Source of the DNA: Candidatus Pullichristensenella excrementipullorum
Lineage (GTDB): Bacteria; Bacillota; Clostridia; Christensenellales; Aristaeellaceae
Length of the DNA: 64,000 nucleotides
NCBI GenBank assembly: GCA_018713365.1
Contig: DVOU01000025.1
Span: 34,309-98,308, forward strand
Reading direction: 5' to 3'
The translations under genes were made by a program, and so were the position numbers. The notes under the pieces were generated by a model that was given only the letters and a program-made list of their open reading frames with translations, was not told the DNA's origin and ran no database searches. Positions 1 through 64,000 of this stretch are shown here, in pieces (the stretch's first letter is position 1; every line of letters begins with the position of its first letter).

Positions 1-2
1 TG

Positions 3-101
3 AGCAACTGGGGCGAGGTCAAGAGCGGCTATCAGGCCAGCGACTATGTGATCTGGAACGAGGAATACGTGGCCGGTACGCCGGTCATCATCGCCGACTG
101 A
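3..101 (+). CDS. 3' end of unidentified CDS (partial, runs off left edge)
   Basis: The frame is open from the window edge (..SNWGEVKSGYQASDYVIWNEEYVAGTPVIIAD) to TGA at 99-101. A hairpin terminator follows directly. Too short for a family call. Confidence 0.3.
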   Translation, partial: SNWGEVKSGYQASDYVIWNEEYVAGTPVIIAD

Positions 102-102
102 C

Positions 103-140
103 GAAAGCGCCGGGAAAATAGCTCCCGGCGCTTTCTTTGC
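103..140. terminator. rho-independent-type hairpin between convergent genes
   Basis: Stem gaaagcgccggga / tcccggcgctttc with a short loop, followed by tttctttg. It lies between the partial + CDS and the 3' end of trxB. Confidence 0.6.
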
Positions 141-207
141 GGATATGCCAAGACCGCCCGTGAGGCGCGCTGCGTGCGGCCTTCGCGGGCGGTCTTTTGC
201 GGCTGTT

Positions 208-1104
208 TCAGGCGTTGGCGCTTTCTTCGAGGTAAACGCCGGCCATGTAGGCGGCCGTCGCGCCGTCGCCAACGGCGGTAGAGACCTGTCTGAGCGGCTT
301 TTTGCGGCAGTCCCCCGCCGCGAACACGCCGGGGATGGCGGTGGCGGTATCCTCGCCGGCGAGGATGTAGCCGCCCGCGTCGAGGGAGAGCTGATTTTCC
401 ACCAGCTTCGTCTGCGGCTCGACGCCCACGGCGACGAACACGCCGTCCACCGCCAGCGCACTGTCGCCCGAAAGGCGCAGAAGCAGGCCGGATCCGGCGC
501 GCTCGATGGCCGAAACGGTGGTGGTGAGCAGCATCTCCACATTTTCATTGGCACGGAGCTTTTCCACCTGCGCGCCCATCGCCCGCAGGCGGTCGCGGCG
601 GTGGATGAGGGTGACGTGGGCAAAGCGGGAGAGATAGAGCGCATCCTCCACCGCCGTATCGCCGCCGCCGATGACGGCCACGCGCTTGCCGCGGTAGAAA
701 GCGCCGTCGCAGGTGGCGCAGTAGCTGACGCCGCGGCCGATGTTTTCCAGTTCCCCGGGAACGCCAAGTTTGCGCGGCGTGGCGCCGAGGGCGAGAATGA
801 GCGCGCGGGCCTCAAGTTCGCCGCCATCCAGCGTCAAGCGCTTGTTTTCCATGTCGATCGCGCGCACCTCGGCGTACTCCGTTTCCATGCCGAAGCGGGC
901 CGCCTGATCGGCAAAAGCCATCATCAATTCCGGGCCGCCCACGCCCTCGGGAAAGCCGGGATAGTTTTCCAGACGGTCGGTGGTGGCCGCCTGTCCGCCT
1001 GGCAGACCGCGCTCGATGAGTACCGTCTTCCAGCCGGCGCGCGCGGTGTACATGCCCGCGGTCAGCCCCGCCGGGCCGCCGCCGATGATCGCAACGTCGT
1101 ACAT
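208..1104 (-). CDS. trxB: thioredoxin-disulfide reductase
   Basis: 298 aa. N-terminal FAD fold [17 protein letters not shown], redox-active CATCDG motif, and a second dinucleotide motif [12 protein letters not shown]. Confidence 0.9.
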
Positions 1105-1137
1105 ACGCTTTCCTCCCCCATGCGCCTCCGGGCGCGT

Positions 1138-1734
1138 TTACAGCTCCCGCCGCCCCTGAAAGGCGCGGGAGAGCGTCACTTCGTCGGTATATTCCAGTTC
1201 GCCGCCCACCGGCACGCCGTGGGCGATGCGCGTCACCCGGATGCCCATGGGCTTGATCAGGCGCGAGATGTAGGCCGCCGTGGCTTCGCCCTCCACATCC
1301 GGGTTGGTGGCCAGCACGACCTCCTGGATCTCGCCCTCGGCAAGGCGCGAGAGCAGCTCGCGGATGCGTATGTCGTCCGGCCCCACACCGTCCATGGGCG
1401 AGATGACCCCGTGGAGCACGTGGTAAAGGCCGTTGTAGTCGCGCATGCGTTCAAAGGCGTTGACATCGCGCGGGTCGCGCACGACGCAGACGATGTCCCG
1501 CCGCCGCGAGGCGTCCGAGCAGATGGGACACTTTTCCCCGTCGGTATAGTTGCCGCACACGGGGCAGAGGTGAACTTTTTTCTTGCCCTCAAAGATGGCC
1601 ACCGCCAACTCGCGCACGCGCTCCTCATCCATGCCGACGATGTGATAGGCGAGCCGCTGCGCGGTCTTGCGCCCGATGCCGGGGAGCTTGGAGAGCTGGT
1701 TGGTCAGTTTGGCGATGGCCTCGACCTCCGCCAT
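1138..1734 (-). CDS. recR: recombination protein RecR
   Basis: 198 aa. HhH motif [16 protein letters not shown]4 zinc finger CPVCGN..CPIC, and a Toprim-like C-terminal half. It sits immediately downstream of ybaB, as in most bacteria. Confidence 0.95.
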
Positions 1735-1737
1735 GGA

Positions 1738-2082
1738 TCAGAACAGGCCGGGCATGCCCATGCCGCCGGTCAGTTTGCCCATCTCGCGCTCGGCGGTGTC
1801 CGCCGCGGTGCGCAGGGCCTCGTTGACGGCCGCCATCACCATGTCCTCGAGCATCTCCACATCGTCGGGATCGACGGCCTCAGGCTTGATGGTGAGGTCG
1901 AGCAGCTCGCGCTTGCCGTTGACCTTGGCCGTGACCATGCCGCCGCCGGACGTGGCCTCAAATTCGCGCGCGTCCAGTTCTTCCTGCGCCTTGGCCATCT
2001 GCTGCTGGAGCTTCTGCGCCTGCCGGGCCAGCTGCTGCATGTTCGCGCCGCCCATCATGCCGGGAAATCCGCCTCTTGCCAT
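1738..2082 (-). CDS. ybaB: YbaB/EbfC family nucleoid-associated protein
   Basis: Sequence [29 protein letters not shown]... is typical YbaB. I chose the ATG at 2082 with GGAGGAGG 8 nt upstream; the track ORF start at 2100 is a TTG inside that RBS. Confidence 0.9.
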
Positions 2083-2117
2083 GGAAATATCCTCCTCCAA
2101 AACGTTTCTGCTGGTCT

Positions 2118-2146
2118 ATTATAGCAATTTCCCGCGGAGAATGCAA
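2118..2146 (-). promoter_or_regulatory. sigmaA-type promoter for ybaB-recR
   Basis: The minus strand reads TTGCAT-17 nt-TATAAT about 35 nt upstream of the ybaB RBS. Confidence 0.5.
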
Positions 2147-2164
2147 TAATTCACGCGCTTTTCG

Positions 2165-2193
2165 TTGACATTGACGGCGCATTTTGCTATAAT
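2165..2193 (+). promoter_or_regulatory. sigmaA-type promoter for the alaS leader
   Basis: TTGACA (2165-2170), a 17 nt spacer, then TATAAT (2188-2193). Confidence 0.6.
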
Positions 2194-2195
2194 CA

Positions 2196-2450
2196 CCCTT
2201 GCAAACATGGATGGCCAAGAGGAAAAAGTTCGCGCCGTGGCTCAAGAGAGCGGATGTTCGGTGAAAATCCGCGCCGGAAGCGTGAACGTGCCGCCTCGGG
2301 CGCGCAAGCGCCGGCTCCGCGCAGGAAATGGCGCGGCGGTCTGCCCCCGTTACCGGGCGCGAGTGGGTCTTCCCCGCGAAGGCCAATCAGGGTGGTACCG
2401 CGAAACGCGCCTTTTCGTCCTTGAACGCGAAAGGCGCTTCATTTTTGGGA
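2196..2450 (+). promoter_or_regulatory. T-box riboswitch leader (alaS)
   Basis: Stem I elements AGAGAG and GGTGAAAA are present. The conserved T-box sequence AATCAGGGTGGTACCGCG lies at 2385-2402. A terminator hairpin (gcgccttttcg..cgaaaggcgc) plus ATTTTT follows at about 2404-2446. Specifier codon not confidently assigned (GCC or GCG candidates). Confidence 0.85.
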
Positions 2451-2468
2451 ATATGGAGGAAGGTCAGC

Positions 2469-4490
2469 ATGAACGTCAACATCAAAAGCTCCAACGACCT
2501 GCGCAGCCTGTTTTTGAAGTTCTTTCAGCAGAAGAACCACGCCGTCATCCCCAGCGCTTCGCTGATCCCGGAAAACGACCCCACGGTTTTGTTCACCACC
2601 GCCGGCATGCACCCGCTGGTGCCCTATCTTCTGGGCGCGAAGCACCCCATGGGCACGCGGCTGACGGATGTGCAGAAGTGCATCCGCACCGGCGACATCG
2701 ACGACGTGGGCGACCCCAGCCACCTCACCTTCTTTGAGATGCTGGGCAACTGGTCGCTGGGCGATTACTTCAAGAAGGAAGCCATTTCCTGGAGCTGGGA
2801 GTTTTTGACCAGCCCGGAATGGCTCGGCATCGACAAGGACCGCCTCGCCTTCTCCGTGTTCGCCGGCAACGAGGACTGCCCGCGCGACGAGGAGGCAGCC
2901 AACCTGTGGCGCGAGATGGGCGTCAAGGACGACCACATCTTCTACCTGCCCAAGGAGAACAACTGGTGGGGCCCCGCCGGCCTGACCGGCCCCTGCGGCC
3001 CGGACACGGAGATGTTCATCATCACCGACAAGGAGCCCTGCGGCCCGGATTGCTCCCCCGCCTGCTCCTGCGGGCGCTATCTGGAGATCTGGAACGACGT
3101 GTTCATGCAGTACGACAAGCAGGCCGACGGCTCCTTCAAGCCCCTGAAGCAGAAGAACGTCGATACCGGCATGGGCCTGGAGCGCACCTACTGCGTGCTG
3201 ATGGGCGCGAAGTCCGTCTACGAGACCGACATCTTCGCCGGCATCCTCGCCAGGATCGGCGAGTTGAGCGGCAAGACCTACGGCGAAAATGAAGAAGTGA
3301 CCAAGTCCTTCCGCATCATCGCCGACCACATGCGCACCGCCACCTTCATCATCGGCGACGACCGCGGCGTGACCCCCTCCAACGTCGACCAGGGCTACGT
3401 GCTGCGCCGCCTCATCCGCCGCGCCGTGCGCCACGGCATGCAGATCGGCATGCCCGAAGGCTCCACGCCGCAGATCGCCAAGGTCATCATCGACCAGTAT
3501 GGCGACGTATACCCCGAGCTGCGACGCAACGAGGCGCACATCCTCGAACAGCTCAAGCTGGAGGAAGACCGCTTCCAGCGCACGCTGAAGAAGGGCACCA
3601 GCGAGTTTGAAAAGGTCTTTGGCAACGTCAAGCGCGCCACCGACGCCTTTAACGCGCTGGAGGCAAAGTTCCGCGAAGCCTTTGAGGGCGAAGAGGGCAG
3701 GAAGCTGGCCGAAGCCATGCAGGTGGCGCAGAACGTCGGCTCCACGCTGCGCCCGACACCGGAGATGGTCGAGATCATCGAAAACGTCAAGAAGTTCCGC
3801 GAGGCGCTGGAGACCATCCGCGACTTCGGCGAGAAGATGAAGAAGTACGCCGGTTCCTTCGGCACCATCGACGGCCGCAGCGCCTTCAAGCTCTACGACA
3901 CCTACGGCTTCCCCATCGAACTGACGATGGAGATGGCGCACGAAAAGGGCATCGAGGTGGACGAGAAGGGCTTTGAGGAGCGCTTCAAGCAGCATCAGGC
4001 CACCAGCCACGCCGGCGCGGAGCAGCGCTTCAAGGGCGGTCTGGCCGACAACACCGAGGAGACGGCCAAATTGCACACCGCCACCCACCTTCTGCACGCG
4101 GCGCTGCGCAAGGTACTGGGCAACGAGGTGGCGCAGAAGGGCTCCAACATCACCGCCGAGCGCCTGCGCTTCGACTTCTCCTTCGGCCGCAAGATGACGC
4201 CGGAAGAGCTTGCCGAGGTGGAGCGCCTGGTCAACGAGGCCATTCAAGCCAACGTGCCCGTCACCTGCGAGGAGATGACTGTGGACGAGGCCAAGGCGCA
4301 GGGCGCCATCGGCCTGTTTACCTCCAAGTACGGCGAGCGCGTCAAGGTCTACACCATGGGCAACTTCTCCAAGGAGATCTGCGGCGGCCCGCACGCCAGC
4401 AACACCGGCGATCTCAAGTCCTTCAAGATCAAGAAGGAAGAGAGTTCCTCCGCCGGCGTACGCCGCATCAAGGCGGTCATCGGACAGTAA
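2469..4490 (+). CDS. alaS: alanine--tRNA ligase, short form (catalytic, tRNA-recognition and editing domains; no C-Ala domain)
   Basis: 673 aa from the ATG at 2469, with GGAGGAAGG upstream. The N-terminus LRSLFLKFFQQKNHAVIPSASLIPENDPTVLFTTAGM is class II AlaRS. Editing-site motifs HTATHLLHAAL and CGGPH are present. The protein ends about 25 aa after the editing domain. Confidence 0.9.
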   Translation: MNVNIKSSNDLRSLFLKFFQQKNHAVIPSASLIPENDPTVLFTTAGMHPLVPYLLGAKHPMGTRLTDVQKCIRTGDIDDVGDPSHLTFFEMLGNWSLGDYFKKEAISWSWEFLTSPEWLGIDKDRLAFSVFAGNEDCPRDEEAANLWREMGVKDDHIFYLPKENNWWGPAGLTGPCGPDTEMFIITDKEPCGPDCSPACSCGRYLEIWNDVFMQYDKQADGSFKPLKQKNVDTGMGLERTYCVLMGAKSVYETDIFAGILARIGELSGKTYGENEEVTKSFRIIADHMRTATFIIGDDRGVTPSNVDQGYVLRRLIRRAVRHGMQIGMPEGSTPQIAKVIIDQYGDVYPELRRNEAHILEQLKLEEDRFQRTLKKGTSEFEKVFGNVKRATDAFNALEAKFREAFEGEEGRKLAEAMQVAQNVGSTLRPTPEMVEIIENVKKFREALETIRDFGEKMKKYAGSFGTIDGRSAFKLYDTYGFPIELTMEMAHEKGIEVDEKGFEERFKQHQATSHAGAEQRFKGGLADNTEETAKLHTATHLLHAALRKVLGNEVAQKGSNITAERLRFDFSFGRKMTPEELAEVERLVNEAIQANVPVTCEEMTVDEAKAQGAIGLFTSKYGERVKVYTMGNFSKEICGGPHASNTGDLKSFKIKKEESSSAGVRRIKAVIGQ

Positions 4491-4503
4491 CGGTATTTTC
4501 GCT

Positions 4504-4535
4504 CGCCCCGCACGCACGCGGGGCGGGCTTTTATG
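4504..4535 (+). terminator. rho-independent terminator after alaS
   Basis: Hairpin cgccccgc-acgcac-gcggggcg followed by ggctttta. Confidence 0.55.
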
Positions 4536-4548
4536 GGAGGAAAAGACA

Positions 4549-5913
4549 ATGGCGAAATTTTCCGCGATGAGCCTTGCTGAACTGACCCGGCCCGAGGGAT
4601 ACGACTGCGCCTGCGGCAAGCATCACGCCGTGGATCTGCCCTGGATACGCATCGGGCGCGGCGCGCTCAACGCGCTTCCCGAGGCGCTCAAAGCTGTGGA
4701 CGCCCATCACCCCTTCGTGGTCTGCGACGACAACACCTACCGCGCCGCGGGCGCGCGCGTGGAAGAGGTGCTGAAAGGGGCGGGCGTGCCCTTCCAAACC
4801 TACATCGTTCCCTGCCGGCACGACCGCATCGCCCCCTCGGAGTGGGAACTTGGCTCGATGATGATGCACTTCGACCCTGCCTGCGATTTCATCCTCGGCG
4901 TCGGCTCCGGCGTGATCAACGACTTGAGCAAGGTGTTCGCCCACGCCACGGGCCGCAAGAGCGGCATCGTCGGCACCGCGCCTTCCATGGACGGCTTTGC
5001 CTCCAACTCCGCCTCCATGGAGGTCAACAACGTCAAGTCCACGCTCTACAACGCCTCCCCCGCCTTCATCCTGCTGGATACGCAGATCCTCGCGCAGGCC
5101 CCAGAGCGCATGCTCTGGGCGGGGCTGGGCGATATGGCGGCCAAGTACTGCTCCGTGTGCGAATGGCGCATCGCCAACATCGTCATCGGCGAATACTACT
5201 GCGAAGAAGTAGCGGACATGATGCGCGTGTCGCTGAAAAAGATCATGGCCGCCGCGCCGCGGCTGATGAGCCGCGACCCCGACGCCGTACAGCCCATTGC
5301 CGAAGGGCTGGTGACGGCAGGATTGGCCATGGCTTACGCGCAGGTCTCGCGCCCGGCTTCCGGGTTGGAACACTACTTCTCCCACGTATGGGAAATGCAG
5401 GCGCTGGAGCGCGGCGTGCCTTACGACCTGCACGGCATACAGGTGGGCGTGGGCACGATGCTGACCTTCCAGGTGCTTGCCTGGCTTAGGCAGATTAAGC
5501 CCGACCGCGCGCGCGCGGAAAAGCACATGCGCGAGTTTGACGAGGGCGCGTGGGCGGAGAACATCCGCCGCATCTTTGGCAAGACCGCCGATGAGATATT
5601 GCGCGCGGAGAAGAAGTTCCGCAAAAACGACCCCGCCGCCCACCAGAAGCGGCTCGACACCATCCTCTCCCATTGGGACGAGATCATGCGCGCCATCGAC
5701 GAGGAGATGCCCTCGCTGGACGAGCTGCGCGCCGTGCTTGAGCCGACCGGCATGCCGCTGACCCCGGCGGACATCGGCATTTCCGCGCAGGACGTGGCCG
5801 ACGCCTTCGTCGGTTCGCGCGACATCCGCGACAAGTACCTGTGCAGCTCGCTTCTGTGGGATCTCGGCCTCATGGATGAGTTCGCGCAGCGGCTCAAGGA
5901 CGCGCAGGCGTAA
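4549..5913 (+). CDS. iron-containing alcohol dehydrogenase family protein, sn-glycerol-1-phosphate dehydrogenase (AraM/EgsA)-like
   Basis: 454 aa. The sequence FVVCDDNTY..ILGVGSGVINDLSKV..APSMDGFASNSASM..GLGDMAAKY resembles the G1PDH-like subgroup of the DHQS/Fe-ADH superfamily. Recognised by eye only. Confidence 0.65.
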   Translation: MAKFSAMSLAELTRPEGYDCACGKHHAVDLPWIRIGRGALNALPEALKAVDAHHPFVVCDDNTYRAAGARVEEVLKGAGVPFQTYIVPCRHDRIAPSEWELGSMMMHFDPACDFILGVGSGVINDLSKVFAHATGRKSGIVGTAPSMDGFASNSASMEVNNVKSTLYNASPAFILLDTQILAQAPERMLWAGLGDMAAKYCSVCEWRIANIVIGEYYCEEVADMMRVSLKKIMAAAPRLMSRDPDAVQPIAEGLVTAGLAMAYAQVSRPASGLEHYFSHVWEMQALERGVPYDLHGIQVGVGTMLTFQVLAWLRQIKPDRARAEKHMREFDEGAWAENIRRIFGKTADEILRAEKKFRKNDPAAHQKRLDTILSHWDEIMRAIDEEMPSLDELRAVLEPTGMPLTPADIGISAQDVADAFVGSRDIRDKYLCSSLLWDLGLMDEFAQRLKDAQA

Positions 5914-5948
5914 GCGCCTCCGCCCTACGGCGCGGCATTTATGCAAAA

Positions 5949-5988
5949 CGCCCCATCCCCCGCAAAGGGAATGGGGCGCTGGTTTTTG
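5949..5988. terminator. hairpin terminator between convergent genes
   Basis: Hairpin cgccccatccc-ccgcaaa-gggaatggggcg followed by ctggttttt. Confidence 0.6.
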
Positions 5989-5993
5989 GAGGC

Positions 5994-7004
5994 TTATTCC
6001 GCTTCCACAGCGGGGTCGATGGCCTGCATGGCCTCTTCGAGGTAACTGAGCAGCTCGTCCTCCGTGAGGTAGAGGCCCTCGGTGTAGGTGGCAAGGCCCT
6101 CGGCGTCCACGGGAGTCTCGGTGGTGCCATTGACGTAGATGTGGATGGTGACGCAGTAGTCCTTGGTGAGCTTGGAAGTCACATAGGCGGAGAACGCCTG
6201 CTGGCAATCGTAGCGCTCCAGCGCAGCTTCCGTCTCCTCCTCGGCCGTCTCCGCGTCGGCGGTGGTCTCGTCGGCAGCGGCTTCGTCCGTGGTGGTATCG
6301 TCCGTGGCGGTCGCGTCGGCGGTATCGTCCGTGGCCGTCTCGTCCGTGGCGGTCTCGGCGGCGGTATCGTTCGTGGCCGTCTCGTCCGTGGCGGTATCGG
6401 TGGCTGCGGTATCGTCCGTGGCCGTCTCGTCCGTGGTCGTCTCGTCCGTGGTCGTCTCGTCCGTGGTCTCATCGGCGACGATGTACTCGGCGGTGCTGAT
6501 CAAATAGGCGACGTCGCGGCCGTCCAGTTCGAGGCTGCCCTGCGTGTCGATGGGGCGGCCGTTCATAGCGTAGTTGTACACGCTTCTCGCAATCAGTTCA
6601 TCCGGCGGGTACGAACCGCTGGAGATGCGGATATAGTCGATGGGGGAAGTTTCATCTTCTGGCGTATAGACAAAGGTGGCGAGGTTGGCGTTGGCGGAGT
6701 TTTCCTCGCGCTCGCGCGTGTAGCCCTCGAGTTCGCCGACCTCGGCGACCTTGAAGTACTTGGTCTCATCGCCGATATGATCCTGCACGATGACGCTGTT
6801 GTCAAAGTTCTCCGTCTGCACGGCGCCGTCGACCACGTCGAGGGAGCCGTCGTCGTAGAGGAGGTTGAACAGAAGGATGGCCAGCGCGATGACCGCGACG
6901 ATCGCCACCAGGGCGATGATCTCTTTCTTGGTCAGAAACGGCTTTTTCTGCACCGTCTTGCGGTAGCCCTTGGAGCGGGCGGAGGTCTTGGCTTTCTTAG
7001 CCAT
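5994..7004 (-). CDS. single-pass membrane protein with an acidic Thr/Asp/Glu repeat region (hypothetical)
   Basis: 336 aa. It has a basic N-terminus, one TM helix (IIALVAIVAVIALAILLFNLL), a globular segment, about 80 aa of (T/A)D(E/D)T repeats, and a C-terminal globular segment. GGA-rich RBS present. No family recognised. Confidence 0.6.
   Translation of the reverse strand: MAKKAKTSARSKGYRKTVQKKPFLTKKEIIALVAIVAVIALAILLFNLLYDDGSLDVVDGAVQTENFDNSVIVQDHIGDETKYFKVAEVGELEGYTREREENSANANLATFVYTPEDETSPIDYIRISSGSYPPDELIARSVYNYAMNGRPIDTQGSLELDGRDVAYLISTAEYIVADETTDETTTDETTTDETATDDTAATDTATDETATNDTAAETATDETATDDTADATATDDTTTDEAAADETTADAETAEEETEAALERYDCQQAFSAYVTSKLTKDYCVTIHIYVNGTTETPVDAEGLATYTEGLYLTEDELLSYLEEAMQAIDPAVEAE
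6245..6476 (-). repeat. in-frame degenerate 12/15-nt tandem repeats (encode the TDET.. tract)
   Basis: Repeated gtcgtctcgtccgtg / gccgtctcgtccgtg / ggtatcgtccgtg units are visible on the + strand. On the minus strand they translate to ADETTDETTTDETTTDETATDDTAATD... Confidence 0.8.
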
Positions 7005-7094
7005 GGGGATCAGTCCTTTCCTGCTTTGTGCGGTTTGAAAATTATTTTATCACACTTTTCCCCGTTTGTCCACACGAAAACAATTTTGCGCATG

Positions 7095-7127
7095 AGAAAA
7101 CCGGCGCCCCATTCGGGACGCCGGCTT
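7095..7127 (-). terminator. rho-independent terminator after the zinc-ribbon gene
   Basis: The minus strand reads agccggcgtcccgaatggggcgccggttttc (stem ccggcg/cgccgg, then a T run). Confidence 0.6.
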
Positions 7128-7157
7128 GCGTTCGCCCAAGCGACGCGGCGGCGCTTC

Positions 7158-7448
7158 TTAGAAGCGGCCCTGACGATGCGCCTCGAAGCAGGCACGGCAG
7201 TAGACCGGACGGTCTCCGCGCGGCTGGAAGGGCACCTGCGTGGGCTGGCCGCAGCCATCGCAGATCACATCGTACATCTGACGCTCGCCACGAGCGCCGC
7301 CATTGTTCTGGCGACGGGCGGCACGGCAGGCCGGGCAACGGCCGGGCTCGTTCTGGAAGCCCTTCTCGGCGTAGAACTGCTGCTCGGAAGCGGTGAACAC
7401 GAACTCCGCGCCGCACTCACGGCAAACCAACGTCTTGTCCTCAAACAT
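7158..7448 (-). CDS. zinc-ribbon domain protein (two CxxC pairs x2)
   Basis: 96 aa from the ATG at 7448, with AGGAGGG 8 nt upstream. Sequence is MFEDKTLVCRECGAEFVFTASEQQFYAEKGFQNEPGRCPACR...VICDGCGQPTQVPFQPRGDRPVYCRACF. Family recognised by eye only. Confidence 0.75.
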   Translation of the reverse strand: MFEDKTLVCRECGAEFVFTASEQQFYAEKGFQNEPGRCPACRAARRQNNGGARGERQMYDVICDGCGQPTQVPFQPRGDRPVYCRACFEAHRQGRF

Positions 7449-7578
7449 GGAAAAAACCCTCCTAATTGATGTGCCCATACGATGACCTGTCTTGATGCCG
7501 AGTCCTGTCATCGGTAGAGTCACCAACGGAGGGATACGGTTCTAAGAGCATTCTATCGGGGCTGGACGTATTATAGCA
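7449..7578 (-). promoter_or_regulatory. extended -10 promoter plus ~115 nt structured 5' leader with an anti-SD
   Basis: The minus strand has TGcTATAAT (+ strand 7570-7578). The leader contains CCCTCC (+ strand 7528-7533), complementary to the SD GGAGGG (7457-7462). These enclose a 7 bp hairpin CGATGAC..GTCATCG. Confidence 0.35.
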
Positions 7579-7626
7579 TAACACGCGCGGAAAGTACAGC
7601 CCTTTTCAAAATTTTTCACCGCAATT

Positions 7627-8856
7627 TCAATTTGCTTCCGCTTCCGGGGCAGGCGCGCTCGCGGGGGCCGCGGGAGCCGCAGGGGCGGGCGTTTCCGGGG
7701 CGGGCGCGCTGACGGGCGGCGCGGACGGTTGCGGCGAGGGCGCGGCTCCAGTTGCAGCCTGCGCGTCCGCGGGGGGCTGCGGCGCGGCGGTCTCGGCGCT
7801 CTGCGCGCCCTTGCCGCGACGGCGCTCGCGCGGGGGACGCTCCTTTTTGGGGCGCTCGCCCTTCTTCTTGCCCGCGTCGGCGTCCGTCTTGAGCTTTTCC
7901 AGGAACTGGTCGGTGGAGAGGTTCTTGGGCGCCTTCTGATGCGGGTACTTCTTGCGCTTTCCCTGCTCCTCGGCGGGGGGTTCCGCCTCCGGCTCGGGGC
8001 GGCGCTGTTTGGGCTTGGGCGCTTCGCGCACAGCGGCGGAATCGTCCGGGCCGGGCTTGCGCACCTCGTCGATGGCGTATTCGCGCACGTCGAAATCATC
8101 GTCGATCTTGATGCGCACCTTCACGCGCTCGCGGATGGCGTTGATCTCGGCAAGCACGCCCACGCCGTCCGGGGTGACGATGTCCTTGCCCACCTTGGGC
8201 AGCTTTTTCAGCGTCTGGGAATAGCAGTCCTGCTCGTACTTGAGGCAGCACATGAGGCGGCCGCAGAGGCCGGAGATCTTCGTGGGGTTGAGGGAGAGGT
8301 TCTGTTCCTTGGCCATCTTGATGGACACGGGCTGGAAATCGCCCAGAAAGGTGCCGCAGCAGATGGGCCGGCCGCAGGAGCCGAGGCCGCCGAGCATCTT
8401 CGCCTCGTCGCGCACGCCGATCTGGCGCAGTTCTATGCGCATTTTGAAGACGCTGGCCAGATCCTTGACCAGTTCGCGGAAGTCCACGCGGCCATTGGCC
8501 GTGAAGTAGAAGATGATCTTGGAGTTGTCGAAGGTGTATTCGACGCTGACCAGCTTCATCTCCAGTTTGTGCTTGGCCACCTTTTCCTGACAGACGCGGA
8601 AGGCCTCCGCCTCGCGCTTTTCGTTGTGTTCCGCGCGGCGGATGTCCTCTTCGGTGGCGATGCGCACCACTTTTTTCAGCGGCGCGACGATCTGCTCGTC
8701 GGCCACCTCGCGCGCGCCGGTGACGACTTCGCCGAACTCCACGCCCCGCGCCGTCTCCACCACCACGCTGTCGCCCGGACGCGGCCAGACCTCGCAGGGG
8801 TCGAAATAATATACCTTGCCCGCTTTCTTGAAGCGGACGCCGATCACTGTTGCCAT
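7627..8856 (-). CDS. ricT: PSP1 domain protein RicT/YaaT (stage 0 sporulation protein) with a long Pro/Ala/Lys-rich C-terminal tail
   Basis: 409 aa from the ATG at 8856 (RBS GGGAGGA). MATVIGVRFKKAGKVYYFDP...GGLGSCGRPICCGTFL..LCGRLMCCLKYE is the PSP1/YaaT signature. It lies downstream of holB, as in Bacillus. Confidence 0.85.
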   Translation of the reverse strand: MATVIGVRFKKAGKVYYFDPCEVWPRPGDSVVVETARGVEFGEVVTGAREVADEQIVAPLKKVVRIATEEDIRRAEHNEKREAEAFRVCQEKVAKHKLEMKLVSVEYTFDNSKIIFYFTANGRVDFRELVKDLASVFKMRIELRQIGVRDEAKMLGGLGSCGRPICCGTFLGDFQPVSIKMAKEQNLSLNPTKISGLCGRLMCCLKYEQDCYSQTLKKLPKVGKDIVTPDGVGVLAEINAIRERVKVRIKIDDDFDVREYAIDEVRKPGPDDSAAVREAPKPKQRRPEPEAEPPAEEQGKRKKYPHQKAPKNLSTDQFLEKLKTDADAGKKKGERPKKERPPRERRRGKGAQSAETAAPQPPADAQAATGAAPSPQPSAPPVSAPAPETPAPAAPAAPASAPAPEAEAN

Positions 8857-8928
8857 GTGGTATCCTCCCATTATATCAACGCCCTTGCGGGCGCAAGTTT
8901 CGCTTTGCAAAAGGGCGCGGGGCTTTTC

Positions 8929-10050
8929 TCAGACGAGGGAAAAGTACATAGCGTCCAGAGCGTTTTGCCAGGCGACGTTGGCGGCGAGCATGCGCCGCGC
9001 CTCCATCACCGCGAGCATCAGTTTGCGGCCGTCCACGCGCAGGGGCGAAAGTTCCGCGTCCGTGAGCGCTTCCCCTTCCACGCCGTTTTGCCGGGCCATG
9101 CGGTCGCGGCCGATGGTCTCGAAAATGGAAAGTATGTCCTCCTGCCGTTCGCGCTCCTCGTAAAAGGGCGCGGCGGCGGCAGCCACGGAGGATGCGCCAT
9201 CCAGCGCCGCCAGCGAGGCAAGCGCGCGCGCAAGCAGCGGCTCGTAGCCCTCGTCCGCGTTCAGTTCCAGCGCCCGGCCCACCGAGCCGTGGGCAAGGCC
9301 GGCGAGGCGCGCGGCGCGGCCCTCCTCGACGCCCTGACGCGCGAGGACCTGCGCGCAGGCCTCGCGGGTGAGCGGCGCGACGCGCACTGTGCGCAGGCGC
9401 GACTTCACCGTGGACAAAAGCGCCCCCGGCGTATCCGTGAGCAGGAAAAAGACCGTGTCCTGCGGCGGCTCTTCCAGCGTTTTCAAAAGCGCGTTCTGGG
9501 CGCTGGGCGTCATTTTGTCGGCGCGCTCGACGATGGCCACGTGCCAGCGGCCCTCGTAGGGGCGGCGGGAGAGGTAATCCATCAGTTCGCGCACCTCGTC
9601 CACGCCGATGGAGCGGCCCTTGGGGGAAAGCGCGCGCACATCCGGGTGGTTGCCCGACAAAAAGCGCTTGCAGGCGGGGCAGAGGCCGCAGGGGCGCTTG
9701 CCCTCCTCCGCTTCGCAGAAGAGCGCCTGCGCGAGCAGCCGGGCGAGCGTCTTTTTGCCGCAGCCGCGCGCGCCGCAGAAAAGATAGGCATGCGCAAGAC
9801 GCCCGGCGCGCGCCGAGCGCAAAAGATGCCCGATCTCCGGGCCGTGGCCCTCATATCCCAGAACTTTCAAACCGTGCCAAATGCCTTTCTGCGCGCAGAG
9901 GCCCGAAAGCGGCGGAGGACAGCCGTCCCCCGCCGTCAGAGCGCCGATAAAGCCCACAACCGCAAAAATTGCACTGATATATAAAAAATCAGATGCAATT
10001 TTTGCTTCCTGCGTCAGCTGCACTTGCCGCCAGCGGTCACTTACGTCCAT
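8929..10050 (-). CDS. holB: DNA polymerase III subunit delta' (start uncertain)
   Basis: RLAHAYLFCGARGCGKKTLA (Walker A-like) and the zinc module CGLCPACKRF are typical HolB. The ATG at 10050 has an AAGGGAG RBS. It adds about 60 aa, including a hydrophobic stretch, ahead of the usual HolB N-terminus. An alternative TTG lies near 9866. Confidence 0.8.
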   Translation of the reverse strand: MDVSDRWRQVQLTQEAKIASDFLYISAIFAVVGFIGALTAGDGCPPPLSGLCAQKGIWHGLKVLGYEGHGPEIGHLLRSARAGRLAHAYLFCGARGCGKKTLARLLAQALFCEAEEGKRPCGLCPACKRFLSGNHPDVRALSPKGRSIGVDEVRELMDYLSRRPYEGRWHVAIVERADKMTPSAQNALLKTLEEPPQDTVFFLLTDTPGALLSTVKSRLRTVRVAPLTREACAQVLARQGVEEGRAARLAGLAHGSVGRALELNADEGYEPLLARALASLAALDGASSVAAAAAPFYEERERQEDILSIFETIGRDRMARQNGVEGEALTDAELSPLRVDGRKLMLAVMEARRMLAANVAWQNALDAMYFSLV

Positions 10051-10091
10051 GTAAGCTCCCTTGTCGACAAGTGCAGCTTCCTTGGCTTGCA

Positions 10092-10131
10092 GGCTTTCTC
10101 AACGCTCTGACAGTCTGCCCACTTTGTCAAC
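10092..10131 (-). repeat. conserved ~40 nt non-coding core, copy A
   Basis: The minus strand reads GTTGACAAAGTGGGCAGACTGTCAGAGCGTTGAGAAAGCC. It matches 46411-46450 (+ strand) at 35 of 40 positions. Confidence 0.7.
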
Positions 10132-10167
10132 ATCCTGAAACGGAGCGGTCTCCCGCCCCGTTCCTAC

Positions 10168-10497
10168 TTAGATCTTGACGAACTTTTCCACGTTGAGGAC
10201 GAACACCGTAGCGCCGCCGACCACGACCTCGATCGGGTAGGGCACGTAGACGCCCGTGGCGCCGGACATCGGCGAGGGCGAGGTGGCGATCTGCTTTCTG
10301 CTCTTGCAGACCTTTTCAATCACTTCCATGGCGCCGTCGAAGCGCTCATCCTCGACGCCGACCAGCAGCGTGGTGTTGCCGGAACGCAAAAAGCCGCCGG
10401 TGGTGGCCAATTTGGTCACGCCGTAGCCCGCGTCCATCAGCCCGCGCACCAGGCGGGCGGAATCTTCATCCTGTACGATGGCGATGATCAGTTTCAT
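10168..10497 (-). CDS. darA: cyclic-di-AMP receptor protein DarA (PII-like, YaaQ/PstA)
   Basis: 109 aa. MKLIIAIVQDEDSARLV..VTKLATTGGFLRSGNTTLLVGVED...VPYPIEVVVGGATVFVL is near-collinear with B. subtilis YaaQ. Confidence 0.9.
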   Translation of the reverse strand: MKLIIAIVQDEDSARLVRGLMDAGYGVTKLATTGGFLRSGNTTLLVGVEDERFDGAMEVIEKVCKSRKQIATSPSPMSGATGVYVPYPIEVVVGGATVFVLNVEKFVKI

Positions 10498-10529
10498 GCC
10501 GTTTCCCTCCTTCTTGGAGCTTTGCGTAT

Positions 10530-10558
10530 ATTATACATCAAAACGCCGCCGCGCGCAA
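10530..10558 (-). promoter_or_regulatory. sigmaA-type promoter for darA
   Basis: The minus strand reads TTGCGC-17 nt-TATAAT with a TG extension (TGTATAAT). Confidence 0.45.
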
Positions 10559-10577
10559 CCTTTGCGATAAAAAGGGC

Positions 10578-10610
10578 ATACAAAAGCGCTCCCGCGTGGT
10601 GCGGGAGCGT
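10578..10610 (-). terminator. rho-independent terminator after spoIVA
   Basis: The minus strand reads acgctcccgc-accac-gcgggagcgct followed by tttgtat. Confidence 0.65.
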
Positions 10611-10622
10611 GGTTTTGGAGGT

Positions 10623-12101
10623 TTAGAGCAGGATGCAGATCATGCCGCCCGTGCCCTCGTTGATGATTTTTTTGAGCGCTTCCTGCAATTTCATGCGCAC
10701 ATCCTCGGGCATGCGCGTGAGCTTGCTGGCCAGCCCTTCGCGCACCAGATCGCTGAGGGATTTGCCGAAGATCTCCGTATCCCAGATGCCGGCGCGGTCG
10801 TTCTCGAAACCGCTCAGAAGGTACTTGACCAGTTCTTCGGACTGCTTCTCCGTGCCGACGATGGGGTTGACCTCGGTGTCTATGTCCACGCGGATCATGT
10901 GCAGCGAGGGCGCGCTGGCCTTGAGGCGCACGCCGAAGCGCGAGCCCTGACGGACGATCTCCGGCTCCTCGAGCGTCAACTCCTCCATGGAGGGTGTGAC
11001 CAGCCCGTAGCCGGTGGAGCGCACGCTCTCCAGCGCCCCGGCCACGCGGTCGTATTCGCGCTTGGCCTTGACCAGCACCTTCATCAGTTCAAAAAGATGT
11101 TCCTCATCCTTGATCTCCTGTCCGCAGGCTTCGCCGAGTACCTGATAGAAGAGGCCGTCGCGCAGGGCCAGGCGGTAATCGACCGCGCCCTCGCTCAAGC
11201 GGATGTCGGTGACGGCGGCGTCCTCGGTGTAATCGAGGGCGCGCAGGGCCGCGCCCAGCAGCGCGTGGTCGCGCACGCGGCGCATCTCCCCCGCCGCCGC
11301 GCGCACCGCGTCCAGCACGGCGCTGGCCAGCCAGTGGCCCGCGTCCAGCGAAGTCAGCCACGCCGGGGCGGAAATGCGCACCTCGGTGAGCGGGAACTCG
11401 AACAGCACGCTTTCCAGCAGGGCGTTTATGTCCTCCTCGCGCATGTTGAGTACATCCACGGCCATCACCGGCACGCCGTACTGCTTTTCCAGGCTCTCGC
11501 GCAGGCGGCGGGTGTCGGCCTGCTGCGGGTGCGTGGAGTTGAGCAGCACCACGAAGGGCTTTTCCAGCGCCTTCAGTTCCCCGATGACGCGCTCCTCGGC
11601 CTCGAGGTAGGCGGAGCGGGGGATGTCGGTGATGCTGCCGTCGGTGAGTACCACCACGCCGATGGTGGAATGCTCGCGGATGACCTTGCGGGTGCCGATC
11701 TCCGCCGCCTGCTCAAAGGGGATGTCGTGGTCGAACCAGGGCGTGCGCACCATGCGCGTCTGCCCGTCCTCGTCCAGGCCCAGTACGCCGTCGATGAGGT
11801 AGCCCACGCAGTCCACCAGCCGCACGCGGAAGTTGGCCTCGTCGCGCAGTTGCACCTCGACGGCCTCGTTGGGCACGAATCGCGGCTGCGTGGTCATGAT
11901 CGTCCGGCCCGCGCCGCTCTGGGGCAGTTCATCCTGCGCCCGCTCGCGGCGATGCTCGCCGGTCAGGTTCGGAAGCACAAGCAGCTCCATGAAGCGCTTG
12001 ATGAACGTTGACTTGCCGGTGCGAACAGGGCCGACGACGCCCAGGTAAATATCTCCCTCGCATCGACCGGCAATGTCCCGATACAATGTGCTTTGATCCA
12101 T
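10623..12101 (-). CDS. spoIVA: stage IV sporulation protein A (spore coat morphogenetic ATPase)
   Basis: 492 aa from the ATG at 12101, the same length as B. subtilis SpoIVA. The N-terminus is YRDIAGRCEGDIYLGVVGPVRTGKSTFIKRFMELLVLPN (Walker A). Confidence 0.92.
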   Translation of the reverse strand: MDQSTLYRDIAGRCEGDIYLGVVGPVRTGKSTFIKRFMELLVLPNLTGEHRRERAQDELPQSGAGRTIMTTQPRFVPNEAVEVQLRDEANFRVRLVDCVGYLIDGVLGLDEDGQTRMVRTPWFDHDIPFEQAAEIGTRKVIREHSTIGVVVLTDGSITDIPRSAYLEAEERVIGELKALEKPFVVLLNSTHPQQADTRRLRESLEKQYGVPVMAVDVLNMREEDINALLESVLFEFPLTEVRISAPAWLTSLDAGHWLASAVLDAVRAAAGEMRRVRDHALLGAALRALDYTEDAAVTDIRLSEGAVDYRLALRDGLFYQVLGEACGQEIKDEEHLFELMKVLVKAKREYDRVAGALESVRSTGYGLVTPSMEELTLEEPEIVRQGSRFGVRLKASAPSLHMIRVDIDTEVNPIVGTEKQSEELVKYLLSGFENDRAGIWDTEIFGKSLSDLVREGLASKLTRMPEDVRMKLQEALKKIINEGTGGMICILL

Positions 12102-12133
12102 GGAACGCGCCTCCCACCATGATTTGCTGCTTT

Positions 12134-12162
12134 GAACATATGAGGCCGGGCAGGGCATTATG
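12134..12162 (-). promoter_or_regulatory. candidate sigmaE-type sporulation promoter for spoIVA
   Basis: The minus strand reads ATA-16 nt-CATATGTT about 30 nt upstream of the start. This resembles the ATA..CATACA-T sigmaE pattern. Weak evidence, by eye only. Confidence 0.3.
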
Positions 12163-12175
12163 CGCGCGCCGCCGC

Positions 12176-12204
12176 TTGCAATCCCGGCGCGCAGGGCTTA
12201 TAAT
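12176..12204 (+). promoter_or_regulatory. sigmaA-type promoter for the sortase gene
   Basis: TTGCAA (12176-12181), a 17 nt spacer, then TATAAT (12199-12204). Confidence 0.5.
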
Positions 12205-12235
12205 AAAGGAACGAAGATGGATCGGAGGTCGCGGC

Positions 12236-13267
12236 ATGCTCAAACGCCTCAAGGCGCTCCTGATGTGGGGCGACCCTTCCCCGCGCGCACGGCGGCACCG
12301 GCTGTTCTGTCTGGCCTGCGCGCTGATCATGCTCGCCTGTATCGCCTACGCGGCCAGCTACTTTGCCGAGGAGAGCCGCGTGCGGCGGGAGGGCGAGACC
12401 TATCGCGCCATGTACTCCCCCGCGCCGCTTGATACGGAAGCGCCCGCCGCGACGGCGACAGCCTCTCCCACGCCGACGCCGGGCGCGACAGCCACGCCTA
12501 CAACGATTCCTACGCCGGACGCGACAGCCACGCCTGCGCCGACCGCCGCGCCCACGGCTTCCCCGACGCCCACGCCGCTGCCGCTGGTGGAGGACGTGCC
12601 TCTGCCGACGCCGAACGAGGATACCATCGTCTACGCCCTGCCCACAGAGCCGCCGCCGCAGGAGAGCTTTGCCGAACTTCTGCGCTACAACCCGGACACG
12701 GTGGGCTTTCTGACCATTGGCGAAACTGTCGATCTTCCCGTGGTGCAGCGCGAAAACGACAACGAATACTACCTCACCCACGCCTATTCCGGGGAGGAGG
12801 CGCGCGAGGGGGCGCTGTTTCTCGACGGGGCCAACCGTTTGAGCGACGAAAACCTCATCGTTTACGGCCACAACATGCGCAACGGCACCATGTTCGGGGA
12901 ATTGTCGTCCTTCGGCGAGCGGGAGTTCTTGCTGGAAAACGCCGTGGTGCGCTTTGACACGCTCTATGAAAACGCCCTCTACGTGCCCTTCGCCATGTTC
13001 GAGGCCTCCATGGACGAAAATGACGGGCATTACTTCGACGTGCGCCAGATCGTCTTTGACGAAACGTCGTTCGAGCTGTTCGTACTCAAACTGCGGGGCC
13101 GCTCGGTATTCGACGTGCCCGTGGAGGTGGAGTACGGCGACCAGCTTTTGACGCTGGTGACGTGCAGCTACAACGACGACGACGGGCGCTACATCGTCGC
13201 CCTGCGCAAATTGCGCGAGGGGGAGACAGAGGAGGAGATGCGCGCGCTGATGGCGGAGGCGCGGTAA
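12236..13267 (+). CDS. srtB: class B sortase with TM anchor and Pro/Thr/Ala-rich linker
   Basis: 343 aa from the ATG at 12236 (RBS GGAGG). It has a TM helix LFCLACALIMLACIAYAA and a PT-rich linker. The catalytic domain reads NPDTVGFLTIGETVDLPVVQRENDNEYYL..IVYGHNMRNGTMFGEL..LTLVTCSY. Confidence 0.8.
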   Translation: MLKRLKALLMWGDPSPRARRHRLFCLACALIMLACIAYAASYFAEESRVRREGETYRAMYSPAPLDTEAPAATATASPTPTPGATATPTTIPTPDATATPAPTAAPTASPTPTPLPLVEDVPLPTPNEDTIVYALPTEPPPQESFAELLRYNPDTVGFLTIGETVDLPVVQRENDNEYYLTHAYSGEEAREGALFLDGANRLSDENLIVYGHNMRNGTMFGELSSFGEREFLLENAVVRFDTLYENALYVPFAMFEASMDENDGHYFDVRQIVFDETSFELFVLKLRGRSVFDVPVEVEYGDQLLTLVTCSYNDDDGRYIVALRKLREGETEEEMRALMAEAR

Positions 13268-13286
13268 AGGCCAAAATACGTTTCGC

Positions 13287-13319
13287 GGCGGGAGGCAAGC
13301 GCCTCCCGCCGTTGTTTTG
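13287..13319. terminator. bidirectional hairpin terminator (end of the 15 kb operon and of srtB)
   Basis: Hairpin ggcgggaggc-aagc-gcctcccgcc followed by gttgtttt. An A run on the other side serves the minus strand. Confidence 0.7.
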
Positions 13320-13322
13320 TCG

Positions 13323-14528
13323 TTATTCTTTGTTCTTTTCGCTCCCCCGCCGCGCGGAGAGGGCCATCACCAGCGCGCCGGTGAGCGCGGAGAGCGCGCC
13401 CCAGCGGACGAGGCCGGACCAGAAGCGTATCTCGGCGTATTCCTGCGTGCGGATAAAGATGGGCGCGGCCGCGGCGGAAGTGAGCTGCCAGAAGCGCTCG
13501 GTGATGGAGGAAAGCTCCACCAGCACGTCCGGTATCCACTCGGTGAACACGTACATCGGCTCGATGGCCAGCGTGAGAACGCCGTAGGCGGCGGCGAGCA
13601 GGGCGGCGTAGCCCAGCGCCAGCAGAAGGAAGCGCGGCAGAAGGCCGGGCAGCATGTCGCGGAAGTACTCCCGGCGCAGCCGCGCGCGGATGTCCGCGCT
13701 GAGCCCTGCCGTGCGGCAGTTGAGGCGGCGCAGCAGGTACAGGATCAGGTAAAGGCCGAGGGCGATGGCCAGCGCGCGGGCGACGATGCCGCCGCGCATG
13801 GCCTCCTTGTCCGTGTCGGTAAAGGTACCGCCAGCCTGCCAGTTCTCCGCCGCGTCCTCAAAGGCGCGGGACGCGCCCGACTGCGGCAGGGCGACGCCGC
13901 AGACCTCGACGATTTCCATGGGCAGGCGGTCTTCGGCGGCGCTCGCGTAGGGGATGTAGGCCTGATACTGCTCGTATTCCCCCACCGAGCGGCGGTAGCG
14001 CACCACGCCGATGACCTCGTAGCGCTCTGTACCGATGGTCAGCTCGCGCCCGATGGGGTCGGCGGTGGGAAAGAGTTTGAAGGCCAGCGGTTCGTCGAGG
14101 ACGATGCAGCGGTCGCCGTCTTTCAATTCCTGCTCGGTCATCAGGCGGCCGGAGACGAGGTAGCGCGGGTAGACCGAAAACCAGTTTTCGCCCACCGCCG
14201 TCAACGTCGCCGTGGCGCTGCCGCCCTCGCCGGAGAGGGCGACGCCGTAGTCCCGCGCGGCGATGGAGGACGCCGCAAGGACTTCCAAGAGGTCTTCCTC
14301 CGCGCGCGCCTGCCATGCCTCGCAGAGCTTTTGCAGCGCGCCGCTCTCCTCCTGCTGCGCCGTCTGTTCCTCCTGCCCGGACGGCTGCGGCGCGGCCTCG
14401 TCCGTGGGGGCGACGATGCAGTACTGGAGAACGGAGGGCTGCAGCGCGAGCATGCACAGCCCCGCGGCCATCAACAGCGCGCCCAGCGCCAGCAGCCATT
14501 TGCCGCGCGTTTTCCGCTTCTTTTCCAT
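13323..14528 (-). CDS. membrane protein with a MacB-like periplasmic core domain (ABC permease-like, atypical)
   Basis: 401 aa. It has an N-terminal TM helix, then an extracytoplasmic domain (YLVSGRLMTEQELKDGDRCIVLDEPLAFKLFPTADPIGRELTIGTERYEVIGVV, a MacB_PCD-like signature). Three or four C-terminal TM helices follow. Confidence 0.5.
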   Translation of the reverse strand: MEKKRKTRGKWLLALGALLMAAGLCMLALQPSVLQYCIVAPTDEAAPQPSGQEEQTAQQEESGALQKLCEAWQARAEEDLLEVLAASSIAARDYGVALSGEGGSATATLTAVGENWFSVYPRYLVSGRLMTEQELKDGDRCIVLDEPLAFKLFPTADPIGRELTIGTERYEVIGVVRYRRSVGEYEQYQAYIPYASAAEDRLPMEIVEVCGVALPQSGASRAFEDAAENWQAGGTFTDTDKEAMRGGIVARALAIALGLYLILYLLRRLNCRTAGLSADIRARLRREYFRDMLPGLLPRFLLLALGYAALLAAAYGVLTLAIEPMYVFTEWIPDVLVELSSITERFWQLTSAAAAPIFIRTQEYAEIRFWSGLVRWGALSALTGALVMALSARRGSEKNKE

Positions 14529-14529
14529 A

Positions 14530-15867
14530 TCAGTTCACGTACTCCATGACGGTGGTGTTCTCGCCGATCTCGCGGTCTTCCATGTAGGCAATCTGCATAT
14601 AGCTGAGGTCTTCGGCGACGCTGACGGTGCCCTCGGCCTCAGCCAGCACGGTGACGGACTGCTTCTGTGTGACCAGGCTGTTGACGCCGAAGGCGCTCTG
14701 CGTCTGCTGGACGGTATAGACGTAGCGGTCATCGCCCGCGCCGCGCACGGCGCTGGAGGGGAGCAGCGTGGTGTTGTCGTTTGAGCGGTAGCTGACGCGC
14801 ACGGGGATGTCCTCCGCCAGCATGGCGATGGAGCCGCCCAGATCGCGGATCATGCGGCTGGAGAGTTCGACATCGGCGTAGGTATCGCCGGAAACGGTGA
14901 CGCCGGTGGAATCGACGCTGCCCTCCGAGGTGCCGCCGCGGGCGCTGTCAAAGGTGATGTCCGTGCCGCGGGAGATGGTCAGCGTGGTCTTGCTGGTGTC
15001 GATGCGCAAAACCGGATCCTCCTTCTCCGGGCTGAAGGAGTAGGCGGGACCGGAGGCGTCGAAGGTCTCGCCGGCTTTGACGTTGACCTCGGTGATGTAG
15101 CCATCGTCCGGGGCGGTGACGGTTTGCAGCGTGGAGCGCAGGGCGCGCAGATCGACCATCTGCCCTTCAAAGTCCTTCATCTGCTGTTCGTACTTCTGCT
15201 TATCGACGATGTAGGCGCGCGCCGTTTCGGAGATGTTGTAGCGCTCGGCGGTCTCCATGGCGGCCTCGGCTTCTTTGAGCGCCTGCGCGGCGGCCTCGTG
15301 CGCCGCCCACGCCTCGGTCAGTTCCTCGCTGGCGCCCTCGGGCAGCGTTCCGTTTTCTGCCTTCAGACCCTCGACGGCGAGCAGCGCGTCGCGGGTGACG
15401 CGCGCGTCGAGTTCGGCGTTCTGCGCCTCGGCAAGCGCCGTGTACGCCTCGGCCCAAGCCTCGTCCGTGGGACGCAGGCGTAGGTTGGCGTTCTTGCGCT
15501 CGAGGTCGGCAAGCTGGCCGGCGGCCTCGTTGTAGCTCTGGCGCAGCGTGTCCATGTTCTTTTCATAGTCGGCGATCTCGGCGGTGAAGAGCGTGTCGCC
15601 CTTCTCCACCTCACTGCCGGGCTGCACCTTCACGGATGTGACGGTCAAGGAGACGCCCTGCGCGTTTTCCAGTTTCACCGGCTCGGCGGCGGGAAAGACC
15701 ACCTTGCCGGTCAGTTCCACTTGCTCGGAGAACTTTCCCTGCCGGGGCGTGAGGAGCTTGACCTTGGCGGTGGTGATGGTGCGGATGGTGCCGGAAAAGA
15801 ACATGCACAGCGCCACCACCACCGCGAAGACGATCAGGCCACGAATGGCGTATTTTTTCAGTTTCAT
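14530..15867 (-). CDS. HlyD-family membrane-fusion/adaptor protein (with coiled coil)
   Basis: 445 aa. It has a TM anchor and a lipoyl-like segment (VQPGSEVEKGDTLFTAE). A long Ala/Glu-rich coiled coil follows, then VTAPDDGYITEVNVKAGETF and beta-barrel-like segments. It lies 1 nt from the downstream permease. Confidence 0.6.
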   Translation of the reverse strand: MKLKKYAIRGLIVFAVVVALCMFFSGTIRTITTAKVKLLTPRQGKFSEQVELTGKVVFPAAEPVKLENAQGVSLTVTSVKVQPGSEVEKGDTLFTAEIADYEKNMDTLRQSYNEAAGQLADLERKNANLRLRPTDEAWAEAYTALAEAQNAELDARVTRDALLAVEGLKAENGTLPEGASEELTEAWAAHEAAAQALKEAEAAMETAERYNISETARAYIVDKQKYEQQMKDFEGQMVDLRALRSTLQTVTAPDDGYITEVNVKAGETFDASGPAYSFSPEKEDPVLRIDTSKTTLTISRGTDITFDSARGGTSEGSVDSTGVTVSGDTYADVELSSRMIRDLGGSIAMLAEDIPVRVSYRSNDNTTLLPSSAVRGAGDDRYVYTVQQTQSAFGVNSLVTQKQSVTVLAEAEGTVSVAEDLSYMQIAYMEDREIGENTTVMEYVN

Positions 15868-15879
15868 GCGTCCGTCCCC

Positions 15880-16737
15880 CTATTTGAGTTCCGTGAGCTG
15901 TATGCCGGAGAGTATATCCTTCTGGAAATAGAGATAGATCAGCAGCGCCGGAAGGATGTAGAGCGCCGCGCCGGCAAATTCCACGCCGGAGGGGTTTTCC
16001 GTGAGCTGGTTGAACATCACCGAAAGGGGCATGAGCTGCGTCTGCCCGGCAAGATAGGTCAGCGGCTGTTCCACCAGATTCCAGCAATCGGCAAACGACA
16101 GCGCCACCGCCGCGCCGAGGATGGGGCGGCAGACCGGCAGCGCCACGTGGATGAAGCAGCGGAACGTGCCCGCGCCGTCCACCTCCGCCGCCTCGAGCAG
16201 TTCCCGGGGCAGACCCACCATGAACTGGCGCACGAGGAAGATATAAAAGGGCGCAAAGCAGGTGGGCAGGATGACCGCCCAGGCGGTGTTGAGAAGCCCC
16301 ATGGCCCGCAGCGTGAGTACATTGGGCACCATCGTCACCTGAAAGGGCAAAAGCATCAGCATGATGACGATGAAGAAGATGGCGTCCCGTCCGCGGAACT
16401 TAAAGCGGCTGAGGGCGTAGGCCATGGCGGGGATGACGAGCGCCTGCCCCAGAAGGATGGCCACGGTGTACATGGCCGAGTTGCACAGAAGGCGCAGCAC
16501 CGACACGTCTTCAATGAGGATGTTGTAGTACTGGCTCAAGGAAAACACGCGCGGGGCCAGTTTGATCTCCATCCACACGGAGGCGTCGTAGTTGCCGCGC
16601 GTTTCCATGAACGCCTTGATCTCCTCCGGGGAGAAGAACGAGTAGAGCGCCGTCAGGACGACCGGCAGGAGGATGATGAGCGCCACAAGCGTCAAAAGGG
16701 CGCGGGAAATGACGTGTTTTTTTCGCAGTGTCCGCAT
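15880..16737 (-). CDS. carbohydrate (CUT1-type) ABC transporter permease, MalG-like
   Basis: 285 aa with six predicted TM helices. An EAA-type loop (ELLEAAEVDGAGTFRCFIHVALP) is typical of binding-protein-dependent importer permeases. Confidence 0.8.
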   Translation of the reverse strand: MRTLRKKHVISRALLTLVALIILLPVVLTALYSFFSPEEIKAFMETRGNYDASVWMEIKLAPRVFSLSQYYNILIEDVSVLRLLCNSAMYTVAILLGQALVIPAMAYALSRFKFRGRDAIFFIVIMLMLLPFQVTMVPNVLTLRAMGLLNTAWAVILPTCFAPFYIFLVRQFMVGLPRELLEAAEVDGAGTFRCFIHVALPVCRPILGAAVALSFADCWNLVEQPLTYLAGQTQLMPLSVMFNQLTENPSGVEFAGAALYILPALLIYLYFQKDILSGIQLTELK

Positions 16738-16746
16738 CGCGCCCTC

Positions 16747-17601
16747 CTAATTGAGCCTGTCCTGCAGCCGCTTCTGCATGAAGAACAGCGCGCCGAAGAT
16801 GATAAAGACGATGATGGCGAAGCTGTAGGCTGCGGTGGTGACGTTCTGGTAGTTGAGCTTGCCGAACATATTGTTCATGTAGTTTTGCAGCGTGTAGACG
16901 GCCTCGTCCGGGTAGGCGCCGCCGATGAAATAGACCTCCTTGAAGATCTTGAAGGCGTTGATCCACGACAGCACGAATACGAGAAAGGCGCTGGGCACCA
17001 CCATGGGCAGCGTGATGGAGAACGCCTGGCGGAAAAAGCCCGCGCCCTCCAAACGGGCATATTCATACAAGGGCTCGGGGATGGATTGCAGCGCCGCCAG
17101 AAAGATGACCACGGCAAAGCCGAGGTTTTTCCACACGAACATGAGGATGACCGGCACGCGCAGCGCTGCCCCCTCCAGCCAGGAAACGCGCATAAAGCCC
17201 AGCGACGTGACCAGGCGGTTGATGACGCCGCCATAATCGAACAGCACCAGCCAGATCAGCAGCATCGCCGAGGAGGGCATCAGATAGGGCATGAGGATGC
17301 TGTTGCGGAAGAACGACCCGCCGGGTTTGAGGCGGTTCAAAAGCACGGCGACGATGAAGGAGAGCGCCCACACCAGCGGCGTGCAAATGAGCGACAGTTC
17401 CAAGGTGTTTTTCAGCCCCAGCAGGAACATCTCGTTTTTCCAGATGTTTATGTAATTTTGCAGGCCGACAAAGGCGTTTTTGTAGCTGCCGTCGGTGAGG
17501 CTGTAATAGATGCCGCCGATGAACGGCACGATGTAGAACAGCGTCAGGCCGATGAGGCCCGGCAGCAGGTAGAAAAGCGCCGAGCGCTTGCGGGTAAACA
17601 C
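16747..17601 (-). CDS. carbohydrate (CUT1-type) ABC transporter permease, MalF-like
   Basis: 284 aa. The N-terminus is ALFYLLPGLIGLTLFYIVPFIGGIYYSLTD and the EAA loop is EPLYEYARLEGAGFFRQAFSITLP. Confidence 0.8.
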   Translation of the reverse strand: MFTRKRSALFYLLPGLIGLTLFYIVPFIGGIYYSLTDGSYKNAFVGLQNYINIWKNEMFLLGLKNTLELSLICTPLVWALSFIVAVLLNRLKPGGSFFRNSILMPYLMPSSAMLLIWLVLFDYGGVINRLVTSLGFMRVSWLEGAALRVPVILMFVWKNLGFAVVIFLAALQSIPEPLYEYARLEGAGFFRQAFSITLPMVVPSAFLVFVLSWINAFKIFKEVYFIGGAYPDEAVYTLQNYMNNMFGKLNYQNVTTAAYSFAIIVFIIFGALFFMQKRLQDRLN

Positions 17602-17646
17602 GTTTCTTCCTCCCCCGCGCGGCGGATGCGCGCGTTTCGTATTTTG

Positions 17647-19971
17647 CTACATGCCCTCGAGCATCATCATCTGCAATTTGCCGTCCACGCCCTCAATGAA
17701 CTCGTCGGCGGTGATGAGGCCCTGCGTGAACTGGTTCTGCAATTCGTAGAAGGCGGAGGCGTTATCGCCGCCCATGCCGAGGTTGCGGATGACGATGATC
17801 TGCGGGGCGAAGGCGCGGTAGCGCGCGATGCTCTCCTCGCTGGCCTGCCAGGCGCCGTAACGGAGAAAGTCCGCGCGCACCTTTTCGTATTCGGCGAGGA
17901 TGGCCGCGTAGGCCTGTTTTTCCGCCTCGGTCTCCGCCGCGTCGAGCTGGGCCTGCGCGTCGGCGATCATCTGGTCGTAGGCGGCGAGCATGGTATCGTA
18001 ACTGGGGTTTTTCACCGGCTCGTTTTCCTCCGGGCAGAGCTGGATCTTCAGAAGCGGCTCCATCTCGCGCGCGACGGCCTCCAAAAAGGCGACGGCCTCC
18101 TCGCGATGCTGGGAGAAGGGGTTGACGAAGGCGACGGTCATCTGCGCGGAGAGCTGGCGGCTTCCATCAAAGCCCAGCGGCAGCGGCTGGAACGAGCCCT
18201 GCACGGCGTAGGTTTCGGCGGTGGGGTTGCCGTAGCTGGAAAAGAGGGCGTCGTGCGTGCTTTCGCCGCTGCTGGATGTCCAGCTGTATCCATTCATATC
18301 CTCGGGTTCGGCGAGGCCAAGCGCCGTCCAATCGACCGCTTCGCAGGCGTTGAGCGCGCCGCGGAAGGCCACGGTATCGAACGCCAGTTCGCTTCCGGGC
18401 TGGGAGATGTAGGCCATGTAGCTGGCGATCATCGTATCCAGCAGCATGTAGCGGGCGCTGCCGTAGTCCTCAAAGCCGTCAAAGAGGGTCATGCCCTCGA
18501 CCTCGGCCACCTTCGCCGCCAGCGGCTCGAGGCTTTCAAAGAACGCCTGCCAGGTGGTGGGCACGTCTTCCTCGGTGAGGCCAAGGCGGGCAAAGGCCTC
18601 GGGGTCGTAGCCCATGCTGTCCACGTAAAACTCCACGGGCACGCCCAGGAGTTCGCCATCCTTCACGCAGGCCTCGCGCGCGAAGGGATAGAGGCTGTCT
18701 ATGAAGGCGGACAGTTCCTCGCTCTCTGTCAATTCCGCCATGTAGCCGCGCGAATAGACGGCCTCGTATTCGGCGGAATCGACGCTCAGGCAGTAGATGT
18801 CCACATCCGAGGAGCGGTTCATCATCGCCTGCACCACGTCCTCCACCTGCTCCACCATGACCACGTCCACATCGCCATATTCGGCGGAGAAGGCGTAGTA
18901 GGCGTTGTTGATGGAAGGATTGTAGTTTCTCTGCACGGTGAGGCGGACGTCGGAGCGCAGGGCGGGGTCGGTGTTGCGGCGCACGACGGCCTCGTAGCTG
19001 CCAGTGATGTAATAGCCCTCCGATGTGAGGATGGGGCGCACGTCGTAGGAGGCCTCCACGGGCAGGGAGGCCACGCTCTCGAGCCGCTCCGCGTCCATGC
19101 CGGGCAGGGCCCAGAGTTCGCCGTTCATGGCAAAGTAGAGGGTGTCGTTGTCCGCGCGGTAGACGAGGCCGTCCGGATAGCCCCGGCCCGTGAGCGGCAC
19201 TTCGGCGAGAAGCTCCGCTTCCTCCGCCTCGGGATCGGTCCTGTACAAATTGGCGATGTTGCCATCCTGTGTGTACTGGACGGACAGGGCCAGAAGCAGG
19301 CCGTCCTTGTAGGCGCATATCTCTTCGACGTAGGCGCCCAGACCGAGGTCGGTGGGATAGTAAATCTCGGTATCGCCATCGGTAAGGTCGGTTGTGACGA
19401 TGATGTTGTTGCCGCTCTCATCATAGCTGGTGAAGCAGAGCAGGTCACCCGCGACGAAGGGGCGGTCGCACTGGGCGTAATATTCGTAGTCCGTGCCCTG
19501 GATGATGTCAAACCAGTCAAGTTCGGTGATCTCCTCGCCCACGGAGGCGTTGCCCTCTGCGTCAAATTCCAGCTCGCAGAGCCACGCGCCCTCGCAGGTG
19601 CGGAAGTATTCGGCGTCCTCGCCCTCTCCCTCCGTCTCCTCAAGCATCTCGGTGAGGACGACGCAGGGCCTGCCTTCATAAGCGATGTAGGCGGCGATGT
19701 CGGGATAGAGGGTGGTCTCTTCATCCTCCATCTCCGGCTGCGGGGTCTGGAAGGCGCGGCGCTCGGGGGTATCCGCGCCGGGGGCGAGGGTGTAGACCTC
19801 GTCGTGATAGGTGAACATGTACACCGTGCCATCCGCCTCCACGAGGCCGCGCAGATCCACGCCGCACTGCGCGTCCGCACGCAGAAGGAGGGCGTCGCCG
19901 GGGGCGGCGAGGGCCGTCATGGGCAGCGTCAAAAGCGACAGCGCCGCGAGCAGAGAGAGAAACTTTTTCAT
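17647..19971 (-). CDS. secreted fusion protein: ~330 aa beta-rich N-domain plus family-1-like ABC solute-binding domain (paralog C)
   Basis: 774 aa from the ATG at 19971 (RBS AAAGGAG). The signal peptide is MKKFLSLLAALSLLTLPMTALA/APGDA. The C-terminal ~440 aa look like an extracellular solute-binding protein (..DVDIYCLSVDSAEYEAVYSRGYMAEL..LLGVPVE..TWQAFFESL..). Confidence 0.65.
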   Translation of the reverse strand: MKKFLSLLAALSLLTLPMTALAAPGDALLLRADAQCGVDLRGLVEADGTVYMFTYHDEVYTLAPGADTPERRAFQTPQPEMEDEETTLYPDIAAYIAYEGRPCVVLTEMLEETEGEGEDAEYFRTCEGAWLCELEFDAEGNASVGEEITELDWFDIIQGTDYEYYAQCDRPFVAGDLLCFTSYDESGNNIIVTTDLTDGDTEIYYPTDLGLGAYVEEICAYKDGLLLALSVQYTQDGNIANLYRTDPEAEEAELLAEVPLTGRGYPDGLVYRADNDTLYFAMNGELWALPGMDAERLESVASLPVEASYDVRPILTSEGYYITGSYEAVVRRNTDPALRSDVRLTVQRNYNPSINNAYYAFSAEYGDVDVVMVEQVEDVVQAMMNRSSDVDIYCLSVDSAEYEAVYSRGYMAELTESEELSAFIDSLYPFAREACVKDGELLGVPVEFYVDSMGYDPEAFARLGLTEEDVPTTWQAFFESLEPLAAKVAEVEGMTLFDGFEDYGSARYMLLDTMIASYMAYISQPGSELAFDTVAFRGALNACEAVDWTALGLAEPEDMNGYSWTSSSGESTHDALFSSYGNPTAETYAVQGSFQPLPLGFDGSRQLSAQMTVAFVNPFSQHREEAVAFLEAVAREMEPLLKIQLCPEENEPVKNPSYDTMLAAYDQMIADAQAQLDAAETEAEKQAYAAILAEYEKVRADFLRYGAWQASEESIARYRAFAPQIIVIRNLGMGGDNASAFYELQNQFTQGLITADEFIEGVDGKLQMMMLEGM

Positions 19972-20013
19972 TGTTCGCTCCTTTCTGCGGCCCATGGGCC
20001 GCCCCGGGATGAT

Positions 20014-20160
20014 TCAATATCCTTCCTGCGCCATCATCTGCAACGAGCTTTCCAGTCCGGCGACGAAGGCGTCGGCGGTGAGCGCGCCAGAGGGTTTCGC
20101 GGGCGATGCGGGGCGGAGACGGCGGCGGAGGCCGCGCTCATGCTCATTTCGCCGTCGCCG
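20014..20160 (-). pseudogene. decayed 3' fragment of a fourth SBP-fusion paralog
   Basis: The minus strand translates to ..GDGEMSMSAASAAVSA, then a frameshift, then AKPSGALTADAFVAGLESSLQMMAQEGY*. This aligns with the C-termini of the three intact paralogs (e.g. ..SGESDMAAYEAAQQFKAGALSADGFIRQLDRMLSMQ.. and ..ITADEFIEGVDGKLQMMMLEGM*). Confidence 0.6.
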
Positions 20161-20265
20161 GGCGTTTCTCCTGCCGTTTCGCCGTTTCAGGACACGCGCC
20201 TGTCAGGGGGCTTCAAAGGCCGCGCGGCCGCGATGAAGCTGCGCCGCGTCCCCGTCGGTCGTTTG

Positions 20266-22617
20266 TTACATTCCTTCTTTCATCATCATTTGCAGTTTGC
20301 CATCCACGCCGCGGATGAACTCGTCGGCGGAGATCATGCCGTCCGTGTACTGCTGCTGAAGCTCGTAGAACGCCTCGCTGTTCTCGCCGCCCATGCCGAT
20401 GTTGCGCTTGACGCGGACGCTGGGCGCGTATTCGCGGTAGATGGCGATGCTCTCCTCGCTGGCGGTCCAGGCATCGTATTTGAGGTAATCCTCGCGGTAC
20501 TGCTTGTATTCTTCAACGAGTTCCTCGTAAGCCTGCCGCTCTTCCTCCGTTTCGGCCTTGGCGAGCTGTTCCTCAGCGTCGGCGACGCTCTGGTCAAAGC
20601 CCTTCAGGTTATCCTCGTACCACGGGCTGCGCACCGGCTCGTTCTCGTCCGGGCAGAGGTGGATGCGGGTGAGGGCGTCCAGCTCTTCGGTCACCGTTTC
20701 AAGGAAATCAATGGCCGTGTCGCGGTGCGCAGAGAAGGGGTTGACGAAGGCGACGTAGAGCGTGGCGGAGATGTGCGGCTGCTCGCCCTCGGCGAAGCTG
20801 AGCAGCAGCGGCCTGAAAGCGGCGCGCGCAGTGTAGCCATCCGCCGAGACGTTGGTATAGGGGGAATAGAGGGTGTTGTGTTCCGTCCGGCCGCCGATCT
20901 CGATGACGCTGACGCCGCCGCTGAGGCCGTCGTCCACGTCCGGCGCGGGAAGGCCCAAATTCGACCAGTCCACGGCCTCATAGGCGGCCAGCGCGGCGCG
21001 GAAGGCCTCGGTATCGAAGGCGAACTCGTTCTCCGGCAGAGAGATGTAGTCCATGTAGTCGGCGATCATGGCGCTCAAAAAGGTCATGCGGGCGGTCTCG
21101 TAATCCGAAAAACCTTCAAAGAGCGTCATGCCCGGTTCTTCGGCGATCTTGGCCGCCAGGGAGCCGAGGCTTCCAAAGAACTCCGCCCATGTTTTCGGCA
21201 CGTCTTCCTCGGTAAGGCCGAGGCGGGCGAAGGCCTCCGGGTCGTAGCCGCGGCCGTCCATGAAGAGCGTCACCGGCACGGCGACGATCTCGCCATCCTT
21301 TTCGCAGACCTCGCGCGCGAAGGGATAGCAATTTTCAAGGAACGCGGAGATGGCTTCGCTTTCCGTCAGCTCGGCCATGTAGCCGCGCGAATAGACGGCG
21401 TCGAACTCCGCGGAATCGACGTTCACGCAGTAGACGTCCACGTCCGTCGAGCGGTTCATCATCGCCTGCACCACGTCTTCCGTGCGCTGGAGCATGACCA
21501 CTTCCACATCGCCGCGGGTCTCGCCAAAGGCGTAGTAGGCCTCGGTGATGGCGCTGCCGACCGTGTCCTGCACGGTGATGCGCGTCTGGGCGCGCTGCGC
21601 AGGGTCGGTGTTGCGGCGGACGAGCGCCGCGTAGTCGGCGGCGATGTAAAAGCCGTCCTCGGTGACGATGGGCGCGGTGGAACCTATATAGCTGACGGGG
21701 ATCTCGGCCACGCGCTGGAGGGCAGAGGCGTCCATGCCGGTCATGGCGCAGATCTCGCCATCCATGATGCAGTAAACGGTGTCGGTGTCGGCGCGGTAGG
21801 CAAGGCCGGTGGCGGAGGCGTTTTCGCCCGTGGCCAGCGTGAGAAGCTCGGTCGCCTCCTCGTTTTCCACGTCGATGGCATAGAGTTTGACGGCGCTTTC
21901 GTCCTCGCCCCACTCGGTTTCCAGCACCAGAAGCTGGCCATCCTTGTAGGCGCAGAAGGAATCGAGGGAGATCTCCGCGCCGAGGTCGGCGGGATAGTAC
22001 ACGTCCGTATCGCCGTCGGTAAGGTCCGTGGCGACGAGCACGCGCTCGTAGCTTTCGTCATAGCTGGCGAAGTAGAGCGTATCGCCCACGACGGTGGGCC
22101 GGTCGCACTGGGCGAGGTATTCGGAATCGCCGCCGCCCTGCACCAGATCGGACCAGTCCAGCTCCGTAAGCTCTTCGCCCACGGCGGCCTTGCCGTCTTC
22201 CAGCGTCAGTTCGCAGAGCCAGACGCCCTCGACGGTGCTGAAGCTCATGCGTTCTTCGCCCACGCCCTCGTATTCCGTCTCCATCCCGGCAACGATGACG
22301 CAGGGACGGCCTTCGTAGGCGATGAGCGCGGAAACGCTGCGGCTGACGGCGGTATCTTCATCGTCGTCCCCATCGTCCACGGTGCTGCTGAGGGGAAAAT
22401 CGTAGTGGGTGGGCTTGGTTTCGCCGCTGGCGAAGACATAGAGGCCGTCGTAGGTGAGCGCGTAGAGGTCGCCGTCCACCTCCGCCAAGCCGCAGACGTT
22501 GCTGTTGTAGCCATCCTCGCCCTGGCGGAGCAATACGGCGTCGCCGGGCGCGGCGAGGGCGCTGACGGGCAGAAGGATGACAGTGAGCATGAGGATAAGG
22601 GAAAGAAGTTTTTTCAT
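20266..22617 (-). CDS. secreted fusion protein: beta-rich N-domain plus solute-binding domain (paralog B)
   Basis: 783 aa from the ATG at 22617 (RBS AGGAGAA). The signal peptide is MKKLLSLILMLTVILLPVSALA/APGDA. It is collinear with paralog C over its full length, with high similarity by eye. Confidence 0.65.
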   Translation of the reverse strand: MKKLLSLILMLTVILLPVSALAAPGDAVLLRQGEDGYNSNVCGLAEVDGDLYALTYDGLYVFASGETKPTHYDFPLSSTVDDGDDDEDTAVSRSVSALIAYEGRPCVIVAGMETEYEGVGEERMSFSTVEGVWLCELTLEDGKAAVGEELTELDWSDLVQGGGDSEYLAQCDRPTVVGDTLYFASYDESYERVLVATDLTDGDTDVYYPADLGAEISLDSFCAYKDGQLLVLETEWGEDESAVKLYAIDVENEEATELLTLATGENASATGLAYRADTDTVYCIMDGEICAMTGMDASALQRVAEIPVSYIGSTAPIVTEDGFYIAADYAALVRRNTDPAQRAQTRITVQDTVGSAITEAYYAFGETRGDVEVVMLQRTEDVVQAMMNRSTDVDVYCVNVDSAEFDAVYSRGYMAELTESEAISAFLENCYPFAREVCEKDGEIVAVPVTLFMDGRGYDPEAFARLGLTEEDVPKTWAEFFGSLGSLAAKIAEEPGMTLFEGFSDYETARMTFLSAMIADYMDYISLPENEFAFDTEAFRAALAAYEAVDWSNLGLPAPDVDDGLSGGVSVIEIGGRTEHNTLYSPYTNVSADGYTARAAFRPLLLSFAEGEQPHISATLYVAFVNPFSAHRDTAIDFLETVTEELDALTRIHLCPDENEPVRSPWYEDNLKGFDQSVADAEEQLAKAETEEERQAYEELVEEYKQYREDYLKYDAWTASEESIAIYREYAPSVRVKRNIGMGGENSEAFYELQQQYTDGMISADEFIRGVDGKLQMMMKEGM

Positions 22618-22658
22618 CGTTCTGTTCTCCTGCATAGCATAAATATTTGTGGGCGCGG

Positions 22659-24980
22659 TCAGGCATTTTCGCGCCGCTGCATGGAAAGCATGCGGTCGAG
22701 CTGGCGGATGAAGCCGTCCGCGGAAAGCGCCCCGGCCTTGAACTGCTGCGCCGCCTCATAGGCGGCCATGTCGCTCTCGCCGGAAAAGAGGTTGCGGGCA
22801 AGGAGCATGCATGTGGTGCGCTGGCGGTAGGCGGCGAGGGCGGAGGCGCTGACCTTCCAGCCGTCTTCGGCGAGATAGTCCGCCCTGGCCTGTTCGTAGA
22901 AGTCGATCATCTCCGCGAAGGTCTGTCTGTCCTCCCCCTCGGCGGCTTCGAGCGCCGCGCGGGCGTCGGCGAGGGAGCGGTCATAATCGGCGAGGTCGGC
23001 CGCGAAGGTGTCCAGCGGCACCGGCTCGTCATACGCCGGGGAAAGTTCGAGGCGGGTGACCGCGTCCATGGCCCCGGCGAGCGTTTCCACAAAGGCGCGC
23101 GCCTCGTCCGGGTGGGCGGAGAAGGGGTTGACGAAAGCCACGGTGACGTCGGCGGCGATGGTCGGGCCAACGTCCCCGGAAAAGCCCAGCGGCAGCCATT
23201 GCAGGCCGGACGCGGCCATGTCGCTCTGCGCGCTGACGTCAGCATAGGCGGCAAAGAGTACGCGACTTGCGCCGTCTCCGGCGAAGGGGGCGTCGTCCGC
23301 TTCATACGCGAAGGCCTGTTCGTCGCTGAGGAGGCCGATATTTGCCCAGTCCACCGCCGCGAAGGCTTCCAGCGCGGCGCGGAACGCCGGCGTGTCGTAG
23401 CCGTCCTCTGCTTGGGAGATGTGGGCGGCGTATTCGGCGAGCATGGCGTCAAAGAGTACATCGCGCAGAGACTCCCAGCCCTGCTGCGGTTCGAAGAGAT
23501 AAAGCCCGGCGCGCTCGGCGGCTTCGGAAAGCGATGCAAGGCTTAAGAAAAACTCCGGCCAGGTCGCGGGGAGGTCTTCTTCCGTCAGGCCCAGTTTGGC
23601 AAGCGCGCCCGCGTCCCAGGAGAGCGGGGCGTTGAAGCCGACCTCCACGGGCAGGGCGACCACCGCGCCGCCCACCGTGCAGGCATCCCGCACGAAGGGA
23701 TAGCAGCTCTCGACAAACGAACATGTGTTCGTAAGTCCGTCCAGAGACGGCAGGAAGCCGCGCGCGCGAAGGGCTTCGTACTGCGGAAGCGAGGCGGAGA
23801 AGCAATAGACGTCGATCTCCGGGGAGCGGCCGAGCATGGCTTCCAGCACATCGCCGGACTGCTGGACGAGGGTCATTTCCACATCGCCGCGCTCCGCGCC
23901 AAAGGCGTAGGCGGCGTTTTCCACGTTTTCCGAGTGGCCGGACAGCACGGCAAGGCGCACGGAGGCGCGTTGCGCGGGGTCGGTATCGCGGCGCACGAGG
24001 GTGAAAAAGTCGGCGGCGGCGTAGAGGCCGCTGGCGGTGAGGACGGCCTGTCCGCGCGGCTGATCGAGCGGGAAACCGGTCACGGACTCAGGATGGGAGG
24101 CATCCAAGCCCGGCAGCGCCCAGATCTGGCCGTCCAAGAGGTAGTAGAGCGTGTCGTTTTCCGCCCGGTAAGCGGGCGCTTCGAGGTAGCCTTCGCCGGT
24201 GGCGAGGGCGCAAAGTTCGTCCGTCGCGCCGCTGGCGGGGTCGAAGCGGCAGATGCGAGAGATGTTGCCATCGCTCCCCCACTCGCGGGTGATGCAGAGC
24301 AGTTCCCCATCGCGGTAGGGCGTGAGCAGGGCGTCCTCGCCGGGCAGCTCGTCCGCGTAGTAGAGGGCGACGGAGCCGTCGGTCAGGTCGGCGATGGCGT
24401 AAAATTCGTTGCCGCTCTCGTCATAGCTCTTGCAGGCGAGGAAGTCGCCCGAGGCGCAGAGGCCGTCCGCCTCGGCGAGGTAGGCGTCGTCCGCGCCGCC
24501 GAGGATGAGGTCTTCCCAGTCAAGGGCGCAGACCTCCGCGCCGGCGGTCGCGGTATCGCCCGCAAGGTCGAGCGCGTAGAGGGAAACGCCGTCGATGGCG
24601 GTCTCCCAGATGCTCTCGCCGTCTTCCTCGTAGATGGTCTGCTGGGTCTGCGCGGCGAGCAGGCAGAGCTTTCCGCTGCGCGCGACGATGGCGACGGCGT
24701 CCAGTGAGCTGGTCGTTTCCACGCCGTTTGCTTCCTCTGTAACGCCCGGCAGGGAAAGCTCGTAGCGCGCAGGTTCGGCGCTTTCGCCCTCGAAGGCGTA
24801 GACCGCGTCGTAGGTGAGGGCGTAGAGCGTATCGCCGGCGGCGGCGATGTTTTGGATGTTGCCGGAAAAGCCGTCCGCGCCGTCGCGCAGCAGCACAGCG
24901 TCCGCGGGGGCGGCGTGGGCCGCCGGTATACAGGCAAAGAAAAGCGTAAAAACGAGCAACAGGGAAAGTCCCCTTTTCAT
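22659..24980 (-). CDS. secreted fusion protein: beta-rich N-domain plus solute-binding domain (paralog A, most divergent)
   Basis: 773 aa (RBS AGGAGGG). The signal peptide is MKRGLSLLLVFTLFFACIPAAHA/APADA. It has the same two-domain layout as paralogs B and C. Confidence 0.65.
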   Translation of the reverse strand: MKRGLSLLLVFTLFFACIPAAHAAPADAVLLRDGADGFSGNIQNIAAAGDTLYALTYDAVYAFEGESAEPARYELSLPGVTEEANGVETTSSLDAVAIVARSGKLCLLAAQTQQTIYEEDGESIWETAIDGVSLYALDLAGDTATAGAEVCALDWEDLILGGADDAYLAEADGLCASGDFLACKSYDESGNEFYAIADLTDGSVALYYADELPGEDALLTPYRDGELLCITREWGSDGNISRICRFDPASGATDELCALATGEGYLEAPAYRAENDTLYYLLDGQIWALPGLDASHPESVTGFPLDQPRGQAVLTASGLYAAADFFTLVRRDTDPAQRASVRLAVLSGHSENVENAAYAFGAERGDVEMTLVQQSGDVLEAMLGRSPEIDVYCFSASLPQYEALRARGFLPSLDGLTNTCSFVESCYPFVRDACTVGGAVVALPVEVGFNAPLSWDAGALAKLGLTEEDLPATWPEFFLSLASLSEAAERAGLYLFEPQQGWESLRDVLFDAMLAEYAAHISQAEDGYDTPAFRAALEAFAAVDWANIGLLSDEQAFAYEADDAPFAGDGASRVLFAAYADVSAQSDMAASGLQWLPLGFSGDVGPTIAADVTVAFVNPFSAHPDEARAFVETLAGAMDAVTRLELSPAYDEPVPLDTFAADLADYDRSLADARAALEAAEGEDRQTFAEMIDFYEQARADYLAEDGWKVSASALAAYRQRTTCMLLARNLFSGESDMAAYEAAQQFKAGALSADGFIRQLDRMLSMQRRENA

Positions 24981-25000
24981 CCCTCATCCCTCCTGTGTCT

Positions 25001-26155
25001 CTATTCTGTCAGCCCGCCCTCCGTTTCCGGCGCGGCAGCGTCGTGGCTGTCGCGCGTGTAGACCAGCACGGTCATGCCCAGACGAACGCTCTCGTCGGGG
25101 TCGAAATCCACGTAGGCGGTGTAGGTCGGTTCCTCGCCGGCAGTGGAAGCGGTGGTCTGGCCGTCCTCCCCGGCGGCGGGCGCGTTGGCGCTCAGGTAGG
25201 AGATGCCGGTGATGGTCCCTTCCAACCGCGTCATGCGCTGCAGATCCCAGTTGAACTCGATATCGACCTTCATGCCCTCGCGCACGAGGCCAAGGTCGCT
25301 CTCGCGCACCTGCATCTCGATGCGGGTGGCGTCGTCCGGGTAGATGGAAAGGAGTTTGCCGCCTTTTTCCACAGACGCGCCCGCGCCGGCATCCACGCTG
25401 GCGACGATGCCGCTTGTTTCGCAGACGATCGCGTTGCCGGGGGCGTAGAGGCCGTCGAGGCCGCCGGTGACGGTCTCGAAGAGCAGTTCGCCGCGCTCGA
25501 CGAAGTCTCCGTTCTGAACGTGCATTTTGAGGATGCTGCCGCTGCCCTTGATGGGCACCACCTTGGCCGCCGCCACCGTGCCCCGGCCGATGCGGGAGGA
25601 CTCGGCGTAGTCGCTGCGGCGGTAGATGCTCACCGTTTCGGCGATGTAGAACTCGCCGCCGGTGACTTCCACGTTGTACTCGCCGGCCTTTTCGCCCATG
25701 CCGGTGACCACGCCGGTGCCGCGGTGGCTGCCGTCGGAGGTGCATTTCAAATACACCGTCTCGCCGACGTGGATGAACTTGTTCTCGCTGCGGTTGTAGG
25801 CCTTTTCCGTGGAGGCGGCGATGGTGTACTTGTTGGTCGGCTCGATGAACAGCACGCCGCCGTAGCGCTCGGAAACGCCCTCGGTGGCGTCGCCCTCGCG
25901 GCCAAAGACGCCGGAAATCTTGCCCTCCACGTCGGCGTAGACGCGCGTGGTCTGGATGCTGGCGAGCGCCTGCCCCGGCTGCACGCGGTCGCCGACGCGG
26001 ACGTTGACTTCATCCATTACACCGCCAAAGGGGGCAAGCACGAACTGGGCGTCGCCGCCGGTGACCACGCCGTCAAAGACCATTTCCGCCAGACCCGCGC
26101 CGCACAAAAGCGCCAGCATGAGCAGGATGGCAGACAAGCGTCTCATGTTCCTCAT
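25001..26155 (-). CDS. HlyD-like adaptor / barrel-sandwich protein without an obvious coiled coil
   Basis: 384 aa with a signal/anchor MRRLSAILLMLALLCGAGLA. It has two lipoyl-like motifs (VRVGDRVQPGQALASI and HVQNGDFVERGELLFE). The start overlaps the upstream stop (ATGA). Confidence 0.5.
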   Translation of the reverse strand: MRNMRRLSAILLMLALLCGAGLAEMVFDGVVTGGDAQFVLAPFGGVMDEVNVRVGDRVQPGQALASIQTTRVYADVEGKISGVFGREGDATEGVSERYGGVLFIEPTNKYTIAASTEKAYNRSENKFIHVGETVYLKCTSDGSHRGTGVVTGMGEKAGEYNVEVTGGEFYIAETVSIYRRSDYAESSRIGRGTVAAAKVVPIKGSGSILKMHVQNGDFVERGELLFETVTGGLDGLYAPGNAIVCETSGIVASVDAGAGASVEKGGKLLSIYPDDATRIEMQVRESDLGLVREGMKVDIEFNWDLQRMTRLEGTITGISYLSANAPAAGEDGQTTASTAGEEPTYTAYVDFDPDESVRLGMTVLVYTRDSHDAAAPETEGGLTE

Positions 26156-28392
26156 GCGTTCTCCTCCATTTCCAGAGCGGCCGCCATTTCCGGCGTCCAG
26201 GCGCCGAAGGCGACGTCCAGAAGTTCCGCGGGGCCGTAGTAGAGGTCGTAGTAATACATGGGCTGCGTTTCGTCGTCCGTGAGGGGGTAGACCTCCTCCT
26301 CGACCGTGGTCTCGACCACCATCTCGCCGATGGCCGCGTCCAGCACCGAGCCGGACATCCAGATCGTGTAATCGAACTTGCGGGTGGAGACGCCGGCGGA
26401 TTTGAGGTCTGTATAGGCGGTGCCGGCGGTGAAGCCCGCCGTGGGGAAGGCGGTCACGTGGTCGCCCACCTGCAAGACCACGTATTCGATGCCGCTGTTG
26501 AACAGCAGGCGGTGGACCACGCCGTTGAAGCGCCAGACGTAGGCGTAGTCTCCAGAGATGGCGGGGTCGATCTGGGCGGTGAGCAGCAGCGTGTCGGGCG
26601 CGTCCAGTTCGGCGTGGGCGTCGTCTTCGCCCTCTTCGTCCTTATGCGCCTCCCACGGCTGCAGACCCTCGTCCGTCCAGCGCGCGAGGGCGGCGGTGAA
26701 GACCGGCTCGTAGGGCGTGGGCGGCTCGAAGCCCTCGGCGCTGTCCAGTTCCAAGGTCAGCGCCAGCGGCGCGTCGCCAAGGGTGAGGCGGTGCATCGGC
26801 TCCTCGGGCAGGATGAGCTGCACCTCGCCGTAGGGCGTGGTGTCCACATCCTCATCGCCGGTGTGCTTGATGGACGGTTCGCCGTCTCCCCCACCGCCGC
26901 CACCGCCGCCGCCACCGCCGCCGAAGTCAGGATAGGTGATGGGCGCGGGGATCTCAAAATCGGTGGGGTATTCGATGATGTTCCCGGCCACGTCGCGGGC
27001 CATGAGCATGCCCTGCGCGTAGACCTCGCCGAGCTTGCCGGTGTGGACGTAGTCGCCGGTCTCAGAGGCGGGCACCCACGTCTGGCCGCCATCGACGCTG
27101 AAGGCGTCCAGACCGCTGAGCGCGTCCTCGGAGGTGAGGATGAACTGCGGCTGGCCCTCGGAGACGATGGAGGCGGTGAGGTAGGCGGGCGGGGTGAGGT
27201 CGATCTTCAGATCGTAGCGCGTGGAGAGGGCGCAGACGTCGCCAATGGGATCGAGGATGGCGAAGCGCAGCGAATACTCGCCCTCGTCTTTGGAGGTATA
27301 GGTATTGCCGGAGAGGATGATGAAGCGCTCGTCATAGGCGACGACGGCGTAGTTGTAGCCGCGCGCACCCTCCGGGATGCCGGAGAGCGTGAAGGACGGA
27401 GCCTCGCACGACCACACGCCCGGCATGTAGTTCTCTGCCGCCACGAACACATCCAGCTCCACCGGGCCGGGCTTGGGCGTCGGCGTGGGCGTGGGACCCT
27501 GCGGCTTTTCCTCCACCCACACGTAGAGCCAGACCTCCGGCGCGGGTTCGGCTTCCCCTTCTTCATTCAGGGGCGCGGGCTGGGCGGGGTCGTATTCCGA
27601 GACCTTGACGACGAACTTGTCCTTCTCAAACACCGTTTCGTCGGGCAGGAAGGTGGTCATGACCACGTCGTTGGGCGTCTTGTCCTTCACGCGCATCACT
27701 TCTTCCGAGCGGATGAAGATGGTGGCCTCGGTGTTGGCGTCGAAGTCCTGAATGAGGTCTTCGAGCTTGCCGGCGATGACCTGCGTGGGATCGTCGGGGT
27801 TGACCATCCACGCCTCGGCGTCCTCGGGGATGCCCGGGGCGGGCGTGATGGAGGGGCCGGGCGTGATGGAGGGGTCTAGGGTGATGGACGCACCCGGGGT
27901 GACGGACGCACCCGGGGTGACGGAGGTGTCCGGCGTGACGGACGTATCCGGCGTCACCGACGTATCCGGCGCGGTGGTCTCGCCATCCCCGCTCTGCTCG
28001 GGCGGCGCGGAGGGCGGCGTCTCCGTCACGTTTCCGCTCTGCTCGGGCGGCGCGGACGGCGGCGTTTCCGCTGCGTTACCACTGTCCTCCGGCGGCGCGT
28101 CGTTTGCCGGCGCTTTGGAGGCCTCGACGGACGGCTTCGGCGCTTCGGTGGGTGCTTCCGTGGGCGGTTTCGGCGCTTCCGTCGGCGGCTTGGGCGCTTC
28201 TGTCGGCGGCTTGGGCGCTTCTGTCGGCGGCTTGGGCGCTTCCGTCGGCGGCTTGGGCGCTTCCGTGGGCGGCGCGGCGGCGGGCTGCGGCGTCTCCACG
28301 GGCGGCGCGGGCGGCTGGCCCTCCCCTCCCTCGGCGAAGGCGCATGTGGTCAGCAGGCAGATGGCCAGCAGGGCGGCGAGCAGGCGTTTCAT
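26152..28392 (-). CDS. secreted repeat-rich protein (Pro-rich tandem repeats, Ig-like segment, poly-Gly tract); hypothetical
   Basis: 746 aa from the ATG at 28392. The signal peptide is MKRLLAALLAICLLTTCAFA. It carries six PTEAPKP units, seven 6-aa (T/A)S(V/I)TP(D/G)-type units, and a D.TPP..SGLD..DGGQTW Ig-like motif. A GGGGGGGGGGGGDGE tract is also present. It is the first gene of the operon. Confidence 0.65.
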   Translation of the reverse strand: MKRLLAALLAICLLTTCAFAEGGEGQPPAPPVETPQPAAAPPTEAPKPPTEAPKPPTEAPKPPTEAPKPPTEAPKPPTEAPTEAPKPSVEASKAPANDAPPEDSGNAAETPPSAPPEQSGNVTETPPSAPPEQSGDGETTAPDTSVTPDTSVTPDTSVTPGASVTPGASITLDPSITPGPSITPAPGIPEDAEAWMVNPDDPTQVIAGKLEDLIQDFDANTEATIFIRSEEVMRVKDKTPNDVVMTTFLPDETVFEKDKFVVKVSEYDPAQPAPLNEEGEAEPAPEVWLYVWVEEKPQGPTPTPTPKPGPVELDVFVAAENYMPGVWSCEAPSFTLSGIPEGARGYNYAVVAYDERFIILSGNTYTSKDEGEYSLRFAILDPIGDVCALSTRYDLKIDLTPPAYLTASIVSEGQPQFILTSEDALSGLDAFSVDGGQTWVPASETGDYVHTGKLGEVYAQGMLMARDVAGNIIEYPTDFEIPAPITYPDFGGGGGGGGGGGGDGEPSIKHTGDEDVDTTPYGEVQLILPEEPMHRLTLGDAPLALTLELDSAEGFEPPTPYEPVFTAALARWTDEGLQPWEAHKDEEGEDDAHAELDAPDTLLLTAQIDPAISGDYAYVWRFNGVVHRLLFNSGIEYVVLQVGDHVTAFPTAGFTAGTAYTDLKSAGVSTRKFDYTIWMSGSVLDAAIGEMVVETTVEEEVYPLTDDETQPMYYYDLYYGPAELLDVAFGAWTPEMAAALEMEENA
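27842..27967 (-). repeat. in-frame 18-nt tandem repeats (about 7 units)
   Basis: The + strand units are ggcgtgatggaggggccg / ggggtgacggacgcaccc / ggcgtgacggacgtatcc and similar. They encode DTSVTPDTSVTPDTSVTPGASVTPGASITLDPSITPGPSITP. Confidence 0.8.
28139..28270 (-). repeat. in-frame 21-nt tandem repeats (about 6 units, several identical)
   Basis: The + strand unit gtcggcggcttgggcgcttc(c/t) repeats back to back. It encodes PTEAPKP six times. Confidence 0.85.
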
Positions 28393-28507
28393 ATCCCGGT
28401 CTCTCCCTTCGTTCAGGCGCGCCGGACGGGGCGGCGCTGTGTTTCTGTATACTAGACGGCTGGATATGGCATTTGGTTGCCATTCCAGGGAAAAATTACG
28501 GCGAACT

Positions 28508-29212
28508 TCACGCAAATGGCGCTTTGCCCTGCCGATGGAGGCAAATTTCGTCGATGACGGCGTTTTTGTCCAGCGAGAGCAGGAACATCACCGCGTCGGC
28601 GACTTCCCCGGCGCTGATGAGGCCGTCCGGGGAAAGGTCGGGCCGGGCCGCCTTGGCCATGTCCGTATAGACGCCGCCCGGGCTGATGACGTGGACGCGC
28701 ACGCCTTCCTGATAAAGCTCGTTGGCCAGCGACTTGGACAGGCCGAGCAGCGCGTGCTTGGAGGCGGCGTAGGCGCTTTGCAGCGGATAGCCCTTGTGGG
28801 CCACCACCGAGGCGATGTTGATGACGCGCCCCCGCGCACGGCGCAGATGCGGCAGCGCGCTGTGGATGAGGACGAACGGCGCGCGCGCGTTCGTGGCCAT
28901 AACGCGGTCGAACTCCGCGATGGACGTTTCGCCAAAGGGTTTGGAGAGGGCCACGCCGGCGTTGTTGATCAGTATGTCGAGCCCGCCAAAGGCCTCGACC
29001 GTCCTGTCTGCGCAGGACTGCACGTAGGCATCGTCCAGCAGGTCGCCGGGCAGGGTCAGCGCCCCGCTGATCGCGCGCGCGGTGGCTTCGAGCTTTTCCA
29101 CGCTGCGGCCGCAGATGGCCACGTTCGCCCCCGCCGCCTTCAAGCGCGCGGCGATCTCGCGGCCGATGCCGCCGCCCGCGCCCGTCACCAGAGCCGTCTT
29201 TCCTGTAAGCAT
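28508..29212 (-). CDS. SDR family oxidoreductase
   Basis: 234 aa. The cofactor motif is TALVTGAGGGIGREIA. NNAG, the catalytic YAASK and a PGGV segment are also present. Confidence 0.85.
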   Translation of the reverse strand: MLTGKTALVTGAGGGIGREIAARLKAAGANVAICGRSVEKLEATARAISGALTLPGDLLDDAYVQSCADRTVEAFGGLDILINNAGVALSKPFGETSIAEFDRVMATNARAPFVLIHSALPHLRRARGRVINIASVVAHKGYPLQSAYAASKHALLGLSKSLANELYQEGVRVHVISPGGVYTDMAKAARPDLSPDGLISAGEVADAVMFLLSLDKNAVIDEICLHRQGKAPFA

Positions 29213-29298
29213 GCGGACACTTCCTTTGCAAAAATCTCCCTGTCTATATCATATCACCTTTTGCGGCAAAATCAACATCGAATTTTAATAAAAATATG

Positions 29299-29327
29299 TT
29301 GACCTTCATTTCTAATCATGTTATAAT
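29299..29327 (+). promoter_or_regulatory. sigmaA-type promoter for the DUF2975-HTH-VanZ operon
   Basis: TTGACC (29299-29304), a 17 nt spacer, then TATAAT (29322-29327), in an AT-rich spacer. Confidence 0.6.
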
Positions 29328-29347
29328 CCAGCCAAGGAGGGATCAAA

Positions 29348-29824
29348 ATGAGCAAACATCCCGAACGGGGCATGAAACTGGCCGCGCTGGCGGCGGCGGC
29401 GCTGGGGCTGCTGGCGGCCTTTGTGCTTCTGCCGCTGCTGGCCTCGGCTTTGCTGGAGGAATACCCCGCGTATCAAAAATGGTACTGGCCCGGCCTTGTC
29501 TACGGCTGGGTCGTGCTGCTGCCCGGCTTTGCGGGGCTGTGGGAGTTCTGGAAGGTCTGCGTTCAGATCGGGCGCGACAATTCCTTTTCGCAGGAAAACG
29601 CCCGCTCGCTCTTTCGCATCTGCCTGCTGGCGCTGACGATGGCGGCGCTGCTGGTGGTGGGCGTGGCGGCGCTGTGCCTGCTGGGCATGGGGCTGCCCGC
29701 GCTGCTGATCGCCATGCTGGGCTTTGCCGCGGCCTGCGCGCTGGTGGCGCTGCTGGCAAACGCGCTTTCCCAACTGGTGCGGCGCGCGGCGGCCATCAAG
29801 AGCGAAAACGACCTGACCATATAG
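29348..29824 (+). CDS. DUF2975-like four-TM membrane protein
   Basis: 158 aa (RBS AAGGAGGG). Its hydrophobic pattern and the motif GRDNSFSQENARSLFRI are typical of DUF2975. It is paired with a YozG-type HTH gene, as is usual for this family. Confidence 0.65.
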   Translation: MSKHPERGMKLAALAAAALGLLAAFVLLPLLASALLEEYPAYQKWYWPGLVYGWVVLLPGFAGLWEFWKVCVQIGRDNSFSQENARSLFRICLLALTMAALLVVGVAALCLLGMGLPALLIAMLGFAAACALVALLANALSQLVRRAAAIKSENDLTI

Positions 29825-29834
29825 GAGGCGCGCC

Positions 29835-30047
29835 ATGGCTATCATCGTCAATCTGGACGTCATGCTCGCCAAGCGCAAGATGCGCCTGACGGAGCTTTCC
29901 GAGAAGGTGGGCATCACCATGGCCAACCTCTCCATTCTCAAGACCGGCAAGGCGCGCGCGGTGCGCTTTTCCACGCTGGACGCCATCTGCAAGGCCCTGA
30001 ACTGCCAGCCGGGCGACATCCTTGAATACCGGGACGAAGAGGAATGA
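29835..30047 (+). CDS. XRE/Cro-family helix-turn-helix regulator (YozG-like)
   Basis: 70 aa. Sequence is MAIIVNLDVMLAKRKMRLTELSEKVGITMANLSILKTGKARAVRFSTLDAICKALNCQPGDILEY. Confidence 0.85.
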   Translation: MAIIVNLDVMLAKRKMRLTELSEKVGITMANLSILKTGKARAVRFSTLDAICKALNCQPGDILEYRDEEE

Positions 30048-30574
30048 GCCTCGCGGGCATTTGGGAATTGCTCCGCCCCGCGCTGCTGTTCGCGCTGGGG
30101 TGCGCGGCGCTGTGGGCGCTTTTGCGCCAAGCGATCCTGCGACGAAAGCGCAGGGCGCGTCGCGAGGCGCTTTATGCCCTGACGGTGTTCTATCTGGCGG
30201 CGCTGGTGGAGATCATCGCCCTGCGCTTCGGGCGGCCCGCCGCGCGCGTCGCGCCGCAGCTTGTTCCCCTGCGCACGACGCTGGAACAGTGGCGCGCCGG
30301 GGCGTGGCCGTTTGTCTACCATGTGGTGGGCAACCTCACCTGGTTCATGCCGCTGGGACTGTTCTTGCCCATGCTTCGGCCAAGCGCGCGGTGGTGGCAG
30401 GCCCTGCTTCTCGGGGCGGGGCTTTCCTTTCTGGTGGAGGGGTATCAGTGGCTGTTTGGCACGGGCACGCCGGACGTGGACGACGTGCTTCTCAACGCGC
30501 TGGGGGCGCTGCTGGGCTATGGGCTTTGCCGCCTCGTCCGGCGCGTCAACGTTAAATCTTGCGGCAGCGCTTGA
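30044..30574 (+). CDS. VanZ family membrane protein
   Basis: 176 aa. The sequence GNLTWFMPLGLFLP...SFLVEGYQWLFGTGTPDVDDVLLNALGALLGY is the VanZ signature. Its start overlaps the HTH stop (ATGA). Confidence 0.8.
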   Translation: MSLAGIWELLRPALLFALGCAALWALLRQAILRRKRRARREALYALTVFYLAALVEIIALRFGRPAARVAPQLVPLRTTLEQWRAGAWPFVYHVVGNLTWFMPLGLFLPMLRPSARWWQALLLGAGLSFLVEGYQWLFGTGTPDVDDVLLNALGALLGYGLCRLVRRVNVKSCGSA

Positions 30575-30599
30575 CAGCCGTGGGTGCGGAAACTATACT
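30571..30599 (+). promoter_or_regulatory. sigmaA-type promoter for the thrS leader
   Basis: TTGACA (30571-30576), a 17 nt spacer, then TATACT (30594-30599). Confidence 0.55.
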
Positions 30600-30604
30600 G
30601 ATTG

Positions 30605-30818
30605 CATGGATTTCCGTCGGGATGACGGGGACACGGGCTGTTCAAACGAAGCGGCAGAGAGGGCGCGCCGGAGGCTGCGAGCGCGTCTCGCCCACGCGGA
30701 CGGCTTACCACCCACCGACTGGCGGCGCGCGGGGCGCGATACAGCCCCGGTGAGACACAAGTTGGGTGGAACCACGGGCTTTGGCTCGTCCCTTCGCGGG
30801 GACGGGCCTGATTTTTTG
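30605..30818 (+). promoter_or_regulatory. T-box riboswitch leader (thrS)
   Basis: It has an AGAGAG bulge and the T-box sequence AAGTTGGGTGGAACCACGGG at 30759-30778. A terminator hairpin ggctcgtccc..gggacgggcc plus TTTTTT follows. The candidate specifier is ACC followed by A (cttACCAcc). Confidence 0.85.
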
Positions 30819-30830
30819 GGAGGTAGAAAC

Positions 30831-32732
30831 ATGAAGCTGGTCATCAACGGTCAGGAAATGGAATTTGCCGAGGGCGCGAGCGCGCTGGACGTGCTGGACA
30901 AGCTGCCCAAGGAGGTAAAGAAGGAAGCGCTGGTGGCGCGCCACAATGGCAAGCTCATCTCGCTGATGGAGCCGCTGCCGGGCGACGGGGAACTGGAGAT
31001 CCTCACTTTTGACGACCCCGACGGCCGCTGGACGCTGCGCCACACCGCCAGCCATGTGCTGGCGCAGGCGGTCAAGGCCCTGCGCCCGGAGGCGAAGCTG
31101 GCCATCGGCCCGGCCATCGACAACGGCTTTTACTACGATTTTGACGTGGACGAGCCCTTCACGCCCGAGTTCCTCAAGGACGTGGAAAAGGAAATGAGCC
31201 GCATCATCAAGAAGAACTCCAAATTGGAGCGCTTCGAGCTGCCCCGCAAAGAGGCTTTGGAACTGATGAAGGACGAGCCGTACAAGGTGGAACTCATCAA
31301 CGACTTGCCTGAGGACAGCATCATCTCCTTCTATAAGCAGGAGGGCTTCACCGACCTGTGCGCCGGGCCGCACCTGCCCTCCACGGGCCGCATCAAGGCC
31401 TTCAAATTGATGTCCATCGCCGGCGCGTACTGGCGCGGCAACGAGAAAAACAAGATGCTGCAGCGCATCTACGGCACGGCCTTCACCAGCCGCGAGGACC
31501 TGGACGCCTATGTGCAGCGCCTTGAGGAGGCCAAGAAGCGCGATCATCGCAAGTTGGGCCGCCAGCTCGACCTGTTCGACATCTTTGACGAAGGCCCCGG
31601 CTTCCCCTTCTTCTTCCCCAAGGGCATGATCTTGCGCAACCTGCTGGAGGACTACTGGCGCGAGATCCACCGCAAGGCCGGCTATGAGGAGATCAAAACG
31701 CCGATGATTTTGAGCCGCAAACTCTGGGAGCAGTCCGGCCACTGGGATCACTATCAGGAGAACATGTACACCACCAAGATCGACGACGAGGACTTTGCCA
31801 TCAAGCCGATGAACTGCCCCGGCGGCATCCTCGTCTACAAGCGCCGCATGTGGAGCTACCGCGATCTGCCCATCCGCTCCGGCGAACTGGGCCTTGTCCA
31901 CCGCCACGAACTCTCCGGCGCGCTGCACGGGCTGATGCGCGTGCGCTGCTTTACGCAGGACGACGCCCACATCTTCATGACCCCGGAGCAGATCCGCGAT
32001 GAGATCAAGGGCGTCTACAAACTCATCGACGAGGTCTACTCGGTCTTTGGCTTCAAGTACCACGTCGAACTGTCCACCCGCCCGGAGAACTCCATCGGCA
32101 CGGACGAGATGTGGGAGCAGGCCACCGACGGCCTGCAGGGCGCGCTGGACGATCTGGGCGTGAAATACGTGGTCAACGAGGGCGACGGCGCCTTCTACGG
32201 CCCGAAGATCGACTTCCACCTCGAGGATTCCATCGGCCGCACCTGGCAGTGCGGCACCATCCAGCTGGACATGAACCTGCCCGAGCGCTTTGACCTTTCC
32301 TACATCGGCGCGGACGGCGAGAAGCATCGCCCGGTGATGATCCACCGCGTGGTGTTCGGCTCCATCGAGCGCTTCATCGGCATCCTCACCGAGCATTTTG
32401 CCGGCGCCTTCCCCCTCTGGCTGGCCCCGGTGCAGGCGAAGATCCTCACCATCACCGACCGCGCCGACGAGGCCGCCCTCAAATTGCAAAAGGCGCTGGA
32501 GGGCGCCGGCATCCGCACGGAGATCGACCTGCGCAATGAGAAGATCGGCTTCAAGCTGCGCGAGGCGCGCGTGATGAAGATCCCCTACATGCTGGTGCTG
32601 GGCGACAAGGAGGCCGCCGAAGGCACGGCGGCGGTGAGCGTGCGCGGCCAGCGCGACAGCATCGGCGCGATGACGGCGGAAGAACTCATCGCGCGCATGC
32701 AGGAGGAAGTGCGCACCCGCGCCATCTTCTAA
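30831..32732 (+). CDS. thrS: threonine--tRNA ligase
   Basis: 633 aa from the ATG at 30831 (RBS GGGAGG). It has a TGS domain (MKLVINGQEMEF..), the editing motif HTASHVLAQA, and class II catalytic motifs (FEEGPGFPFFFPKG, HRHELSGALHGLMRVR, QDDAHIF). Confidence 0.95.
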   Translation: MKLVINGQEMEFAEGASALDVLDKLPKEVKKEALVARHNGKLISLMEPLPGDGELEILTFDDPDGRWTLRHTASHVLAQAVKALRPEAKLAIGPAIDNGFYYDFDVDEPFTPEFLKDVEKEMSRIIKKNSKLERFELPRKEALELMKDEPYKVELINDLPEDSIISFYKQEGFTDLCAGPHLPSTGRIKAFKLMSIAGAYWRGNEKNKMLQRIYGTAFTSREDLDAYVQRLEEAKKRDHRKLGRQLDLFDIFDEGPGFPFFFPKGMILRNLLEDYWREIHRKAGYEEIKTPMILSRKLWEQSGHWDHYQENMYTTKIDDEDFAIKPMNCPGGILVYKRRMWSYRDLPIRSGELGLVHRHELSGALHGLMRVRCFTQDDAHIFMTPEQIRDEIKGVYKLIDEVYSVFGFKYHVELSTRPENSIGTDEMWEQATDGLQGALDDLGVKYVVNEGDGAFYGPKIDFHLEDSIGRTWQCGTIQLDMNLPERFDLSYIGADGEKHRPVMIHRVVFGSIERFIGILTEHFAGAFPLWLAPVQAKILTITDRADEAALKLQKALEGAGIRTEIDLRNEKIGFKLREARVMKIPYMLVLGDKEAAEGTAAVSVRGQRDSIGAMTAEELIARMQEEVRTRAIF

Positions 32733-32751
32733 GGCCCCTTGAAAACTGCAT

Positions 32752-32788
32752 GTCCCGCGGAAGAAACAGCTTCCGCGGGACGATTTTT
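32752..32788 (+). terminator. rho-independent terminator after thrS
   Basis: Hairpin gtcccgcggaag-aaac-agcttccgcgggac followed by gattttt. Confidence 0.75.
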
Positions 32789-32795
32789 GGGCATG

Positions 32796-32840
32796 CAAAG
32801 ACCCGGCGTGCAGCGCTGCGTTCGCCGGGTCTTTGCTTTT
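32796..32840. terminator. second hairpin between thrS and rodA
   Basis: Hairpin caaagacccggcg..cgccgggtctttg followed by ctttt on the + strand. It abuts the rodA stop codon. Confidence 0.45.
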
Positions 32841-32841
32841 C

Positions 32842-34077
32842 CTAGAGCCGCACTTCGCGGCTGGTGATGAGGCGGTTTTTGTGCTCGCGGCTGCGCGCGC
32901 GCATGACCACGTTCATCACCAGGCCGATGCCAAGCATATTGGTGATCATGTTGGAGCCTCCGTAGCTCATAAACGGCAGGGGGATGCCCGTGACCGGCAG
33001 AAGGCCGATGACCATGCAGATGTTCTCGACGATGTGGAACAAAAGCATCGATGCTACGCCGATGATGAGGTAGGAGCCGTAGGAGTCCTGCACGCGCATG
33101 GCCAGATAGAACAGGCGGCCAAGCAGCAGCATGTACAATACCACCAGCACGCAGGCGCCCACCATGCCGAAACTCTCGCAGCAGACGGCGAAGATGAAGT
33201 CCGTGTGGTCGTCGGAGATATAGCCCAGGGAGGCGTAGCTGCCGGGAGAGACGATGCCCTGCCCCCACATGCCGCCGCGGCCCACGGCGATGCCGGCGTT
33301 GATGACCTGCCGCGCCTCGTCCGGGTAGCTTTCGGGATCGAGCCAGATGAGGATGCGCATGAGGCGGAAGCTGTCCGTGGCGTTCATAAACGTCCACACC
33401 GGAATAATCAGCACCACCGCGCAGGCGAGCACGCCGAGGATGAGCTTGTAGTTCGTGCCGGAGACGAAGACCATGATGCAGAACACCGCCAGATACACCA
33501 GCGCCGTGCCCACGTCCGGCTGGGCGATGATCAGCAGAAGCGGTATGCCCATGTATACGACGAGGGGCAGAAGGTCGCGCACAGTCATCACCGGCTTGAC
33601 GCGCACGGCAAAGGCCTTGGCAAAGGCGATGATCATGGCGATCTTGCCGACCTCCGAAGGCTGGAACGTTCGCTCCGAACCGGAACCCCAGGTGAAGAAG
33701 GCGGTCATGCCGCCGCGCCCGGCCTCCATGCCCAGCACCACGACCAGGAGCACGATGTTGAGCACGTAAAACGTGTTGGCGTAGTGGCCGTAGAGGTCAT
33801 AGCCAAAGTAGATGATGACCATCATCGCCACGATGCCTACGCCCAGCCACATCAGCTGCAAGCGCGCGTAATCGACGGGCTGCGTTTCCAGCATCTCCAT
33901 GATGGTGGCCGGCGTTTCGGTGACGGATGTGGTGGTGGCGGAGAAGATGCACACCACGCCGAACAGCGCGATCACGAGCACGTTGAGAAACAACGGCCAG
34001 TCAAAGTAGCGCATCAGGCTTCGGTCGAACCGATTCAGGCGCACCTGCTTGACGAGCGCCGCGATCTTTTCCCGCAT
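32842..34077 (-). CDS. rodA: FtsW/RodA/SpoVE family peptidoglycan polymerase (rod shape-determining protein RodA)
   Basis: 411 aa polytopic protein. It has SEVGKIAMIIAFA and a C-terminal PLPFMSYGGSNMITNMLGIGLV motif. It is the last gene of the mre-mrd block. Confidence 0.85.
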   Translation of the reverse strand: MREKIAALVKQVRLNRFDRSLMRYFDWPLFLNVLVIALFGVVCIFSATTTSVTETPATIMEMLETQPVDYARLQLMWLGVGIVAMMVIIYFGYDLYGHYANTFYVLNIVLLVVVLGMEAGRGGMTAFFTWGSGSERTFQPSEVGKIAMIIAFAKAFAVRVKPVMTVRDLLPLVVYMGIPLLLIIAQPDVGTALVYLAVFCIMVFVSGTNYKLILGVLACAVVLIIPVWTFMNATDSFRLMRILIWLDPESYPDEARQVINAGIAVGRGGMWGQGIVSPGSYASLGYISDDHTDFIFAVCCESFGMVGACVLVVLYMLLLGRLFYLAMRVQDSYGSYLIIGVASMLLFHIVENICMVIGLLPVTGIPLPFMSYGGSNMITNMLGIGLVMNVVMRARSREHKNRLITSREVRL

Positions 34078-34094
34078 TGCTTGGCTCCTTTGCG

Positions 34095-36623
34095 TCAGTC
34101 GGCGATGGAGAACTCCGTCTCCGCTTCGGTGGACTCATAGCCGCCGTAGTTGTCCAGATAATAGGTGATCGTCTCAATGGCGGCGCTGCCCGAGCGCGCG
34201 CCGGCGTAGCCGTTCTGTATGTAGACGACCACGGCGATCTTCGGATCCTCCACAGGCGCGTAGCAGACCAGCCAGGAGTTGTTCTCCACGTCGATCTCGG
34301 TTCGCTGGGAGGTACCGGTCTTGGCGGCGATCGTGTACTTGGAATTCTTGAACTGCTCGGCGGCGGTGCCGTCGTTTTCGACGGAGGTCACGTTGACCAT
34401 GCCCTCCTGGATGAGCTCGAAGTACTCCGGATCCGTCTCGATCTGGTTGGCGACGACCGGCTCCTTGTCGACCACCACGGTGCCGTCCGGGGCGATGATC
34501 TTGTCGATGATCTGCGCGTCGTAGACCGTGCCGCCGTTGGCGATGGCGGAGACGTAGCGCGCCGCGGCGATGGGCGTGATCTGCGTGATCGACTGGCCGA
34601 TGCCGAGCATGATCGTCTCGTTGGGCGTCCAGTAGAGGTCGGCGATGTAGCTGGCCACGGTGTTGCCAAGGAAATTGGAGGAGATATACTGCACCGGCAG
34701 GTTGAGGTCGTAGACCAGCACCTCGCGGATGGGCGCGTTCCACTCCACGCGGTTGTCGTAGCTGACGGCGATATCCATCAGCTTTTTCACCACTTCGTCC
34801 ACGCGCTCCTCGTCGTATTCGATGTTGCGCTCCTCGCCGATCTCGGCGATGAGGTTGCGCAGGGCCGTAGCCACGACCATGGGCTTGGTGGTCATCTGGT
34901 CCTCGATGGCCACGTCCGGATCATAGAGGGCGTCCTGATTGCCGACAAAGCTGGTGGACTCGCCCGGCAATTCGATGTTCGTGCGCGATGTAAGGCCCAG
35001 CGCCGCCGCCCATTCGTTGAGCGTCTGCATGCCTGTGCGGTAGCTCACTTCATAGAAGAAGTAGTTGCAGGAGTTGGAAAGGCCCTCCACCACCGTCTGG
35101 TTCTGGTGGTTCTGAGGATAAGACGTCCAGCACTTGGCGGGGTTGGCGGTATCCGTCTTGGTGTAGTAGCCTTCGTCGTCGATCGTCTCGGTCTTGCTGA
35201 GGTTGCCGGAGGCCAAGCCCGCCAGCGCCGTGCAGAGCTTGAAGCAGGAACCCGGGGCGTCCTTGGCGCTGATGACGCGATCGAACAGGGGGTTGTTGTC
35301 GTCGGCGAGTATCTGCGCCCAGGCGCCGGAATCGACGCTGCCGCCCTCGAAGATGGAAAGGTCATAGTCCGGCAGGCTGACGTAGCCCAGCACGCGGCCG
35401 GAGTTGGGGTCCATGGCGATCATGGCGCCGGAGTCGGCCAGCTGCACTTCGTGGCCCATGTCCTCATAGCGGGCCAGTTCGGAGGCGTTGCGGCGCTGCC
35501 AGCTGCTGCCGGACATGACATCGCGCTGCTGGTAGTTGATGGAGTTGATGACGTTTTGCAGGGCGTTGCGCATGACATCCTGCAGCTCCGAATCAATGGT
35601 CAGCACCACGGAGTTGCCGTCCACCGGCGCGGTGTAGGAAAGCTCGCGCACGATCTTGCCGCGCGTGTCGATCTCCACCACGCGCTCGCCCTGCCGGTAG
35701 GAGACGTAGGGCGAAAGCTGATCTTCCATGGACTTTTCGATGCCGGAAACGCCGACGATGGCGTCGTTGGGATAGCCCTTGGCGGAGTATTCCTCCATGT
35801 CGCTCCGGGAATTGATGCGGCCCACATAGCCCACGGCGTGGGCGGCGGTGCGGCCCTGCGGGTAGACGCGGGTGGAACTTTCCTCGGCGGACATGCCGTC
35901 CAGCTCCATGGCGCGGGCCTCGATCTCCGAGACGGTCTCAAAGCCGACATCGTAGGCGATGGCCACGGGGCGGGAATTGTAGTTGTTCATGCGCGAGGTC
36001 TGCCAGATGGCGAGGATCTTGACGATCACGTCCTCGTATTGCGTGACGATGTCCTCGTCGGAGAGGCCGGCGGCGGCGTCCGCGCCCTGTTCCTCGGCGA
36101 TCTCCTCGCGCAGAACGTCCACGATGAGGTACTTGTCCAGCAGGGCGTCGAACAGTTCTTCCTCCGGCGTATTGGTGAGGTAGAAATTGGCGCGCCACTG
36201 GCTCTCGCGGGTGGCGTTGACCGATTCGGACGTGGAATTGGTGGAAAAGCGCCACACGCCATCTTCGTCCTTCTTCAGCCAGAACTCGGTGATGGTGGAT
36301 TTGCCGTTGGACTCCACGAGCTGGATGGTCTTGAGGATGGAGCGGGTGTAGCCCTTGCGGTCCGCCTCCGAGCTGCGCGAGGGATCGCGGTAGAAGGTTA
36401 CGTTGTAACTGCGCCGGTCGTAGGCCAGCGGCGTCATGTTGACATCATAGATGGTGCCGCGCATGCCGGTGACGGAGAGCGTCTTGGTCGAGCGCGAAGT
36501 GGCGCGGGCGGTGGACGACTCCTGACCGTCGATCATCAGTCTGTCCAGGCGGAAGAACACCGCCGTGAAGGCGATCAGCAGCACGACGCAGACGATGAGT
36601 ACGCGGTTTTTAAAGGGCCTCAA
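34095..36623 (-). CDS. mrdA: penicillin-binding protein 2 (elongation transpeptidase)
   Basis: It has a TM anchor VLIVCVVLLIAFTAVFF and active-site motifs SCFK (SxxK), SNSCN (SxN) and KTGTS (KTG). The TTG start at 36623 is preceded by GGGAGGTGA and overlaps the mreD stop (TTGA). The track ORF extends further upstream. Confidence 0.85.
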   Translation of the reverse strand: MRPFKNRVLIVCVVLLIAFTAVFFRLDRLMIDGQESSTARATSRSTKTLSVTGMRGTIYDVNMTPLAYDRRSYNVTFYRDPSRSSEADRKGYTRSILKTIQLVESNGKSTITEFWLKKDEDGVWRFSTNSTSESVNATRESQWRANFYLTNTPEEELFDALLDKYLIVDVLREEIAEEQGADAAAGLSDEDIVTQYEDVIVKILAIWQTSRMNNYNSRPVAIAYDVGFETVSEIEARAMELDGMSAEESSTRVYPQGRTAAHAVGYVGRINSRSDMEEYSAKGYPNDAIVGVSGIEKSMEDQLSPYVSYRQGERVVEIDTRGKIVRELSYTAPVDGNSVVLTIDSELQDVMRNALQNVINSINYQQRDVMSGSSWQRRNASELARYEDMGHEVQLADSGAMIAMDPNSGRVLGYVSLPDYDLSIFEGGSVDSGAWAQILADDNNPLFDRVISAKDAPGSCFKLCTALAGLASGNLSKTETIDDEGYYTKTDTANPAKCWTSYPQNHQNQTVVEGLSNSCNYFFYEVSYRTGMQTLNEWAAALGLTSRTNIELPGESTSFVGNQDALYDPDVAIEDQMTTKPMVVATALRNLIAEIGEERNIEYDEERVDEVVKKLMDIAVSYDNRVEWNAPIREVLVYDLNLPVQYISSNFLGNTVASYIADLYWTPNETIMLGIGQSITQITPIAAARYVSAIANGGTVYDAQIIDKIIAPDGTVVVDKEPVVANQIETDPEYFELIQEGMVNVTSVENDGTAAEQFKNSKYTIAAKTGTSQRTEIDVENNSWLVCYAPVEDPKIAVVVYIQNGYAGARSGSAAIETITYYLDNYGGYESTEAETEFSIAD

Positions 36624-37174
36624 AAGGACTTCACCTCCCGTTTGGCGGATGTGCGCCGGTAACGCGCTCCCCTGCCCAGCACGATGCGCGACTCGATGGG
36701 GCCGAGCAGCATGCAAAGGGCCGTGGTGAGCAGCGTGCGGATGAGTATGTTGAGAAAGTATATTCCTTCGATGCGCGCGGTGCCGAAATACTGGTAGGCG
36801 TAGATGACCAGTTCGCGCACGAGCGCCATGCCCAGAAACGTCAGCGCCCGGCGCAGGTAGACGCGCGAGGGGCGACGGCGGGCGCGCACTTCCTCCGGCT
36901 CATAGGCGATGAGCCCGGCGAGGAAGCCCAGGGCGATGTAGACGAAGGTGTTGAAGCCGAGCTGGTAGCCGACCAGTATATCCTGCAAAAGGCCGGCGAT
37001 GAGCCCGTAGAGCATGCCGTGCATGCGGTCAAGGTGTACGCCCATGACCAGCACGGTGATGAACGTAAGCGAGACGATGTAGGGACTGCTGACGAGGAAG
37101 GGGATGACCGATGTATCCACCATCAGCGAAAGCAGCGTGAGTACCGCCGGCCATATGCGTCTGCGCACGGTCAT
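36620..37174 (-). CDS. mreD: rod shape-determining protein MreD
   Basis: 184 aa, with five hydrophobic helices. It sits between mreC and mrdA. Confidence 0.75.
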   Translation of the reverse strand: MTVRRRIWPAVLTLLSLMVDTSVIPFLVSSPYIVSLTFITVLVMGVHLDRMHGMLYGLIAGLLQDILVGYQLGFNTFVYIALGFLAGLIAYEPEEVRARRRPSRVYLRRALTFLGMALVRELVIYAYQYFGTARIEGIYFLNILIRTLLTTALCMLLGPIESRIVLGRGARYRRTSAKREVKSF

Positions 37175-37204
37175 CCCTCCTTCTTCACAAAATGTTCAGG
37201 TCGT

Positions 37205-38302
37205 TCAGCTCTCGGCCCAGATGTCCTCGGGCAGGTCTTCGTAGACGGGGCCGGTGGGCGCGCCGCCCTCGGGGATGGCCGTCGGGAAGACGAAAATGTT
37301 CTCGTCCGTCTGCGTTTCGCCCGCCGCCGCGGAAGGCGCGGGCGTCGCCGTGCGCACGGGCACGGGCGTGGGCGTGGTCACCACGGGCAGGCCCTGTTCT
37401 TCGTCCGTCTCCACCACGGTGCGGAGGATGAGTACTTCCTCGATGTGCTGGAAATCCACGCTGGGCATGGCGATGACGTAACTGCCGGCGGTATCCGTGG
37501 CGCGGCTGACCGCCGTGACGGTGCCGACCTGTATGCCCTTGGGATAGAGCGAATCCGTGCCCGAGGTGATGAGCGTATCGCCCGGGACGATGTTGGCGAT
37601 GTTCTGCACGTAGTTGACGTAGCACTCCGCGCTCTCGGACGTGGCCGTGATCTGGCCGCGCATCACGCCATTGTCGCGCGTGCGCTCGATCAGGCAGGAG
37701 ACGGCGCTGCGCGAGTCGATGATGGTAAGCACCTTGGCGTAGTTGAGGCCCGCTTCGTAGACGCGGCCCACCAGCCCGTCGCCGGTGACCACCGCCATGC
37801 CGACGCTGACGCCATCGTTGGTGCCGCGGTTGACGGAAAAGGTGTCGAACCACTGGCCCGGATCGCGGGCAATGACGCGCGCGTAGATGGGGTCCAGTTC
37901 CTCATAGCGCTCCTGCGCGTCGAGCAGGCCGAGCAGCCGCTGGTTCTCGACGAGCGCTTCCTCGGCGCTCTGCAGTTCGAGGCTGAGCTGCTGGTTCTCC
38001 AAAAACAGTTCCTGATAATTTGCTTCCAGTTCGTCGTAGTTGCGCCAACCCTGAAAGAGGTCGCGCACCCATTTGGTGGCGGAGCTGAAGGCGTTTTGCA
38101 GCGGGGAAAACGCGCTGCCGATGGCGTTTTCGCCCACCGATGCGCCCTCGCCGCCGCGCAAAACCAGAAAGACCACCGCCAACACCACGACCGCCAGCAC
38201 CGCCACCACGAAGATGGCCCGGCGGATGGTGTTGCCGCGCGCGCGGCGCTGTTTGTCCACCTGCGCCTGGGAATAGGCGCGACCCGTGCTTTTCTTTGCC
38301 AT
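37205..38302 (-). CDS. mreC: rod shape-determining protein MreC
   Basis: 365 aa from the ATG at 38302. It has a TM anchor, a coiled coil (ELEANYQELFLENQQLSLELQSAEE), and beta-barrel motifs VVTGDGLVGRV and LITSGTDSLYPKGIQVG. Confidence 0.85.
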   Translation of the reverse strand: MAKKSTGRAYSQAQVDKQRRARGNTIRRAIFVVAVLAVVVLAVVFLVLRGGEGASVGENAIGSAFSPLQNAFSSATKWVRDLFQGWRNYDELEANYQELFLENQQLSLELQSAEEALVENQRLLGLLDAQERYEELDPIYARVIARDPGQWFDTFSVNRGTNDGVSVGMAVVTGDGLVGRVYEAGLNYAKVLTIIDSRSAVSCLIERTRDNGVMRGQITATSESAECYVNYVQNIANIVPGDTLITSGTDSLYPKGIQVGTVTAVSRATDTAGSYVIAMPSVDFQHIEEVLILRTVVETDEEQGLPVVTTPTPVPVRTATPAPSAAAGETQTDENIFVFPTAIPEGGAPTGPVYEDLPEDIWAES

Positions 38303-38313
38303 GTGCGTTCCCC

Positions 38314-39354
38314 TTACAGCTCGATGAGGCAACCCGACCGCTTGAGCCGGAAAGCCAGCCGCTCATCCGCGGCGATGGCGCCCGCGCCGGAGGCCACGTC
38401 GTCCTCGGGCGATTCGCTCATGTGGACGGGCATGCTCAAAAGCTCGCTGAGACGCTCGCGCAGGCCGTCGAGGCGCGCGCCGCCCCCGCAAAGGCAGATG
38501 CCGCGCTCAAGGACGTCCGCCGCCAGTTCCGGCGGCGTGTTCTCAAACGCCTCGCGGATGTTTTCCAGCAACATGGTCAGCGGCGGGAGGATGGCTTTGT
38601 CCACGTCCCGCGCCGAGACGGTCACGGTGGAGGGCTTGCCCGAGCGCACGTCGCGGCCGCGCAGAAGCACGTCTTCGACATTTTCAGCGCGTTCCTGCCG
38701 GGCGGAGCCGATGTCTATTTTGAGATCCTCCGCCGTGCGCTGGCCGATGACCAGACCCTTTTCGTTGCGTATGTAGCGGATGATGGCCTCGTCCAGCGCC
38801 ATACCGCCGGTGCGCACCGAGCGCGAGGCGACGACGCCGTCTGCGGAGAGAACGGCCACTTCCGTGGTGGAGCCGCCAATATCGACCACCATGACGCCCT
38901 TGGGCTCGTCGATGGCCACGCCCGCGCCCACCGCCGCCGCCACCGTGGAACGGACCAGCGAGGCGCGGCGCGCGCCCAACGCGCGAACGGCTTCCTCCAG
39001 CGCGGCGCGCTCCACGCGCGTCACGCCCAGACCCATGGATACCACCACGCGGGTGCGGTCCAGCGCCCGGCGGCGGCCGATGGCCTTTTCGGAAAGCTCG
39101 CGCAAAAGCGTGGTGGCCATGTCTATATCGCCCACTGCGCCGTCCATCACCGGAGAAAAGAGCATGGCAGCCTGCGGCGTGCGCCCCAGCATCTGCCGGG
39201 CGTCGCGCCCACAGGCCAGCACATTGTCCGGGTCATCGCGCGCGGCCAGCACGTAGCTCGGCTCGCGCAGCACCACGCCCTCGCTCTCCAGAAAGATCGT
39301 CACGTTGGCGGAGCCAAGGTCTATGCCCACGCCGCCGGATGAAAAAACGCCCAT
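38314..39354 (-). CDS. mreB: rod shape-determining protein MreB (actin-like ATPase)
   Basis: 346 aa. Motifs are GIDLGSANVTIF, VVDIGGSTTEVAVLS and ICLCGGGARLDGL. Confidence 0.9.
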   Translation of the reverse strand: MGVFSSGGVGIDLGSANVTIFLESEGVVLREPSYVLAARDDPDNVLACGRDARQMLGRTPQAAMLFSPVMDGAVGDIDMATTLLRELSEKAIGRRRALDRTRVVVSMGLGVTRVERAALEEAVRALGARRASLVRSTVAAAVGAGVAIDEPKGVMVVDIGGSTTEVAVLSADGVVASRSVRTGGMALDEAIIRYIRNEKGLVIGQRTAEDLKIDIGSARQERAENVEDVLLRGRDVRSGKPSTVTVSARDVDKAILPPLTMLLENIREAFENTPPELAADVLERGICLCGGGARLDGLRERLSELLSMPVHMSESPEDDVASGAGAIAADERLAFRLKRSGCLIEL

Positions 39355-39372
39355 CTGTGCCCCTCCGCTTCG

Positions 39373-39948
39373 TCAGCCTTCGCCGGTGAACGCGCGCAGC
39401 ATGCGCTCCACATCGTCCACGGGAAAGCCCATCACGTTTTCAAAGGAACCGTCCAGCCCCTCGACGAACGCGCCCGCGCCGCCCTGTATGCCATAGGCGC
39501 CGGCCTTGTCCATCGGCTCGCCGGTACGGATGTAATCCCATATCTCTTCGTCTGTCAGCTCGCGGAAGCGCACGGCGGTTTTGACTTCCTCGACCATTTC
39601 GCGCCCCGTGGCCGCGTCGTGCAGGCAGACGCCGGTAAAGACCTCGTGCGCGCGGCCGGAGAGGGCGCGCAGCATGGCGTGCGCCTCGTTTTCATCGGCG
39701 GGCTTGCCAAGGGGCCTTCCGTCCAGAGAGACCAGCGTGTCCGAGGCGATGATCACGCCCCGCGCGTAATGCGAAGCCGCCGCGCGCGCCTTGCGCACGG
39801 CCAGCGTTTTGACGATGTCCTCCGCGCGGCCCTCGACATGCTCATCCACATCCGGCGCGCAGATCTCAAACGCATATCCCATGCGGCTGAGCAGCTCGCG
39901 CCGGCGCGGCGAGGCCGAGGCCAGGATCAGCGCAAACGGCTGTTCCAT
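39373..39948 (-). CDS. maf: Maf family nucleoside-triphosphate pyrophosphatase (septum formation protein)
   Basis: 191 aa from the ATG at 39948. Motifs are LILASASPRRRELL, IIASDTLVSLDGRPLGKP and DKAGAYGIQG. Confidence 0.9.
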   Translation of the reverse strand: MEQPFALILASASPRRRELLSRMGYAFEICAPDVDEHVEGRAEDIVKTLAVRKARAAASHYARGVIIASDTLVSLDGRPLGKPADENEAHAMLRALSGRAHEVFTGVCLHDAATGREMVEEVKTAVRFRELTDEEIWDYIRTGEPMDKAGAYGIQGGAGAFVEGLDGSFENVMGFPVDDVERMLRAFTGEG

Positions 39949-40046
39949 CCCCGATCGCCTCCCTGAAATATCCGCGACTGTGCATGAATACAGTCGTTCT
40001 TTCTGATTATAACACATCCCTCTGTTATTTGGAAAGCAAATTCAGG

Positions 40047-40283
40047 CTATGTTCCCGTTTTGTCACATAAATGCCCGAAGCCTTCAAGCAGCATAAGCGC
40101 GCGGGGATAGAGGGCGTCGAGGGCGCAGCCGCACGTTCCGCAGACGGCCCGCGCGCGCAGGATGGCCTCGCGCAACGCCGCGGCGGACGCCTTTCCTTCG
40201 AGAAATTGCCGCGCGGGGACGGCCAGTTCGTCCCAGCCCGAGGCGGCGAACGTTTGGAGGATGTCCAGCAGCTCCTGATCCAT
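40047..40283 (-). CDS. small hypothetical protein (78 aa, CGTCGC motif)
   Basis: The ATG at 40283 has a GGAGGAGGG RBS. It starts 2 nt after the stop of the upstream FAD protein gene. No family recognised. Confidence 0.45.
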   Translation of the reverse strand: MDQELLDILQTFAASGWDELAVPARQFLEGKASAAALREAILRARAVCGTCGCALDALYPRALMLLEGFGHLCDKTGT

Positions 40284-40285
40284 GA

Positions 40286-41869
40286 TTATCCCTCCTCCCC
40301 CATCGCCAGACGCTCGGCGCATTTTACGCCGTCCACCGCCGCGGAGAGGATGCCGCCGGCGTAGCCCGCACCCTCGCCGCAGGGGTAGAGGCCGCGCACG
40401 GCGCTCTGGCCGCTTTGGTCGCGCTCGATGCGCACGGGCGAACTGGAGCGCGTCTCCGGGCCGGTGAGCAGCGCGCCCGCGTGGGCAAAGCCCTTCAGGC
40501 GGCGGTCGAAGAGGCGGATGGCCTCGCGCATGTCGCGCACGGCGTAGCCGGGAAGGCACCCGGCAAGGTCGGTGTAGGCGACGCCGGGGCGATAGGTGGG
40601 CGCGACGTCGCCCGCGCCCGTCGAGGCGACGCCCTGCAGAAAGTCGCCGACGCGCTGGGCCGGGGCGCGGTAGTTTTCGCCCGCCAGTCGGAACGCCCTT
40701 TGCTCCCATTCCCGCTGAAAGCGCACGCCGGCGAGCGGGTCGTCGCCGGGGAAATCCGCGGGCGAGACGGCGATGAGCAGGGCGCTGTTGGCGTTTTCGC
40801 CATCGCGGGCAAAGGGACTCATGCCGTTGGTGACCACGCCGCCCACTTCCGAGGCCGCCGCCACCACCGTGCCGCCGGGACACATGCAGAACGTGTAGGC
40901 GGCGCGGCCGTCGGGCAGGTGGACGCTGAGGCGATATTCCGCCGCCGGAAGGGCCGGGTGTCCGGCGCACTTGCCGTACTGGGCAAGATCGACGAGCGCC
41001 TGCGGATGCTCGATGCGCGCGCCGATGGAAAACGGCTTGGGCGACATGGGAACGCCGAGCTTGTGCAGCATGGCGAAAGTATCGCGGGCGCTGTGGCCGA
41101 CGGCGAGGATGACGTTCTCCGTCTCCACCTCCATGGTTTCGCCTCCGCGCACGCAGGTCGCACCGCGCACGCGGCCATTTTCGACCAGCAGGCCGGTCAG
41201 CCGCGTCTCAAAGAACACTTCCCCGCCCAGGCGCACGATCTCCTGGCGGATGGCGCGCACCACGGCGGGCAGGCGGTCCGTGCCCACGTGCGGGCGCGCT
41301 TCCCAGAGGATCTCCTCCGGCGCGCCGAAGCGGGCCAGCGTTTCCAGCACTTCGCGGCAGTGGGCGTCCTTGATGCCGGAATTGAGCTTGCCATCGGAAA
41401 AGGCGCCCGCGCCGCCCTCGCCGAACTGTACGTTGCTCTCCGGGTCGAGCGCGGCGCCGTTCCAGAAGGCGTTTACGTCCCGCGCGCGCTCGTCCACGCT
41501 CTTGCCGCGCTCGATGACCAGCGGTGCAAGGCCCATGCGCGCAAGCGTCAGCGCCGCGAACAGCCCCGCCGGGCCGAGGCCGACCACCAGCGGTCGATGG
41601 GCAAGGGCGCGCGGCGTGGGCAGGGCGCGCGGCGTGGGCGGGGAAAGCTGTTCGCAGCCTTTGGGCAGCGAACGGAGCGGGCGCTTTGTCTCCACATCAA
41701 GGGTGAGGACGAAGCGTATGTCGCCCTTGTCGCGCGCGTCCACCGAGCGTTTGCGCAGGTGGACGGCGGATATGTCGTTCGGGGAACAGCGAAGCGCCCT
41801 CGCGGCATGCGCGGCGAGGGGCGTTTTTTCATAGCCAAGCGGCAGTTTGAGCTGCGATATGCGTATCAT
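40286..41869 (-). CDS. NAD(P)/FAD-dependent oxidoreductase (COG2509-like FAD-dependent protein)
   Basis: 527 aa from the ATG at 41869, overlapping the upstream stop (ATGA). MIRISQLKLPLGYE.. is an N-terminal ferredoxin-like segment. A dinucleotide fold VVGLGPAGLFAALTLA and a C-terminal PCGEGAGYAGGI are present. The longer track ORF is an Arg/Pro-rich shadow extension. Confidence 0.7.
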   Translation of the reverse strand: MIRISQLKLPLGYEKTPLAAHAARALRCSPNDISAVHLRKRSVDARDKGDIRFVLTLDVETKRPLRSLPKGCEQLSPPTPRALPTPRALAHRPLVVGLGPAGLFAALTLARMGLAPLVIERGKSVDERARDVNAFWNGAALDPESNVQFGEGGAGAFSDGKLNSGIKDAHCREVLETLARFGAPEEILWEARPHVGTDRLPAVVRAIRQEIVRLGGEVFFETRLTGLLVENGRVRGATCVRGGETMEVETENVILAVGHSARDTFAMLHKLGVPMSPKPFSIGARIEHPQALVDLAQYGKCAGHPALPAAEYRLSVHLPDGRAAYTFCMCPGGTVVAAASEVGGVVTNGMSPFARDGENANSALLIAVSPADFPGDDPLAGVRFQREWEQRAFRLAGENYRAPAQRVGDFLQGVASTGAGDVAPTYRPGVAYTDLAGCLPGYAVRDMREAIRLFDRRLKGFAHAGALLTGPETRSSSPVRIERDQSGQSAVRGLYPCGEGAGYAGGILSAAVDGVKCAERLAMGEEG

Positions 41870-43032
41870 GCCTTGAGCCTTTCGTTCATCGCTTGGGCGG
41901 CGAGCAGCGCCGAGGCCCACGCCCATTGCAGGTTGTAGCCCCCGCAGGGGCCGTCCACATCCAGTATTTCCCCGGCGGCGTAGAGGCCGGGCACGCGGCG
42001 GGATCCGAGCGTTTGCGGGTCGAAGAGCGCGCCTTCGAGGCCGCCCGCCGTCACCTGCGCCTGCTTGAGATCGCGCGCGCCGCGCACTGGGAGCGTCCAG
42101 CCGGTGAGGGCGGTCTCCAGCGCCTGTATCTCCGCCTCTGTCAACTCCGCCGCCGATTTGGCAAGCGGTATGCCGGCGCTTTTGACCAGCACCTGCCCCA
42201 CGCGCCGGGGGACGATGCCGTTTAAGAAGTCCTCCATGCGCCGCGCGGGCAGCAGGCGGGCGCGCTCGGCAAGGGCCGGGCGCTCGCCGCAGAGAAAGTC
42301 CACTTCCAGCAGCGCGCCGGGGCGGGCGAAGCGCGAAAGCTGCATGGCGGCGATGCCGGAGACGCCGTATTCGGTAAAGAGTATCTCCCCGCGCTCGCGG
42401 CGGCCCTCCATGGTGAGGACGCACTGGGCGCGCAGGCCCTTGAGGGCGGGGACAGGCTCGGTCTCCAGCGGCGAAAGCGCCGGGAAACGGCGGGTGAAGC
42501 GGTGGCCGAGCGCCTTGACAAAGGGTGCGTCCGCCGCCCCCAGCGAGGGCGCGGCAAGCCCGCCCGTGGCCAGCAGCGCGCAGCGGCCCGCGGCGGTGCG
42601 GCCGTCCTCCGCCGTGGCGACAAGCTCCCGGGAGAGGGAACGCACGCGAAAGCCGGTCACTTCCTCGCCCCCGGCCTCGGCAAAGGAAAGGCGCAAAGCG
42701 TCCAGCACGGAGGCGGCCATGTTGCTGGCCGGATAGGCGCGGCCCTCCGCGTCCACGCGCGCCGGTATGCCGAGGGAAGAAAAGAACTCCAGCACCTTTG
42801 GGGGCGGGAAGGCGGCGAGGGCGGGCGCGGCAAGGGCGGCGTCGCCGAAGTAGTCCTTCGCGGAGGCGTTTATGTTGGTGAAATTGCAGCGGCCATTGCC
42901 GGTGGAGAGCAGCTTGCGCCCCACGCGCGGCTGCGCTTCGAGGATGGCGGTGCGCCAGCCCGCGCGCGCAAGCGACACGCCCGCCGCCAGACCGGACGCG
43001 CCGCCGCCTATGATGATGGCGTCGTACCTCAC
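41866..43032 (-). CDS. HI0933/BaiN-family NAD(P)/FAD-dependent oxidoreductase
   Basis: 388 aa. MRYDAIIIGGGASGLAAG..STGNGRCNFTN and a C-terminal GLYAAGEILDVDGPCGGYNLQWAWASA are hallmarks of this flavoprotein family. Confidence 0.8.
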   Translation of the reverse strand: MRYDAIIIGGGASGLAAGVSLARAGWRTAILEAQPRVGRKLLSTGNGRCNFTNINASAKDYFGDAALAAPALAAFPPPKVLEFFSSLGIPARVDAEGRAYPASNMAASVLDALRLSFAEAGGEEVTGFRVRSLSRELVATAEDGRTAAGRCALLATGGLAAPSLGAADAPFVKALGHRFTRRFPALSPLETEPVPALKGLRAQCVLTMEGRRERGEILFTEYGVSGIAAMQLSRFARPGALLEVDFLCGERPALAERARLLPARRMEDFLNGIVPRRVGQVLVKSAGIPLAKSAAELTEAEIQALETALTGWTLPVRGARDLKQAQVTAGGLEGALFDPQTLGSRRVPGLYAAGEILDVDGPCGGYNLQWAWASALLAAQAMNERLKA

Positions 43033-45170
43033 AGCACGATCCCCAGCTTTTTGAGCATCTCCTTGTCGGCCAGCAGCGTGGCCGCGTGCAGGGCGCGCGA
43101 GCAGGCGGTGTAGAGGCGGCGGCGCTCGTCGTCGGTCAGCTCCGCGTCCGGCCAGGCGACGATCACCGCGTCGAACTCCAGGCCCTTCATCAGGTGATAG
43201 CAGCCGACCACGGTATCGCCGTTTTCATACTGCCAGTCGTCCTCGCCGCCATCGAAGCGGTAGACGTTGGGCAGCTTTTCACAGAGCTTTTCCGCGCCCT
43301 TCTGCGTGCGGGTGATGACGGCGATGGAGCGGTAGCCCGCCTCGCGGAAACCCTCGAGCGTTTTCTGCACGGTTTCGAGGCTGTACGGGGCCACCACGGG
43401 CATGTCGCCCTCGCGGCCAAAGGGCTTTAAGCGCTCCGCGTCCGGAAGGATGGCGTTGCAGAGGCGGGCGATGGGCAGCGTGGAGCGGTAACAACGGCTC
43501 AGGGACAGCACCTTCGCCTCCGGCTCGCCGAAACAGTCGCCCCAGTTGGCCGGTTCGCAGGCGTCCATGCCCGGACAGGTGCGCTGCATGGGGTCGCCCA
43601 GAAGCGTCACATGGGCGTTGGGATGATAGAGCGAGAGCAGCGAGAGCGCCGTTTCGGAATAGTCCTGCGCTTCGTCCACCAGCAGGTGGTAGATGCTCTT
43701 GTCCGGCGCGGCGAAGCCAAGGCGCACCATCAGCCACGCCTCGGCCACGGCGTCCTCCCACCAGGTGAGGCCGGCTTCGCAGTTTTCCTTATAGAGGTCG
43801 CGTAGCTCTCTGGGCGCGTCGCGCATAACTTCGGTGAGCAGGCGCTGCCCCTTGATCTCCAGCATGGAGCGCAGCTGGGCGCGCACGGGCTGGAGGCGCT
43901 GGGAGACGGCCATCTTGCTGACAAAGGTCAGTTCGCGGCCCTGATAGTGGCCCTCGAACTGCTTTTCGTACTGCTTGTAGAGGCTGCTCTCCCAGCTGGC
44001 CATGCGCGTTTCCAGCGTGGCGCGCACGCGCTCCAGGCGCTGGGCCGGGGTGAGCAGTTTGAACTCGTCCTTGTACATGCGCCGCAGTTCCTCGCGGCGG
44101 ATGAGGGGCTTGCCGTCCAGCCATACGTTGGCAAAATTGGGGCCAAAGGTGGCAAACGATTCGGCGCACTTGCGCAATTCCTGCAAAAACGCCTTGCCGC
44201 TCTTGAAGCGCACGGAGTTCAGGCGCATCTCGTCGGGCTGTTCGAGCAGCTTTTCCGTCTGCTTGAGCGGCGATTCGACCTTTTTGCCGAGAATGTCCTC
44301 GACGACCTCCCGCAAGGTACGCGAACGTATGTTCTCTTCGCCGAGATCGGGCAGCACGGCGGATATGTACTCCGAAAAGGCGCTGCCGGGGGAAAGGATC
44401 TGTATGCGGCGGGCGTCGAGCGTGTCGCGCTGGCGGTACATGAGGAAGGCGGCGCGGTGCATGGCGATGGAGGTCTTGCCCGAGCCGGCCCCGCCCACCA
44501 CGCACAGCACCCGCGCGTTCTTATAGCGGATGGCGGCGGACTGCTCCGCCTGTATGGTGGAGACCACCTGACGCATGTGGCGGCTGGTGGCCTGGGAGAG
44601 CAGGTCGAGGAGGATGCCGTCGTCTATGTTGAGCTGGGTATCGACATAGTATTTGAGGCGGCCGTTCTCCATGCGGTACTGGCGCTTGAGCGTCATTTCG
44701 CCGCGTATCTCGCCGGAGGGGCTGTCGTAGCGGCAGGGGCCGGGCATGGAATCATAATACAGCGAGCAGACCGGCGCGCGCCAGTCGTGTACCAGCATCT
44801 CGTCATCCTTGCCGCGCAGGCTGTACAGGCCGATGACGATCTTCTCCGGCGCATTTTCGCCCGCCTCGGCAAAATCGACGCGCGCGAAAAACGGCGCCAT
44901 CAGCATGCGCTTGTAGCGCGCGGCGAGGTCGTCGGTGAACGACTTGCGCACAAGGTAGCGGTCCACCTCGGCGGAGAGCTGTTCAAGGTCCTGCGGCGAG
45001 AGCGCGGTGGGCTTCATGCGCAGCTCATCCCAGGCGTCGGCCACGATCATATGCACGGCCTCGGCGTGGTCGGCGGAGATGCTCGTGGACTGCTCGATGA
45101 CGGAGAGCAGGAGCTGCTGCACGCGCTGCGTGTATTCCTGTTCGGCGCGAAGCACCTGTGGATCGTTCAC
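43029..45170 (-). CDS. helD: HelD-type UvrD-like helicase (RNA polymerase recycling factor / helicase IV)
   Basis: 713 aa from the GTG at 45170 (RBS GGGAGGGA). It has an N-terminal HelD-specific region (FFARVDFAE..VHDWRAPVCSLYY), a Walker A VVGGAGSGKTSIAMHRAAFL, LLVDEAQDYS, and a C-terminal KGLEFDAVIV. Confidence 0.85.
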   Translation of the reverse strand: MNDPQVLRAEQEYTQRVQQLLLSVIEQSTSISADHAEAVHMIVADAWDELRMKPTALSPQDLEQLSAEVDRYLVRKSFTDDLAARYKRMLMAPFFARVDFAEAGENAPEKIVIGLYSLRGKDDEMLVHDWRAPVCSLYYDSMPGPCRYDSPSGEIRGEMTLKRQYRMENGRLKYYVDTQLNIDDGILLDLLSQATSRHMRQVVSTIQAEQSAAIRYKNARVLCVVGGAGSGKTSIAMHRAAFLMYRQRDTLDARRIQILSPGSAFSEYISAVLPDLGEENIRSRTLREVVEDILGKKVESPLKQTEKLLEQPDEMRLNSVRFKSGKAFLQELRKCAESFATFGPNFANVWLDGKPLIRREELRRMYKDEFKLLTPAQRLERVRATLETRMASWESSLYKQYEKQFEGHYQGRELTFVSKMAVSQRLQPVRAQLRSMLEIKGQRLLTEVMRDAPRELRDLYKENCEAGLTWWEDAVAEAWLMVRLGFAAPDKSIYHLLVDEAQDYSETALSLLSLYHPNAHVTLLGDPMQRTCPGMDACEPANWGDCFGEPEAKVLSLSRCYRSTLPIARLCNAILPDAERLKPFGREGDMPVVAPYSLETVQKTLEGFREAGYRSIAVITRTQKGAEKLCEKLPNVYRFDGGEDDWQYENGDTVVGCYHLMKGLEFDAVIVAWPDAELTDDERRRLYTACSRALHAATLLADKEMLKKLGIVL

Positions 45171-45213
45171 GTTCGTCCCTCCCTTGACTGGCGAAAAGAA
45201 GCCGCCATTTTCA

Positions 45214-46356
45214 TTATAACATATCCCGGCGCGAATTGCAAAACGCTTCCTTCCAAACGGGGAAAAAGGCCGCCAGAGAGGCAAAGCACACCAGCGCGCA
45301 GGCGATGAAGCCGCCCGCCTCCCCGAACGCGCGCGCCGCCGCGCCGCCCAGCCAGCTTCCAAGGACGCGGGCAAGGCCATAGCAGAAGACGTTCAAAAGC
45401 GCCTGCCCCGAGGCGCGCGCCTCCCTCGCCACCGCGCTTTGGATGTAGAGGGCCATGCTCAGGGAAATGGCGATGTAGCCAAGGCCGTGCAAGAGCTGCG
45501 CGGCAAACAGCGCCCAAACGCTTTCGCCCAGCCCCGTCAAAAGCCAGCGCGCACAGAGCGCCAGCGTGGCGACGGCCACCGTGCCCGCCGCGCCCCAGCG
45601 CCGGAAGACGCGGTCGCCCACGAGCAGGAAGGGCACCTCTGCCAGCGCGGAGATGAGATTCGCCCAGCCCAGAAGCGCGCCCGTCGCCCCGGGAAGTTCG
45701 AGAAAGCGCGTGGGGAAAAAGGCGTAGAAGTAGCCCATCGTCGCCTGCGCGGGCAGGACGAAGAGGAGCAGGCAAAGAAGCCTCCGGTTCTTGAGCAGGC
45801 GCAGGGGGCGCACCTTTTCGCGCGGGCGCTTCTCTCCGCCGAGCAGGAAGGAGGCAAGGAGCGCGAAAAGCATCAGCGCCGCCGCCGAGAGCGCCACCAG
45901 TTCCTCCCGCCCAGAGGCGTCGAGGAAAAAGCCGAAGACGAGCGCCGAGGCGGCAAAGGCCAGCGCGCCCATCAGCCGCGCGGGGCCGAAGGGCTTGCCT
46001 TCGCGCGAAAGGCGTTCCAGCGCGAGGGCGTCGCCGATGGGCTGCACCGGCGTATAGACAAAGCCGAACAGGGCCGCCAGCGCAAACAGGGCGAAGCGGC
46101 CGCGGGCGAAGGTCTGCAAAACGAGCAGCGCCGAGGATAAAAGCAGCAGCGCGCGCAGCACGCGGCCCGGAACGCGGGCGCGGTCCGCCGCCGCGCCGAA
46201 GAGCAATTGCCCGGGGATGGAGGCCGCCGCCGCGAGCGCGCAGAGCGCGCCAAGGCCCGCCGCGTCCAGCCCCCGCGCGCGGTAAAAGAGGCTGATGTAG
46301 CTCTGATAGACCGCCTGCGCGAGGAAATAGGCGGCCATGTACGCCTTGACGCGCAT
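45214..46356 (-). CDS. MFS transporter
   Basis: 380 aa with about 12 hydrophobic helices. A D-R-x-G-R-like loop (GAAADRARVPGR) is present. The overlapping 45167..46378 track ORF is the wrong frame. Confidence 0.75.
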   Translation of the reverse strand: MRVKAYMAAYFLAQAVYQSYISLFYRARGLDAAGLGALCALAAAASIPGQLLFGAAADRARVPGRVLRALLLLSSALLVLQTFARGRFALFALAALFGFVYTPVQPIGDALALERLSREGKPFGPARLMGALAFAASALVFGFFLDASGREELVALSAAALMLFALLASFLLGGEKRPREKVRPLRLLKNRRLLCLLLFVLPAQATMGYFYAFFPTRFLELPGATGALLGWANLISALAEVPFLLVGDRVFRRWGAAGTVAVATLALCARWLLTGLGESVWALFAAQLLHGLGYIAISLSMALYIQSAVAREARASGQALLNVFCYGLARVLGSWLGGAAARAFGEAGGFIACALVCFASLAAFFPVWKEAFCNSRRDML

Positions 46357-46378
46357 ACAGTCCTCCTTCCCAAAGCAC

Positions 46379-46404
46379 GGGCGGGGAAGTTCTCTCCCCC
46401 GCCT
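46379..46404. repeat. GC hairpin, copy 1 of a near-identical pair flanking the spoIIP/MFS spacer
   Basis: GGGCGGGGAAGTTCTCTCCCCCGCC differs at 2 positions from the copy at 46497-46524. Confidence 0.75.
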
Positions 46405-46410
46405 TTGGTT

Positions 46411-46450
46411 GTTGACAAAGTGGGCAAATGGACAGAGCGTCGAGAAAGCC
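46411..46450 (+). repeat. conserved ~40 nt non-coding core, copy B
   Basis: GTTGACAAAGTGGGCAAATGGACAGAGCGTCGAGAAAGCC matches the minus strand of 10092-10131. Confidence 0.7.
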
Positions 46451-46496
46451 CGAATAGCAACAGTCCCTGCTGATTTTAGAATATCAGGGGGGCTTT

Positions 46497-46524
46497 GGGG
46501 CGGGGAAGTTTCCTCCCCCGCCCC
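46497..46524. repeat. GC hairpin, copy 2
   Basis: GGGGCGGGGAAGTTTCCTCCCCCGCCCC lies directly downstream of the spoIIP stop. Confidence 0.75.
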
Positions 46525-46527
46525 GGT

Positions 46528-47601
46528 TCAGCGTTCCTTGCTGCCCCTGTCGGGCTTTTTGCCCACCGCGCCGGCGGTCATTTCGCTGCCGGTGCGCCTG
46601 ATCCTGTTCCAGATGGCGGAAAGGCGGCCGGTGGAGGCCAGCGCATAGATGACGGCGATGACGACCACCGCGCCGATGACCCAGAAAACGCCCGAGGCCA
46701 CGCCGCTTGGCTCCGCGCTCTCCTCGGCCACGGCGCTCTCGCCGTAGAGGACTTCGGCGATGACGTCGGCGATGTAGTCCGTCGAGGCCATGACCTTGTC
46801 CTTCTCGATCTCGTGCGTGCCCATCTCCAGCAGCAGCGCGCGGGGGTAGAGTTCCTGATTGTAGTTGCCCTTGCCGATATAGATGTCCTTGACAAGGCCG
46901 GGGTATTCCTCGTCGGCCACGGCCTTGATCTGCTGGGCGAAGGCGCGGTTCTCGTCGCCGTTGGGGTTGGAGCGGCCGACGAACAGGCGCACCTTGCTCA
47001 CGTCCTCGCCCTCCACCTCCGTCTCATACTGCTCGGCGGGGATGGCGTCGCGGTGGATGTCGAGCAGGGCGTCGGGGCCGTCCTTGAGCAGTTCTTCCGC
47101 CGTGCGGCGCGAGCGGCGGTAGGCGCCGGCGTCGTGGGGGTGGAAGGTCTCCCTGGAGTAGACCACCTCGATGCCGCGCTCCTCAAAGCTCTTGGCCAGC
47201 GCCTCGCCCACGTCGTAGATGCCGGCATCCTCCAACTTGGAGGATTCGCCGTCCGAGGGTACGTAGCTCTCGTCGGAGTGGGTGGAATACATGGCGATCT
47301 TCTTTTCCGGCTCGGCGGCGGCGATCAGCGAGGCGAAGGCCGTCGCCGAGGCGCCGTCCAGCGTGGCGGGGCCGATGTACTCGGCGCGGGCGGTGCGCGC
47401 TGAATCGTCCACGGAGGCGACGCGGTAGAGGCGGTCGTCGCCGGAGATGTACTCGTCGCCGACGTACATGCGGCCCGCGCGCATGGTCAGTTCATTGCCC
47501 TGCGCGTCGTAAAGGGTGTATACGCTCTCGCCGTCCATCTCCGCCCGCGCGGGGACGGCAAGGGCGATGAGCGCGACGACCAGTATCCACAAACGCTTCA
47601 T
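46528..47601 (-). CDS. spoIIP: stage II sporulation protein P (engulfment amidase/endopeptidase)
   Basis: 357 aa. It has a signal anchor, then KKIAMYSTHSDESYVPSDG...YRRSRRTAEELL...ALLDIHRDA..VRLFVGRSNPN, which matches the SpoIIP family. Confidence 0.85.
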   Translation of the reverse strand: MKRLWILVVALIALAVPARAEMDGESVYTLYDAQGNELTMRAGRMYVGDEYISGDDRLYRVASVDDSARTARAEYIGPATLDGASATAFASLIAAAEPEKKIAMYSTHSDESYVPSDGESSKLEDAGIYDVGEALAKSFEERGIEVVYSRETFHPHDAGAYRRSRRTAEELLKDGPDALLDIHRDAIPAEQYETEVEGEDVSKVRLFVGRSNPNGDENRAFAQQIKAVADEEYPGLVKDIYIGKGNYNQELYPRALLLEMGTHEIEKDKVMASTDYIADVIAEVLYGESAVAEESAEPSGVASGVFWVIGAVVVIAVIYALASTGRLSAIWNRIRRTGSEMTAGAVGKKPDRGSKER

Positions 47602-48266
47602 TTTTCCCGCTCCCTTCGCAGAAATTCGCCGCTCTCGATGCTGTATTCGCGGTCCGGGCCGCGCCTGCCGCGCGCCATGCGCTCGCGCACCTCGCCGATG
47701 AGTTCGCTGAGCAGCACCGCGAGAATGCCGGAGATGACCACCGCGTCGTAAGCCCCCGCGCCGCCGAGGGAAAGCGTCTGGGAAACGCCCTGCGACCAGA
47801 CCTCGATGGAGGCAATGACGTCGGAAATGAGTACGCCCACAACGCCGGCGATGAAGGCCGAACGCCGCGAACGGCCGAACAGACAGGCGATGACGCCGCC
47901 GGCCACGCCGTAGAGGTAGTTGGGGTCGAAGGTGATGGCCTCCGGCTCATCGGCGGTGTAACGGCCGATGATGTAGCAGACCACGCCCGTGACCAGCGAG
48001 GCGGCGATGGCGCGGCCGCGCTCCATCCACGTGCCGGCGCGCACGAACAGGTAGACGCAGAGGATGAGCGGCATCACGCAGCCGCCAAGGTTCACCGTGA
48101 CTTCGCCCCCGAGCGGTATATCCGGCAAAAAGCCCAGCGCGATGATGAGGGCGATGAAGAAAAGCGCCTGCTTGTCCGTGAGGCGCAGGCGGTCCAGAGC
48201 GCGCTGCCCCGCGCCAAAGATCACCAGCAGGCCGGTGACGATGAGTACGATGAGTCCGATGGACAT
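47598..48266 (-). CDS. DUF1614-like integral membrane protein
   Basis: 222 aa polytopic protein. Its stop overlaps the spoIIP start. This family is commonly found upstream of spoIIP in Clostridia. Family call from memory of sequence style. Confidence 0.6.
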   Translation of the reverse strand: MSIGLIVLIVTGLLVIFGAGQRALDRLRLTDKQALFFIALIIALGFLPDIPLGGEVTVNLGGCVMPLILCVYLFVRAGTWMERGRAIAASLVTGVVCYIIGRYTADEPEAITFDPNYLYGVAGGVIACLFGRSRRSAFIAGVVGVLISDVIASIEVWSQGVSQTLSLGGAGAYDAVVISGILAVLLSELIGEVRERMARGRRGPDREYSIESGEFLRREREK

Positions 48267-48349
48267 GAAACATCCCTCCTGCTCTCTATCTTTTCCGCAA
48301 ATGGCGTTTTCAGGCGCGGAGATTTTTGCCAGCGGCGGCGCTTCCGCTC

Positions 48350-48378
48350 TTGCATCGCGGCGAAAAATACGGTAGAAT
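48350..48378 (+). promoter_or_regulatory. sigmaA-type promoter
   Basis: TTGCAT (48350-48355), a 17 nt spacer, then TAGAAT (48373-48378). A second TATAAT lies at 48383-48388. Confidence 0.5.
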
Positions 48379-48386
48379 ATTGTATA

Positions 48387-48770
48387 ATGGCGATAGGGCG
48401 TGTTCGATCGCGGGGCAGTCGCGCGCTATTTGAGGAAAGCTGGGGTGAGACTGTGTCATTCGTGGATGTTGATTTTGCCTATATGCCTCCCGGAAGTTAT
48501 ACTGTTCTGCCGGATGATACGATTTATTTCGACATGAAATATTGCACCGAGGAACAAAAGGCACGCATGCTGCGCGAATGGCCGGCGTACCTTGAGCGCA
48601 TGAAAGAAAAGCATCAAAGCGGCCGATGGGATTCCCGCGACGTTGCTTCCGGCGAGAATGCGCCAAAGGAAAACTGGGAAGCGACCGCCGAACACGCGGA
48701 GGAATTGCTCTTTCCCTGGCTCATAGAGCGGCGCAGGAAAAAGGAAGCGGAGAAATCGCAGGGATCGTGA
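48387..48770 (+). CDS. hypothetical protein (start uncertain)
   Basis: The ORF is 127 aa with a charged C-terminus. The ATG at 48387 lies inside or just after the -10 element, so the mRNA would be leaderless. Otherwise the true start is the in-frame GTG near 48450. Confidence 0.35.
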   Translation: MAIGRVRSRGSRALFEESWGETVSFVDVDFAYMPPGSYTVLPDDTIYFDMKYCTEEQKARMLREWPAYLERMKEKHQSGRWDSRDVASGENAPKENWEATAEHAEELLFPWLIERRRKKEAEKSQGS

Positions 48771-48795
48771 AACTTATCAACGCCAGAGGGGACGG

Positions 48796-49614
48796 ATGCC
48801 TATGATACGGCTGATCGCTACGGATATGGACGCGACGCTGCTCGACGACGAAAGCGAGGTCACGCCCCGCACCGCGCGCGCCGTGACAAGGGCGATGGAG
48901 GCGGGCGCGCGCTTCGTCATCGCCAGCGGACGCATGTACGAGACCGCGCGGCCCTACGCCGAGCTGCTCAACGCCAACGCGCCGATGATCGCCTTCAACG
49001 GCGCCATGGCCTGCGACTGGCAGACGGGCGCGCCGCTGTTCAAGACCGCCATTCCCGCGGAAACGGCGCGAGAAGTGTGCGCCATGGCGGAAGCGCGCGG
49101 CGTGTTCATCCAGTATTTCCCCGAGCGGGGGCTGTTTTATGCCAGGCGCGACCCCGCGGTCAGCGACGAATACGAATCGCGCGTGCGCTATCGCGGCACC
49201 GAGACCGGGGAGCCGCTCTCCGCGTGGATCAAGGACGCGCCGCTCAAATTGCTCTGTCTGGGCAAGCACGCGCCGCTGCTGGCCCTGCGCGAGGCGGTCT
49301 GTGAAGCCTTTCCCGGCCTGAAGTTGATGTTTTCCCGCCCCACGTATCTGGAGATCGTCAGCGGCGAGGTGGACAAGGGCAAGGCCCTGCGCGCCGTGGC
49401 GGAACAGCTGGGCGTCCGCCGCGAGGAGATCGCCGCCTTTGGCGACGCGGACAACGATCTGGGCATGCTCACCTACGCCGGGCAGGGCTATGCCATGGCA
49501 AACAGCAGCGAGGAAGTACTCGCGCGCGTTCCCCGGCACGCGCGGGCAAATACGGACGACGGCGTGGCGCGGGTGCTGGAAGAACTGCTCGCCCGCGGCG
49601 AGATCGGAGGTTGA
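48796..49614 (+). CDS. Cof-type HAD-IIB family hydrolase (sugar phosphatase-like)
   Basis: 272 aa. Motifs are LIATDMDATLLDD (DxD), VIASGRMY, and the C-terminal FGDADNDLGML. Confidence 0.85.
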   Translation: MPMIRLIATDMDATLLDDESEVTPRTARAVTRAMEAGARFVIASGRMYETARPYAELLNANAPMIAFNGAMACDWQTGAPLFKTAIPAETAREVCAMAEARGVFIQYFPERGLFYARRDPAVSDEYESRVRYRGTETGEPLSAWIKDAPLKLLCLGKHAPLLALREAVCEAFPGLKLMFSRPTYLEIVSGEVDKGKALRAVAEQLGVRREEIAAFGDADNDLGMLTYAGQGYAMANSSEEVLARVPRHARANTDDGVARVLEELLARGEIGG

Positions 49615-49617
49615 ACT

Positions 49618-50553
49618 ATGGTTCTGGAAGCGGATCTGGTCAAGGCCCTCAATCTCAAGACCATCATCGCCGCCGAAAACGGCCGGCTGAACATCGAAGT
49701 CTCCAACGTCAACCGCCCCGGGTTGCAGCTGGCCGGGTACTGGGACTTTTTCGGCTATGAGCGCCCGCAGCTGTTGGGCATGGTGGAGATGACCTACCTT
49801 TCCATGCTGGACAAGGCCACCCGCCACGAGCGGCTGACGCGCTTTTTCAGCTACGACATTCCCTGCATCATCATCGCCCGCTCCATCCCCTGTTTTGACG
49901 AAATGCTGGTGCTGGGCGCGGCGCGCAAGATACCCATCTACTCCGCCGCGCCGGAGACGACGCAGGTGGAAGTGGAGCTGATCTCCTTTTTGCGCGACTA
50001 TCTGGCTCCGCGCGAGACCATGCACGGCGTGCTGGTCAACGTTTACGGCAGCGGATTGCTCATCACCGGCGAGAGCGGCGTGGGCAAGAGCGAGACGGCC
50101 ATTGAGCTGGTCAAGCGCGGCCATCAATTGGTGGCGGACGACGTGGTGGACATCCGCCGTGTGTCGGACGACCGTCTGGTGGGCGAATCGCCGGAACTGG
50201 TGCGGCATTTCATGGAGATACGCGGCGTGGGCATCATCGACATCGCCACCATGTACGGCGTGGGCGCGGTCATCCGCTCCAAGACCATCGATCTGGAAGT
50301 CAAGCTGGAAAACTGGCAGCAGGGCAAGGAATACGACCGGCTGGGCCTGACCGACCAGTACGGGGAGATCCTCGGGGTGAAGGTGCCCTATATACTCATC
50401 CCCATCCACCCCGGGCGCAATCTGGCCATCGTGCTGGAGGTGGCGGCGCGCAACTTCCGCCTCAAGCAGATGGGCTACAACGCCGCGCAGGAACTGGCGC
50501 ACCGCCATATGGAGCGCGCCATGCGCGCCCAGCAGGAAGAAAGCGAGGAATGA
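49618..50553 (+). CDS. hprK: HPr kinase/phosphorylase
   Basis: 311 aa. Motifs are NRPGLQLAGY, the Walker A LLITGESGVGKSETALE-like (GESGVGKSETAIELV), and LVADDVVDI. Confidence 0.92.
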   Translation: MVLEADLVKALNLKTIIAAENGRLNIEVSNVNRPGLQLAGYWDFFGYERPQLLGMVEMTYLSMLDKATRHERLTRFFSYDIPCIIIARSIPCFDEMLVLGAARKIPIYSAAPETTQVEVELISFLRDYLAPRETMHGVLVNVYGSGLLITGESGVGKSETAIELVKRGHQLVADDVVDIRRVSDDRLVGESPELVRHFMEIRGVGIIDIATMYGVGAVIRSKTIDLEVKLENWQQGKEYDRLGLTDQYGEILGVKVPYILIPIHPGRNLAIVLEVAARNFRLKQMGYNAAQELAHRHMERAMRAQQEESEE

Positions 50554-51506
50554 ACATGTTGTACATCGGCATCGACGTGGGAGGCACCACCGCCAAGGCC
50601 GGCGTGGTGGACGAAGAGGGAAAAATACTGTCAAAGTCCGTCTGCAGGACGGGCAAGGAGCGCGCTTTTGAGGACATCGCCGCCGACATGGCGGAGCTTT
50701 GCCGCCGCGTGGTGCGCGAAAGCGGCCACGAGATGGCGGACATCGCCGCCGTGGGCGTGGGCATCCCCGGCGAGCAGGACCCCAGGAGCGGTCTGGTGGC
50801 CTTCTGCAACAACCTTGGCTGGGTGAACGTGCCGCTGATGCAGCGTCTGCGCGAGGCGCTGGGCCTGAGCGTGTATGTGGACAACGACGCCAATGTCGCG
50901 GCGCTGGCCGAGAGCGCGTTCGGCGCTTCCCGGGACGTGAAAAGCAGCATACTTGTCACCCTTGGAACCGGCGTGGGCGGCGGCATCGTCGAAAACCGGC
51001 GCGTGCGCACCGGCGCGCACGGCGTGGGCGGCGAGATCGGCCACATGGTGGTGGTCATGGACGGCGAAAAATGCAACTGCGGCCACCGCGGCTGCTGGGA
51101 AAAGTACGCCAGCGCCACGGCCATCATCCGCATGGGCCGCGCGCTGATGGAAGAAAAACCCGATTGCGCCCTCGCCCGGCAGCTGGGCGGCGACGCGGCG
51201 CAGCTCAACGCCAAGGCGGTGCTTGACCTTGCCAAGGCGGGCGACGCGGACTGCATGGGCATCTTTGAGACCTATGTGAAGTACCTGTGCGTGGGGCTTG
51301 CCAACCTCATCAACATCTACGACCCCGACATGATCGTGCTTGGCGGCGGCGTGGCCTACGCGGGCGACTTTTTGCTGGACGCCGTGCGCGCCGCGCTGGG
51401 CGACTATGTGTACTGCCCGGCGCTCTCTTGGGCGCGGGTGGAGCTGGCCCGCATGGGCAACGACGCGGGCATCATCGGCGCGGCCATGCTGGGGAGGGCG
51501 GAATGA
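50550..51506 (+). CDS. glk: ROK family glucokinase
   Basis: 318 aa. Motifs are YIGIDVGGTTAKAGVVD, GEIGHMVV and the zinc motif CNCGHRGCWE. The start overlaps the hprK stop. Confidence 0.88.
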   Translation: MNMLYIGIDVGGTTAKAGVVDEEGKILSKSVCRTGKERAFEDIAADMAELCRRVVRESGHEMADIAAVGVGIPGEQDPRSGLVAFCNNLGWVNVPLMQRLREALGLSVYVDNDANVAALAESAFGASRDVKSSILVTLGTGVGGGIVENRRVRTGAHGVGGEIGHMVVVMDGEKCNCGHRGCWEKYASATAIIRMGRALMEEKPDCALARQLGGDAAQLNAKAVLDLAKAGDADCMGIFETYVKYLCVGLANLINIYDPDMIVLGGGVAYAGDFLLDAVRAALGDYVYCPALSWARVELARMGNDAGIIGAAMLGRAE

Positions 51507-52984
51507 TGCGGCAGGGCTTTGACAACGACATGTACATCCGCCTGCAATCCGAGCGCATCCGCGAGCGCATCGCCCAGTTCGGCGGCAAACTGTATCTGGA
51601 ATTTGGCGGCAAATTGTTTGACGACAACCACGCCTCGCGCGTGCTGCCCGGCTTTCAGCCCGACAGCAAGCTGCGCATGCTCAAGACGCTGGCCGATCGC
51701 GCCGAGGTGGTGATCGCCGTCAACGCGCAGGACATCGAATCCAACAAACTGCGCGGCGATCTGGGCATCGGCTACGACGCGGAGACGCTGCGCCTGATCG
51801 ACTCCTTCCGCGAGGCGGGTCTGTATGTGGGCAGCGTGGTCATCACCCGCTTTGGCGGGCAGGCGGCGGAGGCCTACAAGCGGCGGCTGGAAAATCAGGG
51901 CATCCGCGTGTTCCGCCACTACGCCATCGAGGGCTATCCCTCCAACCTCAACCACATCGTTTCCAGCGACGGCTACGGCCGCAACGACTATATCGAGACC
52001 AGCCGCGAACTGGTGGTGGTCACCGCGCCCGGCCCCGGCTCGGGCAAGATGGCCACGTGCCTGAGCCAGCTCTACCATGAGTACAAGCGCGGCATCAAGG
52101 CCGGTTACGCCAAGTTCGAGACCTTCCCCGTCTGGAACCTGCCACTCAAGCACCCGGTGAACCTCGCCTACGAGGCCGCCACCGCGGACTTAAACGACGT
52201 CAACATGATCGACCCCTACCACATGGAGGCCTACGGCAAGCTGGCGGTCAACTACAACCGCGATGTGGAGATCTTCCCCGTATTGCGCGCCATCTTCGAG
52301 CGCATTCAGGGCAAGTCGCCCTACCAGTCGCCCACGGACATGGGCGTGAACATGGCCGGTTTCTGCATCACCGACGATGACGCCTGCTGCGACGCCTCGC
52401 GGCGCGAGATCGTGCGCCGCTACTTTGCCGCCGGCTGCGCCAAATTGCGCGGCTCGGGCGACGACGAGGCCGTGGGCAAGATCGAGATCCTCATGGAACA
52501 GGCGGGCGTTTCCCCGGAGAACCGCCGCTCGGCGCGCGCCGCCAACGCTCTGGAGGCCGCCACCGGCAAGCCCGCCGCCGCCATGGAGCTGGCCGACGGC
52601 AGCGTGGTCACCGGCAAGACCAAGGACCTGCTCGGCTGCGCCAGCGCCATGCTGCTCAACGCGCTGAAGACGCTGGCGGGCATCCCGGACGAGGTGAAAT
52701 TGATCGCCGAGCGCGTCATCGAGCCCATCCAGCAGCTGAAGGTGACCTCGCTGCACAACCGCAACCCGCGATTGCACACCGACGAGGTGCTTATCGCCCT
52801 CTCCATCTGCGCCGTGGACGACCCGTTCGCCGCGCGCGCCATCGCCCAACTGCCGCGGCTGAAGGGGCTGGAGGCGCACGCCAGCGTGCTGCTCTCGCCC
52901 GTGGACGAGGACACCTTCCGCCGCCTCGGCGTGAACCTCACCTGTCAGCCCAAACACGAGACGCAGCGGCTCTACTACCGCTGA
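51503..52984 (+). CDS. DUF1846 / UPF0371 family protein
   Basis: 493 aa from the ATG at 51503 (ATGA overlap with glk). GFDNDMYIRLQSERIRERIAQFGGKLYLEFGGKLFDDNHASRVLPGF is the characteristic N-terminus of this family. Confidence 0.75.
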   Translation: MMRQGFDNDMYIRLQSERIRERIAQFGGKLYLEFGGKLFDDNHASRVLPGFQPDSKLRMLKTLADRAEVVIAVNAQDIESNKLRGDLGIGYDAETLRLIDSFREAGLYVGSVVITRFGGQAAEAYKRRLENQGIRVFRHYAIEGYPSNLNHIVSSDGYGRNDYIETSRELVVVTAPGPGSGKMATCLSQLYHEYKRGIKAGYAKFETFPVWNLPLKHPVNLAYEAATADLNDVNMIDPYHMEAYGKLAVNYNRDVEIFPVLRAIFERIQGKSPYQSPTDMGVNMAGFCITDDDACCDASRREIVRRYFAAGCAKLRGSGDDEAVGKIEILMEQAGVSPENRRSARAANALEAATGKPAAAMELADGSVVTGKTKDLLGCASAMLLNALKTLAGIPDEVKLIAERVIEPIQQLKVTSLHNRNPRLHTDEVLIALSICAVDDPFAARAIAQLPRLKGLEAHASVLLSPVDEDTFRRLGVNLTCQPKHETQRLYYR

Positions 52985-52995
52985 GTGCTGACCGC

Positions 52996-53038
52996 CGCCC
53001 CGGACGGCCGACCGCGCGCCGACCGGGGCGTTGTTTTT
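52996..53038 (+). terminator. rho-independent terminator
   Basis: Hairpin cgccccgg..ccggggcg followed by ttgttttt. Confidence 0.6.
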
Positions 53039-53087
53039 CCGCCCGCGCGGGCAAACTGTATCTGTTCTTTGGGAAGGAAGGCTTTGT

Positions 53088-54290
53088 ATGCGCGCCTATG
53101 AACGCCTGTTGCGCTATGTAAAATTCGACACCGCTTCCGACGCTTCCAGCCAGAGCTGCCCCAGCACGAAAAAACAGCTGGCGCTGGCCAAAGCGCTGGT
53201 GGAGGAACTCTCCGGCCTCGGGCTTGCCGACGCCCGCGTGGACAAGTTCGGCTATGTCTACGCCACCTTGCCCGCCAACTGCGAGGGGCAGCCCACCATC
53301 GGCCTCATCGCCCACATGGACACGGTGGACGTCGTGCCCACCACGGGCGTTTGCCCCGTGCTTCTGCCCTACGAGGGCGGGCCCATCGCGCTGCAAAACG
53401 GCGACGTGCTTGCGCCGGAGCAGTACCCCGGCATCGAGGCGCGCCGGGGCAAGACGCTGATCGTCACCAACGGAAACACGCTTCTGGGCGCGGACGACAA
53501 GGCCGGCATCGCCGAGATCGTCACCGCGCTGGAAACGCTTGCGCATGACCCCGCCATTCCCCACGGGACGGTGAAGGTGGCCTTCACGCCCGATGAGGAG
53601 ATCGGGCGCGGCGCGGACAGATTCGACGTGCAGGGCTTTGGCGCCGACTTTGCCTACACCGTGGACGGCGGCGACGTGGGCGGCATCGAATACGAGAACT
53701 TCAACGCCGCCTCGGCGGTCTACACCATCCACGGCGTCAGCGTCCACCCCGGCTCGGCCAAGGGGCGCATGGTCAACGCCAACCGCCTCGCCTGTGAATT
53801 AAACGCCCTCTTCCCCGGGGAGGAAGTGCCCGAGCGCACCGAGGGCTACGAGGGCTTTTACCACCTCTGCGACCTGCGCGGCAGCGTGGAGGAGTGCCTT
53901 TTGCACTACATCATCCGCGACCACGACCGCGCGCGCTTTGAGGCGCGCAAGCGCTACGCCGCCGATGTGGCCGAGGCGATGAACGCGCGCTATGGCGCGG
54001 GCACTGTGGAGGTGAAGCTCGTCGATTCCTACTACAACATGCGCGAGGTGATGGAAAAGCACATGGACGTCATCCATCGCGCCGAGGAAGCCTGCCGCGC
54101 CGTGGGCATTAGGCCGCACAGCGCGCCCATCCGCGGCGGCACGGACGGCTGCCGGCTCTCCTTCATGGGCCTGCCCTGCCCGGACCTGGGCACCGGCGGC
54201 TTCAACTACCACAGCCGCCATGAACTGATCGCCATCGAGGACATGGACGCGGTGACGGCCATGCTCGTCGAGCTGGTGCGGGCGCGGTAG
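53088..54290 (+). CDS. pepT: peptidase T (tripeptide aminopeptidase, M20B)
   Basis: 400 aa from the ATG at 53088. Motifs are ERLLRYVKFDTASD, IGLIAHMDT, GADDKAGIAEI and FTPDEEIGRGA. Confidence 0.9.
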   Translation: MRAYERLLRYVKFDTASDASSQSCPSTKKQLALAKALVEELSGLGLADARVDKFGYVYATLPANCEGQPTIGLIAHMDTVDVVPTTGVCPVLLPYEGGPIALQNGDVLAPEQYPGIEARRGKTLIVTNGNTLLGADDKAGIAEIVTALETLAHDPAIPHGTVKVAFTPDEEIGRGADRFDVQGFGADFAYTVDGGDVGGIEYENFNAASAVYTIHGVSVHPGSAKGRMVNANRLACELNALFPGEEVPERTEGYEGFYHLCDLRGSVEECLLHYIIRDHDRARFEARKRYAADVAEAMNARYGAGTVEVKLVDSYYNMREVMEKHMDVIHRAEEACRAVGIRPHSAPIRGGTDGCRLSFMGLPCPDLGTGGFNYHSRHELIAIEDMDAVTAMLVELVRAR

Positions 54291-54376
54291 ACGGAGGCGG
54301 GCGCCTGAAAACGCGCTGTGCCGACGCGGCGCTGATCGCGCAGAAGGCCGCCGCGCGCAACCGCCGCGTAGACGTT

Positions 54377-54411
54377 CGCCCGAGGCTTCAAGTGGCCTCG
54401 GGCGTTTTTTT
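54377..54411 (+). terminator. rho-independent terminator after pepT
   Basis: Hairpin cgcccgaggc-ttcaagt-ggcctcgggcg followed by ttttttt. Confidence 0.75.
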
Positions 54412-55673
54412 CAGCGCGCGCCGCTGCGTACGGGGCTGGGCTTGCGGCCGGTGTTCGTATCGTCATGGCGGCGGTCCCGCAATTCGGGAATGGGGTTTTC
54501 CTCCGTCTCCCAGCGGTAGTCCTGACCATTTTGGGCGATATAGCGGTCGATGACCATGTGGCTGGGCACGGCGGCGACGTCCTTGTTGACGATGGCCTGA
54601 TACTGGAAGAACTCGAAGTCCGGCTTGAGGGCGGAGACGTTTTCCCAGCTTTCGCGCACGGCGGTGTCGCAGACGGTGCTTTGCAAAACGCCCCGCACGT
54701 AGGCGATGTTCTCCTTGAGCGTCAGGGGCGCGGGGAACTCGGGACGCGGGATGACCTCCCGCCAGTCCTTGCGCTCATATTCGCCAAGCAGGCGCGCGGC
54801 GATGTGCAGGTGGGTGATCTCCTGCTCAAAAAGCTGCTGCCATATGCCGCGGATGGCGGGGCAGGTCTCGGTCTGGACGCAGGACCAGTAGAGGTAGCAC
54901 TCGGTGTACTGGTGCATGAGCAGTCCCTCCAGCCAGCTCTCATGCACGTCCATGAGGCTGCCGTACTGGGAGACGTGCTGCTCCTCGACCATGCCGATCT
55001 CCTGATAGAGCTTGCGGCCCAGTTCCGTGGGGTAGAGGCCGCAGACGTTCATATAGTAGTTCATCGTCTGCTGTTCGGCGGCGGTGATGATGCCCACGGC
55101 CAGTTTGGTCACGGGGTCGGCGCTGCGGTCGATGGGCTTTTTGATGGAATCGTAGGGGTGGCGGTGGTGGGCGATGGTCGGGCGGCCGGGCATGATCTCC
55201 GTGTAGCGGCCGACGATGTCCTCCGCCTTGACATTCGTCTCCATATCCAAAAGGTCGGCGTAGCGGTAGAGGTGGTCGAAGTCCTCCAAAAGGGCGAAAT
55301 CGAGCGCGCGCTTGACATACCCGTCGCCCACCATCTGCGCCAGCGCCGCGGTGAGATCCACGGCCAGCTGTTCGTAGCCGATGGTGTGTTCGAGGATGGT
55401 CTCGTCGGCGGGCTTTAACATGCTGATGAGCTTTTGCTGCTGCTGTTCGCCGCGGCGGATGCGGGCGAGCTGGCGGCGTAGTTCGTTGTCGCCGCAGTGG
55501 CGGGAAAACTGGTGCGAAAACCAGTTGGCCTCGAACTCCGTGCCGTTCATGAGGATGATGCGCGTGCGCGTGTAGGGGTCCACGCTGTGCTTGTCGTAGG
55601 GCTGGGCGTACAGGCGCGGCCAGTCGAAAAAGGTGTCGTTCATCCTGCCGGGGGTCTGGGCAAAGGGATCCAT
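54411..55673 (-). CDS. ferritin-like (di-iron carboxylate) domain protein, function unknown
   Basis: 420 aa from the ATG at 55673 (RBS AAAGGAGG). It has repeated E..ExxH-type ligand motifs: EFEANWF, ILEHTIGYEQ, AAEQQTMNYY, MVEEQHVSQY and FEQEITHLH. No specific family recognised. Confidence 0.55.
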   Translation of the reverse strand: MDPFAQTPGRMNDTFFDWPRLYAQPYDKHSVDPYTRTRIILMNGTEFEANWFSHQFSRHCGDNELRRQLARIRRGEQQQQKLISMLKPADETILEHTIGYEQLAVDLTAALAQMVGDGYVKRALDFALLEDFDHLYRYADLLDMETNVKAEDIVGRYTEIMPGRPTIAHHRHPYDSIKKPIDRSADPVTKLAVGIITAAEQQTMNYYMNVCGLYPTELGRKLYQEIGMVEEQHVSQYGSLMDVHESWLEGLLMHQYTECYLYWSCVQTETCPAIRGIWQQLFEQEITHLHIAARLLGEYERKDWREVIPRPEFPAPLTLKENIAYVRGVLQSTVCDTAVRESWENVSALKPDFEFFQYQAIVNKDVAAVPSHMVIDRYIAQNGQDYRWETEENPIPELRDRRHDDTNTGRKPSPVRSGAR

Positions 55674-55744
55674 ATCGCATACCTCCTTTTCGCCAGTTTT
55701 CCCGTGCAAGGCGCAAAACATTCGTGATAAAACTGTGTCAATAC

Positions 55745-55773
55745 TTGCAATATTTGTTGAAATACGGTATCAT
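55745..55773 (+). promoter_or_regulatory. sigmaA-type promoter for the RCC1-repeat gene
   Basis: TTGCAA (55745-55750), a 17 nt spacer, then TATCAT (55768-55773). Confidence 0.5.
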
Positions 55774-55805
55774 AAGAACAGTTGGGCAAAAGGGAGGGAA
55801 CGCTC

Positions 55806-58085
55806 ATGAAACGTTTATTGGCATGTCTTTTATCTCTGTTTCTGGTTCTGAGCTGCGGCGCGCTGGCGGAGGAAGCTCCCGCGCGCGAAAGCGCCATCTT
55901 TGTCGAGGCCGGGTACGCGCATTCGTTCGCGCTCGACGCGGACGGCACTTTGTGGGCCTGGGGCGCCGGGGAGTACGGCCGTTTGGGCACGGGCTCCTCG
56001 TATTCGGCGTACAGCCCCGAGGAAGTGGAGCTGGACGACGTGGTGGAGGCGTCGGCGGGCTGGTATCATTCCCTGTTCCGCACCGCTGACGGCGGCGTCT
56101 ACGCCGCGGGCTGCAATTACGACTACGGCCAGCTCGGCAACGGCACCGGCCTTGACCGCAGTATGCCCGTACACATCATGGACGACGGCATGCAGGTGCT
56201 GGCCAGCCGCGACTTTTCCGCCGCCCTGAAGACGGACGGCACGCTGTGGACCTGGGGCCGCAACGACAAAGGGCAGCTCGGCCTTGGACACACCGACACG
56301 CAGACGACCCCGGCGCAGGTGGCGCTTAAGGACGTGGCGGAGATCGCCGCCGGCGAGAGCTTCATGCTCGCGCGCACGAAGGACGGCAGCCTCTACATTT
56401 GGGGCGACAACACCTACGGGCAGATCCCCGGATCGGAAGAAGAATACGTGAGCGAGCCTGTGCTGATGGAGGACATCGGCAATGTGCGCAGCGTGCGCGC
56501 GGGCAACAACCACGCGCTGGCGCTGCTCGCGGACGGCACCGTGCGCGTTTGGGGCGACGACTACTACGAGCAGTTTGGCGGCGGCGAGGAAGCGCTGAAC
56601 GCCTTCATCGCCGAAAACAGCCTGACCATTGAAGCCATCGACGCCGGCGGCGACATGTGCGCCATGCGCGATGCGGACGGCAACTGGTATCTGTGGGGCG
56701 ACATGATGGGCGATGCGCCCACGCACATGGAGCGGACAAACGTCGCCAGCCTCTCTCTGGGCTACTGGCACGCGCTGGCCGCCGAGGGAGACGGCACGCT
56801 CTGGGGGCGCGGCGATGACAGCAGTTGGCAGCTCGGTTTGCTCTCCTCCTCGGAAAACGCGCACCTGAACTGGTGCGAGCTTTCCATCGACCTGAGCGGC
56901 AAGACGCGCGCGGCGCGCCCGCCCCGGGAACAGGACAAGGCGCGGCCGGTGGAGCCGTTCGCGGGCGAGGTCATGCCCGTGGCGGCGGGGTATTATGCTT
57001 CCTTCGCCATCGCCGACAACGGCGAGGTCTGGGCCTGGGGCCGCAACGACTACGGCCAGCTCGGTCTGGGCGACGAGGAGATGCGCGACGCGCCGGAAAA
57101 GCTGGAACTGACGAATGTCGTACAGGTGGCCGCGGGCGACTATCACACCCTCTTCCTCACCGGCGACGGCCAGCTCTACGGCGCGGGCTGCAGCGAGGAC
57201 TACGACCAGCTGGCCACGGGCGAGTTTGAAAACGAGAGCGCGCCGGTGGCGATCATGGACGGCATCGCGCGCATTTGGGCGGGGCGGGACTTCTCCATCG
57301 CCCTGGACGAGGACGGGAACTACTGGGGCTGGGGCGACAACACCCTGGGCCAGCTCGGCCTCGGACACGCCGACCCCGTGGAAGGGCCGACGCAGCTGCC
57401 GCTTGAAAACGTGGTGGACCTTGCCGTGGGCAAGCAGTTCGCGGCGGCGCTGCTGGAGGACGGGACCGTGTGGACCTGGGGCGACAACACCTACGGCCAG
57501 CTCGGCGTCGGCGAGGGCGAAAGCACGCTTTCGCCCGTGCGGGTGGAGCTTGAGAACGTCGTCTCCATCGCCGCGGGCGGGGCGCACATGCTGGCGCTGG
57601 ACGCCGACGGCGTGGTCTGGGCCTGGGGCTCGGGCTGGTACGGCCAGCTCGGCATCGGCGGCGACAGCGACCGCTTCACTCCCGTGGAGGTCGAGTCCGC
57701 GCAGGGCGTCAGCGCCGTCATCGCCGGCGGCGACACCTCCTGCGCCCGCATGCTGGATGCGCAGGTGTCGCTCTGGGGCGCGTACTTCTACGACGAGCCT
57801 TACGAAGAGCAGATCGCCCTGTGGGACGATGTGAACTACGAGTACCACTACGTTGACATCGAGGCCATCGCCATGGGCAGTTTCCACGTCATCGCCACGG
57901 ATGAGGACGGCAACGTCTACACCAACGGCGGCAACGACTACGGTCAGCTTGGAGATGGCGGCGCCATCGCCGAGGGCGGCTTCCACTACTACGACTGGGT
58001 GGACACGGGGCTTGATCTCGCGCACAGCGAGTACACCGAGCCCAGCGACGAGATCGACGCGCCTGACCACGGACAGGCGCTGTAA
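55806..58085 (+). CDS. secreted/lipoprotein with two RCC1-like beta-propeller domains
   Basis: 759 aa from the ATG at 55806 (RBS AAGGGAGGGA). The signal peptide MKRLLACLLSLFLVLSCG has a lipobox-like Cys. About 14 repeats of the G.LW.WG.N.YGQLG.G type form two blocks, split by a basic linker near residue 370. Confidence 0.8.
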   Translation: MKRLLACLLSLFLVLSCGALAEEAPARESAIFVEAGYAHSFALDADGTLWAWGAGEYGRLGTGSSYSAYSPEEVELDDVVEASAGWYHSLFRTADGGVYAAGCNYDYGQLGNGTGLDRSMPVHIMDDGMQVLASRDFSAALKTDGTLWTWGRNDKGQLGLGHTDTQTTPAQVALKDVAEIAAGESFMLARTKDGSLYIWGDNTYGQIPGSEEEYVSEPVLMEDIGNVRSVRAGNNHALALLADGTVRVWGDDYYEQFGGGEEALNAFIAENSLTIEAIDAGGDMCAMRDADGNWYLWGDMMGDAPTHMERTNVASLSLGYWHALAAEGDGTLWGRGDDSSWQLGLLSSSENAHLNWCELSIDLSGKTRAARPPREQDKARPVEPFAGEVMPVAAGYYASFAIADNGEVWAWGRNDYGQLGLGDEEMRDAPEKLELTNVVQVAAGDYHTLFLTGDGQLYGAGCSEDYDQLATGEFENESAPVAIMDGIARIWAGRDFSIALDEDGNYWGWGDNTLGQLGLGHADPVEGPTQLPLENVVDLAVGKQFAAALLEDGTVWTWGDNTYGQLGVGEGESTLSPVRVELENVVSIAAGGAHMLALDADGVVWAWGSGWYGQLGIGGDSDRFTPVEVESAQGVSAVIAGGDTSCARMLDAQVSLWGAYFYDEPYEEQIALWDDVNYEYHYVDIEAIAMGSFHVIATDEDGNVYTNGGNDYGQLGDGGAIAEGGFHYYDWVDTGLDLAHSEYTEPSDEIDAPDHGQAL

Positions 58086-58090
58086 GGCAC

Positions 58091-58121
58091 GGGGAGCGGG
58101 CGAATGCCGCTCCCCCTTTTG
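58091..58121 (+). terminator. rho-independent terminator after the RCC1-repeat gene
   Basis: Hairpin ggggagcgg-gcgaat-gccgctcccc followed by ctttt. Confidence 0.7.
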
Positions 58122-58160
58122 CCATTTTTCGGGGATGCGCGGCGCGCTCGGAAAAAGCGC

Positions 58161-58189
58161 TTGCATTCTTTCGCGCTTTGTGGTATACT
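58161..58189 (+). promoter_or_regulatory. sigmaA-type promoter for SRP RNA
   Basis: TTGCAT (58161-58166), a 17 nt spacer, then TATACT (58184-58189). Confidence 0.6.
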
Positions 58190-58195
58190 ATCCCT

Positions 58196-58333
58196 TGTTC
58201 CACGGGTGATGACGATCGGGTCCCGTGCGGCGTCATGCTGCGAATCGTGTCAGGGTCGGAAGGCAGCAGCACTAAACAGAAGTTGGCGCGCGCCGCGGGG
58301 TATGCCTGGTCTGAGTCCGTGGGATTTTCTTTT
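58196..58333 (+). ncRNA. ffs: signal recognition particle RNA (small, 4.5S-like)
   Basis: The domain IV core GTCAGGGTCGGAAGGCAGCAGCAC (58249-58272) matches the universal GUCAGGUCCGGAAGGAAGCAGC motif. The 5' TCCACGG pairs with the 3' CCGTGGGA to close a long helix, and TTTTCTTTT follows. Ends are approximate. Confidence 0.8.
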
Positions 58334-58339
58334 GGGCGC

Positions 58340-58381
58340 AAAATGCCCCCACTTCCGAAACATGGAGGCGGGGGCATTTTT
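58340..58381. terminator. bidirectional hairpin terminator (SRP RNA / ispE)
   Basis: Hairpin aaaatgccccc..gggggcatttt carries A/T runs on both sides and abuts the ispE stop codon. Confidence 0.65.
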
Positions 58382-59214
58382 CAGCACGTCCACGTAAACA
58401 GCGCGCCGGGCAGGGCTTCGGCGGCGCGCAGGGCCTCGGCGGCGGTGCGGAAGACGCCGAACACGGCGGAGCCGCTGCCGCTCATGCGCGCCACGCGCGC
58501 GCCCAACGCCCGCAGCGCGCGCAGGGCTGCGCCGATCTCCGGCATCAGCGATATGGAGGGCGCTTCCAGCGCGTTGCCGCAAAGGCGGTCCATGCCGTCC
58601 AGATCGCGGGCGAGGATGGCCCGGGCGAGGGCAGCGTTGTCAAGGCCCAATGTCCTTCCCACGCGGTCGTATTCGGAAAACACCTGCGCGGTGGACAGGC
58701 CGCGGCCTACATGCAGAAGCACCAGCGGAAAGCGCTCGCCTTCGCCCAGCGGGGTGATCTTCTCCCCCATGCCGCGCACGCGGGCGAAGCCTCCGGCGAT
58801 GCAGTAGGGCACGTCCGCGCCCAGTTTGCGGCCGATCTTCAAAAGTTCAGAGAGGGGCAAGCGCAGATCCCAGAGGCGGTCCAGGGCGATGAGCGTGGCG
58901 GCGCAATCGGCGCTGCCTCCACCCAGCCCGGCGCGGATGGGGATGTGCTTGGCGAGGGTGATGCGCGCGCCATAGTGCCGCCCCATGTGGTCGTTGAGCG
59001 CCTGCGCGGCCTGCAAAACGAGGTCGCGCCCGCCCTCGGACAGCGTGCGGCCGCCCACGGTCAGCGTCAGAAAGCGGGCGCGCTCGAAGGTGAGCGTGTC
59101 GGACAGGTCGATGCGCTGCATGAGCATGTCCAGTTCGTGGTAGCCATCGTCGCGGCCGGCGCACACGTCCAGCGACCAGTTGATCTTCGCCTGCGCCCGC
59201 ACGGTGATCTTCAT
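58381..59214 (-). CDS. ispE: 4-(cytidine 5'-diphospho)-2-C-methyl-D-erythritol kinase
   Basis: 277 aa from the ATG at 59214. Motifs are KINWSLDV..R.DGYHELD and the GHMP kinase motif PIRAGLGGGSADCAA. Confidence 0.9.
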   Translation of the reverse strand: MKITVRAQAKINWSLDVCAGRDDGYHELDMLMQRIDLSDTLTFERARFLTLTVGGRTLSEGGRDLVLQAAQALNDHMGRHYGARITLAKHIPIRAGLGGGSADCAATLIALDRLWDLRLPLSELLKIGRKLGADVPYCIAGGFARVRGMGEKITPLGEGERFPLVLLHVGRGLSTAQVFSEYDRVGRTLGLDNAALARAILARDLDGMDRLCGNALEAPSISLMPEIGAALRALRALGARVARMSGSGSAVFGVFRTAAEALRAAEALPGALFTWTC

Positions 59215-59308
59215 GCGCTCTCCCCCATCGCTTTGGTAACGGCCCATGGCCGCCAACGTTCATTATAGCACGCTTTCCGCCGCCACGTGTTAAAAATCGG
59301 CTCTGTGC

Positions 59309-59336
59309 TTGCATATTTTCAAAATCGGTTTATAAT
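59309..59336 (+). promoter_or_regulatory. sigmaA-type promoter for the serS leader
   Basis: TTGCAT (59309-59314), a 16 nt spacer, then TATAAT (59331-59336). Confidence 0.55.
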
Positions 59337-59341
59337 GATAG

Positions 59342-59556
59342 TATCGCAAGGACGGGAACGGTCGGGCGGAGGCGCGCAAAGAGAGACGGCGGCGGGTGCG
59401 AGCCGGAGGCGCAAGGTCCGATCTCCATTCCCTGAGCATCCCCGCGAAAGCGGGGCGGGTGCGCCCGATAGCGCGCATAAAAGGAGCTTCTGCTCGAAAA
59501 CGGGTGGCACCACGGCGCGCGCGCCGTCCCTGTTGGCGGGCGGGGCGTATTTTTTT
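59342..59556 (+). promoter_or_regulatory. T-box riboswitch leader (serS)
   Basis: It has an AGAGAG bulge and a GGGTGCGA distal loop. The candidate specifier is TCC followed by A (gatcTCCAtt). The T-box sequence AAAACGGGTGGCACCACGGCG lies at 59497-59517, followed by a GC hairpin plus TATTTTTTT. Confidence 0.85.
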
Positions 59557-59568
59557 AGGAGGGATACC

Positions 59569-60846
59569 ATGCTGGACCTGAACCTCATCCGTTCCAATCC
59601 TGAATATGTTCAAGAAGCCCTGAAAAAGCGCGAATACGACGTGGACTTCACCGAGCTTCTCGAGTGGGACGCCCGCCGCCGCGCGCTGCTTGTGGAAAAC
59701 GAGTCGCTCAAGGCCGAGCGCAACCGCATGAGCAAGGAGATACCCGCCCTCAAAAAGCAGGGCAAGGACGCCTCCGAGCTGCTCGCCAGGCTCAAGGAGA
59801 TGGCCGATCAGGTCAAGGAGATGGACGAGGAGCAGAGCGCTCTGGAAGACAAGATCTACCGCTTCGTGGTGGCGCTGCCCAACCTGCCCGCCGAGGACGT
59901 GGTGGCCGGCGGCAAGGAGAACAATCAGGTGGTCAGGGTCTACGGCGAAAAGCCCGTTTTCGACTGGGAGCCGAAGAACCACGTGGACCTCTGCACAGAT
60001 CTGGGCCTGATCGACTACGAGCGCGGCGTAAAGATGGGCGGCAACGGCTTCTGGCTCTACACCGGCGTTGGCGCGCGGCTGGAGTGGGCGCTGCTCAATT
60101 ACTTCATCACCGAACACCTCAAGGACGGCTACACCTTCATGCTGCCGCCGCACCTTCTGACCTACGAGTGCGGCCTCACCGCCGGGCAGTTCCCCAAGTT
60201 TGAAGACGATGTGTACCGCCTGACCGAGGAGGGCTTCCGCTTCCTGCTGCCCACGGCGGAGACGGCGCTGATCAACCTCTACCGCGGCGAGATCCTCTCC
60301 GAGGACGAACTGCCCAAGCGGCTGTTTGCCTACACGCCCTGCTACCGCCGCGAGGCCGGCGCTTACCGCGCCAGCGAGCGCGGCATGATCCGCGGCCACC
60401 AGTTCAACAAGGTGGAGATGTTCGGCTACACCCGCCCCGAGGACAGCGACAAAATGCTCAGGGAACTCATCAACAAGGCCTGCCGCCTGGTCGAGGGCCT
60501 GGGGCTGCACTACCGCCTTTCCAAGCTGGCCGCGGGCGACTGTTCCGCCTCCATGGCCACCACCTACGACATCGAACTGTGGATCCCCAGCATGAACGAG
60601 TACAAGGAATGCTCGTCCGTCTCCAACGCGCGCGACTATCAGGCCCGCCGCGGCAACATCCGCTTCCGCCGCAACGAGACGAAGAAGTTGGAGTTCGTGC
60701 ATACGCTCAACGGCTCCGGCCTGGCCACCAGCCGCCTGATGCCCGCCATCGTCGAGCAGTTCCAGCAGCCGGACGGCAGCGTCATCATTCCCGAAAAGCT
60801 GCGGCCGTGGATGGACGGCATGGAGAAGATCTCCCCCAAGCGCTGA
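59569..60846 (+). CDS. serS: serine--tRNA ligase
   Basis: 425 aa from the ATG at 59569 (RBS AGGAGGG). It begins MLDLNLIRSNPEYVQEALKKR, has an N-terminal coiled coil, and carries class II motifs (YTPCYRREAG, HTLNGSGLATSR). Confidence 0.95.
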   Translation: MLDLNLIRSNPEYVQEALKKREYDVDFTELLEWDARRRALLVENESLKAERNRMSKEIPALKKQGKDASELLARLKEMADQVKEMDEEQSALEDKIYRFVVALPNLPAEDVVAGGKENNQVVRVYGEKPVFDWEPKNHVDLCTDLGLIDYERGVKMGGNGFWLYTGVGARLEWALLNYFITEHLKDGYTFMLPPHLLTYECGLTAGQFPKFEDDVYRLTEEGFRFLLPTAETALINLYRGEILSEDELPKRLFAYTPCYRREAGAYRASERGMIRGHQFNKVEMFGYTRPEDSDKMLRELINKACRLVEGLGLHYRLSKLAAGDCSASMATTYDIELWIPSMNEYKECSSVSNARDYQARRGNIRFRRNETKKLEFVHTLNGSGLATSRLMPAIVEQFQQPDGSVIIPEKLRPWMDGMEKISPKR

Positions 60847-60858
60847 AGCATTGCCCCT

Positions 60859-60895
60859 GCGGAGCGGCCCACGCGGCTGCTCCGCGTTTGTTTTG
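60859..60895 (+). terminator. rho-independent terminator after serS
   Basis: Hairpin gcggagc..gctccgc followed by gtttgtttt. Confidence 0.7.
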
Positions 60896-61009
60896 GGGCG
60901 CAAATTTGTGCATTTCGCAGTCATGTTTTTTGTCTTCTTCCGCGACAACTTTACATTCATGCGCTATAATATATTGTCATAAGAAACATCAAAGGGGTTG
61001 CGCGTACCC

Positions 61010-61432
61010 ATGCGACATGAAAAATCCTGTGGCGCCGTGGTCTTCAGCCGATTTGACGGCGCCTGGCACGTTTTGCTCATCCGCCACGAACACGGGCGGC
61101 ACACTTCCTTCCCCAAGGGCCACGTCGAGGCCGGCGAGACCGAGCGCCAGACCGCCGAACGCGAGATCTTTGAGGAGACCGGCGTGCGCGTGCGCGTGGA
61201 CACCGGCTTCCGCGCCGAAAACCGCTACATGGCGCGGCCGGACGTGGAAAAGCTGGTGGTGTTCTTCATCGCCGTGGCCGGGGAACAGACGCCCGTGGCG
61301 CAGCAGGGCGAAGTGGCCGTGGCCGAATGGGTCGATGCCGATGAGGCTCCCGGACGGCTCACCTACGAACAGGACCGCCGCATCTTCCGCCGCGCGCAGA
61401 AATACCTGCTCAAGGAAGCGGACACAGAGTGA
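61010..61432 (+). CDS. NUDIX hydrolase (Ap4A hydrolase-like)
   Basis: About 140 aa. The Nudix box is GHVEAGETERQTAEREIFEETGV. The start is either the ATG at 61010 or the TTG at 60998. Confidence 0.85.
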   Translation: MRHEKSCGAVVFSRFDGAWHVLLIRHEHGRHTSFPKGHVEAGETERQTAEREIFEETGVRVRVDTGFRAENRYMARPDVEKLVVFFIAVAGEQTPVAQQGEVAVAEWVDADEAPGRLTYEQDRRIFRRAQKYLLKEADTE

Positions 61433-61436
61433 GAAT

Positions 61437-61472
61437 GACCCCGCGCAAAACGAAGCGCGGGGCCTTGCTTTG
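61437..61472 (+). terminator. rho-independent terminator after the NUDIX gene
   Basis: Hairpin gaccccgcgc-aaaacgaa-gcgcggggcc followed by ttgctttg. Confidence 0.6.
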
Positions 61473-61585
61473 TCGATCGTTGGGTAAAATGCGACAAAAA
61501 TGCGCGCACAGTTGTCCAAAGCGATACAAAAATTCAACAAGAAAGCCATATTTGTCCTGTATAATGACGTCGTATACGATATGAG

Positions 61586-63211
61586 GTGATCGCGTTGCGG
61601 CGAGCGTTGTCGCTTTTTTTGATGATACTTTTGGCCGTTTCCTCTCTGCCCGCCTTTGCCGAAGAACTGACCGAGGGCGCGCGCGGGGAGGACGTAGAGC
61701 GCTTTCAGCAGCGCCTTGCCGATTTGGGCTATCTGTCCGGCGGGGTGGATGGCATCTACGGCAAACAGACCACGGAGGCGGTCAGCCTCTTTCAGACCTT
61801 CAACGGCATGACGGTCACCGGCGAAGCGGACGAGGATACGCAGGCGGCGGTGTTTTCCGCGCAGGCGGTCGAGCTGCCGGAGACCCTCGAGCGCGACGAC
61901 GAGGGCGAGGATGTGCAGCGCTTGCAGGAGCGCCTCGTTTTCCTCGGCTTCCTCGACGATGAGGCGGACGGCAAGTACGGCAAAAACACGGAAAACGCCG
62001 TGGAGGACTATCAGGAACACCTCATCGCGCAGGGCGTGGAGTTGGTCAGCGCCACGGGCACGGCCACGGGGATAACGCAGTTTTACCTCTTTGACGAGGA
62101 GCGCTCCACCTACATAAAGGATCTGCGGCAGGGCGACGAGGACGGCGAGGTGCGCCGTCTGGAACACCGCTTGCAGGCGCTGGGGTATCTGGACGACGTG
62201 CCCGACGAGTACTTTGACGAATACACCGACTCCGTGGTGCGCGCGTTTCAGGATGCCGCGGGTCTTGACGTCACCGGCGTCATCGACGAGGCGACCGTGG
62301 ACGCCCTCTTTGCCAGCGACGCGCCCGTGGCCGAGCGCTTCGTGGCCCACGACGTCCATTCCGGCGATACGGGCGACGCCGTGCTGGCCGTGCAAAAGTC
62401 GCTGGCACAGTACGGCATGCTCGGCGAGGAGCCGGACGGCGTGTTCGGCTCGGCTACGGAGGATGCGCTGGAGCGCTTTTACGAATACCTGTTTGAAAAC
62501 GAAAGCCCCTTTGCCGAGCATTTTGCCATGTACGACGGCGTCAACGCCGCGGCGCAGGAGGTATTGGCGAGCGAGGACCTCTTCTTCTTCGAGGAAACGC
62601 TGGAACGCGGCGATTCCGGCGACGAAGTGCTGCGCCTGCAGCGGCGGCTGTACACGCTGTACTACATCCCCGAGGGCGTCATCGACGGCAAGATCGGCGA
62701 AAAGACGGAGGACGCCATCCGCGAGTTTCAGGCCAACAACATGCTGGAAGAGACCGGCGTGGCCGACGAGGAGACGCAGCGCGTCCTCTATTCCGCCGAC
62801 GCCATCGCCAAGAACACCAAGTACAAGCTGGTGGTGAGCATCGCCGATCAGCGCGTGTATGTCTACGGCCTCAACTCCTTTGGCGAATACGAGCTGGACG
62901 ACACCTTCATCTGCTCCACCGGCCTTGGCAACAGCACGCCGCCGGGCATCTATACCACCACCACCGAGCCGCTCAACCGCTGGCAGTACTTCCAGAAGTT
63001 CGAGTGCTGGGCGCAGTACTCCTTCCGCATCACGGGGAACATCTGGTTCCACTCCGTGCTGTACAGCGCGCGCGACACCAGTACGCTGCGCTACGGCAGC
63101 GTGTCCGCGCTGGGACACAAGGCCTCTCATGGCTGCGTGCGCCTGCGCGTGGAGGACGCCAAGTGGATCTTTGACAACTGCGATGAAGGCACCATCGTCG
63201 TGGTGCAGTGA
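61586..63211 (+). CDS. L,D-transpeptidase (YkuD domain) with about five peptidoglycan-binding repeats
   Basis: It has a signal peptide and repeated PG_binding_1-like units (G..G.DV..LQ.RL..LGYL....DG.YG..T..AV..FQ). The C-terminal YkuD domain carries the catalytic HGCVRL. The start is GTG 61586 or TTG 61595 (RBS GAGGTG). Confidence 0.85.
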   Translation: MIALRRALSLFLMILLAVSSLPAFAEELTEGARGEDVERFQQRLADLGYLSGGVDGIYGKQTTEAVSLFQTFNGMTVTGEADEDTQAAVFSAQAVELPETLERDDEGEDVQRLQERLVFLGFLDDEADGKYGKNTENAVEDYQEHLIAQGVELVSATGTATGITQFYLFDEERSTYIKDLRQGDEDGEVRRLEHRLQALGYLDDVPDEYFDEYTDSVVRAFQDAAGLDVTGVIDEATVDALFASDAPVAERFVAHDVHSGDTGDAVLAVQKSLAQYGMLGEEPDGVFGSATEDALERFYEYLFENESPFAEHFAMYDGVNAAAQEVLASEDLFFFEETLERGDSGDEVLRLQRRLYTLYYIPEGVIDGKIGEKTEDAIREFQANNMLEETGVADEETQRVLYSADAIAKNTKYKLVVSIADQRVYVYGLNSFGEYELDDTFICSTGLGNSTPPGIYTTTTEPLNRWQYFQKFECWAQYSFRITGNIWFHSVLYSARDTSTLRYGSVSALGHKASHGCVRLRVEDAKWIFDNCDEGTIVVVQ

Positions 63212-63213
63212 GC

Positions 63214-63249
63214 AAAACGGGCAAGGCCAATGGCGGCTTTGCCCGTTTT
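63214..63249 (+). terminator. rho-independent terminator after the L,D-transpeptidase gene
   Basis: Hairpin aaaacgggcaa..ttgcccgtttt. Confidence 0.7.
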
Positions 63250-63262
63250 CCAAAATTCACAG

Positions 63263-63296
63263 AGCGCGCCCCGTCGTTTCCGACATGGGGCGCGCT
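63263..63296 (-). terminator. hairpin downstream of the response regulator gene
   Basis: Hairpin agcgcgcccc..ggggcgcgct, with the T run weak on the minus strand. Confidence 0.45.
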
Positions 63297-63300
63297 GCCT

Positions 63301-63981
63301 TTATTCTCCGCCCAGCTGGTAGCCGGAGCCTTTGCGGGTGAGGATGAAGTCGGCAAGGCCGATGGCTTCCAGCTTCTTGCGCAGGCGCGTGACGCTGACG
63401 GTGAGGGTGTTGTCGTCCACGAAGCAGTCCGTCTCCCAGAGGCGCAGCATCATCGTCTCGCGGGAGATGACCTTGCCGGGTTGCTCCATCAGCGTTTGCA
63501 GGATGCGAAAGTCGTTCTTCGTCAGCTCCAGCCGCTTGCCCTCGTAGGTCAGCGAGGCGTCGTTCAGATCAAGCACCGCGCCGCGGTACTCGAGCAGCTG
63601 GCGCAGGCCGGAGAACTCGTAGGCGCGGCGCAGCACCGCCTGCACCTTGGCGGTGAGTACGCTCAAATCGAAGGGCTTGGCGATGAAGTCGTCTCCGCCC
63701 ATGTCCATGGCCATGACGATGTTCATGTTGTCCGAGGCCGAGGAGATGAAGATCACCGGCACTTTGGAGATATTGCGTATCTCCCGGCACCAGTGGTAGC
63801 CGTTGAAGAACGGCAGGGAGATGTCCATCAGCACCAGGTGCGGGTCGAAGGCGACGAACTCCTTGACAACGTTGCGGAAATCCTGCACCACGCGCGCCTC
63901 GCAGCCCCAGCTCTCGATGTGGCGTTTGACGGCGGCGGCGATGACGCGGTCATCCTCGACGATGAATACGCGGTGGTTCAC
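63301..63981 (-). CDS. OmpR-family response regulator (BceR/VirR-like)
   Basis: 226 aa. The receiver domain reads VFIVEDD..LVLMDISLP..FISS..KPF. The winged-helix output domain reads LTKNDFRILQTLM..LTVSVTRLRKKLE. Confidence 0.88.
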   Translation of the reverse strand: MNHRVFIVEDDRVIAAAVKRHIESWGCEARVVQDFRNVVKEFVAFDPHLVLMDISLPFFNGYHWCREIRNISKVPVIFISSASDNMNIVMAMDMGGDDFIAKPFDLSVLTAKVQAVLRRAYEFSGLRQLLEYRGAVLDLNDASLTYEGKRLELTKNDFRILQTLMEQPGKVISRETMMLRLWETDCFVDDNTLTVSVTRLRKKLEAIGLADFILTRKGSGYQLGGE

Positions 63982-64000
63982 CGCCCGATCCTCCGCATTT

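Follow-up and report, generated by a model that had tools for sequence, protein, structure and literature searches.

Gene content of the locus

Our analyses concern a 64-kb stretch of DNA from Candidatus Pullichristensenella excrementipullorum (the window), in which positions 13323-28392 of the minus strand are occupied by nine tightly packed genes, referred to here as g1 to g9 (Table 1). All nine open reading frames (ORFs) listed in the first-pass annotation were confirmed, as was their close packing: from g1 to g8 the intergenic gaps are 1, 12, 9, 45, 23 and 20 nt, plus a sole wide gap of ~270-294 nt (19996-20265) between g5 and g6, and the end of g9 and the start of g8 overlap by 4 nt (ATGA). 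The bidirectional terminator proposed at the end of the block is borne out by a hairpin with a folding energy of -26.8 kcal/mol (z = -4.1), followed by a T-run that is clear on the plus strand and weaker on the minus strand. The only promoter-like site found on the minus strand in a promoter scan (29275-29248) lies in front of an SDR-family gene, and this gene and site (28508-29275) are a possible extension of the nine-gene transcription unit. The SDR gene is also found upstream of g9 in locus L004, and in L012 with a NAGPA gene between, but it is absent there in L010, and hence it lies outside the conserved core. The block was said to contain no ATPase, regulator or glycoside hydrolase, and this is the case; a Walker-A plus LSGGQ pair is absent from every frame of the window, which also holds sortase, RodA and PBP2 genes.

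Table 1. Features of the nine-gene block and its borders (signal peptides and membrane anchors were assigned by eye from the translations)
Feature	Coordinates	Strand	Evidence
Hairpin, G+C-rich, likely terminator for the convergent g1 and sortase genes	13285-13312	.	12 pairs, 10 G-C
g1, NBD-less MacB-type membrane protein, 401 aa	13323-14528	-	MacB_PCD 4e-16
g2, membrane-anchored adaptor, 445 aa	14530-15867	-	RND_mfp 8.7e-10, EmrA 5e-9, MdtN 1e-7 (significant, yet every adaptor model's curated cut-off missed)
g3, MalG/UgpE/SugB-like CUT1 permease, EAA loop EAAEVDGAGTFRCFIHVALP	15880-16737	-	BPD_transp_1 5.3e-14
g4, MalF/UgpA/SugA/AlgM1-like CUT1 permease, EAA loop EYARLEGAGFFRQAFSITLP	16747-17601	-	BPD_transp_1 1.3e-16
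g5, receptor paralog 1, 774 aa from MKKF...	17647-19971 (ORF to 19995)	-	SBP_bac_8
Remnant of deleted fourth receptor paralog (last 25 codons + stop)	20017-20091	-	tblastn with L002:7691-9982
g6, receptor paralog 2, 789 aa, likely start 22617	20266-22635	-	55% identical to g5
g7, receptor paralog 3, 773 aa	22659-24980	-	38-39% identical to g5/g6, full length
g8, HlyD/MacA-type membrane-fusion (adaptor) protein	25001-26155	-	HlyD_3 1.3e-22, HlyD_D23 1.8e-12, Biotin_lipoyl_2 (all exceed cut-off)
g9, secreted protein	26152-28392	-	Translation; Sec-type signal peptide
SDR-family gene	28508-29212	-	adh_short 9.6e-57; 115 nt upstream of g9

The genes g3 and g4 encode a pair of CUT1-type permeases in which both EAA coupling loops are intact. 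Further matches of g3 are to UgpE (2e-21), SugB (7e-16) and AlgM2, and those of g4 are to UgpA (4e-26), AlgM1 (4.7e-18), SugA and MalF. Upstream of them lie three paralogous receptors. In g5, residues 35-341 are all-beta (propeller-like), residues ~345-660 have a MalE-like CUT1 binding-protein fold, and residues 661-782 form a helical tail with a terminal ...LQMMxxEG(M/N) motif common to the whole receptor family. The AlphaFold2 model of g5 (mean pLDDT 88.5, pTM 0.86) has as its best Foldseek matches MalE3, Streptomyces scabiei MalE and other sugar-binding proteins (~1e-10), and a profile search against the PDB matched YcjN (2.6e-8). SBP_bac_8 is matched in 17 of the 36 members of the family and SBP_bac_1 in 8 of 36; no lipobox is present in g5. 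The build of g7 is similar, from a signal peptide through an all-beta N-terminal domain and a MalE-like binding domain to helices at the C-terminus, and the ortholog of g6 in L002 is 90% identical to g6. The C-terminal tail is conserved family-wide, and in the Pullichristensenella-type clade so is the mature N-terminus (APGDAxLLR). The pseudogene fragment that had been placed in the wide gap proved to be the end of a fourth receptor paralog, 92% identical over residues 739-763 to the intact copy in L002 (tblastn, with the sequence also read directly), and relative to L002, a 92%-identical relative, ~2.2 kb has been deleted here (blastn).

Two adaptor-type proteins are encoded by the operon. 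In g2, Biotin_lipoyl halves at ~75-95 and ~249-272 flank a ~150-aa Ala/Glu/Leu-rich insert, presumed to be a long alpha-hairpin, with barrel and membrane-proximal-like domains downstream of it; by profile it also matches EmrA (3e-4) and MacA (3.5e-3). The N-terminal TM and juxtamembrane segment and the C-terminal columns of g2 are invariant at 29-50% overall identity. The other adaptor, g8, has a cleavable-looking signal peptide and carries, at the usual alpha-hairpin position, a Gly/Thr/Val/Tyr-rich insert whose composition is not coiled-coil-like; it matches LipC (2.5e-9), MacA (1.6e-7) and Spr0693 (6e-7) in a profile search of the PDB.

The protein g1 consists of TM1, a MacB periplasmic core domain (~34-246), TM2, TM3, an extracytoplasmic segment and TM4. 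The segment between TM3 and TM4 contains a conserved PxYxFPEWIP motif (324-337), modelled at low confidence, the TM2-TM3 cytoplasmic loop is basic and ~30 residues long, and the cytoplasmic N- and C-termini are only ~10 residues each. By profile against the PDB g1 matches the core domains of MacB and YknZ (3e-13 to 1e-11), and the top 47 Foldseek matches of its AlphaFold2 model (mean pLDDT 83.3) are all MacB, Spr0695, LolC/E, YbbP, HrtB or YtrF, the best being MacB 5gko (7.8e-15 over 404 columns). There is no FtsX Pfam match in g1, and in hhalign comparisons with FtsX permeases the alignment is limited to residues 17-216. The earlier description of g1 as a permease-like protein with a MacB-type core is thus sustained for the core domain and for an FtsX-like fold and topology, but an FtsX permease is not recognisable in its sequence. 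Some members of the g1 family have an SCP2 domain at the C-terminus, and nothing ATPase-related in its place.

In the secreted protein g9 the signal peptide is followed by a Pro/Thr-rich linker of ~190 aa built from tandem repeats; after a middle region and a poly-Gly stretch comes a conserved C-terminal module of ~170 aa. The DNA of g9 contains 21-, 45- and 18-nt tandem arrays. Pfam and PDB sequence searches returned no matches for g9 except low complexity. For the block as a whole, Pfam/profile searches and AlphaFold2/Foldseek upheld all domain calls of the first-pass annotation.

Conservation and genomic neighbourhood of the module

Co-conservation of the genes had been named beforehand as the test of this arrangement, and they were found to be kept together across very distant genomes. 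Homologs of g3, g2 and g1 are present in 39/39 metagenome loci that extend for 3.6 kb or more on the downstream side of the permease, drawn from the 80 best of 286 permease relatives, and none of these 80 with enough downstream sequence lacked g2/g1. The same gene order is seen in 12 species-level genomes, and the order permease pair, adaptor, MacB-like gene recurs in about ten other contexts of 39-66% GC; contigs of 39%, 53%, 56%, 61% and 63% GC keep the core order despite unrelated flanks, and the start/stop overlaps of the adaptor and MacB-like genes persist in distant contigs. The arrangement is therefore not accidental. Identities are 60-99% for the permeases (g4 in all related loci), 29-97% for the adaptor, 27-92% for the MacB-like protein and 20-98% for the receptors, which drop to 20-30% where the permeases stay at 60% or more. 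Purifying selection is clear for both g1 and g2, each of which has invariant motifs.

The unit of conservation, as judged by sequence comparison, is a core of four genes (viz. the two permeases, g2 and g1) rather than all nine. Adjacent receptor copies number 0-4, and the L017/L020 clade has no receptor gene adjoining; this variable number, with a recent deletion in the window itself, and the low identity, set against the constrained permeases, are what specificity modules that serve a constrained core would show. The adaptor g8 (50-94% identity, with very many invariant columns) is variable in its position, and the g9 module was found solely in the Pullichristensenella-type clade, immediately upstream of g8, being retained in L012 where the N-terminal part is instead a BspA-type LRR. 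The conservation of the TM/juxtamembrane region of g2, the PxYxFPEWIP motif of g1 and the receptor termini is not otherwise accounted for and would fit protein-protein contacts in a larger complex.

No ABC ATPase was found anywhere in the window, beside g1 in any related locus examined, or in 711 kb of related metagenome loci. Firmicute CUT1 importers commonly rely on one shared "multitask" ATPase, e.g. MsmX (PMC7658222), and the missing ATPase, earlier judged unusual, is so for the MacB-like half but not for the CUT1 half. A glycoside hydrolase, sugar kinase or LacI/AraC-type regulator does not adjoin the module in any context examined. Its neighbours include an ECF sigma factor plus DUF4179 anti-sigma directly upstream (L016 and L019), a two-component system, M23 peptidase, beta-lactamase-fold protein and polysaccharide flippase (L013), a DeoR regulator (L015), glycosyltransferases with an LtaS-like sulfatase (L017), and, in other cases, housekeeping genes. 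Such neighbourhoods are atypical for a dietary-glycan importer.

Comparison with known transport systems

The module shares characteristics with several known systems. Like the MsmX/MsmK/MsiK-dependent CUT1 sugar importers of Gram-positive bacteria (the class of MalEFGK2, LpqY-SugABC and AlgM1M2SS-AlgQ), it has two BPD_transp_1 permeases with canonical EAA loops, whose closest solved relatives are AlgM1/M2, SugA/B and MalF/G, and MalE-fold binding domains encoded upstream of them; several receptors can feed one permease pair in those importers, and many firmicute CUT1 operons also lack an ATPase gene (PMC7658222). Unlike in these systems, the receptors are double the usual length, carry an all-beta domain at the N-terminus and a conserved helical tail, and have no lipoprotein anchor; the permeases show unusually strong conservation (60% identity or more over very distant hosts), the operon has an adaptor and a MacB-fold protein as obligatory members, and the usual glycan-related neighbours are not seen.

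The other half resembles MacAB-TolC, Spr0693-0694-0695 of Streptococcus pneumoniae and YknXYZ of Bacillus subtilis, where an adaptor gene is followed by that of a four-helix MacB-core protein with the core domain between TM1 and TM2. By sequence and by fold, g1 is closest to MacB, YknZ and Spr0695, and g8/g2 match MacA, Spr0693, EmrA and LipC. In contrast to these pumps, g1 has no fused or adjacent ATPase, its TM2-4 are unrecognisable as FtsX and its TM3 and TM4 are separated by an additional conserved extracytoplasmic segment; the operon has adaptors of two kinds, g8 being without a hairpin, and the g1/g2 genes are embedded in an importer operon. The fold of g1 is also that of the type VII "mechanotransmission" systems (FtsEX, LolCDE, BceAB, YtrEF and YbbAP), with which it may share the idea of a core domain that acts on an outside partner and forms no transmembrane pore; these systems, however, own their ATPase and none of them comes with binding proteins or type I importer permeases. 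Lipid importers of the Mce/Mla type combine two YrbE/MlaE permeases with several paralogous MCE proteins for binding, with accessory membrane proteins and, in some cases, with an ATPase, MceG, whose gene is unlinked. The general logic would be similar, an envelope-spanning importer being built from a permease pair, paralogous extracytoplasmic binding proteins, accessory proteins and an ATPase encoded elsewhere, but there is no homology, the folds of the permeases and binding proteins differ, and the variation in receptor number makes a fixed hetero-oligomeric tunnel of that kind unlikely here.

Proposed function and alternative explanations

Accidental or historical adjacency, in which an ordinary CUT1 sugar importer lies beside a decayed MacAB-like remnant to which it has no functional link, has in its favour that either half alone resembles a known kind of transporter, but it is effectively refuted by the complete co-occurrence in the 39 loci, the order and overlaps kept among unrelated flanks, and the purifying selection on g1 and g2; we consider it highly improbable. 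The halves might instead be two cooperating transporters, with g1, an unlinked FtsE/YknY/LolD-type ATPase and g2 (and g8) forming a MacAB-like exporter while the CUT1 half imports, co-regulated as two legs of one cycle (e.g. an agent is exported and its product re-imported). The order g2 then g1 mirrors macA-macB, with translational coupling, the four-helix topology of g1 is kept, and its TM2-TM3 loop could hold a coupling helix. In known MacB/FtsX/Lol systems, however, the ATPase gene is adjacent or fused, and none lies beside g1 in the window or the related loci examined; the lack of detectable FtsX similarity in TM2-4, the short cytoplasmic termini and the SCP2 domain of some relatives also argue against an exporter, which we regard as unlikely. 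Permease/ATPase pairs on separate chains are nevertheless normal in the superfamily, e.g. Spr0694-0695 (PMC5768738).

The lack of adjoining glycoside hydrolases, sugar kinases and LacI/AraC-type regulators makes an envelope-directed role a live rival, although we hold it to be rather doubtful. Here an importer-type motor, made up of the permeases and an ATPase acting in trans, would cause conformational changes that are relayed by the MacB-type core domain of g1 and by the adaptors and take effect outside the membrane, as in FtsEX, LolCDE or BceAB; the fusions that resemble binding proteins would then serve as carriers or adaptors and not as uptake receptors. Such a machine might extract a lipid-linked or wall component or pass it on, regulate a wall enzyme, assemble g9 or display it, or detect envelope stress. 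The fold that g1 shares with mechanotransmission ABC proteins (reviewed in PMC5985334), the upstream ECF sigma and anti-sigma genes, the frequent envelope-function neighbours (L013, L017 and the sortase, RodA and PBP2 genes of the window) and the clade without an adjacent receptor are consistent with such a machine. The neighbours may be coincidental, since flanking genes vary between loci, and g1 is without an ATPase of its own to power mechanotransmission. To our knowledge, all characterised systems that combine MalE-fold binding proteins with type I permeases and their EAA loops are importers, and the receptors are predicted to have a complete, confidently modelled sugar-binding-protein fold.

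The explanation that we tentatively favour, at somewhat less than an even chance, is that the products form one functional unit, in which a binding-protein-dependent CUT1-type ABC importer is permanently joined to a MacAB-like module on the membrane's outer face. In this importer, a shared MsmX/MsmK-type ATPase would dock on the EAA loops and provide the power in trans, and the non-lipidated, fast-evolving receptors would act as interchangeable specificity modules that bring a set of related ligands to the permeases; these ligands would probably be glycans or glycoconjugates. The adaptor g2, probably a ring like that of MacA or Spr0693, would sit on the g1 core domains beside or around the permeases, where it may retain and organise the untethered receptors or line a passage across the inner zone of the wall. 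Known adaptor rings have an inner bore much too small for an 85-kDa receptor, and thus a retention cage would need a different geometry. A structural precedent is a Gram-positive MacAB-like pump in which the hexameric adaptor tube reaches about 154 Å toward the wall (PMC5768738). Within the Pullichristensenella clade, g8 and g9 may extend the device outward, with the long Pro/Thr linker and swappable binding domain of g9 serving for surface capture. The wall-spanning apparatus for capture/import or surface assembly that was suggested as a possibility at first pass is compatible with these data.

No description of such a hybrid of importer and efflux parts was found in the literature searched, and the best reading of the module is a new, obligate combination of an importer with a MacAB-like scaffold. 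A sugar-type importer would here be joined to adaptor and MacB-like proteins, which elsewhere are known from efflux pumps alone.

Organization and conservation of the operon

Our analyses have established the part list of the nine-gene operon (g9, transcribed first, to g1), the folds of its MacB-like protein (g1) and of one of its receptors (g5), the obligate linkage of four core genes (viz. the permeases g4 and g3, the adaptor g2, and g1), and the conserved surfaces of the products; the hybrid ABC system is real, conserved, and widespread. In the window, which has a G+C content of about 64% and is best matched by chicken-gut MAGs designated Candidatus Pullichristensenella (g5 has 100% identity to a protein from this genus), the close packing of nine minus-strand genes described in the first-pass annotation, the pseudogene fragment in the single large gap, and the terminator that ends the block were all recovered, and their characteristics are summarized in the table. 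The exceptional gap (19996-20265, about 270–294 nt) retains, besides the terminal codons of a fourth receptor paralog, a 121-nt fragment of the same gene. A complete copy of this paralog is found in L002 (7691-9982), a relative of 92% identity, which indicates a deletion of about 2.2 kb in the window's genome; the loss is recent.

Features of the operon and its surroundings in the window
Feature	Coordinates	Strand	Size	Description
g1–g9	13323-28392	minus		nine ORFs filling the block; gaps 1–45 nt; g9 and g8 overlap by 4 nt
g9		minus	746 aa	repeat-rich (Pro/Thr, in tandem), with a signal peptide; domains without family match
g8		minus	384 aa	HlyD/MacA-type adaptor; segment between lipoyl halves looks beta-rich, not a hairpin
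g7, g6, g5		minus	774–789 aa	paralogous receptors, 38–55% mutual identity
g4, g3		minus	284, 285 aa	CUT1 permeases of ordinary appearance; canonical EAA-x3-G-x9-I-x-LP loop in both
g2		minus	445 aa	TM-anchored adaptor; Ala/Glu/Leu/Lys-rich insert of ~150 aa
g1		minus	401 aa	MacB-fold membrane protein without ATPase domain
Remnant of fourth receptor paralog	20017-20091	minus		last 25 codons and stop
Terminator hairpin	3' end of block		12 bp	G+C-rich; common to the convergent sortase gene
SpoIVA	10623-12158	minus		faces the operon terminator
Sortase	about 12236-13267	plus		long Pro/Thr/Ala-rich linker; converges on the operon terminator
DUF2975, VanZ-like protein, threonyl-tRNA synthetase (ThrRS), then RodA/FtsW-PBP2 pair	29348-32732; 32842-36716	plus; minus		upstream neighbours
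Bacterial small SRP RNA	58214-58314	plus		Rfam RF00169, 68.2 bits

The true neighbours of the block are SpoIVA, the sortase, an SDR gene, DUF2975, VanZ, and ThrRS, and the presence of SpoIVA identifies the organism as a spore-forming Firmicute. The only promoter-like site on the operon strand (upstream side) lies in front of the SDR gene, 115 nt before g9, and this gene may be co-transcribed with the block; it is not conserved together with the block in the related loci compared. Adjacency to the sortase is retained in close relatives only (L002, L004, and L006), and no obvious LPXTG signal was seen by eye at the C-termini of the nine products. Several ORFs of 300–700 aa near the block are spurious products of the high G+C content, which can mislead ORF-based annotation. 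Those at 29321-30322, 30705-32798, and 10596-12011 were rejected as flanking genes (antisense or off-frame, with Ala/Arg/Gly/Gln-rich nonsense translations), and a 2346-aa plus-strand ORF (15721-22761) that is antisense to g2–g6 and has an Ala/Gly/Arg-rich translation was regarded as an artefact. Shuffled sequence folds as well as the hairpin at 17616-17634, between g4 and g5 (z = 0.44), which was discarded as a regulatory element. PADLOC returned no defence-system match for g1, g2, g5, g8, or g9.

Co-conservation in related genomes, which the first-pass annotation had set as a test of the operon, was observed at every distance searched. A scan of one genome per species yielded 12 loci, in which the order g9, g8, one to four receptors, g4, g3, g2, g1 was found wherever the contig permitted, and distant contigs (27–30% identity to g1; GC 39%, 53%, and 56%) still carry the MalF, MalG, adaptor, and MacB-like genes in this order. 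When metagenomes were searched in reverse with the permease (best 80 of 286 permease relatives), homologs of g3, g2, and g1 were present in all 39 loci with at least 3.6 kb downstream. The flanks of the module are unrelated between clades. Chance adjacency of the two halves is extremely improbable and effectively excluded. Sequence identities range from 60 to 99% for the permeases, 29 to 97% for the adaptor, 27 to 92% for the MacB-like protein, and 20 to 98% for the receptors; the number of adjacent receptor copies varies from none (L017 and L020) to four (L002), and g8 is present in most loci but may follow g1, as in L016 and L021.

Two clades show further peculiarities. In the low-GC clade (39% in L017), the four-gene core without an adjacent binding-protein gene (L017:367-6309 and L020:4634-10630) is followed by a 510-aa secreted protein, with a weak bacterial Ig (Big_6) match in L017. 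In another clade (L016:3009-4780 and L019:2925-4696; GC 56% in L016), the receptor-permease-adaptor-MacB-like module is immediately preceded by the gene for an ECF sigma factor, followed by that for a 395-aa protein, for which a weak DUF4179 (anti-sigma-type) match was obtained in L016. Many loci with a permease of about 71% identity (among L032–L067) are on contigs labelled human-gut metagenome, and the matching cluster of MacB-like proteins (P0140) has 1968 member sequences; hence, the system is common in both chicken and the human gut. It is also present in other JGI metagenome samples.

The importer half: permeases and receptors

The identification of g4 and g3 as MalF-like and MalG-like CUT1 permeases in the first-pass annotation is upheld by concordant evidence from Pfam (BPD_transp_1, 1.3e-16 and 5.3e-14, respectively, both above cut-off), family models (UgpA/UgpE/MalF/MalG/GlcT/GlcU), and the nearest solved relatives in PDB (AlgM1, SugA, and MalF for g4; SugB, AlgM2, and MalG for g3). 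The EAA loop is the docking site for a MalK-type ATPase, and the loops read from the translations are EAAEVDGAGTFRCFIHVALP in g3 and EYARLEGAGFFRQAFSITLP in g4; the core of the g4 loop (E180, A182, L184, E185, G186, A187, and P199) is invariant in all 9 aligned orthologs.

The three solute-binding-domain fusions of about 780 aa were likewise confirmed. The AlphaFold2 model of g5 (mean pLDDT 88.5, pTM 0.86) has an all-beta N-terminal domain (residues 35–341), after which come a binding-protein fold of the MalE type and a tail of helices, so that the binding domain of these receptors is fused to two extra domains. Sugar-binding proteins were matched both by Foldseek (MalE3 and others, ~1e-10), where MalE matches dominate with the whole model, and by profile comparison with PDB (YcjN, 2.6e-8), and within the receptor family SBP_bac_8 was matched in 17 of 36 members and SBP_bac_1 in 8 of 36. 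The N-terminal beta domain may tentatively be called propeller-like because of the strand pattern of the g5 model and weak Beta-prop_KIB1-4 matches in 3 of the 36 members. All 14 receptor N-termini inspected by eye have a Sec-type signal peptide with an A-x-A-like end and none has a canonical lipobox cysteine. A conserved tail (...D.kLqMM..EG[M/N/Q]) ends all of the receptor fusions compared (window, L002, L009, L012, L013, L015, L016, and L018), even at 20% overall identity, and a near-invariant mature N-terminus (APGDAxLLR), directly after the signal-peptide cleavage site, is shared within the Pullichristensenella-type clade. Both the tail and the mature N-terminus may be docking handles.

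By the features tested, viz. two MalF/MalG-type BPD_transp_1 subunits, EAA loops, and a MalE-fold (SBP_bac_1/8) binding protein, the system belongs to the CUT1 importer family. The exceptions are its unlocated ATPase and its untethered receptors, which lack the lipobox or TM anchor expected of CUT1 binding proteins in single-membrane bacteria.

The MacB-like protein and the adaptors

The description of g1 as permease-like with a MacB-type core domain was borne out for the core domain and the topology and failed for the FtsX permease signature. Significant matches were obtained to MacB_PCD (4e-16) and to the MacB and YknZ core domains (3e-13 to 1e-11), and the AlphaFold2 model (mean pLDDT 83.3) has the four-helix topology of MacB, in which a periplasmic core domain (34–246) lies between TM1 (2–28) and TM2, the remaining helices spanning residues 248–284, 289–329, and 362–400. 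All 47 significant Foldseek matches are to MacB, Spr0695, LolC/E, YbbP, HrtB, or YtrF, and the full-length alignment to MacB (5gko) has an E-value of 7.8e-15; TM-scores are only 0.44–0.47. The FtsX signature (PF02687) was not matched in g1, nor does it figure among the Pfam domains precomputed for those g1-family members that were listed. No FtsX-like sequence is detectable in TM2–4, and hhalign to an FtsX-permease alignment spans only residues 17–216. The cytoplasmic ends of g1 are about 10 residues each. Its extracytoplasmic PxYxFPEWIP segment is invariant, and the low confidence of the model there is in keeping with an interface. The protein represents a discrete family of at least about 200 clusters at 50% identity (219 at E ≤ 1e-30 in an exhaustive profile search), almost all of them full length at 370–420 aa. 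Two g1-family entries of about 555–565 aa (P0199 and P0213) have a cytoplasmic C-terminal extension of about 170 aa. The domain scan, run on P0199, assigned this extension to SCP2_2 (2.3e-8), a sterol-carrier domain, whose fold is of the lipid-binding type and not that of an ATPase.

The HlyD-like assignment of g8 is secured by three Pfam models above their curated cut-offs (HlyD_3, 81 bits vs. 22.2; HlyD_D23, 47.4 vs. 30; Biotin_lipoyl_2, 36.1 vs. 29.8) and by its PDB relatives LipC, MacA, and Spr0693; its insert between the lipoyl halves is Gly/Thr/Val/Tyr-rich and, by composition, beta-like. For g2 the adaptor call stands in part, with significant E-values (RND_mfp, 8.7e-10; EmrA in PDB, 3e-4) but a score of 38 bits against an RND_mfp cut-off of 94.9. 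Both proteins have the split lipoyl motif and beta-barrel of adaptor families, g2 more weakly, and membership appears weaker for g2 because its support is at the E-value level, below curated cut-offs. The TM and juxtamembrane segment of g2 is invariant, and its gene lies directly upstream of g1 with a 1-nt gap, the two genes overlapping by 8–11 nt in distant loci. The secreted protein g9 gave only low-complexity matches in Pfam, NCBIfam, and PDB; its conserved C-terminal module occurs in the Pullichristensenella-type clade only, and in L012 its N-terminal half is replaced by BspA-type leucine-rich repeats.

The system resembles the MacB/type VII systems (MacAB, YknYZ, Spr0694-0695, LolCDE, and FtsEX) in the four-helix and core-domain topology of g1 and in the adjoining adaptor, and differs from them in that g1 lacks both the FtsX signature and an ATPase of its own. 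Hence, it works partly like MacAB yet lies outside the MacAB family, since these two defining features were tested and are absent.

The missing ATPase and the possible working of the system

The absence of an ATPase from the block extends to the whole 64-kb window and to 711 kb of metagenome loci, in which no ORF with a Walker-A and signature motif was found, and none of the related loci examined has an ABC ATPase gene adjoining the module. The sole ABC ATPase near any related operon (L012:19047-19805) was rejected, being part of a separate phosphonate-type transporter. The first-pass annotation regarded this absence as unusual, which holds for the MacB-like half because, to our knowledge, known MacB-fold proteins have a fused or adjacent ATPase. 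For the CUT1 half the absence is ordinary, because in Firmicutes a single MsmX-type ATPase often serves several sugar importers (PMC7658222). The reported lack of a regulator or glycoside hydrolase was upheld, and in none of the contexts examined did we observe a glycoside hydrolase, a sugar kinase, or a regulator of the LacI/AraC type beside the module.

We tentatively favour, at somewhat less than even probability, CUT1 import assisted by a MacAB-like scaffold. A trans-acting MalK/MsmX-type dimer would dock on the EAA loops and power the permeases, for which the receptors, fast-evolving and variable in number, would serve as specificity modules. The adaptor g2 would sit on the core domains of g1, in the manner of the pairs MacA–MacB and Spr0693–Spr0695; the published model of Spr0693-0694-0695 has a 6:2:2 stoichiometry and a reach of about 154 Å toward the wall (PMC5768738). 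Scaffold and permeases would be coupled through the TM/juxtamembrane segment of g2 and the PxYxFPEWIP segment of g1, and the LQMMxxEG tail of the whole receptor family, together with the APGDAxLLR N-terminus in the Pullichristensenella-type clade, may be the handles that retain the untethered 85-kDa receptors. Within this import-plus-scaffold reading it is near-certain that the two halves are one functional unit and moderately likely that the direction of transport is import, and the geometry of the scaffold is speculative. The absence of sugar genes alongside, the clade with an ECF sigma factor and anti-sigma-type protein, and the receptor-less clade keep two other explanations alive. An envelope-directed role of the mechanotransmission type is rather unlikely, and a cycle of two transporters, using an unlinked FtsE-like ATPase, is less probable again.

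With their differing folds, directions, and partners, ABC importers are regarded as machines distinct from the tripartite pumps of the MacB type. The failure of the first reading to recognise the arrangement was matched by our own search: in the literature searched, we found no account of adaptor and MacB-fold proteins as partners in an importer operon, and the source annotations are limited to "ABC transporter permease", "substrate-binding protein", or "carbohydrate ABC transporter substrate-binding protein". It is conceivable, with considerable doubt, that gut Clostridia with a single membrane possess, in this system, a class of ABC machine not recognised before, in which type I importer permeases, an ATPase-less type VII (MacB-fold) subunit, and adaptor rings form one supercomplex. 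This would be either the first "tripartite importer", which takes a bulky ligand from its giant untethered receptors and draws it across the wall zone, or an importer-type motor re-used for cell-surface mechanotransmission. Wherever a related locus could be checked, parts of both kinds of machine proved to be linked; the system is not a one-genome curiosity. If the two halves form one complex, it would reveal a new use for an adaptor ring where no outer membrane exists, would give the MacB fold a new role in which its ATPase is dispensed with, would explain how a transporter can be served by binding proteins that are very large and untethered, and would provide a function for abundant genes of gut Clostridia that now bear generic labels only.
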